Notes: a model not told the origin generated them from the letters alone. Shown: positions 1 to 64,000, counted from the stretch's first letter. The stretch: 64,000 nt of DNA from Raillietiella orientalis (GCA_036172245.1 JAYWIR010000013.1:930001-994000); one strand, 5' to 3'. A program made the numbers and translations.

Positions 1-699
1 AGATGTCGGCGACACCAGCGCCAGCGACCGGTGCTGAGATCGGACGCTTCCCCACGACCTCCCCGACAGAAGCGAGGGAGGCGCCTCCGCGCTGCACATG
101 AGCCAGGAGGACTACCGGCTTCCAAAAAGGGGGTGGAGGAGACGTCGTGGCCTGTGGGGGGTCCGGGAGGGAATTCCTCGGGTGGACCGCACCGATGGGC
201 AAGCGGCGAGTTTCCAGGAGGTCGTCCAAGCCGGCGAGCGATCCCGGCGACTCCAGATGGCTCGACCTTCGCCTCGTCTTAGGGGGAGGAGGGGTGGCTG
301 GGTGTGAGGGGAGGGGGAATCGCTGTGTGGGACGGAATTCCAGGGTCCCAACTGGACTGCGAAACGCCGGCACGGCACGGTTGGAAGACGCCGCCGCTCT
401 GCGTTGTCGGGACGACAGGAGGCGCGCTCTTCCTGCACCGGGGTTTCCGGCATAGGCTCAGAGGATCTGAGTCACTGCTTCCCGTGATGCTGGCTCCGGC
501 GCCGCCAGCACCAGCATCATGGGGAGCGGCGTCTCTTGAGGCACTCCAGGTGCGAATGGAGTTGGATTGCGGAGCCGTCCTCCCGGAGCTGCGGCGGCTG
601 CTACTGTGCTCAGCGCTGCCATGCCAGGAGAGCACCACCAAGGACTCTCCGCACTTACTCCTCGCCCGAGGAGGACTCCCGACAGGAGCGTCGTTCCCA

Positions 700-1230
700 C
701 GACGGATAGTTGCGATCATGCCACTGTCACAGCACGTGCCACGTGCTGTAGCACCGGGAGCAGCGGCGAAGTGAGGGCGTCGCGCAGAAAGAGGTGCTTC
801 GAAACGTCTCTCTGGGATTGCCGTAGAGGGTTCCTCAGGTTACGCGGCAAAGACGCGTTCCCACAGGAGAAGGAGGGCAACGCAATCCAAGAGCAGGTGC
901 GTCTCTTTCGCTGCACCTGCTGCAGTTGGGTTGGGGCTCACCTCCTTCCCCGGATCCGATGGTGTCGGCGGGCGTTGCAGGGGAGGTCCCAATGCAACGG
1001 AAGGATCGCCGACCCCTGCCACTCCAGGAGGAAGGGAAGGTGGTCTCACTGTTCCAGAACGCGGGAGGACACTTCACCTGCGCCGGGGGAACTCCTAGTG
1101 GCTCTCCCCAGCGTGGCAGTCCTTTTGGAGGGACACTCGGGGCGGCAGCATGCGCCACCTCTCCCGGTGTCCACGTGCTTGGATATTTTTTCCTGTCGTC
1201 GGTAGTGCACGTCACCTCCCTCTTTCCCGG
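700..1230 (-). mobile_element. L1/Tx1-like LINE 3' fragment (C-terminal zinc-finger region), degenerate
   Basis: The minus strand gives SVPPKGLPRWGEPLG and PNCSRCSE..HLLLDCVAL..LWERVF, collinear with the best-preserved copy at 46962-47460. Confidence 0.75.
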
Positions 1231-1399
1231 ATGGCCGCCGTCCCTTGCTTCCCGCGGGGAGGGCAGCACTGGGATGAACGACGCCCAAAGCAGATTTCTG
1301 GTGTTACCCACCATCTCCCTCAACGACTGACAGGCGTCTCTGCTGTTGCTCAAGCAGATGCGTTCTGCCTCGCTCGTGCCGTCGATTTCGCCCCAGGCG

Positions 1400-2000
1400 G
1401 AAACGGACGCCTGCAGCCAGGCGGTCCAGTTCGCGCGGAGAACGCAGATCCGGGGGTTCCGTCGCACCAAAGCGATCGTTCGGCCGAGTTGAGGGCCGAG
1501 ATGGGTGAAACCTCTGTCGGCAGCCACGACGACCGAAGTCAGTCGGTTGCGTTTGGTTGCCCGTTCGGCGAGGATTCTCGCCGGAGCGCGGCAAGGAGCG
1601 GTCCGTTCGCGGTGTGGACGCAAGGGCGAGTTTTCGGAACTGGCTGGAGCGCGAGAGGTGAGCAGCGGGCCGCATCCGCGCGCCCGCCTCTTCCCGGAAG
1701 AGTCGATCCCGTTCGGCGTTGCCCCGCCCCACGGTCCGCGCGTCCGGGGGACGGCGGGTCGCCTGCCGCGCCCGGGCTGCCGAGAAGTTCCCCGTGGCGA
1801 GCATTTTTCCGGGCAACCCGGGATGCGCGGCGACGGTGACGCGCGCCAGAGGGCGAGGCGGAAACTTTTCGCTGCCGTCGTCGTTCGGCGCCCCGCCGGA
1901 CACCAGGTTGAGCCTTGCTGCTTGGCGCCGCGCCAACGGCTGCCGCCGCGGTGCACGTGCTACGGGAGCCGCTCGCTGGGACGTGGAAGCGGCGGCCGTA
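1400..2000 (+). pseudogene. Highly decayed RT of an RLE-clade (R2/NeSL-like) non-LTR element
   Basis: Faint motifs in RT order across frameshifts: KPLS..RL..RILA, then RARGRGGNFSLPSSF (~RGVRQGxPLSPxLF). Confidence 0.35.
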
Positions 2001-2129
2001 CGAACCCCGGAGGCGGTTGCGGCGACGTATCCGGGTCGGAGAGAGCTACTCCTCTTTCCCTCGGCGGACGGCAGTGGTGGCGGGGGCGGGGAGGCCACTT
2101 GATGCCGGGTGGATCTCGAGGTGCGCGGC

Positions 2130-3650
2130 TGGACGGGCGCAGACCCTCCAGGAGCGAGGGAGTTCCGCCCCTGGCGAGGATTGCCAGCGGCTGTTGGTGG
2201 AAGAGTTGCGAGGTGACCACCGCGAGCTCGGGAAGAGGTCATCTAGGGACAGGGGGCAGGAACTATCGGCTGCGCCCGTGTCTCAAGGCGAGCGGGTCCA
2301 GGAGGCGCCGAGAGTTTCCAACTTCTTGCTGCTGTTGGGAGGAGATGCCGTCTCCGCGGCGTCTTTCACCACAGCACGTGGGTGGAGGCTGTCGAGAAGG
2401 GCCGCTCATCTCTCGGGTAGTTAACCTTTTGGGTGGGAGGCCAGCTGGCCGAGAGGGCGGCGCAAGATCTGTCTGCTTGCCTTTGCTGAGCAGACGGACG
2501 GGGACTTCCCAGGGTGGCAGTTCCGCGAGCCGCCGTCACGCGGCGGCACAAGTAGTCGGCTACAGAAGAGGACCAGAAGGAAGGGGAAAGTGTCTTCCTC
2601 GACGCCGGGAACATCGCTTTCCGGCGGTGCAAGAGATTCTCTTCTTAGGAGAGGGAAGGATGCCGCCGGAGCGAAGATACTGCTCTCTCGAGGTCACGTG
2701 CCCGCGGGCTGGAGGCCCGTAGGGAGCGGCGGAAGGGTGGGTCCCGCGGTGTCGTAAGCGAAGAAGATGGTAGGAGGGAATTCTGTCTTGGGATGGTCGG
2801 GGAGTGCCGGCTCCGGATTCATTTCCCGGATGAAGCGCCACCAGGACGCCAGAGCGCCAGATTGGTGTTCTGGCCTCGGGCAGGCATCTCACCTTCCATG
2901 GGTGCCTCTGCAGAGCGGAAGGAAAGCGATTCCTCCCCCCTCCCTCTCCGGTTTCCCGTTGTCCGCAGGATGCGGAAGCCGAAAGGACCCCGCGGGAGCG
3001 AAGCTTACAGGTTTCGTCCCGGAAGCGTCTCTCCGGCAACGAACTGGCGCTTTTTGCTCTCGACGGCAAGATCGACGGGGCTGGTCCGCGAAGTCGCAGG
3101 AACTGGGGCAAGGGCTACCCGAGGGTCGAGGAGGAGGGGTCTTTTGGAGGAAGCGGAGCTGGCGGGTAGGCGCGACGCCTGAAGAGCCCGGACAGAGTGA
3201 AGACGACGAGTCCCGGAGGGCACGGGAGCTTCCTGGACGAAAGGTCACTCCTGCTGAGGAGAAGCGGAAAGCCTCCTTCCCAACCCCTCAGGGAAAGCGC
3301 GAGTGAAACGAGCTGTCGCTGCCTTTCGCAGCCGCAGTCCAGGGACTCAACCGGCAGGAAGAGGGTCGTCAAGTCCTGTGAAACGTCTCTTCTTCCGTGC
3401 GCATCCGCCGACCACCTCGGGAGCAACGGTAGAAGGCCAGGACTCCGCGGAGACGCGCTTGGAAGGCGTCCTGGTGGCGTCTCGTTTCGAGCTCGGCGCT
3501 CCCGGACGATACCAAGCCGGAGAACGGGAACGAAGGGTTCCGTTTTCAAAGTGTTCAACCATCCACTCGTGGAGGCCGCATTCGGGAGTCCTTCGAGCCT
3601 GGGGAGATGATACCAGTCGCCCTTTCGGCGCTCCTGGTTCGATAAGGGAA
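2130..3650 (-). pseudogene. Decayed NeSL/Utopia-like non-LTR element (RT to RLE region)
   Basis: Minus-strand motifs in the expected order: SSPG/EGLP (~3600), FLPV..CGCE (~KGFLP.DGC.EH, ~3340), QYLRSG..LHRRKAMFP (~IHRARLNxLP, ~2620), LCRR (~2545). Confidence 0.45.
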
Positions 3651-3737
3651 CAGTCCGACATCCTTGGAAACCCTGGAGAGGATTTCGCGACCCCCCTGAG
3701 GCCCCTGCAGGACCGAACTCCGCTGATCTTCTGGGCA

Positions 3738-3793
3738 AATCCTGGATGCAGGAAAAGTTCGAATCCTGGATGCAGGAAAAGTTCGAATCCTGG
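3738..3793. repeat. 24-bp tandem duplication (2.3 units)
   Basis: AATCCTGGATGCAGGAAAAGTTCG twice, plus AATCCTGG; exact. Confidence 0.95.
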
Positions 3794-3949
3794 GACGGAA
3801 ACTCGCCCCAGGGCGCGCTGCGTTGGCTCCGGGAGCCAGCCGTCTATCAGGCCGCCAGCTCTTCCCGCGCGAAGGGAACGCCGAGTGAGTGTCCACGCCG
3901 GCTGCTCCCCTCCCTCTCTCTCCTTGGAGCACTGTGCGCGCCTCGGGGC

Positions 3950-5500
3950 AGCCCAGTCGCTCCTGTGCGATCTGCTGCTGGGTCGGGGGTGGAGTCGAGG
4001 GCGGGTCGCGGAGATCCGTTCAGAAGTCCGAAGAGCTTCCACTGCCCAAGGCGTTCGCCCCTGGGAACTGCCGTCGCCTCACGACCTCCGGACGAAGAGG
4101 CCGCTGCCGCCGGCGGGCGCATCCGGTGACCGACCGCCCGTCTCGGCCGCGCTGAGCGCCATCGCGCGCTTCGTGTGGCCGGTGCGCACGTTCGAGAGGG
4201 CGAACGTGGCTCCCAACGGAGGGTGTTTCCGGGACGCCCGCCACCTGAAGGTGCCCCTCCTCGGGGGGAAGCTGAGGGCCGGCAGTCCGCTGCAGCTCCA
4301 CCCCTGCTGCCCGTCCGATCCACCTCCCTCCTTCGGGAGAGTGCAGGAAGGGGGGGAGACCCGGAAAAGTTGCCTCAAACTCGCGGGCTCCTCGCGGGGA
4401 CAGCGGGGATGCCGCCGCCGTTCGTTCGGACAGCGAATGCAGCGAGCCGCGGCTCCATCCTGCTCCCCTCAGGACTCAGCCTTTCTCCTCCTACGGAGGC
4501 GTCGTCGTGCCCCCAACCCCACCATCCGTGGTGGTTGTCGCTGACGCTGCCGGAGGGGCCTTAGTGGTCGGGGCGAAAGCGCCAACCCACATTCCGTGCT
4601 GCCTGCCTTCTCGAGCACCCGCTGCGCCCGACTTCCTGCCGTATCCGTCCGAGCGGCACGTCTCCCAGGCCACCACCTTCCCGGACACGCCGCCGGGCGG
4701 AACCTTCCCCTGACTCGACCGAGTCCGCGGGTGGGAGAGGGTTGGCGTCTCCTGACAACCGCGCCACCCGGAGCCTCCAATCCGGAGATGCGAGGGTGCC
4801 ATCTTTCCGATGGTGATGAGGCACCCTCGCACTCCCAGATGTGCTAGACAGGTCGGGAGGTGACTGGGGTCGAAGGTGGAGGGACGAGGTCGTCCGGGAG
4901 CACCGCGGAGTCGGAAACTCAGGGGTCGGCTCGCTGGCAGCGAAGCCGCACGATCAGCATAAGAGGCGTCCTCGTCCAGGGAATGGGGGGCAGGAGAGGG
5001 TGGACGAAAGGGACGCACCCCAGCCCATCCGAATGCCTTCCCGTCCGCCGCAGGACCCCTATCCAGCAGTGGTCGAGCTAGGTCCCGCCTTCCCAGGGTG
5101 CCATGAGGGCCGCTCCGAGGCGTCTTGGGAGAAACGGGTATTCTAGGTGGCGGGGGATCTCCACGGCGGCGCGATGGATTGGCTGCTGCGCACTCATTGC
5201 ACAGTTCCCACCTGTGCGACCTCACGCGACTCCCGAGCGCGCAACTCCGGCGGGGCTCTCGGCCGAGGATGGTCCATCAGCATCACGTTCGGTTGTACGG
5301 CCGCAGGTTGTACAAGTGCGGGACTGCTGGCTGTGTGCGCCTCTGGTCCAGCTGCGCAGCGTGGATGCTCGCACCGTAGGAGCCAGAGGTATCTTGCAGA
5401 AGTTCTTGTAGCGGCGGAGGTTCAAAAGCACCCGACAGACACCTCTCAGCTGGGCGATCATCAGCATTCACACCCCTGGCGAGCGGGGGAAAAAAAAACA
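3950..5500 (+). pseudogene. Decayed R2/NeSL-like RT+RLE relic ending in a short A-run
   Basis: Weak collinear motifs: QG-like (~4050), RVQEGG (~4340), ITFGC (~5285), and an A-run near 5490. Confidence 0.35.
4552..4750. repeat. Inverted repeat pair D, arm 1 (partner 6773-6971)
   Basis: Reverse-complement match; both arms give the peptide GGALVVGAKAPTHIPCCLPSRAPAAPDFLPYPSERHVSQA. Confidence 0.92.
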
Positions 5501-6149
5501 AGAGATGAATGACCCTGAGGAAAGCGGGAGCTTCAGGGGATGCAGCCATGTTCCGTGGAGTTTCAGCCACCGAAGCCTGCAACCTCCATAAAGAAAATTC
5601 CGGAAAATCCTACGTGACCACAAACCCGCGTGGCCGCCGTGTACGCTTTCGCCGCTTCCTCCATGAGGAAGGACGGGTCAGCTGCCTCCCAGTGTTGGTA
5701 GACGGAAGTGGACAGGCAAAAAATCTCGTTCGAGAACCCGAGGCAGGTGAAACGGCTGGTTTCTTCGAGGAACGAAAGCAGCGGCACTTTCAGCGACCCA
5801 AGCGGCCGCCATAAGAACCGGTCAGTCAATGTCCCTCACCAGTCAGAATCGCGGGGTTGAAGAGAGGGCACAGAGGGCATTCGCAAGCGGTCACTCGCTC
5901 CACAGAAGCGATCCGCGCGCAAGAGCGACCGGATCACGGTGTCCCTTCGAGAGATGCTGCACCCTAACACGGTAAGAGGTAAAGACACGACCTCAGATTG
6001 AGCACGTTATCTGCCGAGCCCTATGGAATTTTGAGCGGGCCGTTCCGAGGCACCCAAAAGCTCTTGCAGAAGGTGCTTTGCCTTCTTTAAGAGCTGGAAG
6101 GCCTCTTCCCTCTTCAGCTGGTACGTGGAGGGGGAGCACGTGGCGCCAA

Positions 6150-6985
6150 GGGCAGGGAAGAATCGAAGGGAAGGGCCACGTACTAGCATGAAGAAGAAAC
6201 CAACGAAGGCCTTCCTGTTTCCATCAAATGGAAGGCGCAGCAACGATGTAAATCACCAGGACGACTCCTGCAGAATCTTCCCTTCCGTGGTTCAGAGTTT
6301 TCACATCACGTCTTCAAGAAGTCCCTCGGTGCCTGCGCCCCGGCTGCTACCTTTCCTAACCCATTCCAGCTGCAGCTTCCACTGGATGATCCTCGCGACC
6401 TGGTGGGGGTCGCGACCACATAGAACACACAAGGGTATCCACGACCACAAGCTGCCTCGTCTTTCCGCAATGTGGGACTCCCAACTCACGTGGGACTCCA
6501 CCGTTCATCGGATCCCAGACGCCTGGCGAGTCCACGAGCTGTGGGGCTTAGGGTTTTCTAGTCATCCGTTCGAATATTCGCGTTCCTTCCCCTCCCGCAC
6601 ACCCCACCCCACCTGACCCTTTCTGGACCCTGCGTCGCCGTTCTGAAACGGGCAGGTGGCATACCGGCGCTTGTCCTCTTGGATCGCAAGGTCCTGAGAC
6701 GCGGGTTCTACTCCGAGGACACGCTGGCTCTCAGAGCTTTCCGCAGCGACTCCGAACGCCGTAATCGTCGGGAGGCTCCAACCCTCTCCCGCCTGCGGAC
6801 TCGGTCGGGTCATGGGAAGGTTACTCCCGACGGCGTGTCCGGGAAGGTGATGGCCTGGGAGACGTGCCGCTCGGACGGATACGGCAGGAAGTCGGGTGCA
6901 GCGGGTGCTCGAGAAGGCAGGCAGCACGGAATGTGGGTTGGCGCTTTCGCCCCGACCACTAAGGCCCCTCCAGGAGTGGCCATGA
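6150..6985 (-). pseudogene. Decayed RLE-clade non-LTR relic (includes arm 2 of pair D)
   Basis: HQVARIIQWKL (~RHxxVxxI), then VVLVIYIV/LPFDGNRKAF (~IIDVxxPFENGxxAF). Confidence 0.45.
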
Positions 6986-7099
6986 CGCCTACTGCGGGGA
7001 AGGGGGGGATACGCGGCGCCGCCTTCTTCAAGGGGTGAGGGGTCACCGCATACTGCGGGCGCCGGGACAGAGCTGGTTCTCCTCCGTCCGGCAGCGGCG

Positions 7100-7910
7100 T
7101 TGCCGATTCTGCATGTGGACCCGCGTCGTGCTGGGGAGACGCCCACCCCGCGCAGTGGTCCAGAATGCGAGGCAGTGTCTTATACCACGGTTCGCATATC
7201 CGGTGTCCCCGATTGGTCTTCTGGGCCCCTGCACCACCCATCAGAGAACCATGGGGTGGGAGTCCTGCTGCAGTGGACGGAGAGAGAACAGAACTCCAGC
7301 CGCCCCCCGAAAGCGATGGAATGGTTGAAGTTGCTGCGGAGCCAGGAAGTCGCAGCAGCTCCTGGTCTTCCCTTAATACTAACGTTCGCTCAGCGGGATC
7401 GAGGGAGGGATTTGTCTGCACGGAGAGAGCACGCGCGCGGCGATCCCTCGCTGGAAAGCACTGGGACCACGGGAGAGTCGCGCAGCGCGCTTGGGGAACC
7501 TATGCAAATCCGCCGACCGCCGGTCCATCCGCTGCATCCGCCTGCTTCCCTCTGGAGTTGTCTCTGGAAGAAGGAAAGCGGGTCGCAGCGCCGGGCGCTG
7601 TGGAATCTGGGATGAGGTAGGTGTCGCCTCGCATCGCGAATCACCGCATGAGGTGCTCTCGTCTCCACGCAGCGCGGTGTGATGCTGCATTGTCAAGGGA
7701 AAAAAAAAAACCTGCGAGATGCTGTGTCGCATGTGCAGAAACGGAAGCTGGCGTCCGGCAACCGGAAGCTTCGCGGAGCTGATGCCACCCTGAGACCTGG
7801 TTTCGCGCCGTGAAGGAAGGGTGACAGAATGGTGGGGCGCGTGCTGTCCATTCGAGAACGGGGAAGAGGCTTTCGGCATAGCTAGGAAGGGAGAGATCAG
7901 CAGGTATCGA
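7100..7910 (+). pseudogene. NeSL/Utopia-like C-terminal region with restriction-like endonuclease motif
   Basis: SADRRSIRCIRLLPSG (~FADWRFIHxARLxLLP), RCG..H, P*DLV, then CPFENGEEAFGIARKGEISRY (PD..D..PFENG..K..KY RLE signature). Confidence 0.65.
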
Positions 7911-7919
7911 GACGTGTCA

Positions 7920-10433
7920 TCAGCATCAGCGACCGTGTGGTTGCTGGTTCTAATTCCAATAGAGGAAGGGCTGAGGATGGAGGGTGCGTCGTGGATTTCA
8001 AGTCCACCCCAGCAGAATAACGCTGACTGACCCACACTCTTCGGGTGAGGCACTACTGGAAGTCCACGGATGCCTTCCTTTGACTGACCGGGATTGAAAG
8101 TCAACCCCCTGGGGTCCTTCCAGGAATCAAGGAATGCTTCGGGGTTTCCCTCCGGTTGTGAGGATGGAGCCATCCCTCCCCCCTCCACCCGGAGAACCAT
8201 CCATCGATTATCATGAAGCTCATTGATTCCCTCTAGAGAAAAAATTCCAGGAGCGGCTCACGCAAACCTCCAGGATTGACGGTACCGTGCGGGCATAGTC
8301 CGGGCATGCAGAACGGCAGGTTGCGGAGAAAATCAGGGCGAGGGTTCCCTTCGGGGCACCTCTCCCAAGCGCAAGAGGAACGGGCTCCTTCCTCCGAGAC
8401 CCTTCCTGGATTCTTCTCGGGCGTTGCTCCCTATAACTTGGAGAGTTACTGCACGCACCCTCGGATGGCTTCGACAGCGTCAAAGAGCCCCGTGAGTCCC
8501 TCTGAGGCAGGCGGACGGTTCCTCAGCGCTTGGTGGACCAAACAAAAGAAGAAGAAAAAGCTGGAACGAAAGCAGCGAAGACAGGAAAAGAACCCCAAGG
8601 GATTTGCCATCATCATCTTCTGCTGCTGCTCCTCACGACTACCTCGGCGTCAGCACTCGAGGACTTCTTCGAGTTGCTAAGTCGAGGCGCAAGCCTTGAG
8701 GCGAACAGGGCGGAGTCGTCCTTGGTGCCGGTAGGTGCTGCGTGGGGCAGACGGCCGGACTGCACGATCCGCTTGAAGATTCCCACGGGCGCGTACTTGC
8801 AGCACCTTGGTGTTCCGTTGGGGGACGGGGGAGGGATGCTTCCGCGTCGCAGAAGCATCCTGGTCCGGCCTCCTCCAAAAGGTACAGATGTCGCTAGGTC
8901 CGTTGCGGAAGGGCACGTTTCTCTTGCCGGAGACACCCGCTGTGTGTAACGCGTTCGCGACTCTCCTCCTCCGCCCCCTACTTTTCGTTTGCCTTGTCCC
9001 CGTGGAATAAAGAAGAGGACGAAGGACCTCCTGCTCATCGCCCTTTTGGGCAAGGGGAGGCCTCGAGTCCCTTTGATGGACTTGTGCGCTCCGCGTCGAG
9101 ATGATGGTCTAGTCCTCCTGACGCTGGAGCGCATGGAAATTCATCTGCGATGGCGAACCTTGGTGCCATTGCAGCGAAGTTGTGGAGCACACCTTGGTAT
9201 GTTCCAGCCCGCCTCCTCGCCAGACGTGTATCCGGAACGGGAGGACTTGCATCTCATCTCTTATGTCGTGGAAAGAAGATAAGAAGATGCGGCCTTCTCG
9301 GACGAATAGCCACCCTGGAAAAGGAGAATGGATGGTTAATCGCTCCGTCAATTCCAGCGCATGGCTGGAAGAAACAGTTGGCACGTGGGCGGTAGTGAAT
9401 CAGAGGAGCCACGAGACGTGGAATAGCCTGCGACGCGGCCAATACGCCCGCTGCACTTTTCGCGAGATCCTGGAGTGTCCAGCCAGGATCACATGGGCAG
9501 AGACGACCTGCCGAGCGACGGTGCTGCCCTTCCTACGGAGGGCCCTCGTCAGCAGCCGGACGCCGAGGTGGCAAGTCTCTTGCCGTATCACAGGCAGAGA
9601 AAAGTTGATGAGCTATTGGACCATGGGACAGCTGGCGGACGCCACGACCCAGAGCGTCCTTCCGCGAGGACTCAAGAAATGGGGCGAGCTGCTCAGCATC
9701 ACGAGAGATGACCTGGAGTGGCTCCCAGTGATAACCGGAACAAGGATCCTTCCTTAAAGTGGCAGGAGTCGGCGCTTATGCTGTTGCCCTGGGGACTCCC
9801 CTGCAATGTGCGCCGCCACCACTGGACACGGGGACGAGTGACTTCAAACTTTGCCAGGTGTAGGGAGCGGGAATCCCCCCTCACCTCTTAGTTGACTGTG
9901 CTACCCTCTGGCCCCTTTGGGAACGTTTCGGTGCGATCCTAGGGATCCTGGAATGTAGCCCTCTCAGAGACGTTTTTCGGCTCCTCTTCGTGCGGGACGC
10001 CCTGCAGCCAGCCGCTGTCGTAGCAGCTCTCAGCTGCATCCCCGGTATTGTGGCGGCTTGGAGTGGATCCGACGAAGTAGAAGATGCAAACGACAGGGAT
10101 GTCATGGAGTATGCAGCTCGCTTTCTGAGAATAGCAACCCGATGGCCTCACCTGGGAAATCTGCACAAGGACCTCGTCGGCATCCTGCAAAGGATGGAAA
10201 CTCCACAAAGCGGACAGTGATCCCTTCCCGACCCTCCAAAGAACTATGGTTTTTTCTTTTTTCAGTTTTCTTATATTTTCATTTTTGTTTTTCCCCATCC
10301 CCCTCCGCTGACGTGGCGTCAAGTCGGTCTGCGCACCGACCACCCGGCAGTTCCCTAGTGCTATTGGCCGCAGCGGGCCTTGTACCGCAAATACAGAACT
10401 TTTTAATAAACGCCCCGGCTTGATCGGGTGAAA
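7920..10433 (+). mobile_element. L1/Tx1-like LINE, internally deleted and frameshifted, 3' end intact
   Basis: EN remnant, ALEDFFELLS..N..SS, YLQHLGVPLG, RVPLMDLCAPRRDDGL, WQESAL..CARCRE, RWPHLG..DLVGILQRM*, T-rich UTR, AATAAA 10405-10410 and hairpin. Confidence 0.85.
8362..8977. repeat. Inverted repeat pair B, arm 1 (partner 15295-15910)
   Basis: About 616 bp near-identical reverse complement; ORFs 8530-8949 and 15323-15742 differ by one residue. Confidence 0.95.
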
Positions 10434-10539
10434 ACGCAAGACCGGGAAAGAGTTCCTGATTTCGTTGGATACGTTTGCCAAGGTGTGGTGCAAGATTTGT
10501 TCTTTCCCAAGGTCTCGGCAGTAAATACTCAGTTCGAAA

Positions 10540-11190
10540 GGCCGCAGAGCTGCTGCATCACAGACACAGCATAATCTTCTCTGTATATGTACCGTTTAGT
10601 ATATGTACCGCCAAAGCAGCCCGTGTCGGAGGCTTTGTGGTTAAGGCTTCCGCGGGTGGCACCATGCGTTGCGGGTTCGAATACTCTGGCAGAAACTGAC
10701 GCCACTGCTTCGCTGGGTTCCCAGTTTCTCCAGCAATGGCGCTGGTTGGCCGAGACATTCGGGCGTGGCACCGGTAGCGGTTAAAACCAGAGATCCCCGA
10801 TGAAGGCCGGAACAACGGGAGTCGACCTTCGGGTCCTTCCAGGAATCAAGGATTGGGGAGTTCTCCCTCCTGTCGTGCATCGGAGAGCGGACCTCCCCCA
10901 CCGGGGGACCCTTCCGGTTTGAAGATGAAGCAGGAGCCTTCACAGGCACATCTCCAGTTGTTCAAAGGAGCGGACCCCCCCTATCGCGGGGGGGATCCTT
11001 TGAGTCGCCGCCTTTTCAGAGTGTGCAAGGAAGCAAGCGAGAGCGATCCCCCTGCTGGAAGCTGCAGCGCCCCTTCTGAATTTTGGAAGCGTCCCTTCGA
11101 GGTTCTCTTCAGAGGAGTGAACAGGAGCGGTTCCCTTGAGGGTTCCCTCCGGAGAAGAAATTCCTACTAGCGAATCCTTTCTGGGTTCCC
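10540..11190 (+). mobile_element. L1/Tx1-like endonuclease/linker fragment
   Basis: ELLHHRH (~ELLQEIH), GGTTCGAAT block, GGGTCCTTCCAGGAATC block and GGAAGCGTCCCTTCG block shared with other copies. Confidence 0.6.
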
Positions 11191-11214
11191 TTCTTAGAAG
11201 ATGAAATGGAGAGG

Positions 11215-12320
11215 AGCAATCGTGCAATGTAATGCAGGACCACTTCGCAACAGCAGAAGTTGAGAAGATGAAGGCGCCTCGCAGCAGCAGTTCTGCTGCT
11301 GACTCCAGCGGCGTATTTGGAGATCAGCTGATTGCAGTGTTGAAGACAAATATTGCAAATGAAATTCTGTTTTGCTGTGAATAGTGAAAGTGAATTAAGA
11401 AGGACAAAAAAAACAGAAGGGACATGGCGCTCCAGACTGCGACCAATTAATTCAGAATATCAAGCAAGAATCGGAGCAAATGCATTCGAATCAGAGTACA
11501 TTAAAAACAGAAGTGGAATGGAATGAATAACGGGCCAAAGAGCAAGAAAGAAACCAATGAAGCCGGTTGCCATTCCAGTTTGCTGGCTTGAAATCTCTCA
11601 AGCTCCATCTCGGATTCCCGTCAGCACACTGCACACCGTCCAGGAAGTGTGTGCCCCGTGCCAGACTCATTCTGGGAGCTCGGAAGATCGGTTCGAATCC
11701 ACCACTGGGGAGTCTTTAAGTGGGCGAACGAAAGGCAAGCTGCCGGGAGAGAGGTGAGTTGGATGCAAGAAAGCCATCACGGGCTCCACCCTCCAGAATG
11801 GAGTGGCAAATGCGGACGAGCGAGTGGGCCACGTGCGTTCGCACGCTCCGTACGTGCGCACGAACGAGCTTCGACGTTTGTGCTCGGAGGAAGTTAGTGC
11901 GAGGCCTGAACTCCGCGACGTGGAACGGAGGCAGAGCGGAGATGGAACCAGAGCAACCAATTCCGCATCCCAAAATAGGAACGCCGTAAGATCTCCGTCT
12001 CTTTGCAAATTATAGCCCAGCTGATCACAGGTTAGAGTCCCGATGAAAACAATCTCGGAAAATAACAAGGAGAGGAAGGCATTTGCGTCAAATCAACTCG
12101 CATTCGGGTGAATACGGGACTCTGGAAACAGCGCGATGTATTTCGAAAGCACGGAACACGGAAAACAACAACCTGGGAGAGCAGCCCGGGGTTCCTCGGG
12201 GAAGGGCGTCTCTCGTTCCGCTCATTTGAAATTAAAACGGAATTTTCCAACCATTTGTCAAAGATGGGCATTCCGTTGGAGTGAATAAAATGGTCTTTGT
12301 CCATCCGAAACGCTCCTTTC
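11215..12320 (-). pseudogene. PIF/Harbinger DDE transposase relic
   Basis: Ordered motifs: FRMDKDHF, GARDG (~GAIDG), HSKT (~NxxHSxTR), RRW, VVLHYIA (~CVLHNIA); many stops and frameshifts. Confidence 0.5.
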
Positions 12321-13189
12321 CCGGATCGGAAGAAATTTTCTCAGCCGATCGGAAAACGGCAAGATCGCCAATGGATGCCTCAGGGCGAGCATAAAGGAAC
12401 ACCATGTGCTTCGGGCGCGCGCGCAAGAAACCCGTGGGTTCCCCGAAGAAGTTCCTTGATAGGAAAATCACCCTGAGATTGGGCGCCGCGCCGTCGTACT
12501 GCTACGGAAAAGAAGTGAGCTGCAGTTTTATTAAATCGGCCACTTCCTTCCACTCACATCGTTCCTACACACAATTAAGGAAAGAATGCAAGAACTTGTC
12601 AAAACGTTTACTCCAGGCGCTCATGCACTGTTTAATCGAACCTGCTTCACCATAATGCCCTCGGGACTTCGCAATGGCCGTCTACTCCTCCCTTGTAGAG
12701 GAGCAGGAACTCCGCCGGTCGGCGGGTAACCCCATTTATAACGAACCTCGTTAGCCGCACTTGCAAGGCCGGCAAATGCACCCACGGCTTTCCGCAAACG
12801 GGAAGCCGCCCCCGCCGCCGCATTAAGCGTTTGTTTTATTCCTCCCATTACGTCGCGCTCACCACGTGCATAACGAGGGAAAGCTGGAATGGATCTCGAT
12901 TGGCACATTAAAATTCAATTATTCTGGGAGATTCAGGTTTGCTGGTTTGGTCGTAGTGGGAGGGGGGGGGGGGGAAGAGAGACGGTTCTAGCTTTTGGAA
13001 CGTACGCCACTTGCGTTTTCAAGTGCTTCGACACTAATTTTTTTTTTACGTTACACTCCCACGGAGAAGCTTCGTCAGCTCTGAAGACCAGTCTCACACA
13101 TCTCTGCATTTCCTAGTCCCTCACAAGGCAGAGATGCTCAGGATTGCGTGTTTCGCTCAAGCCGGTCCAGACAGGATGACCTGAACGTT

Positions 13190-13470
13190 GCCTCCGCAAC
13201 GCAAAAGGGAACTTACGGGAGTCAACTCGCATTCAGCGCGGAGATGCAACTTTGCACCTGCCATTTTGTTTTTCAGGCTTCTCTTTTCTTGTTTTCCATT
13301 TTCTTCTTCTTCAAGCTTCACAAACTGTTCGAGAAGAACGGAGCTTCCTGTGAACGGCCGACGATGTCGGACGCTGGACTGTGGTTCGCGTTCTCCAGCG
13401 TAGAATGATGGAACTTTGGAAGTCACCTTCTGCTGATCGAACAGAGAGGCCTTTCGCTCTGCAGACGTCC
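13190..13470 (-). pseudogene. Possible MADF/Myb-SANT relic (Harbinger accessory gene)
   Basis: SLFDQQK...KRSLKNK(W) spacing resembles MADF; lies next to the Harbinger transposase relic. Confidence 0.3.
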
Positions 13471-13832
13471 CCGGGACACCAGCCATCTCTTCTTTTCGTC
13501 GTTCCTGCTGCCCGGTGACCGTTTTCGACGGGGTTTTTAGGGACTCAGAGGAGACCTCAGTTCCGCCAACGCGGCTCCACCTCTCATGCATTTATCACCA
13601 GAATTTATGAAATAAATAATCCATAAGCACCGCGCAGCAGGTAGAAAAGTACCAGTGGTTTCACAAAGAGGAAAAGGGCGTGATTGACCGGAGGACTGGT
13701 CAGATTTACTTCCAGAGGCCTATCGATGTCTCAGGCCATCCAGAGACGGATCGAAGCTGCAATTCTGCAAACCTCATAATCAGGTCATGAGCAATCGGAT
13801 GGTGATAGAATGATTGAGAGGAAGATGATAAT

Positions 13833-16800
13833 TATCACGCGGCTATGCCGGGGCATTTATTATTACATAACATAATAAAAATGCATTTGTGTGGAATGCA
13901 ATGAACCTGCTGAAGAGCGGTGCGCAGGCCGGCGAGGTTCCGCTTTGGCAGAGTGGGAGAGCGAAAACGAAAACAAAAAAAAACAAACAAAACAGGGGAG
14001 GGAAATGTTACACGAGGAGGGGAGGGGGGGACCGAGGAAGGGGTCACACAGTAGGCTTCCTCAGCATCCTGCTCAGGATGCCGGCAAGTTCCGTCCGTAT
14101 AGCGCCCAGGCGGGGCCATCTGGAAGTGGTCTTCAGGAAAGGTCTTCCGCGCCCAGTGGACGGCGTCCCGGACATTTCGACCACTTCTCCCCGCGTTCCA
14201 GGCCACCACCGTCCCGCGAACGGACAGCAGAGAACTGCGAGGGATGAGACTGGCAACAGAGCGGAGCCGCGCACGAAGAGGCGTTTCAAAACATCAATGG
14301 GGGGCCGCCCACCGGAGTTCCTAAGATCGTCGCCAGGAGATCCCAGAGGAGTCGGACAGTCCAACAGCAAGTGCGAGAGGGTCTCCTTCTTCCGCACCTG
14401 TCGCGCTGAGCGTCCGCGCCCTTCCGTGTCCAGTGGTGAACGCGCTCTTTGCACGGGATTCTTTCCCTCCGTGCACCACCAGCAAAGCTGACTCCTACCG
14501 CTTGAGGAGGGGAGGCGCCACTGCTCCAGCACGCTGCGGAGGGGTCACTTCAACTCCTCCGGAGGGATGCCGAGCAGCTCTTCCCAGCGTGGGAGTCCTT
14601 GGGGTGGAACACTCGGGGTCGCAGCGTCCGTCACCTCCCGAGTTGTCGGCGCTCCCACAAGTTTCGCCTTTGCTGCTATGCAGCGCGTCACTTCCCATCT
14701 TACCGGGATCACGCTGTCCCTTGCGTCGCTTAGGGAGGGCAACAGCGGGGCAACGGGGGTGGGGGTGGATGAGGTCCACTGCAACTTGAGCAGGTTGCTC
14801 ACGACCTCCTCCAACGACCTGCAAGCGTTGCAGGCAGGCGTACCCCACCTCGAACCTTTTCCCAATTGACTCCTAGATCCAGGCAGTGCAGTTCTCGCGG
14901 GGAAGCGGGAAATCCAGGTGTTCTTCTCCACCAGGGCAACCATCTGGAAGAGTTGGTACATCCTCAACGTCACCTCGGCAAGCTCTCGTGAGCGACAAGG
15001 AGGGACACGAGTCCCTCGTAGCCGGTTGCGCTCTTCTCGAGGAGTCGTGACGGCGCTCACCAGGGCGTGGTCCATAGTCTCGCCGCGAGAGCGACTCTTC
15101 TGACCTGGACCTTATGCTTCATCCTCCCCAGAGTAAGGGGGACCAGTCCACCATCCTCACGCGGAGCACGCAAGTCTTTGAGTCCGACTCTGGACCTCCC
15201 TTTGCCCCACTGGGCTTTTCTCAGGAGGTCCTCGGTCCGTTTTCTGATGCCCGAGAGAAGGGGGGAGAGAGGCAGGAGGAGCAAACAGAAAGCAGGGGCG
15301 GAGGAGGAGAGTCGCGAACGCGTTACACACAGCGGGTGTCTCCGGCAAGAGAAACGTGCCCTTCCGCAACGGACCTAGCGACATCTGTACCTTTTGGAGG
15401 AGGCCGGACCAGGATGCTTCTGCGACGCGGAAGCATCCCTCCCCCGTCCCCCAACGGAACACCAAGGTGCTGCAAGTACGCGCCCGTGGGAATCTTCAAG
15501 CGGATCGTGCAGTCCGGCCGTCTGCCCCACGCAGCACCTACCGGCACCAAGGACGACTCCGCCCTGTTCGCCTCAAGGCTTGCGCCTCGACTTAGCAACT
15601 CGAAGAAGTCCTCGAGTGCTGACGCCGAGGTAGTCGTGAGGAGCAGCAGCAGAAGATGATGATGGCAAATCCCTTGGGGTTCTTTTCCTGTCTTCGCTGC
15701 TTTCGTTCCAGCTTTTTCTTCTTTTTTTGTTTGGTCCACCAAGCGCTGAGGAACCGTCCGCCTGCCTCAGAGGGACTCACGGGGCTCTTTGACGCTGTCC
15801 AAGCCATCCGAGGGTGCGTGCAGTAACTCTCCAAGTTATAGGGAGCAACGCCCGAGAAGAATCCAGGAAGGGTCCCGGAGGAAGGAGTCCGTTCCTCTTG
15901 CGCTTGGGAGGGAACCCCGTGACTCCCTCTGAGTCGAAGAGAACCCTCCACTCTGGTTGTGTCCCAAGGGAACCCCGAAGGGAAACTCTTTCCTTTTTCG
16001 CTTTCGGGAAAATGAGGAAGGAGAGAGTCACTCCTCATTTCTTGTGCGGAGGGAGGGAACCCGCAAGGGAACTGCTCCCTGCTTCCTCCTCCTCCGAAGA
16101 GAATCCCGAAGGGACGCTTCCCGGTTTCCCTGAAGGGAGGACGCTCTTCTTCGCAGTCTGGAGAGGCGGCATCCATCCACGAGCTGCACGGTAGGAGATG
16201 GAGTGCCTCCCCTGAAGGGGGACGGGACGTCTCCATGTTCACAACTGGAGAAGAGAACCTCCAAGGGCTCCTCGAGTCGTGGAAGGACCCCGGAGGATTG
16301 ACTTGCAATGCCGGCCAGTCATCGGGGGACATCCGGTTTCCACGAGCGCCGCACCCGGAGCCTCCATGGTCAGCCAGAGTCACCTTGCGGGGAGATCTGG
16401 AAGCCATGACGCACCTCCCATTTCTCCGGTGTCGGTCCTTCCCCGGGCGGGATTCGAACCCGCGACGCTTGGTAGTGCCACGCGTGGAGACCGCAGCCAC
16501 GCGTCTCCCGACGCGTCCTCGGCGTTTTCACGTGGAACCGGCGAGGAGATCGCGCTTTCAGGAGAGCCTCCTGGAGACTGCAGGTTCGTTTCGAGAGGAA
16601 AGCTGGAGGGAAGGGAGCGGAGGAGAATCCTGGGAAAAAGGGAGGATTGATCCCACACCGCTCGCCCGTCCGAGCCCGAGCCCCCCGTGGCGTCGGCAAC
16701 CGAACTCAGGAATCCCGGGTGTGGTAGAGCACCCGCGATGAGCCCTACCGGTCGCGCACCACCGAGGGGGAGGAGACCGCGCGATGGGTTCTCGGCAGGC

Positions 16801-17700
16801 GAGGAGGCGCACGGAACCCTCGCCGACCTCGGAGCAGGGAAGTAGATGGTGAGAGGACGCCGGTTCTCCCAGCCCGTCTGCCGCGAGCGAGCGACAGGCG
16901 GCAGAGAGGACAGCCCGTCCGTCGCTCTGGTGTGCGTGAAAATGCCGCGGCGTCTTGGAGACGGCCGTGGCATTTTCACGCCCTCCCTCTTCCCCAGGAG
17001 CGCACGAAGACCGGCACTGGAAAAGCCAATCCGCGCTTCATCCGGCTTTTCGATCTGGAGATGCGATCTTCGAGAGGCGCAACCGGAACACTCTTGGTCT
17101 GGGAAAGCAGCAGCAGTAGCAGCAGCAAGGGGACGGTGGAGGTGGCGGTGGTTGCGGGGCAGAGAACCGGGGCGCGAGTGAGACCGTGGAGGAATATCAG
17201 CGCTCAGTGTACCGCGTCCAGACCATTTCGGCCTCCTTTCCCGGGCAGACATCACCCCGCGAACGGACAGCAAGCGGACTGCGAGGGACGCGGAAGGAGG
17301 CAGCGCGACACCGCGCACGAGGAGGCGTCGTTGGAACCGCCCGCCGCGGTTCCCAGGATCGTCGCGAGGCGGAAGTGGCTGGTGTCATCGCAAAGAGAAT
17401 CCTTCCTTCGGGGGAAAGAAAGCAATGAGGTGCACGACTGAAAGAGCTCCAACAGCGACCGCACCGATGGATGCACGAAGGACCGTGCATTGGCCCCATC
17501 CTGGAGGGAAAGCGGGCCAGGAACGGGGGGGGACTCCCCGCCAGATGAAGAGGGAAATGGGTTGGTCGTCACGACAAGCTGCCCGACATTGGATGCGCCG
17601 ACGTGCTCGAAGACACCTCTGCCGTCCAGGAGCGCCGGAGCTGCCAGGTGCGCGCGCCTGTCCCGACCCGCCTCTTCCCTAGCATCGGTGGCGCTCAGGC
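13833..17700 (-). mobile_element. Near full-length degenerate L1/Tx1-like LINE, with a nested 3' fragment at ~17100-17420
   Basis: ORF1-like LVVTTNPFPSS..CIHRCGRC, EN remnant (NGRCV..TLADH), RT 6/7 motifs, DLRAPREDGGL, KETLSHLLLDC, RWPRLGAIRTELAGILSRM, then AATAAA and hairpin at 13836-13861. Confidence 0.82.
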
Positions 17701-19019
17701 GTCGTTCCGCTACGGGCCCTGGCCAAAAGGCAGGCGTGCGCAGAAGGAAGCTGGGGTTCCTTGGCGTCCGTCATCCTCCCGACCCGCGGAGGAAAGTCTC
17801 CTTCCCTTCTCCCTTTCCCCAGGAAATTTGGCGGCTGGACCGTTGGAAGATCGCCCTTCCCGCCCACCGGTAGATTTCCGACCCGCGTCGGCAAACAGGC
17901 GACGAGGGGAACTGTGCGTTCCTCCTCCCTGTGCGCGAGCAAGGACGGCGTTCGATGAAGGACGGGAAGGGCCGGGACTCGGGGGAGGTGGCGCGAAGAG
18001 GAAGCCGGAGATGACGTCTCGTCCCGCGGCCGCCCATCCGCTCTCAAGAGGGATGTCGCGTGCGACGGGCGTCACGCGTTTTCGGTTTCCAGGCGTGGCG
18101 CCTTCGCGTGAAGGGACGCGCGCGCGCGCGGAAGCGGGAGGGGGAGGGAGGGCTTGGAAGATGGGCGCGCCCGCCTGAGAGCACGCGATGATCCCTCTCC
18201 CCCCGCACGAGGAACTGCGGGGAAAAGAGCTCTGGAACCAGGACGCTCCCGGTTCGCCCGCGGAGTGGGGCGGAACGCTGCGAGACCCTGCTGCACGTTC
18301 CCGGAAACGCTGGAAGAACATCCGCAGTTCCGCGACCCTCCACCCTTACTGAGACAACCGTCCGTTACATTCCGGGAACCGGAATTTACTGGAACGAACT
18401 CTTGGATTCGTAGATGCATTTTTTTTCTTTAGAATTCGTCCCGCGTTCCACTGGAAGGTCCGTGCTGCCGGTGGTCGGTCACGTCGCCAGCAAGCGCCGC
18501 CTGAGACGCCTGCCGTGCGAGACATCCGGTCGTCGTCGCGGATTCCCTCCAGCCTCCCCAGCCCGGAGGGAGGCGCACGCCACACACCGGAAGCACGCGT
18601 CACGGCGCTTCCGGTTCACCCTCCACCCCATCCCACCCCTCTCCCCTGTCTCGAGCTGGCCGTAGAGTTCCAAACTCTGCGGTCGGCGGACGCACCGTCA
18701 TCTTCGTCCCGCCTGCAGGGCGAAGGATGGGTTGGCTCCTCCTCACGGAAGGGCGCGGCGGTATGCCCGGCAGACAGGCGTCTCGGCGGCGCGTTCGCCC
18801 TCGATGCAGCCTCACGGAACAGCAGCCAGAGGGGAGCTACTCCGAGATCAGACCGAGGCGCAGTCCCTCGGAAGGGAAGGCGACGCCGTTTCCAGGGAGA
18901 CCGCAGACGGTGTCGGTGTCAAGGATGCAGACATTCCATTCGTGAACGATCCAGCTCCCGGCCAATCCACGGGTGTTTCGTTTCGGTCCGCCTTCTATCG
19001 CAGCCAAGCGGCCTCCAAA

Positions 19020-19340
19020 GTGGCTAGTGCCGAGCGCCGCGGAATCCCTGCGTGGAGGACGCACTCCCAGCAGTACGGGGGGGCGTCGTAGGTTCCAAGT
19101 CACCCCGTAAGATGATGCTGGCTGGCCGCTACGCTCCCGGCGCGAAATTGGTGGAGACCTGCGGATGCTCCTCCGTTGGCTGGCCAGCACTGCAAGTAGG
19201 CTCTCCGCGGTCCTTCCATGAATCGGGCATCCGTTCCTTTCGGGGTCCCTCCCTCTCCAGTTGTGCCGATGGAGCCGTCCTGGATCCATAAGGTGGTCCC
19301 TCCGGGGTTGCCCCCACCACCCACCTCAACTAGAAGAGTG
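19020..19340 (+). mobile_element. L1/Tx1-like endonuclease fragment
   Basis: GGVV..KMMLAGRYAPG followed by the GTCCTTCCATGAATC block shared with other copies. Confidence 0.55.
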
Positions 19341-19850
19341 AAACGCACCCCAAGGTGGCGAGGGCGGCGCCAAAGAGCTCTTCCGCGAGTCCCCCGTAAG
19401 GAGGAGAGGCTCTCCAGCATTCCTTGGGGACCAGGAAACGGGAATTGGCTCCGAGGACGACGTTAGCGCTAACGGACGCCCCTCTTCCTTGGGAGAGAAG
19501 GAGGGAGGGCGCCGACCTCCTCGCCGCCTTCCGTCACGCGGCTTTCTGGGCGCCGTCCGGCACCGGATGGGGTTGGACAGATCCCAGAGGCGTCGCCGCC
19601 ACTGGCCACGACCGTCCGCTCACGCCGTCTCCTTGGTGGAGTCGGGTCGGGAGTCTACGTGCTGTTCCGGGCACGACGACAGCAGGAGCAGCGGTCCGCT
19701 CGGAAAGACAGGAGGGGGAGGGCAGGAAGGGAGGTCAGGACGTGGGTGGAACTCGTGGTTGACTCTCGCCGGTGAAGAATCGGTCGGAAGCATCGCGCTG
19801 CAGCAGATCGCGGCCCGACGCAGCACGCGTGGCCCCGGGCGCAACGTTCC
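19235..19850. repeat. Inverted repeat pair C, arm 1 (partner ~38903-39518)
   Basis: ORFs 19424-19762 and 38991-39329 differ at only 2 of 112 residues. Confidence 0.95.
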
Positions 19851-20100
19851 TCGACCGGGGGTGGACGAACACGTCCCGCAGCGCTGGACTAGATCCCTCC
19901 CCGGGAGCTTAGAGGAGAAAGCGCATGGGAAGGTCTTCCGATCGAGGGCGCACTGTCGCCGAATTCGCGGACTGCCGCCGAAGAGAGGATCGGAGGACGT
20001 GTCTCATGGCCGGAGGAAGCTGGGGAGTGCGCGGAGGAGTAGCTCTGTCTTACCGGCCCTGGGGGGAGGGAGGGAAACTCCGCTTTGCTAGAGGGCGGGA
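19480..20100 (+). pseudogene. Decayed RLE-clade RT fragment
   Basis: APDGV (~PGPDG) and PGVDEHV (~GCxEH). Confidence 0.35.
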
Positions 20101-20379
20101 GGGATGCTGCTCAACATCCCCGTCTTTGTCGGGGTGAAGCTCTTCTGAGAGTGGGTGACCTCAGTCGCTCTGGAACGCTCGCCTTCGGGTACCATCAGGA
20201 CCTTCCAAGGCGTCGAAGGTGCGGCTGATAGAGATCTCTGCAACAGCTGCACAGATCCCGTTCGACCTCTCTCTTCCTGTCCCTGCCCTGAGCAAGCCAT
20301 TGCCGCGAGAGACCCATCCGCCCTATTCCTTTGCTCCCTTCCTTGTTTATGTTTTCACTAGCCGTCCTTCCCTACCTTC

Positions 20380-21145
20380 CACCTTCCCCTGCGCTGGGGC
20401 GAGCCACTGGGATTTCCAGTGGAAGATCTGCAGTGACCCCCGGTGCTCATGGGCACCCGCATCCTCCTTTTGAAGTGACAGGGGTCGGCGCTGCTGCTGC
20501 TGCACGAGGGCTTCCCATGCAACCCTTTCGGCATCAGTGGACACGGAAGGGGGGCGACCCCAACTGTGGCAGGTGCGGGGAGCGTGAATCCCTCCCGCAT
20601 CTGCTTGTGGATTGGATTGCCCTCCGGCACCTTTGGGAACGCCTTGTCGCGACCCTAGGAACCCCCAGTGGCAACTCCAGGGACGCTTTACGGCACCTCC
20701 TCGTTCGCGACGCCTTTCGGCCGGCAGTCTCGCCAGCAGCCCTGTGCTGCCTACGCGGGATCGTCTCTGCCTGGAGCGATGCAAGAGGAGGGCACGGCAG
20801 CAGGGATGCCACATCCACTTCGCCATCCGATTCACGAGGATGGCAACGAGATGGTCCCCATCTGAAGGACAGCATACAGCAAGAGCTTGACGGCATCCTC
20901 GAAAGGATGCAGAAGACCACCCCCTACAAAACATGACCTTTTCCCACACACCCAAGTTCATTTATTTATTTTTTTGTTTCTTTTTTTCTTTTGTTCGATC
21001 CCCACCCTTCCTGCTGCCGTGGCGGACCTCACCGGTCTGCGAACCGTTGAAATGGACGTGGTTCGACCACCGGTCCAACCACAGACATTGCAAATGTTTA
21101 TTTTATTTATGTATGAAAGGAACGCCTCGGAATACCCGGGTGATA
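20380..21145 (+). mobile_element. L1/Tx1-like 3' fragment
   Basis: PNCGRCGERESLPHLLVD, RWSPSE/DSIQQELDGILERM, T-rich UTR, terminal hairpin 21123-21142. Confidence 0.85.
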
Positions 21146-24049
21146 ATCCACCCCCTCCCTAGACGAGTATATTGGCCACGCGGCATGGGGGAGGAGGTAG
21201 CAGACAAAAATAAACGGATGGACGCGTGCTGGGCGGAGGAGGACTGGGGTGGTGAGGGCTGGTGCCCGTTCAGCCTGAGGATGATTGCGTGCCCAGTGCT
21301 GATCCACCTGCTCGTTCCCCGGGGATGCCAACGGTTAGGGTGATTCCGCGTTGTCGACCGCCCGCCGCTAGGACGTGCTCCCTCCGTGCCGCTCATGCAG
21401 CTCCACCTTGTGGTCCCTGCGGCTGGAGGAGGCCGCGCTTAGGGGACCGTGGGAAACGTCATTGGGGTGGAGGGGGGTCACCACGAGACGCTTCCACCCC
21501 TGGAGCAGGTGCAGGTGGTGGTGCCGGGAACCGTTCCTTCGTCATTCTCCCGGGGTCTATCCTGCATCTTGTGCCGCTCAGGATGCCCCAGTGGCAGGAA
21601 AAATACACTGCCTCGTGCTGCCACCTGAGCGGGGAGTTTCTCCACGTGGGAGCCTGTAGGCCTGCAGTCCTACTTCAGAAGTTTCCATATCGACCAGGAA
21701 TCTGCTCTCATCTCAGCCTGCAGTGCGCTCGATGGAAATTCTAAGCATCCTCGGAAGCCCCACGTGTGCCCATTCGGGAGTCGCAAGGCTCTTGCAGAAA
21801 CATCAGACTCCCTCTATGCTGTAGTTTTTGCGCACGTCGCTAGATGACATCTCGCGAAGTTTTCCCGTGCGGACACGTTGGACCCTTGAGGTTGGTGGGA
21901 CTCGGCTAGAACTCAAAAATCTACAAAGACTCCGCACCACCGCGGAGCCGAAAGGAGCGTCCGGCCCTTACCGGGATACGTTCGTAGCCGGACGCTACCT
22001 TGGTCCGTGGGAGGCCTCTCGTGAGAGTTTGTGGAAGGCTCTTCACTCGCTGTTCCTGAAAAATCCCCAGGAGTCGGGCGTTTCTCTGAACCGGCTTAAA
22101 CCGGTACGCACCCTCCGTGGAGGGCTGTGGGAACGCGCCCCTGGAGCGCGCTCAGCGGGGGACGCAACCCGCGATTAGCTCACGCAGGGCTACCAGTCCG
22201 GCCGTTCCTCGCATGGCCTCCGACAGGGTCATGCGAGCCGCATGAATGGCACGCGAATCAGGACGGGCACAGCTCATTCATCGGTGAGTGGGAAAATGGC
22301 TGGATGTCTCGTGCAGTCCCGCGCAGGTCACAGCCCTTTCCTGACCCTAAGCGCCCGGCCGAGCAGGGATCGCCACGCTGCCGTCCGCGGTGCACACTGA
22401 GCAAGGCAGTTTCGACTGCTGGTTGGGTCGGAAGTCGCCTCAGCGGCGGGGTCGAAGGTCCAAAAGACCGACGCGCCAAGAGGAGGTTCCCCCTTCCCGA
22501 GGTACGCACCCGCTGCGCGTACCGCGGGTCTGCAGGTACCGAACGAGTCCGCAGGACGCTTCTCCCGCCTCCGTGCATGCGCCTGCGGGCATCGCGGGAA
22601 TTTCCTCTCTTTCTTTTTTTTCCCCTCCTACCTCGCGCAGGGCTTCCCGGAGGCAAGGAGTCGCCGGGGGCAGTCGTCGATGCGGGAGTTGCCGGCCTCC
22701 TGCAAGAGATCCACGAAGGTCGAAACATCCGGTTGAGTGACCTCGCCCCAGGTACGGTCTCTGCCGAAAGCTGCAGGCATTCATTACACCGAGTGCCCGA
22801 TTCGGCCATCAGCTCCAGTCCAGGACTCCTTGAGGAGGTGCTCCGTTTCCGAAAGCTATCGGACTGTGGTGGGGAAACGGCTGGAGAGGGTCCAAGGGCA
22901 CAGGACTCACTGCCTGCCCGCAGAGAACTCTGCCTGGGCAGTGTACTGCTTTGAGGCTGTTACGAGCTGCAGCGATTTCAGCAGCTTTCCTCAGTTCTTC
23001 CATGCTGTTCCTCCCCCTCCCTCCCTTCTCTCTCCTCCTCTTTCTCCCCTTCCTTCGTTATTCCTTCTCGCTTCTTTCTCCTCCTCCTCTTTTTTTTCTT
23101 CCCTTCTCCTGTGTCTCTCCTCCTCATTCGCAGTGGCCGGATTTATTGCAACGGGAAATCTTGGAGCACCTGCAGGCGCTTCCGTGCGAGCAGGAGGCAG
23201 GTGGCGCTGCCCCCCACCTGCAAACGATTAAAAGCTCGTTGGTCCTCTCGCGCCGTTCCCTCCTTTCCTCCTCTTCCCCCGATCCCCTCTCCGAGAGCAC
23301 CGCCCCGATCTGCAGCTGTGGGCGCTTGCGGCCGCCAGTCCGCGACGACGCGCCGCTTGGCGGGGAAGGAGGGAATTGTCCTCCTTCCTCGCCAACTTGG
23401 ACCCGAGGGAAGCGGATTGAGTTCCTACCCCCCCACCCCCCTCCCGGACGAAAGGGCCCCTCGGCTCTGCGGACGCCGCTTTCCCTGTCGAGGAGAAGCG
23501 GCGCTGCGGCCGCCGGCGCCGGAGCGCTGCGCCCTCTCGGTCAGTAGCGACCCTGCGGCTCTCGCTCGCACCGGATCCGGTGACCTGGTTGTGCGCGACC
23601 GGAGAGCGGAGGAGAGGGAGGCGCCCCGCCCTTGACGCCGCGGGGCTTGCGACCCCGCTCGCCTCCGGGGCGCTCCCTGGAGGGAGACTCCGAACTTGTC
23701 GCCGGAACCCCGGATGCGAGAGAACGGAACTTGACCCTGGTTCAGGTCGAAGGAGCCCGGGGCAGATGCTCCTCGCTCTATTTTGACCCCTCTTGGTCTT
23801 GGAAGAGGTTGCGAGATTGGGAGTCCTTTCTTCACTTTTGGCAGCAGATCAGGGGTGGACAGACCCGTTCGACCTCCGTGCTAGCATCATGCGCTCCCGC
23901 CCCGACTGCTGCTCAGGAAGGCCTTCGGGTGGGAGTCCCGGAGCGCCAGCTGATGCCGCCGCTGCTGTTGGTGCAGATATGGGTCGCCTGGGATCCCAGA
24001 GCGGAAGGGCGGGAAGCGTCCCCAGCAGCTTTTTGTGTGTGTGTGTTTG

Positions 24050-24800
24050 CTCCCCGACCGATCCAGGAACGAGGAGACGCGGGAGGAACTGCTGGGTCGG
24101 TGTCGCCTCAGGGCAACGTGAAAGACGGCGCAACATCCTGAAACCGAACGGGAGAGTCTTGTGCGACATTGCGAGAGAGGAGGAAGACCATACGGAGCGA
24201 AGAGCTTGGAGAGGCCACTGTCGCACTGCGACGGCTTCGCCCCCACTCGTCGTCGCTAGCGCTCTTTGGATACCTCCCTCAGATCCACGCTCTTCCTCGT
24301 TGCCATTGGCTTGCTGGAGGGCAGCGCGCCGCTTTGAATCATCGTCTGGAAGTCCGGGGAGACGTAGCAGACGGCAGTAAATAAATGGTTACCACTACCC
24401 AAGACATCCACGGCGGCGAGCCGAGGTCCGCAGGCCCCATCGTCAGCAAAAGCCTGGAGAAGAAAAGTGGTCTAGCGCCTCTGGAAGCGCCAGGAAGGCT
24501 CTCGTGCATGGCTTCACGGCCTGGCTCACCGCCACACTCCACTCGTGATTTCCCCGGGAGACGGGACGGTCCGCGAACCCTACGGGCATTCGCCGACGGC
24601 CGCGGGAAGGCTGGAAGGACAACCGACGACTCGACACGGCCCCACATGCAGAGCAGAGCGGCTCCTGTAAGGCGCCAACGTAGGGGGGGAGGGGCGCTGC
24701 TGCAAACCGGAAGGACGAAAACCCTTGCGAGCTTGCGTGCGCCGGGCGATGCGTGCGCTTATCTCTTCTCTGAGGTGGCAGTGTGGACCAGGAGGGAGCC
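24050..24800 (+). pseudogene. Possible decayed non-LTR RT fragment
   Basis: LALFGYLPQ (~AFGSVPH) and AYL near 24760; weak. Confidence 0.25.
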
Positions 24801-27279
24801 CGCTGCCCGTCCAACCCCCCATCCCCTTCGGAACGGGTGCGAGGACGGAGGCGTCTGGATGTCAGCGACAGCGAGTCGTGGTAGACGCGCGTTCGCTCGC
24901 CGGCTGTTGAGGAGGAAAACGCAGTACCGTCCCAGCCAGGTCGCCTCCCGAAAGCGGGGCGGCGCGGCGGACGTTCTCTGGCACTTCCTCGGGGGAAGTC
25001 GTTAAGTCGCTCCGCTTGTCGCCTGCGAAAGGAGCCGGAGGTCCAGACGGCGGATGCAGAGGCAGCTTCATCTGCGCGATCTGCTAGCGCCGCCGCTTCC
25101 CTGCTTTCTTTCCTGCCTCTCAATCGCCCGCATCCCCCTCGCGGGAGGGATGCCGGAAGCGCTCTCGGCATTTCCTCCTGCTGTCCCCAGCCGGGATGAG
25201 AAGGCAACTTCCGGGAGTCGCGGTCCCGCCGGGTGGAGGCGACGACGAAGAGGTCACGCGGGCCGAGAAGGAGGAGGAGGAGAAAATGCGGCGCCTCTTC
25301 CATCGCCACACGTCGTGAAGTGAGGAGAAAATCCACGACGCCCGCCTGTCGAGCTCTCGTGGGTCCCTCCGTCATCAACAATCATCCGCGCTACTGGACC
25401 GTCCACTACTCCTGCGTGGAAAGTGACTGTCCACTGCAGTGAAAACTCCATCTGCAGGGGTCCCTGAATTCCGGGATTCTACCCACGCGCCATCGGACGG
25501 GAACTCAATCGAGGAGGGGAAGGGGGGGAAACACTGCTATGGTGACGCTGATTTTTTCGGGGAATGATCGATTCCCTGCGATCCCGTTCCAGCCTCAGGC
25601 GAGCAGAGTATTCGTGCAGGGAAGCAGAGGAAGATCACGGGGGACCCGGACGCGACAGATTCGTTCCTGCGCCCCGGATGCGACCGTGGAGTAGGGGCGA
25701 ACCAGTCGACTGGTTCCCGGCGCAGGCGAGCGGTCGTCCCCGGCGGACCGTGTGGTGGCACGCCGCCTCCGGAGACAAAGGCTCCCGGGACGGCAGGATC
25801 ACACCCCCGCAGGGTCGCCCCGCTTCGTCCGAAGTGGTCCGCTGGCCTCGGGAGGCATCTCTCTGTTCTGCTTCCCTCGGCGGGTGGAGACTCCGCCTCG
25901 CAGGACCAGCGAAGCTGCAGTGAACTCCTATGGCTCCCGGGCAGTGAATTCATCCGGCAGCTGGACGAGTCCACTGGCGACCGTCGTGCCCGGGCAAGGA
26001 GGGTCACCTCCCGATCCACTTTTTCTTTCCTTCTTTTCCTACTGCGACCCCCTCGGGGTCTGCTCCCACCCAGCCAGGTCGCCTCCCTCGATCCAGCGAC
26101 GTATTGGTGCAGAGTTCGTGGACGCTCGCGGCGGAGAGGACCTCCACGTAGACAGGGCACCATAGAGTGGTGAAAAGTGGTGTGCAGTCATAAGCCCTCG
26201 AGGCAGGTCCTGGGGATCCGACATAACGCGGAGTTCCCGTGAGCCGGCGTATTGCCGTCGGTCAGTGCGTTGTACCTTCAGTCGGGTGGGATCAAAGGCC
26301 ACTCCCGGGCATCCGGACAGACGGACGCTTTCAGGGGCAGAGAGCGCTTCCGGAAGGGTTTTGGGATGAATCCGGGTTTCTCCCGGAATCCTCGAATCGA
26401 CGTCGACCACCTCCTTCCTCTGCGAGACGCTCGACGACCAGGAGAGGCTGGCCCCTGCCTGGCGGCCTTGAAGAACGTCGGCACGCGGGTCGGGGGCAGC
26501 CAACAGAAAAGGCGCCCTCTGCACCCAAGAGTCAAGAAGAGGGGGAGGGACAAAGGAGAAATGGATGACACGCAACGTGGGGAAGCGTCGGGCGTGGCCT
26601 CCAGGCGGTGCGAGGTGGGAGAACGAGGAAGGGAGGGAGGGTCTCCGTGTTCCCGTCCTGCGTCCTCCGAGCAGCCTCCCCTCCAGCCGGGCGGCGTTAT
26701 CCTTGACTTCGGATGACCTCAGGTCGTCCGAAGTCGTCGTCGGTGACCCGGAGGTCGAGGGTCCTCCCGGCTTGAAGAGCCATCACGAAACCGTCGTGCC
26801 GAGGGCAATCCCCCGGATGTGGGGGCGGGGGCAGAGCTTCCGTCGCCCCGCGCGCCCGTCACCGCTCGGGGAGACGCCGTCCACTATGCACAGACGCCGT
26901 CCCCCGGCAGGGGGCCGGGCCGGGTCTTCTCGGGGATGCCCGCGGGCGGCGTCACGAAACACCTCGCCGTGCCCTAGGGAGACTTCGCGATCGAGCGGCG
27001 GCGTGGCCCGGCTGCCTCCAGAAGGCAGAAACGGCGCTGGCGCCGCTCCAACGTGGAGGCTCCCCCCTCACGGAATGTCTCCATTCCCATCCCGCTCAAT
27101 CCCCTCCTGCGCCATCCCTTCCCTTCCTTCCTGCTTTTCTCCCGCCCTACGGAGGACGGCGAGGGACGGTCGGTCTCGTGAAGAGCCGTGCGACCCCGCA
27201 AGGGGCCGGAGGTTTGCCCTGGAGGCCCCGCTGCGGCGCCGCGGAGGGGAGCAGCGGCATCCCGACGTCGATGAAGACG

Positions 27280-28200
27280 GAGCTCCAGCTCAGGACGATG
27301 GCGTCGATAGCCGAGAACCGGATGCGACGTTGGTGCCTGCGCGTTGGCGGCCGGAGGACGGCTGCGGTCCCCGCGCGTGGTGCCCGGCGTCGCGGGCTCG
27401 AATTCTTCCCGGGAGAGGATCGACGACACCGAAAACGGGAAAGGGGGGAGGACGTCATCGTGAGTTTTGATCCCCCCCATCCCCACAAGACGACGCTGGT
27501 CGGCCTATTCGGTTGCTGCCACTGGTCGAAGCCCCCATTGACTGGACGGTATGGAAAGGTTGATCTTCGGGGGTGCTTCAGGTTTCCCCACCGGTTGTCA
27601 AGATGCAGCCATCCCCTCCCCCTCCAGGAGGTTCATTTTATCGCACACCGTGGAGCTGGTGAGTGGATGGGACCTATCCAGCGTTGAAGAAGCGCGCTGC
27701 TCCCTTCGGGGAGCGGCGCTTCAGGGAAATTGGAAAGCGTCCCTTCGGGGTTCTCTTCAGAGGAGGAGGAAACGAGGGGGAAACCCTTCCTTGGAGGTCC
27801 CTCCAGAGAAGAGGTTTTAGGGCTGACTCCCTTCAAGGAGATCCTCCATAGAGAGTAGGAAAAGGGTTCCCTGTGGGGACAACCAGGGAGACGGTTGCCT
27901 TCAAGGTTCCGTTCCCAAGCGTAAGAGGAACAGTCCTCATCCTCAGGACCCTTCCTGGATTCATGAAGCGGTCCCTCCAGAGGGTGACCCCCAAAATTAA
28001 AGGGTCGTGCGCACCCTCAGGTGGCGTGGACGGTGCTCAAAGGTTTTTGCGAGCCCCTCCCCCCAAGGTTGCGGTCCAGGATAAATATACGCCCTATGAA
28101 TCCAGGAAGGGCTGAGACTCGGTTCCTCTCACGCCTGAGGATCGATCCTTCCAGGGAATACCTCCACCCTGGTTGTCTCCGGAGGACAATCATGGAGGCA
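27280..28200 (+). mobile_element. L1/Tx1-like endonuclease/linker/RT-start fragment
   Basis: Same block order as other copies: TTLVG, TGGAAAGGTTGAT, ALKKRAAPFGERRFREIGKR, PYES. Confidence 0.6.
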
Positions 28201-28557
28201 ATCCCAAACGCTAGCAGTCGGTCATTTTTTCTCCTTTTCTGCATTCTCTTGCTCACTCGAGCCACCTGCCCTCCAGCCCGGGAGTGGTCCGTGACGGCAA
28301 GTCGGCCGACAAATTCTCAGCTCATCCGGGACTCCTCGGTCTGGTAGGAGCGAGCGCTCCGCCCTACATCTCCTCGCTTCACCAGCTGCAGCGACCGCTC
28401 CAGCTCCACCGAGGACCCCCAGAATTGGTGCGCGCATCGCCGAAGGAGGGGGGTGGGGGCCTCGAAGATGCAACCGTTCAGCGCGTCTGCAGAGCCAGCA
28501 TCAGTGCCGTTCCGCCTCCAGAGTTCGTCCGGACGCCACTTCCACGTCCCAGCGAGC

Positions 28558-29298
28558 TGCATACTCCATGACATCCCTGTCGTTTGCATCTTCTACTTCG
28601 TCGGATCCACTCCAAGCCGCCACAATACCGGGGATGCAGCTGAGAGCTGCTACGACAGCGGCTGGCTGCAGGGCGTCCCGCACGAAGAGGAGCCGAAAAA
28701 CGTCTCTGAGAGGGCTACATTCCAGGATCCCTAGGATCGCACCGAAACGTTCCCAAAGGGGCCGGAGGGTAGCACAGTCAACTAAGAGGTGAGGGGGGAT
28801 TCCCGCTCCCTACACCTGGCAAAGTTTGAAGTCACTCGTCCCCGTGTCCAGTGGTGGCGGCGCACATTGCAGGGGAGTCCCCAGGGCAACAGCATAAGCG
28901 CCGACTCCTGCCACTTTAGGGGAAGGATCCTTCATGGGGTGGAGTCATGGATGTACTCCAGGGATGTCATGGAGTATGCAGCTCGCTTTCTGAGAATAGC
29001 AACCCGATGTCCCCACCTGGGAAATCTGCACAAGGACCTCGTCGGCATCCTGCAAAGGATGGAAACTCCACAAAGCGGACAGTGATCTCTTCCCGACCCT
29101 CCAAAGAACTATGGTTTTTTCCTTTTTCAGTTTTCTTATATTTTCATTTTTGTTTTTCCCCATCCCCCTCCGCTGACGTGGCGTCAAGTCGGTCTGCGCA
29201 CCGACCACCCGGCAGTTCCCTAGTGCTATTGGCCGCAGCGGGCCTTGTACCGCAAATACAGAACTTTTTAATAAACGCCCCGGCTTGACCGGGTGCAA
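28558..29298 (+). mobile_element. 5'-inverted (twin-primed) L1/Tx1-like insertion with 14-bp TSD
   Basis: TSD ACGTCCCAGCGAGC at 28544-28557 and 29299-29312. 28551-28932 is the reverse complement of 9742-10122; 28959-29298 is a direct match to 10094-10433. Confidence 0.9.
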
Positions 29299-30505
29299 AC
29301 GTCCCAGCGAGCGGCGCCCGTAGCACGTGCACCGCGGCGGCAGCCGTTGGCGCGGCGCCAAGCAGCAAGGCTCAACCTGGTGTCCGGCGGGGCGCCGAAC
29401 GACGACGGCAGCGAAAAGTTTCCGCCTCGCCCTCTGGCGCGCGTCACCGTCGCCGCGCATCCCGGGTTGCCCGGAAAAATGCTCGCCACGGGGAACTTCT
29501 CGGCAGCCCGGGCGCGGCAGGCGACCCGCCGTCCCCCGGACGCGCGGACCGTGGGGCGGGGCAACGCCGAACGGGATCGACTCTTCCGGGAAGAGGCGGG
29601 CGCGCGGATGCGGCCCGCTGCTCACCTCTCGCGCTCCAGCCAGTTCCGAAAACTCGCCCTTGCGTCCACACCGCGAACGGACCGCTCCTTGCCGCGCTCC
29701 GGCGAGAATCCTCGCCGAACGGGCAACCAAACGCAACCGACTGACTTCGGTCGTCGTGGCTGCCGACAGAGGTTTCACCCATCTCGGCCCTCAACTCGGC
29801 CGAACGATCGCTTTGGTGCGACGGAACCCCCGGATCTGCGTTCTCCGCGCGAACTGGACCGCCTGGCTGCAGGCGTCCGTTTCCGCCTGGGGCGAAATCG
29901 ACGGCACGAGCGAGGCAGAACGCATCTGCTTGAGCAACAGCAGAGACGCCTGTCAGTCGTTGAGGGAGATGGTGGGTAACACCAGAAATCTGCTTTGGGC
30001 GTCGTTCATCCCAGTGCTGCCCTCCCCGCGGGAAGCAAGGGACGGCGGCCATCCGGGAAAGAGGGAGGTGACGTGCACTACCGACGACAGGAAAAAATAT
30101 CCAAGCACGTGGACACCGGGAGAGGTGGCGCATGCTGCCGCCCCGAGTGTCCCTCCAAAAGGACTGCCACGCTGGGGAGAGCCACTAGGAGTTCCCCCGG
30201 CGCAGGTGAAGTGTCCTCCCGCGTTCTGGAACAGTGAGACCACCTTCCCTTCCTCCTGGAGTGGCAGGGGTCGGCGATCCTTCCGTTGCATTGGGACCTC
30301 CCCTGCAACGCCCGCCGACACCATCGGATCCGGGGAAGGAGGTGAGCCCCAACCCAACTGCAGCAGGTGCAGCGAAAGAGACGCACCTGCTCTTGGATTG
30401 CGTTGCCCTCCTTCTCCTGTGGGAACGCGTCTTTGCCGCGTAACCTGAGGAACCCTCTACGGCAATCCCAGAGAGACGTTTCGAAGCACCTCTTTCTGCG
30501 CGACG
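29299..30505. repeat. Inverted repeat pair A, arm 2 (partner 778-1984)
   Basis: About 1.2 kb essentially identical reverse complement; the 373-aa and 229-aa ORF translations are identical in both arms. Confidence 0.97.
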
Positions 30506-30933
30506 TCTTCACTCCGGAAGATCGCATCCCCAGCAGCACTGCGCTGCCCACGTGGAGGGATCATGGCTGCATGGAGCAGCGCAGGAGGAAGCCAGGATGA
30601 CATCCTCTTCCTGAGGACAGCGTCAAGATGGTCCCATCTGGGGATCATAGAACTGGAACCTGTCGACATCCTTACAAGGATGCAGAGGACGCCCTCCAGC
30701 ACCCCCGGTGGCCCCTTCTCGAACCCTCCCCATTTTTTTTCCTATATATTTTTTTTCTTTTCTTTTTCTTTGTCTTCCCCTCCCTTCTGCTGTCGAGACG
30801 AACCTCGCCGGCCTGCTCGCCGGTTCTCGACAGGTTCCCATGGTTACATTTGTAACGTGGCAGGACCAAGCGTCCTTCCACTGAACTGTATGTTGATTTT
30901 TATAAATAAACGCTTTGGCGCAACCGGGTGTCA
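30060..30933 (+). mobile_element. L1/Tx1-like 3' fragment
   Basis: CSRCSE finger, RWSHLG..DILTRM, UTR, AATAAA 30905-30910 and hairpin. Confidence 0.85.
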
Positions 30934-32009
30934 ACTAGTACTGCACCCAAATAGGCCGACCAGGGTCGTCCTGTGAGAAGGGGGGGGGGAGAGGGAGGAG
31001 GCTCGAAATCTCCGATGCACCCCCCGTTCTCGACGTGGTCGACCTTTTCCAGGAGGGGATTCGAACCCGAGACGCTCGGTGCCGCGCGTGGGGAAGTCGC
31101 AGCTTCACGGCCGCCGACGGGCACGCTTTAAACCACCGCGTTCACCCGCACCCATTCGCGCGTGGAGTGACTTCTCGAGCGCCGGATTCACACGTTCCCT
31201 CTCCTCCCCCTCCAGGGGTTCGCTGGGGATCGGTCCAGACCTCGGATCTCCGTCGAGGGCCCTTTTCCGGAAGATGCGCGCTCGCGCTGGAAGAAGAAGG
31301 ATCCCCGTCCCGTTCAAAAGGATCTCGGGAAGAGGATCCTCCAGAGATGCGCGGCAGCATTCCTAGGGTCTCCTCGCCCCGCAGCGCTCCCGGGAGGCTG
31401 CCTGCCCCACGCGGAGCGCGGGGCGGCGCTCCGCCAGATGCACTTTCGTAATCGCTCCGGGTGAAAGCGACAGCCGCTCTTCGGAATTAGCGCTTGCTTT
31501 TGATGAAGCCGGGTTTCCGTGACGCAACAAAGCTGCGCGGTAATTACCGCTAATTATGAAGTCACGATGTCCCGCGCTCAGCATTTTAATTACATTACAT
31601 GCATGGATGGACGTACATGCGTGTTGCGCGCGTTCTCGAACGGATTTTGAAACGTCTTCCTGTGACCTGGAGGTCGTGTTTCTCGGCACGAGGGTTGATG
31701 TTCTGCGGTCAGCATGGCCGGAGTGGGGGGGAGGGGGTCGCGGCGTTCCTTTCATTCGACGGGTCAGTAAGACTTCGCAAATCCTTAGTTCCGTCGTGAG
31801 GAACACTTTCGATTTTTTCTTTGCCGTCGATGGACGGCCATCGGTCACTTGAGCGCGCGCACGCAAGACGGATCGTCCCCGCTTCCCTTCCCGCGACAAG
31901 GACTTCGACGCCCGCCGTCGCGCGCTGGCGACCGCCGCCTCCTTTCCGGAATTTTTTTCCCCTCTCTTTTTGTGGCTCCGGGGGAAGGGGAAACTCGCGG
32001 GAGACTCGA

Positions 32010-32835
32010 ACGGGATCGACCCCAAGTGCCCCCCCACCGAGGGGACTCTGGGGCGCTCTACTCGAGATTCCTCCAGAAGACCTCGTGTGGGGGGGCCCTC
32101 AGGGCTTCGAAACGCTCACACACCCTTCCTATGAAGTGGCAAGAATCGGCTCTGCTCCTGTCGCACTGGGGACTCCCCTGCAACTCCCACCGGTATCACT
32201 GGACACGGGGATGGGGTGGGGGGAGGAAGGGCTGAACTCCAACTGCAGCAGGTGCGGACAACAGGAATCCCTCTCGCACCTGCTCGTGGAGTGCGTTGCC
32301 CTCCGGCCCCTTCGGGAACACTTCACCGCGACCCCAGGGATCCTCGAAGGCCACCCGAGATAGACGCTGAGAAGCGCCTCTTCGTTCGTGGCCCTGACCC
32401 CAGCAGCCCTCTGCTGCGCACACAGGATCGTAGCGACGCACGAAGAGGGCGGCGCGAAAGGGGTGCCACATCCACTTCGCCGTCCGCTTCATGAGGACGG
32501 CAGCGAGATGGCCCCACCTGAAGCACAGCATGCAGCATGAGCTTGCCGGCATCCTCGAAAGGATGAAGAGGACCGCCCTCAACATTCTGCGATCCCTTCC
32601 GGATCCCTCCAGAGGTTTTTATATATATATACACATTTACTTTTATTTTATTTTTCTTTTTGTTTGTACCCCCTACCCCCCCTTCCTTCTGTTGCCGAGG
32701 TGAACTTCGCTGGTCTGCGTGCCGGCTTCTTGGCAGATGCCGCTGGCAACAAACGCGGCAGGACCAAGCACCTTCCCATTGCTTTTGTGAGTTTATTTTA
32801 ATGAAAAGAAACGCCCCCGGCGCAATCGGGTGAGA
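32010..32835 (+). mobile_element. L1/Tx1-like 3' fragment
   Basis: KWQESALLLSHWGLPCN, CSRCGQQESLSHLLVEC, RWPHLKHSMQHELAGILERM, hairpin 32812-32832. Confidence 0.87.
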
Positions 32836-33220
32836 CCCAGGAAAATGTTTTTCTTTTTTTCTTGCTGCTCCGGGGAAGGGGGAGGGAAACTCAAATGGGA
32901 TTGCAGCAACGATTCCCGGAGGGAAGCCGCAGAGCGGGGCAGCCTGCTCGAATGGAGAGCCATCCGGAAGGGGGCGAACGGGCGTCACGCACGACCGGGT
33001 AGGGGTAGGATAGTGGGGTCCAGGCAATTCCGGGAGATCAGGAAGTCCGCCGGCCAGGTTCGGCAGGGAACTGCGGGGTAGGGTGGACGGAACGCGGCCT
33101 CCGCAGCCGCCAGTACGCCTTGGAAGATGGAAGAGAAACCGCGAAAGACTCCCCGTTTCGCTTCCACGTGCTTGCTGCGGAAGAGTGGTTGCTGTGCCAT
33201 CGTTCTTCCTTTTCCTTTTA

Positions 33221-33579
33221 CAGTGGTGCCTCAATACTCGTCGGTAATTCGTTCCGGAACTCGTGACGAGTGCCGAAACCGACGAGTACCGAAACGAGTT
33301 CCTTCGTAGACTTCCTTCGTTCCAACTCTTTTAGCCTGATTAACGCTTGAAGTGCACAGAAGACACAAAAAGGGAACGTCTCGGTAAACACTCTGTAGAA
33401 GTGTTCGGCCCTGTTCACGAGCTACCGCGAGACGAAAGCGCTCACTCGTTCCATCATGAGGGTGGGGTGCCGAGTTCCGAGCATGCGCCGAGTGTCGAGA
33501 CTGTTTTTTTCCCTCCTCAAAATGAGACGAGTACCGAGTTTGACGAGTTTCGATACCATCGAGTACCGAGGTACCACCG
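33221..33579. mobile_element. Tc1/mariner (pogo/Tigger-like) MITE
   Basis: TA on both sides. TIRs CAGTGGTGCCTCAATACTCG and revcomp CGGTGGTACCTCGGTACTCG match 16/20; subterminal ACGAGT/CGAGTACCGA motifs; non-coding. Confidence 0.85.
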
Positions 33580-35239
33580 TATTTTGCTCATTTTTTCTTT
33601 CCTGTCCGCGCGTGTGTGTGTCGTGATGCCCATTCTTCTTATTTCCGATCAGCTGTTTGGCTGTGTTTGGCTAAGCGCGGACGATTCTGTTTTGATTTTA
33701 GCATCCTTTAATTTATGCAAGCGAGGTCCAGAAAGGAAAAGGAGGAGAAGAAAGATGTGATTTATAAAATTTCGTTCCCTCGGTTTTCAGCCGAACAATG
33801 TACGATAATTCATCTCGGCTTCGGATCTCGAGGCCTCCCGCTCCGCGCCGGTCTCCAGCTGGAAGAGTCTGCCGGAGGGAGCGGGCGGCGCGCGCGAAAA
33901 CGGAAACCCGCCGACGGGTGGACGGAGGTGCTCTCGAGACTTCCTCCTCCCGCGGATGGGCGGATCTCGCAAAACGAACGCCGTCGGTAGGAAGCGAGAC
34001 TCCCTCCCCGGGTTGCTGCGCTACCCGTTCCCCTTCTTCAGAGAAGAGGAAGCGGCGGGGAAAACTCAGCCCTGCCTGAGATGCGCCCGGGACGCTCTGG
34101 CCGCCTTGCCCGAACCCAAGCGTTCGTTCAGCCTCCGGGACGCCCCATCCACCTGCAGAGCTTTCCTGGAAGGCAGCGGATCGCGGGTCCCCTTCCCAGT
34201 TTTTTTTTCTACTTCCCGTAAATCCCTGGCAATAAACGCGCCTTTGCTTGGAGGCCGAGGGGAACACTTCTGAAGATGGTTTCGAGGGTCGTGCGTTTCG
34301 ACGGCTCTCCGGGTGCGTGGAATCCGGGGCTAGGTGGGAAGGGAAGATGGCGCGGGTCAGTTCTGGTTGAGGGCCGATCAAGAGTGAGGACCCACTAAGG
34401 AAGGGAGTTTGGAATTCCATCGTTGACCTTTACCCTCCCACTTTTTTTTTTGCTTCCTGTCGCTCGCCAGAATTTCCACCTTGCAGTTTGTCATACGTAG
34501 CGTCCCATCTTGCAGAGGCTTGACAATCGCGTCTCCATGGGAACCCGGTTTCGCCTTTTTTTTCCCTGGTTTTCGTCATCTCATACCGCACGCAGGCTCG
34601 GGCGTCCGCATCATGGAATGTGCATTCTTTGAGCATCTCATGAGCCTACCCGTCCCACGAAGAACCCTTGACCACTGGATGGACAAGGAATCGATCCTTT
34701 CAATTAGTCGAATCTGCAACCAGCTTTGCCGTGGAAGCAGAGGAAGGCCCGGTTGCTTTCAAGTCCGTTCTCTGGAAGAGTTTCCATATTCGAGGAACAG
34801 CGAGGTCTTGCTCACGGCTCGGCAGCCCTATCCCTCGAAGGTAACCGGGAAGAGGAAGGAGAGGAAAGTGCGGAAGAGCTTCCGCCACGGCACGAGAGGC
34901 CTCCGTAGGAAGAACCACAAGAGGGCTTTCCGTCCGCCTCACCGGCGAACGCGCGCGCGGTACGCAAGAACTTCCGGTGCACGCGGAACGGCCGCCGCCG
35001 CCGCTGCCAGCTGGCCGCACGAAGGCATGAAGTTTCTTGCGTCTTTGACGCCAGTGCTCCCCGCCGCCAAACCAGAAGAGGGGTCGCAAGGCCGATGACG
35101 CCACTGCCGTGACGGTTCTTGAAGGGATTTTCGCCTCGAGAAGATCCCTTCAAGATGGTGGAAATCCCTTCAGGTTCCTTTCCTGTCTTCGCTATTTTCC
35201 TTACAGCTTTTTTTTTTTCTTTTCTTTCGGGTTTTCTTT

Positions 35240-37860
35240 TTTGTTCTGGTTCGCAGAGTACCTCAAGAACCGTTGCGCCCCTGGCGGCGGCTCACGCAGC
35301 TCTTTGACGCTGTTCCGCGCCACCTGAGGGTGCCGTGGAATAATGTCAAAAATAGGGAGTACCCCGGGAGGGGTCCGCCCTATGAATCCACGAAGGACTC
35401 AGAGTCTGTTCCTCTCGCACCTGGGGAGGAATCCCCGGAAAAGAGATCACCTCCACCCTGACTCCGAATGGAATCCTGAAGGAAATCTTCCTTATTCTCT
35501 CCGGAGGGATCCCTGGAGAGGTCTGCGCCCATTTTTATTCTTCGAAGGGAACCCGGAAAGGATCCACTACTGAGGATTTCTTCTCCGGAGGGCGAGGAAG
35601 GGAGCCCTAGCGATCGCAGTCGATCTGCATGAAGAGTTCGACTGCGTGGACCAGGAGCTTCCTCTGGAGTTTCCAGCGGCCTTAACAGCTTACCTACGCT
35701 CCTGATGGTGGCCATGCGCTGATAAATGTTTCTTTCAGGGGACAAAACGTGCACGGCGTGCCGGTGCGGCGCGGGATACTGCAGGGCGACAGTCCGAGCC
35801 CCTTGCTCTTCAGTACCTACTTCGAGATGGTGCTGAGGTCATATAGGGCGACTCTAATCACCCTGCCATGTCGACGATCTTCTGTTTCTGCTCCCATGTC
35901 CGTGCTGATGTCAGCACTTGAGGATTTCTTTGAGCTGGTGAGCCACGGGCCTGGACTAAGGGTGAACAGGGCAAAATCGTCGGTGGTGGCGGTTGGTGCG
36001 ACGTCGGCTGAACGGCCTGACTGAATCCGCTCATGCACCCCCACGGCCAGGTGCTTGAAGTAACTTGGCGTTCCGCTGGAGGACTTCTGCCTAGCAGAAT
36101 CCTGGTCAGGTTTGGTCAGGTAGAGACGGAGATCGTCCCGTTCCTGGAGGGCAAGTTTCAGTTGCCGGAACGGGTCGCAATCTGGAACGCATTTGCTGCT
36201 GCTCTCCTTCGTCCCCTACTTTTTGTTTGTTCCGTCCCTCAGAAGATGAAAAAGCGCGCGAAGGACCTTCTGCGCACCGCCTTGTAGGGCAACGGGGAGT
36301 CCGAGTCCCGCTGTCGGACTTGTGCGCTCCGCGTCGGGACAGGGGTCTCGGCCTCCTGGCGCTGGAACGGATGGAAATGCAGGTGCATTGGCGAACCTTG
36401 GTCATTGAAGCAAAGTTGTGGAGCACCCCATGGTGCGTTCTGGCACGTCTTCTCGCCAGCCGTGAGGTCAGACGGAAGGATTCGCGTCTTTCCTCTCGTG
36501 CTCGCGCCCCAAGGTGCGAAGATGCGGTCTTCTCCTGGGTCGCATGGTCACCCTGGCGGAGGAGAACGGCTGGGTGGTCTGCTGTCCCTCCAACTCTAGC
36601 GATTGGTTAAGAGGAAGCAGTTGACACGTAGACGAAGATCTACGAGACGGGAACCGAGGGGTGGAACTCCCTGCGTCTTGACAACCACGCTCGTTGCTCG
36701 CTAAGGAAGGTCCTGGAGTGTCCTGGTAGGAGCACGTGGGCGGAGACAACCCCCCTAGCTGCAACGCTGCCCTTTTTGAGGAGGGCTCTAGACAACAGCC
36801 AAAGATCTCAGAGGGAAGTTTCCTGCGAGATTGGAGGCAAGAAGATGAGTGGTTGGACCACGAGACAGCAAGCGGACGCAACGACCCCTAGTGTCCCTCC
36901 ACGAGGAATACAGCGCTGGGGCTCATTCCATCCGCTGCTTGGCATTCCATCAGAAGAACTGGAGTGAATCTCAGTACTGAAGCACATGATTACCATCCCT
37001 CTGACGTGGCAGGAGTCGGCGCTTCTGCTGTTGCACTGGGATTCCTTTCTTGCAACCCACGCCGACACCACTGGACGCTGGGGAGGGATGAATCCGGACT
37101 GTCGCAGGTGCGAGGAACGGGAATCCTTCCCGCTCCTGCTATTGGACTGTGTTGCCTTCCGACCCCTATGAGAATGTTTTGCAACGATCCTCCGGATGCC
37201 AGCTGGCAGTCCCCCCAGGGACGTTTTACGGCTGCTCTTCGTGTGGTACTCAATCCGCTTATGTATCCCCACAGGCACTTCTGCCGTTGCACTGGGGTCT
37301 CCTATGCAACGTCCTCCGACATCGCTGGGTCCGGAGGGAAAGGGAGAGCCCGAACTGTCGCATGTGCAGGGAACAGGAATCCCCCTCTCGCACCTGCTTT
37401 TGTACTGCTCTGCCCTCCGGCCCCTTCGGAGGGTCGTTTGAGAACAACCCTCCGGATCACGGTTGGTGCCCCCACGGACGTTTTACGACTGCTTGTCGTG
37501 TGGGACGCCCTGCAGCCAGCCGCAGTCCTAGCAGCGCTCTGATGCTTCCTCAGGATTGCGGCGGCCTGGAGCAAGGCCGACAGAGGAGGAAACAGGGGGA
37601 CGCCGTCCAGTTCGCTTTCTGCGGATGGCGGTGCCAGATGGACCCACTTGGGACCTATCAAGACAGACCTATCCTGGATCCTGGAAAGGATGCAGACTCC
37701 CTCGTGGACAGTGGGTCCCTCCCCAAGATTTTCTTTTATTGTTATTTTACCCTTTCTTTTTCTTTTTGCCTTCTCCCTCCCCCTCCGTTGCCGAGGTGGC
37801 TCCTCCGGTCTGCGCACCGACGACAGGACAAAGTGTGGTAGGACCACGTGGTCCTAACAC
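35240..37860 (+). mobile_element. L1/Tx1-like ORF2 RT pseudogene with a second zinc-finger segment in tandem
   Basis: YPGRGPPYE, IAVDL..FDCVD, RRGILQGDSPSPLLF, VDDLLFL, GLRVNRAKS, KVLG/VPL remnant, DLCAPRRDRGLGL; finger region present twice (~37000-37240 and ~37280-37560). Confidence 0.9.
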
Positions 37861-37869
37861 ATTCCGTTT

Positions 37870-38282
37870 TTGTCCTCGGCCGCTGAGGAGCGCATCGCCG
37901 CCGGCTACCGTGCTGCGGGGAGGGGGGGGGGAGGCTGCTGGCGGACGGGGTGCTTTTCGGCTGCCTCTTCAGCAATTCCCGGCTCTTCCCGACCGGGATG
38001 CGAATCGGTCCCATCGGCTAGCGTCCGTCTTCCCCTATATTTGAGAGGTCTCCGCTGGGTTCCAACCTCGTTGGGACGCCGCGCACCGCCGCGAGTTTGC
38101 TCCTTACTCTAAGCTTCCGCTTGAGGACGCTGCCATCCGTGGGTTCAGAGCTAGGGTTCGCGGCACCCACGAATCAAAGTCTCTCCAGCTCTGCCCCACG
38201 GATGGCGTCCTAAAAGTTACGCTCTCTGCTGCCAGGAGCAAGAATGCACCCAAATAAAAAAAAAAAAAAAAAAAAAAAAAAA
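37870..38282 (+). mobile_element. Probable 3' end of an RLE-clade non-LTR element: RLE tail, long hairpin, poly(A)
   Basis: EERIAAGYR..DGVLFGCL..NSRL (~ELxxxGYxV..DAxxVGxLG..N), hairpin 38124-38211, A27 at 38256-38282. Confidence 0.45.
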
Positions 38283-39529
38283 CACGCATATGTTTTATCG
38301 AACACAAATTAATCAATTGAAAGTGTTCGCGTCCGTAATATATGTTTTAACGATCATTTAAAACAGACGAACGGAAGCAACGGCGAAAGGGTGTTTCCTT
38401 CGGTCGCCACGTTTCCTTGGATTTGGCCCTGCTGACCGGTGGCAGATCTCACCCCGACGCTCGGCCGTGGGCTCGCCCACTCACCCCGTGTCCTTCCCGG
38501 GGGGAAATTGGCGGCGCCCTCGGGCCTCCTTGCGATCGGGCGGCGCGACTCCCTCCCTCGGAATCCTGTCCCGACGACTCCCCGAGCTTCTTTTCCGAGA
38601 TCCCCGCGCGGACGTCCGTGCCGTCACGAAACGCGCAGGTAGGCCAGCTGCGCCCACACGATAGTCGCTGGGGCGGGCACGCGCATCAGAGCTTTCGGCT
38701 CTCTCCCTCCAATGGTGGGAAGACCCGCCACGTCGCGCCCTCGAGGTCCACTGCTCGGGAGATATGGAGTCGACTCCCCTCCTCCTGCGATCACTGTGGA
38801 TTCCCTCCTGCTCTGTTCCTATCGGACGTCCACCACGCTCACAGGAACGAGAGAGTGTGAGCGATCCAGCGCTGCAGGGCGTGATCGTCCACCCCCGGTC
38901 AGGGAACGTCGCGCCCGGGGCCACGCGTGCTGCGTCGGGCCGCGATCTGCTGCAGCGCGATGCTTCCGACCGATTCTTCACCAGCGAGAGTCAACCACGA
39001 GTTCCACCCACGTCCTGACCTCCCTTCCTGCCCTCCCCCTCCTGTCTTTCCGAGCGGACCGCTGCTCCTGCTGTCGTCGTGCCCGGAACAGCACGTAGAC
39101 CCCCGACCCGACTCCACCAAGGAGACGGCGTGAGCGGACGGTCGTGGCCAGTGGCGGCGACGCCTCTGGGATCTGTCCAACCCCATCCGGTGCCGGACGG
39201 CGCCCAGAAAGCCGCGTGACGGAAGGCGGCGAGGCGGTCGGCGCCCTCCCTCCTTCTCTCCCAAGGAAGAGGGGCGTCCGTTAGCGCCAACGTCGTCCTC
39301 GGAGCCAATTCCCGTTTCCTGGTCCCCAAGGAATGCTGGAGAGCCTCTCCTCCTTACGGGGGACTCGCGGAAGAGCTCTTTGGCGCCGCCCTCGCCACCT
39401 TGGGGTGCGTTTCACTCTTCTAGTTGAGGTGGGTGGTGGGGGCAACCCCGGAGGGACCACCTTATGGATCCAGGACGGCTCCATCGGCACAACTGGAGAG
39501 GGAGGGACCCCGAAAGGAGAGACCACTTC

Positions 39530-40090
39530 ATGAATTCAGGGCGGCTCCGCAGGTAGAAGCAGGCTGTTTCTCTCGTGCTCGCCCTCGCCCCGGTCGTCTC
39601 CGAAGGGAACCCGGAAAGGACTCGCTCCTGGAGTTTCCTCTCCGGAAAGTCCTCCTCCCGTTTCCTCCTCCTGTGAAGAGAACCACCCAGCATGGACGCT
39701 CCTGAATTTCCTCTGAAGGGAGCAGCGCGCTTCTTGTGACTCTGGAGAGGTACGATCCCCGAGGGAGAGTGTCAACCAGGTCCATGATGGGCGGCTCCAT
39801 CGGCACCACTGGAGGGGGGGAAAGGAAACCGAAGGGAAAGGGCGCTTCGATTCCTGGAAGGACCCCAAAGGGTCGACTCTCAATCCCAGCCGGTCAAAGG
39901 GGGGGGGCATCGGCAGGTCTCCACCCGTGCCGCTCCGGGAGCGTGTCGGCCGGCCGTCATCTTACGGGGGAACTCGAAACCCACGATGCCCCCCCTCCCC
40001 CATTTCTCTGAGTGCTTCCTCCACGCGGGGATTCCGTTACGTTCGGCCCCGCAGCCACGTTGGCAGCCGCCAACGTGGCTGCGAGGAACC
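39530..40090 (-). mobile_element. L1/Tx1-like endonuclease/linker fragment
   Basis: KMTAGRHAPG, LRVDPLGSFQES, IMDLVDTL blocks. Confidence 0.55.
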
Positions 40091-40439
40091 ACGTCCTACG
40101 CGCGCGCGCGCGTCCGTGTGACCGGGAAGCGGAAGGCGCAGCGGATGATGATGAGCTCTGGAGCCGTTCGGATTTTATGGGCTAGAAACAAAGTATCGCG
40201 TCTTCGCTCATCCCGCAAGCGGCCGGAAGTCGCAGCCACGAGGAAGCTGGATGCATTTCATCCCGCGACAGTGGACTTTTATGACATCTCCGATTTGAGA
40301 TGAGGACTTCTCGCTCTCGGAGAGACAAAGGAAGAAGATGCGGTGTTTGTTTGTCTTCCGAGTGCTGCAGAGACGAAAACGAGGGAGGGGGGGGGGGGGG
40401 GGAAGGAAGAAGAAGCGAAAAACAAACGAGGAATGCGAA

Positions 40440-41000
40440 GGCAGGCAAACAAGGAACTGGTGAAGACCCGGAAGACAATTCAATTAGGTGACAGCAGCAG
40501 CAGCAGCTGCTGCGGAAACGAGAAACGGAGGAACTGTGGAACGCCGGGGGCGGCTGCTGCAGAGCACGTGCAAACACGAGTGCGTTGCGGAATCCAGGAG
40601 AGCTCCGTTCCTATCTGATTCCCAACTGAATTCGGGCGAAGGTGGGCTGGGGGTTTCTCTTCCTCGTCGGGTGTCCGTTGAATTCGGCAGCAGACAGTAG
40701 CAGCATCTAGAAGGAGCTGCTTCCGAAGCGGCGAAATTTCGCGCGGAGTCCGGGCGGAAGTGGATCATCAACAGCAACCTGTAACAGGGACCGTGCCTCC
40801 GTCGCAAGGACACGCTACACTTTTCGGAGAGGGGGGAGGGGAGGAAGGAACGCATCTTCCAGAGCGCTGCAATCTTCTCGCACGAGGAGCAGCAGCAGCG
40901 TCTCCACCGTCGTCGAAGGTCGCTCCGAGAAACGACTCGCGCGCCCCTGAGAGCTTTTGATGTCCCTTCCGAAGCCTTCAGGCCGGTCAGAGTCATCCCG
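40440..41000 (-). pseudogene. Possible PIF/Harbinger transposase relic
   Basis: LLLDAA/LLPN (~LLGDxAYPL), AR....AF...SRFR, GLHQFL (~LHNFL). Confidence 0.35.
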
Positions 41001-41899
41001 CAGGGAATGCTCGAAACCTACGACGCGCGTCCACTTCCCGGAGTCCATCCTTCCCCGGGTGGGATTCCAAACCCCGCAACGCTCCTCGGTGCCACGCGCG
41101 CACGGCCCCCAGAGCGGGCTCCTCTTCGGCCTTCGAGCCGGTTCGGCCGCGGTGCGCTCCTCGCGTTCCGAGAGGACTTCTGCTTCGGGCAAGCGGAGGG
41201 ACCCAGCACTCGTTCCTCCTCCTTCTCCTCCTACTCTCTCCTGGGTATGGAAGATCAGGGACAAAGCTTCCAGCCGTTTCGAGTCCACCTTCGGAAGGAG
41301 GAGACGAGGATTCGTTACCTTGGACACGTCTTCTTCTCCAGAGGGCACGGTCTCTCTCTCCCTCGACCTCCCCCTCCTTTCCCCTCTGTTTTCTTTTTCA
41401 TTCTCGACTGCTTTTTAGGACGCCGTGCAAACAAAAACTGGCAGCTTCGAGGAGAGTCGAAGGTAAGCGCGCGCGGCTCTTGCACAAATTTACAACGGAC
41501 TCCGTGGCGAATCGCAGCAACTGTTTACATTGGCTGCAAAAAGTGGGAGGAAAAAGAAAAAAAAGATGGACAAAAAAAGAAAGAAGTCAATCGGAAGAAG
41601 AACATGCTTGCAGCATGCGAAGCAGGAGCGCCGAAGAGCTAGCAAAGGAGGGCTCTGCCGAAGCGAGGACGTCGGCAGGTAGTGGCACGTAATGGGGGAG
41701 CTTGGATGTCCCAAGACAATCCACCTCACCTCTCAATTTGCAGTGGTCACTGCGCTGCCCACAATGAGGACCATAGCGTGGCTGCCGCGAGGATCGTATG
41801 CGCACCTAGGTGCGTCCACCCATACTGTCCGTGCTCCGTTGACACGAGAAAGGAGGACGCTAGATTCCCCGGTCGGAGTCGAACGCGGGGAAGGCCGCA

Positions 41900-42600
41900 C
41901 TGCCACCCAGCTGCGCTGGGCCGCGGCCGGAAGGGGCTCCGGAGAAGGGATTCCGTTCCTCTCGCACCTAGGGAGGGATTCCCAAAGGGAACCTCCTCTT
42001 CCTCATTTTCTCCTGGTCTGTGGGGGTCGCTCCATTTTTTCTTCTGAGGAGGGAACCCGCAAAGGATCTGATCCCTGTTTTCTCCTCCTCTGGAGAGAAT
42101 TCCGAAGGGACGCTTCCCGATTTCTCTGAAGGTTCGAAGGGAGTGGCACGCTTCCCTGCACTCTGGAGAGGCGGAGACACACCAACTCTGCGGTACGAGA
42201 CGGAGGGCCCATCCACGAGGGGGAAGGGATGGCTCTTTTGCACAACCGGAGGGGATGGACCCTGAGAGTCGACTCCCAATCCCAGCTACTCGTCGGTGGC
42301 ATCCGGTTTGAACCGTTATCGGTGCCGCTGCACCCGAATGGATGTAGGTCAACCAGCGTCATCTTGCGAGAGGAACTCGAACCCACTACGCACCCCCCAT
42401 TTCTCCGGCGTCCCCGGGCGGGGTTCGAACCCTCTACGCTTGGTGGTGCCATGCGCGGAGACCTTAGTAGCCACATGGCCTCCGACGCAGGTGCTCTCTC
42501 CGCAGCTTCAGTTTTGCTGAGGGCGAAAAACACGAGTTGGTCTCCGGAGCGTCGCTCGAGGGACGGGGATGCAGTTGGGAACTCCTGCTGCTTTCCTCTT
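41900..42600 (-). mobile_element. L1/Tx1-like endonuclease/linker fragment
   Basis: NGGCVV..KMTLVD, FREIGKRPFG blocks as in other copies. Confidence 0.6.
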
Positions 42601-44499
42601 CCGATGCAGAAGCAGGATGTCGGATGCTTGCGCGAATCGGAGGCGAAATTCCTCCGAGGAAGGGGGAACGGGTGCCTCTTCCCTGTGTTGGGGAGGGGGG
42701 GGGGGCAACGTAGGCACGGGGACGCAGGACGGATCTCACGTGCCAGGGGTCTTTGCGCGTGCAGCGTTTCCAGGCAACCAAGGAGCGGAAGTGGAGGCGG
42801 CGGGATGTCTTTCCGCGTCGTCCTGGAAGCGCGCGGTGCGCGTCAGGAAAAAAGAATGCTGGAAGTGGAGACCTGCGGATGCCTCCCCTTTGACTGGCTG
42901 GGATTGGAAGTCGACCTTTTGGGGTCCTCCCAGAAATCGAAGCGCCCGTTCCCTTCGATTTCCTTTCCCCCCCTCCAGCGGTGCCGAGGGAGCCGTCCAT
43001 CATGGACCTAGTGGACACCCTCACTCGGGGATCGCCTCTCCAGAGTTACAAGAGCGCTGCTCCCTACGGGGAGCGCCCTTCAGGCTCTCGTTGCGAGAAG
43101 GTAAACTCGTTAGGCTACGAATGGGATCGTGCTGGGCGCTCTGAGGGACTTGACGACCTCGCCTGTAGGGTCACCCCGCTGCCATCCGGTCGCTGGCTTC
43201 GCGCGTCCAACGTGGAGAAGTGAAGAACTTCCTTCCGGGAGGCAGGTGACCCGAGGAGGCACTACCGGGTGAGCAGCGGTCTCGGCCGCTTCGCGTGCAC
43301 CGAAGGACAGGGGAGGGTCAAAGGCATCCCAGCGGTCGCTTCCTTGTGCCCGCTCGAACGCGTTCCCTTTGGCCCAGAGAAGTCCTTTTGTTCAGGGGAG
43401 TACACGGAAGCGGTGATTACAGTCGATGCAGGCGGATGCTCTCCTTCCTGTAAGCGAGGAAAAAGGAGTCCGTCTTCCCATTCACACACCCCGCCTCCCC
43501 GAAACGGTAACAAGGAGGAGAGAAAGTGGACGCGATGATTTGCACTCAGTCCGCGTCCTAGAAGTGGCTTCCAAGAGCATCCCCTTCCCTCGATAGCAGA
43601 CAGATAGACTCCACTCGAGCACGGTAGCTAAGCAGCCCTCATACTTCCACAGCCCTGCATCCGGAGGAGGCTCTAACAGAAGGGTTCGCGACCGGAGGTG
43701 CGCTCGTAGAGTCCCGGATGGAAGAGCCCCTTCAGATCTGCCTCTTTCCGCTGGCTGCCGCGCGACAGCGAGGGCAGGAACGAGCCAACGCGCCTCTGAG
43801 ACTCCCATTCCGATGTCGTCGCAGCTGCACGTTCCTTGGTCGTTGCCGCCAGCCGCCTGTGGCGCCTTTCCACGGGCGCTCCTGTTGGTGCGATCGCTCG
43901 TTCCCCGCGAGAAGATGGCGTTCTCCATCCACGGCAGCAGATGGCTGTAATAAAACGCCTTCGTCCGCCTCAAGGGCGCCTTTGTTCGCCCCAGGTCGCT
44001 GCCGGTAGGCTCTCTGCTTCGTGAGACCCCCCCCCCCCCAGCTGCTTCCCCTTTTTCTCGCAGAGGAGGCGATGACAACTCCCACTCCCTGACACCGAGC
44101 CGCTGGTAACCCCCATGGAGGAGAGGGAGCAGGTGAGTGAGATCCCCCTTCCTCCCCTCGGCCCTGCCGACGATTTGGCCCCTATGGAGGAGGGAGAACC
44201 GATGAGCGATGCATCCCCTGCTCCTAGCGTCCTGCCCGATCAGGTGGCGGGAGCCCCATTGTTGCTTTCCCAGGATTAGCACCTGGGCTCGCCTGTCGCC
44301 GTCGGATCAGTGTGGCCTGTTGGAACGTCAACGGGCTGCGCGACGACGGCAAGAGACGAGCCCAGGTGCTAATCCTGGGTGCTGATCCTGGCACAGCCGC
44401 CACCCTGAGTGATTTCGACCTGGAGCTCCTGCAGGAGATCCACGTGATCACCTCGGAGAACGCCCAGGAGATCGAGAGGATCGCAGGGGGACGGCTGGT

Positions 44500-45099
44500 T
44501 CTCACCCGGGTGCGCCGGGGCGTTCATTGAAAAACTATCCGGGAACAGAGTTCCCGGACAAAGGATACAGAGAAGACGAAGGGGGTGGGATCCCCGACAC
44601 GCAGGTTGGTATACCGAAAGTCCGGAACGGGAGGGAGGGGACCACAAATACACCAGTATAAAAAATAAAAATAAAACTATGGAGGGCAGGGGACTGGGGT
44701 CTTTGGTACGGCCGTTCCTTCCTTTCAGAACCGGCGATGGATGCCGGCGATCTCTCTCCTCACGCTCTCTGGAAGATGCGCCCACTCGGCTGCCGACGAC
44801 ATGCTGGCGCTGGCTAAGCCGGTGGGCTGACGAAGGATGGCCAGCTTCTCCAGTTGTCGGTGGGCCTTGTCGATGGCGCAGGTGCAACACACGGTTGCAA
44901 CGACAGCACCTAAAGACAGGCCGCCTGGCGTGAAGAAGCGGCGCATCAAGTCTGTTGCGGTGTCCCCCTGCAGCAGGAGAGCTGAGGCCAACCTCCGCCA
45001 CAGTCCTAGGAGGGCACCGCAGTCCAGGAGCAGGTGCGGGAGCGTTTCCACTTCCCCGCACCGCTTACAGTTTGGGGAGACAACTCCCCAAACTGTAAG
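44500..45099 (-). mobile_element. Nested antisense 3' fragment with 8-bp TSD and 19-bp 5' foldback
   Basis: CKRCGEVETLPHLLLDC; CGGCTGGT at 44492-44499 and 45100-45107; hairpin terminus 44503-44522. Confidence 0.82.
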
Positions 45100-45602
45100 C
45101 GGCTGGTGGCTGGTTATCACCCGGGTGCACCGGGGCGTTTATTAAAAACTGGGGATTTCAATCTCCATCTGCTCTTAGGTGAACCTCGAGCACAGGAACT
45201 CACGGCTAACGAGTTGTGCGCCGCTATGCGTGCGCGCAACTTGCAACGTTTTCCTTGACGCCGAGGATCTTCTGCTCTTGCTGCCCATGTCCTCCCCGGA
45301 CATGGGCAGCGGCAGTCGAGGATTTCTTCGATCTGCTGAGCTGCGGGACGGGACTGCGGGTGAACAAGGCAAAGTCGTCGGTGGTGGCGGTAGGTGCGAC
45401 GTGGGTTGGACGGCCTGACTGGATCCGCTTATGCACCCCTACAGCGAGGTACCTGAAGTACCTGGACGTCCCGCTGGGGGACTTCTACCCGTCAGTAGCC
45501 TGGTCAGGTCGTTTCCAAAAAGTAGAGTTGGCGATCGGCCCGTTCCTCGAAGGCAAGTTTCTCCTGCCGGAACGGGCCGCCGTTGGAACGCGTTAGTGAC
45601 CT

Positions 45603-45641
45603 CATCCTCCGCTCCCATCCTCCGCTCCCATCCTCCGCTCC
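45603..45641. repeat. 13-bp tandem triplication
   Basis: CATCCTCCGCTCC x3. Confidence 0.95.
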
Positions 45642-45784
45642 CTGCTTTTTGTTTGCCCCGTCCCCCCCCCCCCCAGTCGAAGAAACGGACGAAGGACCTC
45701 CTCTATATCGCCCTGTGAGGCAAAGGGAGGCCCCGAGTTCTGCTGAAGAACTTGTGCGCTTCGCGTCGGGATGACGGTCTTGGC

Positions 45785-46341
45785 TCCCCCACCTTCTTGT
45801 TGACTGTGCTGCCCTCCGACCCCTGTGGGAACGGTTTGGGACGACCCTCGGGCTCCCTACGGGCAGCGCGCCCAGAGACGTTTTCCGACTTCCCTTCGTG
45901 CGGGACGCCCTGCAGCCAGCCGCAGCCGTGGCAGCATTATGCTGCATCCGAGGCATCGTGGCGGCGTGGAGTGATGCCTGCGACGAAGATGTGGACCAGA
46001 ACAAGAGGGACGTCATCCCGTATGCTGTTCGCTTTCTGACGAGAGCTACTGGATGGCCCCAGCTGGGTACAATTCGAATGGACTTAAAGGGCTTCCTTCG
46101 CAGGATGGGCCCTCCTCACAGTGCACAGTGATCCCTTCCCAGCCCTCCAACTTATTTTTGTTTTCCTTACTTTTTATTTTTCTTTTTGTTTTCTCCCCCA
46201 TCCCTTCCACTGCCGAGGAGAGCCACGTCGGGCTGCGTCCCGGCGTCCCGGCAGGTCCGGCGTTGTGTGGCCGTTAGTGGGGCCTGGTAGCACGTATGTA
46301 GAATGTTTTTTAATAAACGCCCCGGGATTACCCTGGTGGAA
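45785..46341 (+). mobile_element. Nested sense 5'-truncated insertion with 14-bp TSD
   Basis: ATGACGGTCTTGGC at 45771-45784 and 46342-46355; removing the insert restores the host DGLGLL motif. Confidence 0.92.
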
Positions 46342-47759
46342 ATGACGGTCTTGGCCTCCTGATGCTGGAACGGATGGAGATCCATCTGCGATGGCGCACC
46401 ATGGCCATCGCAGCGAAGTACTGGAGCACCCCTTGAGCTTTGCGGCCTGCCTCCTCGCCAGCCGTGTATCCGGGACGCAAGGACTCGCTTCTTATCTTCT
46501 GTGCCGTAGCCGAAAGATCAAAAGATGCGGCCTTCTCCTCGGACGCATGGCCACACTGGCCAAGGAGAACGGCTGGATGGTCTGCAGTCCCATCAACTCC
46601 AGCGCATGGTTGGAGGAAACAATTGGCACGTGGGCGAAGTTGAACGAGAGGAGCCACGAGACGTGGAATCGCCTGCGACGCGGCCAATACGCCCACTGCA
46701 CCCTGCGGAAGATACTAGAGTGTCCCGCCAGGAGCACGTGGGCAGAGACGACCCCCTAGCTACGGCGCTGCCCTTCCAGAGAAGGGCGCTTTTCAGCAGA
46801 CGCATGCCCAGGTGGCAAGTCTCCTGCCGTATCGCAGGCAGAGAAAACTTGATGAGCTATTGGACCATGGGACAGCTGGCGGACGCCACGACCCCGAGAG
46901 TCCTTCCACGAGGACTCAAGAAATGGGGCGAGCTGCTCGGCATCACGACGGATGACCTGAAGTGGCCCCGGTGTTGACTGGATCATGCATCCTCCCCCTG
47001 AAGTGGCAGGAGTCGGCGCTTCTGCTGTTGCATTGGGGTCTTCCCTGCAACGCATGCCTCCACCACTGGACCCGGGGACGAGTGGATCCGGAGTGCACCA
47101 GATGCGGGGAGCGGGAGTCCCTCTCTCATCTGATTGTTGACTGTGTTGCCCTCCGACCCCTCTGGGAACGTTTTGGGACGACTCTGGGGATCCCGGTTGG
47201 CAGCCCCTCTAGAGACGTTTTCCGGTTTCTCTTCGTGCGGGACGCCCTGCATCCAGCCGCGGCCCTGGCAGCACTTTGCTGCGCTCGAGGGATTATGACT
47301 GGCTGGAGCGAAGTCAGAAGTCCAAACCACGAGAGGGATGTCGTCGAACTCGCAGCCCGTTACCTGCGGATTATGACCAGATGGCCCCACCTGGGCAGAA
47401 TTCGGATGGATCTCGATGGCATCCTGCAAAGGATGGACCCCCCTCCTCCCATCCCTTCCCTTCCCTCCAAAGCCTTTTTCTCATCTATTTTTTGTTTTAT
47501 TTTTCTTTTTGTTTTTTCCCCCATTCCCTTCCGCTGCAGAGGAGAGTGGCGCCGGTCTGCGTACCGGCGACCCAGCAGGGGGTCCTGTTGTGTTGGCCGT
47601 AGTGGGGCCTCGTACCACGAATTTATAGAGAAGTTATAATAAACGACCCGGCGTAACCGGGTGGCAACCAGCGGAGGCAATTGATTGCGAATTCCCCCGA
47701 GGTATCTGGATGAGCACATCTCCCCCGCTTTCCTGGTTCTACGCCGCTTGGGCACGGGA

Positions 47760-48750
47760 CTCGCCTCCTTCTCACCTTTCTTCAAGTAGTCCGAGTGACC
47801 ATCTTCCTTTCAAAGAAGAAGAGGAGAAGGAAAGTTTCCAGCAAACGGAAGAGTTAAGGGGCATGGTTCTCCACCTGATCTCTGGTATTTCCAACCTCCC
47901 GTCTCCTTCGATATCGAAAGTTGATCTCCCACGCTGCTCCCCCTTCCTGCTTCGTGGGAATCCGCCCTTGCTTCCCGGCCTTCTTCCCCGGACGTCCCCT
48001 CTCTGCCGTCTCCTCGTCGCCTCGCAGACCGTCATGCTCGTCGGCGCCGCCTCGCCTCTTTCGGAGGCTCTTCGCGGTCATGGTTCCGACAGGGACCCCC
48101 TTCCCGATCTCCAGCGACCCGGAAAGATGGGATATGTCCCCGAAGCGATCGGAGGGACCATGCAAGAAGAGGCGAGCGTGAGCGTCTCGCCTGAAACGTG
48201 CCGACGTGTCGGCGGCAGCTCCGGAGTGATTTCACCGGAGTTGTGCGCGTGTTGTCTTTCATCCCTTTAATGAAGATGCTGGGAGATGGACGGGGTCGCT
48301 TCCGTCCTCGAACCTTTCCTGACTCGGACAGGTCGAGTCCGGTGGGCAGGGTCCGACGCGTGCGGGGCCTTATGGAGCGCAACTTCTTGGAGGGCTTTTC
48401 CCGATCTAGACTGGTCCAAAGCTTCGCGCCGTCTGGACGACCTCCCGTCAGAACCGTCGCCCCGTGCACGAAGAGTTCGCACGAGCCGCACCCGACGGGA
48501 GCGAGCAAAATCGAGTGGCGCTGCCGCCGGAGGGCTCACGGTGGTGAGGACGAAGATGCTGGGCTCGTTGTCGCGCCAACGGGCGAGCGACTCGGGCCGG
48601 GGACACCGCCCCGCACGTCGCCGTGGCTGCTGCTGCTCACTCTGGAATCAGAAAGGAAACTGGGAATGAAGCATTCGACGTTTCGATACCGCTTTGCCGC
48701 GCGGCGACTTTGGGACGGATGCGGCGTGTGCCCGTGCCGGGGGCCGCGCT
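47760..48750 (-). pseudogene. Decayed non-LTR RT (RLE-clade-like)
   Basis: PKSPRG, RPDGA, LEIGKGVPVG (~RGVxQG), FDIEGD..I in RT order. Confidence 0.4.
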
Positions 48751-51049
48751 TTTTGCGCACGCGCGGAGCTCAGCGGAAGCGACCAGAGGATGGAGAGGTT
48801 TGCTCGTTATGACCCATCCTGATCTTCGAGCTCCTGCCCGGTCGGTGGAACCATGGCCGGCACTCTGCGACCGGGAGCATTCGAACAATCTCCTCAAGTT
48901 TTCCTCGGAAGGCGCAGCATCTCGGGAGCTGCACTCCTTCCCGCACTCTTCTTTTCCAACGCGCACCGAGCGCTTACAGGACGATAGATATCTCGCCGCC
49001 GCCACTTCCGCTCCCGCAACTCTTCCCATCTTCCAACAGACTTTCTCACGCAGAGGTCTCGTCCCGAGCTGCATTCAGCGGATGACGAGGGGTTGCCACG
49101 GAAAAGCACGATGACTCTGCGTGTCGTTCTCAAAGCATGAGGGAAGCAGAGGGAGGGAAGGGCTGTGACCGGATGGAAAGGTCAAGACGGTAGCAGATAG
49201 GTTTCCGTTTTCCAGCTCGATGCTTCAGAGCCCTCGAAGAAGGGGGTTCCTTCGTTCCCTGCGCCGCAACGGGTTGCCCATGGCGGACCGTCGGCATCGT
49301 CGTTGGTGCGTCCCATCGAGTTACTCGCATGCCCCTGCGGCACACGTGCAAGCGGCGCTGACCCGGCAGAAACAGGAGGGAGTCTCGGTGTGGAGACAGG
49401 GCAAGCTGCCTCCCTCTCCGCATGAAGCTGGCCGAAGTCGGATGAGCAGAGGCACTTCACGACCGAAAAGCCAAAAAGAAAGAAAAAACGAAATCGTTTC
49501 GTTCCTCTTCCCGCAAGAAGACGCTGGTTTTCTTCAGCCTCCCTGCGCTCTCCCGGAACTGCGCATGGCGTTCCTCGCACCGTCGCGAATATCCGAAACG
49601 AAATACCCTCGGAGGTCGAACCTGCCCCCGGCTGGCACTGCTGCTTTTCGAAATTCGAGGCACGGCTGGAGTCGCTCGAAGACCTCTCTTGGAAGGAAAA
49701 GAGCTTCCCGAAAGCTTCGCATCCTTGCCGCTCTTAAAGTGACGTAGCAACGCGGCTTTCCATCCTCGGAACCATCGTTTTGCATGTACCGTTGCTTCGC
49801 TTTTGTAATAATAATGCAATGTAGGTAATTTGTTAGATTATAATACAAAAGTGACCGTGCAAAAAAAAAAAAAAAAATTGCCCGTATTATCGCCGACCAT
49901 TGCGGAAACCATCATCATCATCTGTTCGATCGTGCAATTTCTGAGAAAACTTCAGCCCGGGAAGTGCTTTCGAAAGGGGTGACTGCCATCTAGCGGAAAA
50001 GCCTGCAGACACTCTTTTCCTCTGCGGGACCCGGTGGACACGACTTCACTCTGGGAAATACGTTACGTCAGCGCAGCTCGAGAGATCCCGGGGAAAAAAA
50101 ACAAGCTGGATGCGAGAGTGCTCGCTCCGTGAGGACGGCTCGGCACGCTGGAGCGAAGGGGTCGATCCATGGTCAACGGATCGAAGCGCCCCCAAGATTC
50201 AGCAATCGTGGATTCCCCCGCTGCCCGGAGCAGAGCCGCTTCGGCGTGCTTCTGGTGCCAACGTCGTAGGGCCGTGCGGTTTCCCTCCCGACCGGCTTTC
50301 CGCAGCAGTGAATCGCTCGATTTCTTCGCTTTGCCCGCTTCTGCCGTTTCCGGGAGAGTGCATGGGAGGACGAGCGGTGGTCACCGCGGCTTTCTCTCTT
50401 TTCTTTTTTTTTTTTTTCGTGTTCGTCTCTCTAGGGGAACGAGTTAGCTTTTCGTTTTATGAAACTTACTGCGGGCTCTAGGCACGGGGCTCGCGAACCA
50501 CGAATCTCTCACTCGTGCTTGTGGAAGAGGGGATCTCTCCGATTCTCGTGGGAGCGAGCAGACCTGCACGTGCGCTACTCCTTGGCCTTACACTGGATGC
50601 CCACCAGAAAACAAAGGCTAAGCGAGTAGAGGAGGAAGAGGCCAAGTATCGCTGCAACGAAGACCGAGGAGACACACAACAAATTCGTACTCTGAAAGGT
50701 CAGTTGTGCATGAACATCCATTAGCAAGGATGCGAGTGTGGACAGTATTCTCGCGTGTCCGATCTGAGTGCCCTCTGCGCGCTTCGGGGAATGCGATTTC
50801 TGCAGGCCTGCAAAAGCGCGGCCTGAGGAAATCGCATTTTTCCCGTCATGCCACAACTCTTTCGTTTCGCTCAGGCAGCGGATGTTGCGTCAGAGGCCAG
50901 AAGTGAGTTTTCGAGTTCCCCCTGAGAGAGATCGCTTTTGGAAACATTTGATTGTACACGTGCTGGTACCGCGTCTTTTCCCCTCCCCCCTTCCCCTATC
51001 TCAATGGACATAGCGGCCAACAGGCCACCAAAGATGATTGTCTTAGATC

Positions 51050-54000
51050 ACGAGCACTGGTCTCTGAGTGTTCTTGCCAGAGTTTGCAACCGAAACCTCA
51101 GACCTATCTATTCTTCCCAACGTTATCAGAACCAAAGCGGCAGCAAGAAGAGGTGGAGAGCAGTTAAAGAATGAGGGGATGGAGCCTTCCAGGATCTTTT
51201 GGAATGAAATGGGATCGTTGTAGATGGAATGGATCACGAGATTTTGAAATTTACCTCAGACTTTTAGTGAGGAAACGAGAAACATGATATTCACTTCGGG
51301 TCTGAATCAAATTTTTCTTTTTCTCACAATAGTCTTCTTCGCAGGTGATTTCTTCATCCACGAACACGGAAAAGATGGATGGGAGTCGTCTCAGGTCTTC
51401 TCGTCTGTTTTGAATTCCACGGGCAGCACAGTAAATCACAGTGGCTTGTGACGGAAGAATTCAGCAGCGCTCCAGTCGTGTCTTCTGAATCATTACTCAG
51501 AGTAGGTTTCGAGTTTCTGAATGGAAGGAAACAACAGTAGCAGCAGCAGTGGCGGCAAAAGGAAGAAGGTCAGAGAACTTATATCGGTCTAATTCTGCTT
51601 CTCTTGCTATTTACCCCTCGCTGGAAAGCAGGATGGTATTTTCTGTTGGAGGTAGGCTCCAAGCCATCCTTTTATCGCTGCAATCTTTACCCAGCTTTCC
51701 AGACTTCAGGGAACATGATGATGACTTCTGCTTGCAACCAGGAAGTGGATTTTCTCCCACCACGTATTTGTCCAAGCATCCGAAACTGAGTGTTTTGTTT
51801 TCCCTTTCTCCCGACATCTTAGGGTGAATTCATCGGATCGTTTCCTGTTTTGCAAGATCACGGCTGGAACAGAATTCTCCTCAGGATCCATTGTTCCTTT
51901 TGTAGCCAGTGAACGAGGTCCTGAGTTCTTCATCGTTTCACACACAATTCCAGTTCTTCCTCCACCCGTGAAGCCACTGGTGCATGGGTCTGCATGCATG
52001 AAAACTCTTCTATACGGAATAACTTGCAACCAATCGAAGCATTTGGCGTTCTGCTACAACTCTGGCAAGAGTCGCCGGAAACTACACTTCTCCCAGATTT
52101 CAACGAACTCTTGAACCCAAAGCATTGTGGTTCTCATTGCTTGAAGGTAATTTTGTATTATTCTTTGCGGCTCTTCCAGCATTTCTCATACAAGGCATTT
52201 TTGTTGTGCAGTGCTGGCATGCAGAGCACCAACTGCCGCCAAAAAAAAAAAGCGAGACAAATCTTTCTTGTTTCTTCGTCTCAAAATATTACATCGATGA
52301 TCCATCCGAGTGCTCTATTTTCTGTTTTCTTGGTCATTGATCCCAAAGTTCCCTAATGAATTCTGTCTCTTTCCCTTTCCAGAACTTTCGTTGGCTTTCA
52401 GGTTTCACCGGCGGTTACATTTCTGCGCGTGGACGCCGACCAGAAAACGACTTCAGAGATCGTTTCGTTCATTTCCAGAAGGAAGCGCCTCTCGATCCGG
52501 AATCCGAAAGAGTGCCAGTTGCCTCCGAACTTCGCTTCCGCCTGCAAAGCATGCAGGACAAGCCGAAAGCCTCCTGCGAGCTTGTCCGAGGGGCGCTCGC
52601 CCAGTTACGCGCAGGAAACGCTTCCGTCTACCGCCCTTGTTGCCCATCTCACCGCTGGCTGCTGCTGTTTCCTGCCTTCCGAATTGCCCCCTTGGAGATT
52701 GAGCCCTCGACGGCGCTCTCAGGGAGGGAATGAATTCCTCCAGGTGAATCGATGGTAAATCGCTTGCTTCCCGGAGAGCCGAAGTTTCAAAACCGTTTGA
52801 AGAAAAAATAAGAATAAAGGATAACGAAGGCTGCGACGTGAGGATGCCCTAACAACGTCGCAACGTGAGCAGACGCCGAATCGGAGGGCAGACGAAAATT
52901 GTAAATTTCGAAATTGCAACCGGATTCCCTCTTGACTTTCAGCCACACCGACGCATCCTTGCGCTGCATCACTGCGTCGTCAATGCTTGCTCGGATTTCG
53001 ATGCGAGAAGCCCGAGGCAACCACGTCAGCGGTCCAAACCACTCCGCGGTTTGCCATGGCGATGACTGAATTCCCTTGAAGATCCTTCGAAGTGAAGCCA
53101 AACGCTTCGTCAGCAGGTAGGAAGGAGATGCTCCCAGCACGTGTCCTTCTCTTCATCCTGAAGGATGAGCCCAAAAATGAGATCCTTTGGATGACGAGCG
53201 CGACTTTTCCCGGACAGGAACCATGGACTGTGGTCGAGGAGGAGCTGCCAGCTCTTACCACACGTTCCAAATTCTGCTAAAGGACTTTGGCAGAATTTTT
53301 TTTTTTTGGGGGGGGGGGCACTCCGCTCCCATCTGCTTCCACCAACAAAAAAAAAAAATCTCTTCATGCGAAAATCGATCGGTGATCTCCTTCCGACCTT
53401 CATGTGAACCAACGGGCACGTTCTCCTCCTGCAAGTCCTCTCTGGAGATTTAGTGGAATTCCACGCTTGCAACAGTCGTCAGAGGTCTTCACCGAAATGA
53501 AATTTCCGACGGAAGCCTCAGACTTGCCAAACGGATCGCCGCTTTCCATCCTCGTGGCACGTGCAGAGGACCCTCTCGAGACTGAGCAGCACCGAGGTCT
53601 CCGAGTCCGGTCGAGTGGGCCTGGCATTTGTGGCTACAGGAATGTGGCTCTTCATCGAGAGCTTAATTAACTCTGCACCTTAAGAGAGCTTTACATGTTC
53701 CTCCCTCGTATTACATAAAGCATCCAGTGTAAGAAGAGTTCCACGGATGCTTTGCAATTAATTATGCTCAGGGCAAACTTCTGGGAGACGTCAGGGAAGT
53801 TATCAGAGCTTGAGATTGACTGGGTCGCTACGTGATGGAGCATGTAATTGAGAACACTGCTGCGGCGGGATGGGAGGGAACGAGATGAGGAGTGCTAGAT
53901 GGGAGGGAGCTGGTTCGGCAGGTGCACTTGGAGACGGAACGCAAACGTGTTCGCGAAAGAGCTGAGCGTTTTCTCCAGGAAGGCCATCTGAGCAGTCCCA

Positions 54001-54300
54001 TTTTTTTTTTTTAATGTAAATATCGGGGAAGAAGGAAACAAAGTTCCTCGATCTAGACGAAGGCGTCTTGGTCCCCCAGTCGAGAAGCTGCGCTTCCTTT
54101 CCGAGTCTTGTCATGATGACGAGCTGCAGTGCATCCTCGTCAACACTCGCTGCTATATTGAAACCTTCCCTTAGAGGAAGGAATGCGCGCACTGCAATGA
54201 AGCAAAAGTTTGCATCGGAGATGATGGACTCGATGTTCTTTTTTGGGAGATATCCTAGGTGGGAATTGGAGCAAGTTGTTATGGTAGATCCTGCTCAGCA
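51050..54300 (-). pseudogene. Cluster of PIF/Harbinger relics (transposase and Myb/SANT pieces)
   Basis: SDANFCFIAV (~54200), FGKSEASV, ADEAFG (~53105), IYNFRL..GILTS..FVIL (52820-52905), LVLCMPALHN (~52210), RCREKGK (Myb-like, ~51810). Confidence 0.6.
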
Positions 54301-56397
54301 CGTGATTTAATCCTCCTCCGTTCCATAGGATGCAGCGTTCCTCGTCATCCGAAGAACTGGGACCAATAGAGGGGGAGGAGGAGGAGGTCGGAAAAATCGG
54401 CCGCTCCTCCCGGCATCCCCCCCCCCGTTCCTCATGGAAAGGACAGAAGAGGGCGCTCCCTCTCTCCCGATCCCGCAGCAGACAGCGTAGGAAAGCGCGA
54501 CTCCCCGAAAAAGACGAAGCCCTGCGTTTTTCCCCTTCGCTCCCGACGGGGATCGCACGCCATCCCTCCGCGGGAGGGAGAAATCCGACCGACTTTTCCG
54601 CGGTGGCGCTGCGGATACCACCGGGTTCCGGCATTTTCTTTTTTCTTTTTTTTGTCCCCCCCCCCCCCCTCCATCCGTTTCCCTCCGCCACCTTCCACCT
54701 CCTTACGGAGGGAATTATCAATGGAAGCTGCGGGGACCGAGCTGCATCGAATTATCACGTCCAGCGTGCAGCAGCTGTGTGACAAACGGCGCGAATTTGC
54801 ATAGATCCTTGAAAACTATTTATCAGACGAGAATCTTTGAAAACCAGTCTCAGTTTCACTTGCTACTATATGGAAAAAGGGAGAAAAAAAAAATTACTGA
54901 CAGGTGATTCGCACAAACAGGAAATATTCAATGGAAAACATGGAATTATTATTATTTTCTGAATGAGGTTTCCAAGTATGCGAAATCGCGCGCGAGCTGT
55001 GCCGAGGTTTATCCCGGAATCAGGAGATGCTGATGAATCTGTGAACTGTCAGTCATCTGGGAGAAAACCAACGAATTCCACGGGGAACCGGCGAAGAAGT
55101 CAGGCTTCTTGTGATGAATGTGTTTTCGACTTTCCATCATCTCGAGAAGTCCTACGGAGGTGAAGAAAAATATGGGATGTGGGTGACCAGGCTCGGATTA
55201 TATATCTTACTCGGTGGAAAAATCTTCACGTCTTTCCCTGCTCCACCGAGGCAGACCGCTCTGGAGGAACCTGCGCGTGCGAACGGAAAAACACCCGCAT
55301 TGGCTTTAGGGAGGAAAAAGGAAGATTCAGGAAGCGCCGGTTGCGGGAAGAATGCAGATTTTTCGGCGAGATCTTTCGCACGTGGCCGAATTGGGGAGGA
55401 GGAAGGGGGGGGGGGAATGGGGTTAATGAGCGGAAGAAAGTGGGGACTGCTCCCGCTTTTCCCAAGTCTGAAGGGACAGCCCGAGGGTAGGGAACACCTA
55501 TAGGGATGAGAGATGGTCCCCAAAGTTATTCGTCAGAATCCCGGCTCGTTTGAGAGACTCAGAGACTGTTATAGATCGGAATCCGAATCCTCTCGCCGCG
55601 AAGCTGGATGAGAGAATTAATAATCGGAGGAAATCGCGTGGACGTAAATCTTGGAGTAAGTGCACAGAAATCCATCAAAGAAGACAGCCCTTCCGATGAG
55701 CACTTCGCTGGTTACACAGGCAGTGAAGACCACGGGAGGACCATAAATCTCGGAAATGTTCCCCCAATAAAGTCAGGGGGAATATTCTAAATAGAGTGGA
55801 AGGCGTTCATTAGTTGGTCCAAGAAGCTCCGCGTACTTTGTAATTTCCTCCTCGAACAAGCGCGACGATTGTACAGTCCCGCGGCAAGTTTGAAGGCGCC
55901 GTCCTCCTGTTCCCCCCAGCAGGAACGCAGAAGCGACGAACGGCGTGAGATCGACCCCCCGCGCGTCCCTCATTTCCTTTGCGAACCGTCGGGAAGACGG
56001 GTTTCTGGTCCGGGACCACTCTTCGGGACGAAAAGAGGGGTCGGTCCCCGTACTGGGAGCGGAGATCCTCCCGGAAGGCCTGGCCGTCGCACCGGGGACG
56101 AGGCGCGCGCGTTTGGCAAAAGGGGTCATCCCCCCCCCCATGCATTGCTCTTAACCACGTCGAAACGAATGCCGCCGCAACGGAGGAAAAGAAGGAAAAA
56201 AAGAAAGAAAGGAAGGCAGAAAAGCGCACGCCATTCTTCCCGGGAGAAAGGACCCCATTTGAGGAAGCATTTTCGACTTACTGATGTGTGAAAGGCACTC
56301 GGCTATGGTCGCTGTCGCATTGGATTTCGCCCGCATCGTCCGCCCGCCGCTGCGAAAAAAAGCGGCCCTTCGGCCGCCAGCGGAATTCTCGCTTGCG

Positions 56398-56497
56398 GCG
56401 CACCCATTGTTGCCCGCCACCACCCCGGGCGGCGGCGGCGCACCCATTGTTGCCCGCCGCCGCCGCCACCGCCCGGGGTGGCGGCGGCGGCGGGCAA
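56398..56497. repeat. GC-rich 40-bp tandem repeat with a perfect 21-bp hairpin
   Basis: GCGCACCCATTGTTGCCCGCC twice; arms 56450-56470 and 56477-56497 are exact reverse complements. Confidence 0.92.
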
Positions 56498-57299
56498 ACT
56501 GGACACTCTCTCGCGCGCGCGCGCCTGCGCGTGCGCCTTGTTCCACGTGGCAGAGAGAGAGGGAGGGAGAGGAGCGCCAACAATCGGAACGTCAGGTATT
56601 TTTCCTGCGCGCCCACGCCTGCGCCCATCGTTGCACGATCCTCCATCTTGTTCTCGCGCGCGCGAAATGAAAGAAATTCGGATCCGCTGCTGCTCTTGTG
56701 CATCCCACAAGGAGAAAACGATCCAAAAAAAAAAAAAGAGGAAGAGGAAGAGGAAAAGAAGTTTCCTTAGCGTGTGTTTCGAAGGGCAAGCAAGCCTTTA
56801 TTTCGTTTTATGTGTTTGTAAACTTGCAGCAGGAATTAGATGCGTGTTCGTCCACTGGCGAAAAAACGAATTGGCTCTCTCCAAGTTGAAATTATTAGTT
56901 TATGCTGTTCCGTGCGCACTTCTTTGAAATAATTACTTTTAACAGCTGAAGGCTTTGTTGTTTACACGTGAAGCGTAATGGTTCGTAATGCCAACCCAAC
57001 TGACGTCCATCGTGATGGCGGGGTAAGACAAGGAGAGAGAGAAAAAAAAAAAAAAAAACATGAAATAAAATAAAACGAACGCCCACTCTACCAGTGGGCT
57101 AAGACGCGAGAGGTTTCTTCTAGGCGAGCAGTAGCACGCGGCGGGGTGCTGTCGGTGCTGCCGCGTCGGGAAGAAATGTCGTTCGTGCTCTGCTGGGAGG
57201 CCATACCAATCAGGAAATGGGTCCCGCATTGGTATTTTGCTATGCCTCTCCACCCAAGGCTAAATTAATACATTTCGGTAACTGCATGCTTTCAGTTTA

Positions 57300-58260
57300 C
57301 CGTCTTAAGGTCCGAACGAGTCTCTTCGTTTGACGACGCGGCGCCTGGGAAAAGACACGGAAAGGAGTCACCGTTGCCCCTCCCCCCTTCCCTCCAACCC
57401 GGGGAAGTGTGCTTACCCTGAACGTTGGAATCCAGCTCGCAAAGCTGTTCGACTTATCGGGACAGGAAGTTCGCTGAACAAGGAAATCCCACCGGTTTCC
57501 CCTGCGTGCCGTGCCACTTGCTTCACGGGCTAACCACACGGACCACTTAGTCTGCTTCGGCCTAGGCCACCCGGGGATCGCAGCAGAACAGTTTTCGATT
57601 CGCTTCCACGGTTTCGGAATAGAGAGTTCCCTCCCGAAGTTCTGTAGTCTCGGACCCGAAAGACGCCGGGACCTGGCGCCCGAGATCCCTGATCCTCGTT
57701 GGCACCCCCTGACTGTATTCCGACTCCCTCGCCTGGACGCTTCCAGAAAACAAACTTGGCCGGTTTCGCAGGGCAGGCGAACATCCATTCGTGGACTTGC
57801 GGTCATCGGAGACGGTGGTGATCGGATAGCAAAGTGCACCGGCAAGAAGTGACGAGTCCGTTTTCTAGAGGACTCGGAAAGCAGCTAAACCGTGGACGAG
57901 CATGGCGATCCACTTGCAATCACTTCAAGGGTCTGCACGCGAGTTACTTGCGACGGACCGCGCGACAGCCCCCACCCGACGGTGGCTGAGCTGCAAGAAG
58001 GAGCTGCTGCGCGACTCTCGTCTGGGAAGAACCCATCTCGAGCGAATCGCTCGTTCCCCGCACCCACTGACCGAGGGGTGGGGTGAAACGGGCTGCAAGA
58101 AACCCCCCGGGATGATCCTGCCTGGACGGAGAATTCTGTAGGAGACGCGGCTCCAGATCCGCAGAAGGTCTGGGAACCAAGAAGGACCGCGTTTCCCCCC
58201 CAGGTGCTGGAAGTCTTTTTTACGGAGAGGAATCGGCACTCGGCCTGCCTGCTCGATTTC
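57300..58260 (-). pseudogene. PIF/Harbinger transposase relic
   Basis: SSFLQLSHRRVG (~GDSFxSLxxxFRVG), HFAIRSP, LSIPKP, LAREA (~ADEAF), PFRVFSQ in order. Confidence 0.45.
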
Positions 58261-58429
58261 AGACTCCGAGAATTCCGAGTTCGTCTTCCGGCGTGCCCAT
58301 TGCTTTGGTCATTCAAACCCTAGGGATGGTCGGAGAATGATTTGGTTTTTCATTTGGGCAGGGCAGCAACCTCGTACGTACATCGACTAAATGGGAACTG
58401 CTGGGGTTTGGTTCAAAATTCCGAACGCC

Positions 58430-58471
58430 GAAATCTCGAAAAGTCATTAACAAATAAATATATATGCACAT

Positions 58472-58515
<44 letters not shown>

Positions 58516-59290
58516 TAGATAGATAGATAGATAGATAGATCAATGTGCAAATGTATTTTAACAAGCATGTTCAGTAATGTTTATTAACACACATACTATT
58601 AATATAACTGATAATGTGCGTTAACATGTGTTAGTGATATACATAAACATTAAAGACTATAAAAATAAATCTTTCTGTTTATTATGTATATTAATATCTA
58701 TAAGAAATATATATTAAGCGAATATATAAATATCGAATTAGAAACACACAAGCGATCAAAGTCCCGAAATGGAATTCATCGACTGTTGAGACAGTTTCCG
58801 TTACGAAGTGCTGAAAAAGGACAGGAAAAGGAAATACCAGATTCCTTTTTCGTTTTTTGTTTGTTTGTTTTCCATTCCTTCTAACTGCCATCGTCATTTT
58901 TCATTTTTTATAAAATTCGATACTTTTACATTCATTTAATATATTTTAAACACATATTTATCTTCAATATGGAGCTAACAATATGTTCATGCATATCGTT
59001 AATCATATTCAGTCTATCATCATTAATTATATTAATAATACGTGTGTTAATAAACATAAATAAATACATGTGTTAAAATAATATTAATATCAATAATACG
59101 TTTGTTCATAAATATTGATAGATGTTTATGTTAAAACGAAGTTGTACATTCATCTATATATAAATATGTGTGTTAATGCACATAACAAGCATATATATAT
59201 ATATTTTTTATAGCCTTATAATATATATATTAATGCGTATACTACTCTATACATAAATACATATTTATTTTTTCATGATCTTTCGGGAAT
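58430..59290. mobile_element. AT-rich degenerate foldback/MITE-like element
   Basis: Sharp AT-rich island. Exact inverted 16-mer ATGTTTATTAACACAC at 58577-58592 vs 59042-59057, extendable to ~31 bp, plus imperfect inverted ends (~58432-58465 vs ~59255-59291). Confidence 0.55.
58475..58540. repeat. (AT)n(AGAT)n compound microsatellite
   Basis: Directly visible. Confidence 0.97.
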
Positions 59291-62200
59291 TATGATGGGC
59301 ACCGGAGTTGCTTACTGCTGTTGAATTTTTGTTGCGAAAGGCAAAAATGGCTGAGTAGCATGAGAGGGTTGTTGGAAGGCACGTGGAGGGGAAGAAGATT
59401 GGCAGCTCATCCCTTCCGGCAAGAGAGTTCGTGGATGAAGCACACGATGGTCTGAATTCTCAGGAGGGGTTGCGCCCGAGCCCGCGTTTTGAAGATTCAT
59501 AGGGATTGGGCAGCGTTGGGAGCACTGGATTTGGAAAGGAATTCCGGGAGCTCCTCGCGCCTTTGTTGTGTTCAAGGGTTGCGGTCTTTTCTCCTCACAA
59601 AGAGTCCGCTTGATCCAAGGGGGAGCTCCCCTCCCACTATTGTGCTAGGCGGCTCTTTCCCGTCTCCATAGCGAAAAATTTTCGAAAGCTCGAGATACTC
59701 CATCCATCCTGAAGGTCAAGACGACCCATCCTCACTTTACGTGATTTCCATGGAGCCTCAGCCAGCGACGACCTTTGGCCTAAGAACTCCTGGAAGCCGT
59801 CCGCTGCGGCTTCACTTCCACCCACAGTTTCCGGAAACCTCTTGTGGTCCCATCCTTCTCCCTCTTTGTTCCGAGTTCCCTTATCAGCTGCGTCCTCCCG
59901 CCACGTTCTTTTCTTACTCGTTCGAGCGGTGTCTCCCGACGGGGGAAGAAGGGAAAGACGAAGGCACGGGCACGCGATCGCAAATCTCTGCCTTCCTCCT
60001 CCTTTCGCGTTCTTGGAGTTGGTTCCGAAAAGTCCTATTTATTTTCAGCGGCAGACGATCTTCCTCCTGCGTCTTCCGGACTCCTTCGCGCTTTCCTTCT
60101 CGTTGGCTGCTGGAACAGCTCGCCGTTCTCGGGTCAACACGTTTCGCTTACTGTGTACTCTCGGGGAAGGCGCGGAGGATGGCCCCCTCCCTTTCCTTCG
60201 GGACGGGGGGGGGCTGCGACGGGCTGCCTGTGAAAAACAACGCCGCTCACCGGCCGGCCGCCTGCCTCATTCTCCTCGCCTTCATTACCGCCGCGCGGAT
60301 CCTCGCTTTCCATAGGGCCTTCTTCCCGGCTGGCGGTTAAGCCCCTGCCTCTGGAATGAGTGAAACGCATCACGACTCGCCCATCAAAGGGATCATTACG
60401 CTGACGCAATTTCTGGCTTGCAATCTTCGAGACCGTTATCGCCTTTTCGGATTGCAGCCGGGATATTCTGCAAGAGCAGCCCTCGTTATCCAAAGGCCTG
60501 CCGAACTGAAAAGCTTTCCTCGGAATGGCTCGACGGGAAGCGCGCGCGCGCGCGAGGCGAACGGGGAAGGAGCGTTGCTGTGCTGCAGCTCCTCCGGCGA
60601 AGCGGAAAACTCTTTTTTTTTTTGTTTTCTGGCTCCCAGCAGAAAGAAGACGAAATGAGATCCGTATCGGCTGTTCTGGAGCTCTTCCGAAGACCAATGA
60701 TGTATAATTACTTCGGATTGGTGGAGTTAAACGAAGCAGTAAAGGTCATTTCGATCACATCTACGGTAAACAAACTTTTCCTCCTCTTCGGTAATCTGGA
60801 GAGCATTCCATCGAAACCATGGGAAAAAAAAAAAACCCTCTCGAAGGGAAGAGGCTGGAAAGCGAGTTCATTTATTCGATCGCTGACGTCGCGACTTTCG
60901 TCACCGCTTCGGAAGGCGTTGCTTGGAAGCGCTTGTCGGAATTCTGCGTGGTGCCGTGACGGCAGGCAAGAGGAAACAAATCAAGATTAGCACGCTCTCA
61001 GTACCACTGCTGGTTTCGCAACAAGACCAGTGGTAATATCGTAGGGGAACCAACTGATTCGCAGTCGGCTCCGGGCCACAAAGCGACACGACTCTTCCGA
61101 ACCGAAGCGCCACCTGACATTTTGGATGAGGCGCTTCAGCTGCGAGTTGTTAAGGAAAGTTGTTAGGGTTGCGGCAATTCTGGTGCAAATCTTCCCTCGG
61201 AAAAGAAGACGAAAACTAAATTGCAGAGGAAGAAAGCAAGCTGGCACGTGATCTGCTTGAAGGCTGGAGGAAAGAACACGCACGGTTTCCCTGCATCAAG
61301 ATCGGTTGTTGAAAGAATAACATCGGCAGCGACGATCGTGGGAGGCTTTGCGGAACTGCAAAGGGGGAAAAAAGGTCGAGACTGTCACATAACCAGATGA
61401 AGCACCAGGAGACGGGATGGCCTTTTCGTTCACAGATGGCTGGTTTGAAGGGAAGAAATCCTTCCCGGATGGAAGTTCACCAAAGCAGCGCGCTGCGAAC
61501 CCTTCGTGTTTGGTCGCGAACTACCGTTGCCACGCGGGTGTCAAGGTATGTTCTGACGAAACAATGGGTCTGTGGCGTAGGGAGCCGCGCAAAGGGAGCC
61601 CCTATTCTTGACGTTGTGAGTGGGTCCCTCCCTTCCTGCCTGTGGTGGTTCCGGTGAAGGGACTTCACGACGTGTCACGAGGTCACGGGGCTTCCGTGCC
61701 CTCGGAAAGCTCTCGCAGATACGACGAAGGAACTGTAAAACAAATGTCAAAGCAGGCAGCAGTTCCGGGAACTGAGTTTCCCATGGTTACCCTGCGGGTC
61801 GCAGCGCTTCGCCCTGTTTACACAGCGCGCCGCACCGAGCCGCAAGCTAGGTGCACGCACGGCTCCCCCAGAGGGAGCCCCGGACGGATCCTTTGGGGAT
61901 GCGTCGTCTTGCATTCCCGGAAGCACTCATTGAACGCGGCAGGGCGGAGCTCGCCCGCAAGGACTTTGCGCTCCTTCTGGGCCTCGCTCTTCTTGCGGAA
62001 CACTTCTGCAGGGACGCAGAACGCCAGCACTGCGGCCGAGTGAAGTCGCCATCTGGAAGCGAAGCGCGAACCGAGGATGTGTCTCTGGATGCTGCTCACA
62101 AGGAACGACCGAGAAGGCGAGCTCCTCCTTAGCATGCAGATGGCAGCCGCAGCGATCCGCGAGTAGCCACCTTCCTTGGATGTTTGACTGCCCCACGATG

Positions 62201-62577
62201 CAAAGCGTGAGGGGGGATGAACTAAGGGAGGAAGAGGAAAAGGGAAGGAGGAACGGAGGAAGGAAGGAAGAGGAGAGGAGGAGGAAAGAAGGAGAAGGAA
62301 GAGAGGAAGGGAGAGCAAAGCTACCGGACAGGGGGAAGCCGCGCAGCTGCAGAATGACCTTCTTCACGGGGCCTTCTTGACCGCTTCTCAGGGGGGAAGG
62401 TCGGAGACAGGTCGTAGTCGGAAAAGAAGCCCACCAATGGGCTTGGAGAGCGCATGCCTGCTCCCCCCCTTCCCACTGGTGGAGGCATGAGGAGGAAGGG
62501 GCGGGCGGCTTCCTTCCGGCTGCCTGCGCTTGGGGCGGGGCCAGGAGCGGCACGTACTGATGGGGAGACGCCCCTAG

Positions 62578-64000
62578 GTGATGTCCTCCTGCTGCTTCCT
62601 GAGCTGGTTCTTCGGCGAGATCGGCTGCGTACACCCAGGGGCGTTCGTCCTTCCGGAAGAGGGCAGCGGCACTGCCCCCGACTTCTCCGTGCAGGAGCGC
62701 TCCGGCCCGTCGGTGAGATCCGTGCGCCCTTCTTCCCTCCATTTGTCCGCCGGCTCCTCCCTCTGCTAGGAGGCGAAGGTGGACGACCCGCGCGTGCCGG
62801 GTGGCCATGCGGCAGCCCCGCCGCCCGCAGCCAGCGACGAACCGATGCTGCTCAGGTCGGGTTCGCGGATCTGCAGATACGGGCTGCTGGACCACTACCA
62901 GCCCAAGGACGCCGTGAACGGTGAGGGGCATCTCCCCGAGAGGATGGGGGGCGGGTCCTCTGCGCCTCGGATGGTGAGCCGCCGGCCGGCGGGTGACATC
63001 CCGCCTGCGTCGCACCGGAGCCAGAGAAAAGTTCTGTTCGAGGAGCCCCTTCTCCCCCGGAGCAGGACCACTTAGTCCCACTCGGACGGAGGTGCTCTCT
63101 GCGGGGCGGAAAGGGGCGGAGGTCGGCTACCCATTCCGCAAAGGGGACGAGGGGGAGCCCGGCTCAGGGAGAGGCGGGGCGAGGTCTCTTCCCAGCGTCG
63201 AGTTCCCTCCCCAGCTCGGGGGGATGGAGGAAAGAGGAAGGAGTTACCCTGCCGGAGGGTCGGCCGGCCTCTCTCCTCCCGCGCGCGCGCCTGTGCTGCC
63301 GCCTCTGGCGCTCTCCACGGAGACCTCCCCTCCCCTGCAGACGTGGAGGACCTCGTGCTGGCGAGCTGCTGCCTCATGCTGGCCTTCTTGTCCTCGTCCC
63401 TGGTTCTGGTCTGCGGCGCGTGGCAGGTGAGGCCCGGTCCTGGAGGCTTCCCACCCTGTCCCGCCCCACTCTCCAGGGTCGGAGGGTGCTGCTGGTACCC
63501 TACCTCTTCTGCGTCTGGCTGGCGGCGCTGGCGGTCCTGCTGGATGCCGTGGCGGCTCTGCGCGTCTACGGGATGTTCAGGGACGTCGACCCCGACCCGT
63601 GGACGTGCTTGGCGCGCGCCGCCGCCGACCTCTTGAACCTGGTCCTCCTGACCTTCTACTTCGTGTGCTGTCTGAGTCACTTCCACGTCCAGGAGGTGCA
63701 CAGGCGGGCGAGGGAGGAGTCCACTAGGGAGCTGCTGCACGTAGGTGAGGATGCGGCCGCCCGCGGCGCACCCCGCGCTGCCCCCTTCCGTCACCCCCGC
63801 AGGGACGCTTCTCGGAGCCCCGGAAGTTCGTAGCCGACCGGGAGCCGGAGGGCGGCGGCACGGAGCACCGCCTTCCGCCGTTCAGCACGCGCGCCTGCGT
63901 GCCCGCCCACGCGGAGGGGATCCTCGCCTACGACACGTCGGTTCAGCAGGACGGTGGCGCGCCGCGCCGGGAGGACACCACGACGTACACTCCGAGGATG
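62578..64000 (+). CDS. Spliced multi-pass (probably 4-TM, LAPTM/DUF4728-like) membrane protein, partial at both ends
   Basis: Phase-compatible GT-AG model with exons 62578-62712, 62770-62920, 63341-63426, 63477-63740, 63803->64000. GC3-rich codons; hydrophobic segments and a LVCGAWQ|GRRVLLVPYL motif. First exon not located. Confidence 0.7.

Follow-up and report, generated by a model that had tools for sequence, protein, structure and literature searches.

Scattered through one 64,000-nt stretch of Raillietiella orientalis DNA (the window, whose ten or eleven copies are our sample of the family) are LINE 3' ends made of an AATAAA-like hexamer, a GC-rich hairpin and a closing NNA (Table 1). The original prediction had placed ten such sites, and all ten are present. 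Each is preceded by the C-terminus of ORF2 (RT and then a CCHC knuckle) and by a 3' UTR of about 215 nt; a second hairpin, SL1, lies upstream of the terminal one. An eleventh copy lacks a clean terminal motif and has in its place a degenerate CGCCGCCGGCTACCGTG at 37896-37912 (1 of 11 copies). 5' truncation, within the RT or beyond it, affects every copy in the window; the shortest is about 150 bp long and the longest exceeds 2 kb. Some are entangled with one another: the divergent copy ending at 30933 was the target hit by the insertion that ends at 29298, and the copy ending at 44500, which has a 17-nt inverted duplication at its 5' end, integrated directly downstream of the copy at 45115.

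Table 1. Features of the LINE family in the window
Feature	Position	Strand	Remark
Terminal motif (AATAAA, hairpin, NNA)	10405..10433	+	pattern and covariance model
Copy ending at 10433	at least 8352-10433	+	collinear with ORF2
Terminal motif, 3' arm with G>C mismatch	13833..13861	-	pattern and covariance model
Copy ending at 13833	about 13833-15919	-	collinear with ORF2
Terminal motif, hexamer AAGGAA	21117..21145	+	copy about 20392-21145
Young 741-bp insertion	28558..29298	+	98-99% identical to 9742-10436
29298 insertion, its two parts	inverted 28558-28932; direct 28959-29298	+	twin priming
29298 insertion, terminal motif	29270-29298	+	
14-bp TSD ACGTCCCAGCGAGC of 29298 insertion	5' copy 28544..28557; 3' copy 29299-29312	+	
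Single ACGTCCCAGCGAGC at paralogous empty site	1971-1984	-	
Terminal motif, 5' arm CTTTGG, three G-U wobbles	30905..30933	+	divergent copy
Terminal motif, one extra C, hexamer AAGAAA	32806..32835	+	covariance model
Copy of about 600 bp	44500..45100	-	terminal motif 44500-44528
TSD ACCAGCC of 44500 copy	45101-45107 (tandem repeat 45108-45114) and 44493-44499		
Terminal motif of very short copy	45115..45143	-	copy about 150 bp or less
557-bp insertion within the 47666 copy	45785..46341	+	terminal motif 46312-46341, shifted 3'-arm variant
TSD ATGACGGTCTTGGC of 46341 insertion	45771-45784 and 46342-46355	+	
Uninterrupted paralogous site for 46341 insertion	9101-9114		
Terminal motif with C>A at 47646	47638..47666	+	covariance model
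Copy ending at 47666	45262-45784 plus 46342-47666	+	collinear with ORF2
Eleventh copy	37272..37912	+	ORF2 C-terminus and SL1
Last base of the ten motifs (A, 3 nt past GGTG)	10433, 21145, 29298, 30933, 32835, 46341, 47666	+	
Last base, continued	13833, 44500, 45115	-	
SL1, 6-bp stem, loop CUGCGY	10323..10340	+	95-125 nt before end
SL1, other copies	21031-21048, 29188-29205, 30807-30824, 32709-32726, 37804-37821, 46227-46244, 47551-47568		
SL1, other copies	13916-13933, 44593-44610, 45228-45245	-	
Open frame with ORF2 C-terminus	46956..47636	+	CX2CX7HX4C zinc knuckle, weak zf-RVT match
Longest RT-bearing piece	35601..36612	+	P0014 residues 221-577, about 59% identity
RT domain 4 motif	within 35686-36021	+	

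What kind of element is this? It had been called L1-like, and RT matches made through the relative P0014, collinearity with ORF2 and the hallmarks of integration bear that out. Collinear matches to P0001 and P0014 lie upstream of the ends, those to P0014 on four of the window's copies. Taken by itself, the RT fragment in the window is a weak match to RVT_1 (E 0.005, 16.9 bits, cut-off 29.6); it aligns with 61% identity, across 92% of the fragment, to P0014, which matches RVT_1 at E 4.7e-24 and has human L1 ORF2p as its best solved match (E 7e-40 over 395 residues; R2, 7e-17). The solved-structure comparison lacked references for RTE, CR1, L2, I and Jockey, so it lends support, not proof, to an RT that by its sequence would be of the L1-superfamily type. 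Most of the 120 long P0014 relatives listed (at most 31% identity) combine PF03372, PF00078 and PF13966. No Exo_endo_phos match occurs in the truncated window copies, and P0014 is itself without its N-terminus. The zinc knuckle falls below the zf-RVT cut-off in the window (E 0.003, 18.7 bits; cut-off 27.5), with CX2CX7HX4C readable in translation; phmmer matches to this region themselves exceed that cut-off, and its Atlas neighbours are zf-RVT clusters. The open frame that carries the knuckle extends through the T-rich 3' UTR, and a stop near residue 165, where the other copies have theirs, is probably the real one. In a tree of 38 rows (P0014 with the named and the top unnamed among the 120 matches listed, and no labelled Tx1 reference), P0014 belongs to none of the plant, fungal and animal groups sampled, has a long branch (1.68) and is in no starred set. 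Metagenome scans found no relatives.

The bare inverted repeat, allowed two mismatches, matches 29 times in the window where 24.8 are expected, which is not above chance. The full 25-nt pattern (AAYGCCCCGGN5CCGGGTGNNA, with up to three mismatches) matches 8 times in the window against 0.17 expected, a count that none of 100 shuffles reached, and the remaining two motifs (32835 and 46341) are one-base indel variants that complete the ten. A covariance model built from the ten recovers all of them at 38.1-49.6 bits and yields nothing else in the window, its next match being at 12.9 bits (E 0.86). Judged by sequence, the family comprises several deeply diverged subfamilies, whose proteins share only 30-64% identity and whose 3'-terminal arms are conserved nonetheless, and such conservation of the 3'-terminal sequence across diverged lineages is a mark of the stringent type of LINE. 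Mean pairwise identity (36 pairs of nine copies, one near-duplicate dropped) is 0.79 and 0.88 in the arms, 0.45 in the loop, 0.31 at NN, 0.30 in the middle of the UTR and 0.28 in the flank. The loop of about 5 nt (CTTGA twice, CATAG, AATAC, CGCAA twice, CGCAC, TGCAC, GATTA(C) and CGTAA in the ten copies) varies as freely, relative to its arms, as had been predicted. A SINE partner with the LINE tail is not found in the window, where the model matches only the ten LINE ends. The window also holds a tRNA-like repeat, which is without the LINE tail; one window is a small sample.

Are these motifs the true ends of what was inserted? Three ends had been described as bounded by TSDs, and they are: 29298 and 46341 (14 bp each) and 44500 (7 bp). 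For 29298 and 46341, paralogous empty sites are available, and both filled/empty pairs have 14-bp TSDs and put the ends at GGTGCAA/A and GGTGGAA/A (the slash marking the junction), so that the predicted terminus, exactly 3 nt past GGTG and without an A-tail, is confirmed in these two comparisons. The second A at both junctions is already in the empty site and need not derive from a tail. A hairpin standing at empty sites as target sequence was the result that would have counted against the original prediction; we looked for it at both paralogous empty sites, and it is absent, so the hairpin belongs to the insert and not to the target. One might still imagine, from a weak flank consensus (A-C-C-A-G-C; C at 7/10, A at 7/10 positions) and from the two copies that sit directly downstream of another copy's 3' end, that the hairpin is a preferred target for Tx1-style site-specific insertion, or else that tails were lost after insertion and the motif is not the true terminus. 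The two filled/empty comparisons already contradict this; moreover, the three mapped targets (ACGTCCCAGCGAGC, ATGACGGTCTTGGC and ACCAGCC) all differ, as those of a single Tx1-type target would not, and the perfect 14-bp TSDs abut NNA with no space for a former tail. We consider the idea exceedingly improbable.

How the copies arrived is also legible. TSDs of 14, 14 and 7 bp (about 7-20 bp is usual for the L1 superfamily), variable 5' truncation and a 5' inversion are the integration hallmarks of that superfamily, and the 14-bp TSDs, the truncation and the twin-priming inversion fit TPRT. At the inversion point, the element can pair with the last 7 nt of ACGTCCCAGCGAGC, which are its complement (a 7-nt microhomology). 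In an independent DNA run, a contig matches the 3' UTR up to 29303 and then diverges from the window. The poly(A) tail typical of L1 is found at none of the ten ends; no A-run follows the motif in any of them, and there are never more than two As at a junction.

Does the pairing of the terminal hairpin matter? Stem changes had been said to keep pairing for the most part, and that is right for six C>T changes, which give G-U wobbles (there is no G>A), and for the C>A at 47646, which can pair with a bulged U; it is not right for the copy ending at 13833, where G>C disrupts one pair with no compensatory change, and one copy is a shifted variant. C>T is the commonest decay mutation, and all six wobble changes are of this kind; at least one (10433 versus 29298) is probably recent. 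Across the ten copies, none of the six pairs has changed on both sides, and the covariation score, with 95% of cells paired, is reached by 364 of 500 shuffles. A second register is nearly as good (90% of cells paired). The terminal hairpins fold at between -4.9 and -12.4 kcal/mol, a modest stability, with z from -2.3 to +0.4 and below -2 in only two of ten.

These are the facts that a skeptic would cite for a terminal motif kept simply as linear sequence (for example, as a site for priming or for the binding of a protein, read from RNA or from cDNA/DNA), its inverted repeat incidental or at work at the DNA level, with no RNA hairpin: no compensatory change, a score that does not exceed shuffles, two competing registers and z-scores mostly above -1.5. 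The skeptic could add that a classic recognition hairpin would keep its loop and let its stem vary, as SL1 does, whereas here the stem is conserved and the loop is free. We nevertheless think this quite unlikely, because the two arms are kept and the 5 nt that separate them are free to vary, because the six arm transitions all fall on C (to G-U) and none on G (to A-C) and because the 46341 indel variant, its register shifted, still forms a 7-bp hairpin at -10 kcal/mol. What supports the terminal hairpin is its conserved arms around a free loop and the six C>T against zero G>A. SL1 appears to covary modestly: both sides have changed in four of its six pairs, and its score of 0.337 (0.213 in shuffles) is reached by 18 of 500 shuffles.

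We give a probability of roughly 0.55 to the reading that a single L1-superfamily family left the ten 5'-truncated copies, each with the motif as its 3' terminus, and that this family is of the stringent type, in which a structured 3' UTR is recognised and priming takes place at the terminal A. The ORF2 protein would recognise SL1, with its CUGCG loop, together with the predicted terminal GC hairpin; cDNA synthesis would start at the terminal A; and the primer would be a target nick just 5' of an A, whose bottom-strand T-3'OH makes a 1-nt A:T match. Priming at that base would mean that no tail is copied. All ten copies have A as the terminal base, and nine have a further A after it, just as predicted, the 32835 copy being the sole exception.

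What sets the end of the RNA? Probably, it would be the conserved AAUAAA 23 nt upstream, and because the AATAAA is conserved at that distance, the RNA may be polyadenylated. The hexamer is exact in 7 of 10 copies and differs by one or two bases in the other three, a T-run lies upstream and the distance from hexamer to terminus is always 23 nt, except in the two indel variants, where it is 24. Cleavage sites typically lie 10-30 nt past AATAAA, a range into which 23 nt falls. With the As at the terminus, this could describe an ordinary polyadenylated Pol II transcript cut at the invariant A, on which the RT either starts at the body/tail junction, with the hairpin as ruler or stop, or uses just the first A, or the first two, for priming; the 3' end would then be structured yet not "non-polyadenylated," its tail simply never copied. 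L1-type elements that prime on tails, however, leave A-runs of variable length, and here no junction has more than two As, including those of the two insertions with perfect 14-bp TSDs, where the second A was there beforehand. We hold such a transcript to be unlikely but a serious contender. The proposal that a structured, non-polyadenylated end primes TPRT survives, then, in its tail-less DNA copies and its TPRT hallmarks; non-adenylation of the RNA remains putative, given the AATAAA spacing, as does action of the terminal repeat as an RNA hairpin, given the absence of compensatory changes.

One may go further and imagine, from the same sequences, a defined non-adenylated RNA end a few nucleotides past the terminal stem-loop, with the start of cDNA measured from the hairpin and a 1-nt A:T match. 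Replication-dependent histone mRNAs have a comparable layout, with a non-adenylated end just past a terminal stem-loop. We find this doubtful, but if true, nature would offer an L1-type element with no dependence on poly(A) at all, and with it a direct system for testing how L1 ORF2p switched between choosing templates by structure and choosing them by poly(A).

How does the family compare with known systems, as the cited literature describes them? The original prediction's division, poly(A) for mammalian L1 and a stem-loop for the L2 clade, is incomplete, since L1-clade 3' hairpins and repeat-less ends have been published (PMC3472496). It had also been said that an RT from a clade already known to end this way would weigh against the claim, and these L1-clade families go part of the way there. 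A plant L1 lineage ("stringent" L1; maize LINE1-1_ZM, ZmSINE2/3) has a conserved 3' hairpin with compensatory changes (Ohshima 2012, Mol Biol Evol, PMC3472496; 2013 review, PMC3747384). Shared with it are an L1-type ORF2, a stretch of 3' UTR that diverged lineages have kept and that folds into a hairpin, a conserved-loop hairpin with compensatory stem changes (here SL1) and, apparently in both, 3'-end-specific initiation by the RT. The plant elements, as described there, have poly(A) after the hairpin and a tail common to SINEs, whereas the window family has no tail and no SINE partner seen in the window; their hairpin has compensatory changes, whereas our terminal hairpin has none; and their conserved nucleotides are a UCU loop and CGAG, against a CUGCG loop and CCCCGG/CCGGGTG here. 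There are also the L1-clade families without a 3' repeat (5/15 green-algal and 9/233 flowering-plant Repbase families, against poly(A) tails in 2/15 and 224/233; PMC3472496, Table 1), which share copies that end without poly(A) or other repeat, a comparison made by those counts alone.

Stringent LINEs of the L2 clade (eel UnaL2, zebrafish ZfL2) depend on a 3' stem-loop near the terminus for recognition by the ORF2 protein that they themselves encode (PMC4176376; PMC3747384), and that stem-loop and freedom from poly(A) would be shared by our family, where they are predicted. Those elements, by the same accounts, belong to another RT clade and carry at their ends tandem repeats of a short unit, for instance (TGTAA)n, that serve template slippage, whereas the window family has no repeats; the TSD of ZfL2-1 is 5 bp (PMC4245944) versus 14 bp here. 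Mammalian L1 resembles the window family in RT fold and RT sequence, in having TSDs of some 14 bp, 5' truncation and twin-priming inversion and, as proposed here, in a nick exposing a T that pairs with the terminal A, but it requires and copies poly(A) and has no known conserved terminal hairpin (PMC3747384). With the Tx1 group, there is a common domain order (APE-type EN, RT, CCHC, as seen in relatives), and some window copies sit directly behind another copy's end; target specificity defines that group, whereas this family has three different TSD sequences. The hairpin-ended, tail-less LINE 3' end is real, and its style is one already described for L1-type elements.

How does a LINE in this window come to its end? 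All ten copies (named here by the last base) close with an AATAAA-like hexamer, an inverted repeat and NNA, and the sites and loop sequences listed in the original prediction are all present. The window is ~60% G+C, and at this composition the inverted repeat alone has no specificity (29 matches with up to two mismatches vs. 24.8 expected). The longer pattern AAYGCCCCGG-N5-CCGGGTG-NNA, allowed up to three mismatches, gives eight matches vs. 0.17 expected, a count reached in 0 of 100 shuffles, and the remaining two sites (ends 32835 and 46341) are one-base insertion variants of the full motif. A covariance model made from the ten terminal 35-mers and run unfiltered across the entire window recovers the ten ends at 38.1-49.6 bits; the next match scores 12.9 bits (E 0.86). 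The hexamer is exactly AATAAA in seven copies, the third base after GGTG is A in all ten, and the base after the terminus is A in nine of ten when the ends are aligned, as predicted. In other words, the terminal motif is real and well delimited.

Searches farther afield returned little that resembles it. Rfam at gathering thresholds gave no match; a scan of metagenome proteins matched 598 pattern stretches, none confirmed, and a metagenome scan with the T-run, AATAAA and the 5' arm gave 15 matches, none with the 3' arm. The motif pattern matched singly at least 120 times in a prokaryote contig collection (the 80 titles among the matches listed are all unrelated bacteria) and six times in a viral one, and we read these as chance hits of a 17-base GC hairpin in huge collections, not as relatives. 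A search of sequencing runs listed no RNA run; one DNA run shares 0.08 of sampled words with the window and gave 1220 short contigs matching it at 80-99% likeness, one of which departs from the window sequence within 5 nt of a LINE terminus; these contigs show only that the LINE family exists elsewhere.

Self-comparison of the window shows 8-48 kb to be a nest of diverged, 5'-truncated repeats. A CX2CX7HX4C knuckle is readable in the frame at 46956-47636, with a weak zf-RVT match (18.7 bits vs. a cut-off of 27.5), and a tblastn search with this frame locates its counterpart, at 30-64% identity, 450-650 nt before eight of the ten termini and once more in an eleventh copy (37272-37836); this ORF2 C-terminal region has no tblastn match at the very short 45115 copy and only a partial one at the 29298 copy. 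A weak RVT_1 fragment at 35686-36021 is 61% identical to P0014, a metagenome protein of 619 amino acids encoded, along with P0002, on a 2870-bp contig. P0014 is collinear on four window copies and holds a full reverse transcriptase (RVT_1, E 4.7e-24). Among solved structures, P0014 matches human L1 ORF2p best (E 7e-40 across 395 residues; R2 scores 7e-17); most of its 120 long relatives among the matches listed (at most 31% identity) carry an APE-type endonuclease, RVT_1 and zf-RVT, and a tree of 38 of the listed rows places it on a long branch, apart from the plant, fungal and animal groups that were sampled. Because of the knuckle and reverse transcriptase frames, the P0014 match, the likeness of P0014 to L1 ORF2p and the domains of its relatives, the family is, as judged from sequence, a member of the L1 superfamily, in keeping with the L1-like identity first proposed; on the evidence of the reverse transcriptase, the Tx1-like part of that label is no more than possible. 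A full reverse transcriptase or endonuclease is absent from the window; Pfam on 129 + 57 long ORFs gave nothing at E ≤0.001, and the short ORFs upstream of the copies held no further domain of either kind. The C-terminal ORF found 11 phmmer matches among 1.84 billion representatives (one below 1e-10), for which cluster look-ups supplied no names, and fragments from the window itself had no significant match in the PDB (E 0.3 or worse). Three stretches that match P0014 at 28-29% identity (see the table) belong either to an L1-like lineage that has diverged much further or to the 30933 copy, as its upstream part.

Where, exactly, does the element stop? For two insertions a paralogous empty site is available for comparison. 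That ending at 29298 breaks a repeat whose unbroken duplicate lies at 767-2016 on the opposite strand; the sequence at the empty site is TTCC-ACGTCCCAGCGAGC-GGC, and the filled site has 14 bp of it, the insert, GGGTGCAA and then the same 14 bp again. For that ending at 46341, which terminates in CCCTGGTGGAA, two other copies, one of them at 9101-9114, are uninterrupted. At both, the terminus falls 3 nt past GGTG with no A-run, as claimed (or 4 nt past it, should the TSD's first A belong to the element), and the hairpin is not a target sequence, being absent from both paralogous empty sites. The 5' part of the 29298 insertion is inverted, and at the inversion point the element is complementary to the final 7 nt of the target's TSD; an inversion with target complementarity is the expected signature of twin priming in L1. 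These junction features are characteristic of L1-type TPRT.

Several smaller observations belong beside the junctions. In the 29298 insertion, ~26 nt separating the inverted half from the direct one match neither and may have been added as filler where twin priming joined the two. The 44500 copy opens, at its 5' junction, with a perfect inverted duplication (17 nt) of its own initial bases (GCTTACAGTTTGGGGAG / CTCCCCAAACTGTAAGC), which resembles a micro-inversion or a small snap-back. A weak consensus, A-C-C-A-G-C, is apparent in the first 6 nt past the termini (three ends have ACCAGC in full; at single positions A 9/10, C 7/10 and A 7/10), and two copies directly adjoin another copy's 3' end; together, these may reflect a mild nick-site preference. 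A candidate TSD of the 13833 copy (a 12-mer with one mismatch at 15663) was rejected, the homology to copy A extending beyond it.

Features of the window, in window coordinates
Feature	Position	Strand	Detail
LINE insertion	28558-29298	+	98-99% identical to 9742-10436
Unmatched stretch	28933-28958		within the 29298 insertion
LINE insertion	45785-46341	+	within the copy ending at 47666; TSD ATGACGGTCTTGGC on both sides
LINE copy 44500		-	7-bp TSD ACCAGCC; immediately behind the end of the 45115 copy
5' duplication, 44500 copy	45060-45100	-	17 nt
Flank consensus (examples)	44494-44499, 45109-45114, 47667-47672		first 6 nt past the terminus
P0014 matches, 28-29%	26822-27336, 29699-29971	+	
P0014 match, 28-29%	1312-1584	-	
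tRNA-like repeat	16036-16514, 42033-42488, 40969-41098, 31021-31080	-	family of ~480 bp
Inverted duplication	767-1984 / 30516-29299		99.7%; provides the empty site of the 29298 insertion
Inverted duplication	19235-19888 / 39518-38865		98.5%
Inverted duplication	8352-9135 / 15919-15120		91%; links two LINE copies
Inverted duplication	4552-4756 / 6971-6767		94%
Depth spike	34670-35336		81
Depth spike	40006-40672		400
Depth spike	41340-42006		255

Is the terminal repeat really a hairpin? Across nine copies (one near-duplicate left out), mean identity is 0.79 and 0.88 in the arms, 0.45 in the loop, 0.31 at NN, 0.30 in the mid-UTR and 0.28 in the flank. Most stem changes had been said to keep pairing, and this stands insofar as the arm transitions are six C>T (each leaving a G-U pair) and no G>A; the 46341 indel variant can still fold. 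Compensatory double changes number zero: no pair is changed on both sides, and the covariation score is reached by 364 of 500 shuffles. An alternative pairing register fits nearly as well, and folding energies run from -4.9 to -12.4 kcal/mol (z -2.3 to +0.4). Judged on these ten copies, a terminal RNA hairpin is no more than plausible. Alignment of the last 140 nt reveals a second conserved block 95-125 nt upstream of the end, absent from the original prediction, which holds SL1, a 6-bp stem with the loop CUGCG(Y), at 10323-10340 and at ten other positions. When the near-duplicate is dropped and the eleventh copy included, four of its six pairs are changed on both sides (U-A, C-G, G-C, A-U), 78% of cells are paired (13 of 500 shuffles attain this), and the covariation score is 0.337 vs. 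0.213 for shuffles, 18 of 500 of which attain it. Support for SL1 as a structure is modest, the sequences being related to one another, though better than that for the terminal hairpin, and a conserved loop on a free stem is the classic pattern of a recognition hairpin.

Taken together, our best reading, drawn from sequence comparison, is an L1-like element of the stringent type (that is, with 3'-end-specific recognition of RNA by the ORF2 protein). ORF2p would bind the structured 3' UTR, and cDNA synthesis would start at the terminal A, primed by a target nick placed 5' of an A. The original prediction, TPRT from a structured, non-polyadenylated end, is partly supported: TPRT hallmarks and the lack of an A-run in the DNA agree with it, and a non-adenylated RNA is possible. 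The RNA may instead be tailed, with the tail simply left uncopied, because the conserved AAUAAA stands a constant 23 nt upstream of the terminus, the normal spacing for cleavage and polyadenylation.

The window holds other repeats. One family has a tRNA-like T-arm (GGTTCGAATCC with a matching stem), in which, as elsewhere in the window, ARAGORN finds no tRNA; it shares no LINE tail and was rejected as a SINE partner of this LINE, and it may be a SINE of tRNA origin that belongs with some other partner. The four inverted duplications (91-99.7% identity) are recent, and the 8352-9135 / 15919-15120 pair suggests a mosaic or gene conversion because the two LINE copies that it links are only ~65% alike in their downstream parts. 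Summed contig depth in the one DNA run is ~3-40 outside three spikes, which coincide with T-rich or A-rich low-complexity stretches and therefore represent high-copy simple repeats, not the LINE.

As a precise marker of the LINE's 3' boundary, the motif should serve in annotating a repeat-rich genome, in TSD calling and in the search for non-autonomous partners. A limited literature search found neither the motif nor an L1-type family ending directly at an AAUAAA-preceded hairpin. The gain is incremental, since the literature already has both hairpin tails in the L1 clade and L1-clade families that lack 3' repeats. Passages of Ohshima 2012 (PMC3472496) and the 2013 review (PMC3747384) describe a plant L1 lineage whose conserved 3' hairpin has compensatory changes, and the former tabulates L1-clade families by 3' repeat, its green-algal row reading 15, 2, 8, 5 (poly(A) in 2/15, no 3' repeat in 5/15). 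An identity as a Zepp-like green-algal centromeric L1 (PMC8226300) was set aside; L1-1_CR/ZeppL and Zepp terminate in poly(A) (PMC3472496). Tail-less L1-type LINEs and those with a 3' hairpin both being published, the contrast first drawn between L1 (poly(A)) and L2 (stem-loop) oversimplifies. Should initiation truly be directed by the structured 3' UTR, this family would be a clean L1-type case needing no poly(A), and it would bear on Ohshima's proposal, set out in passages of the same two papers, that the ancestral state of the L1 clade was stringent recognition, which mammals and plants relaxed independently of each other.
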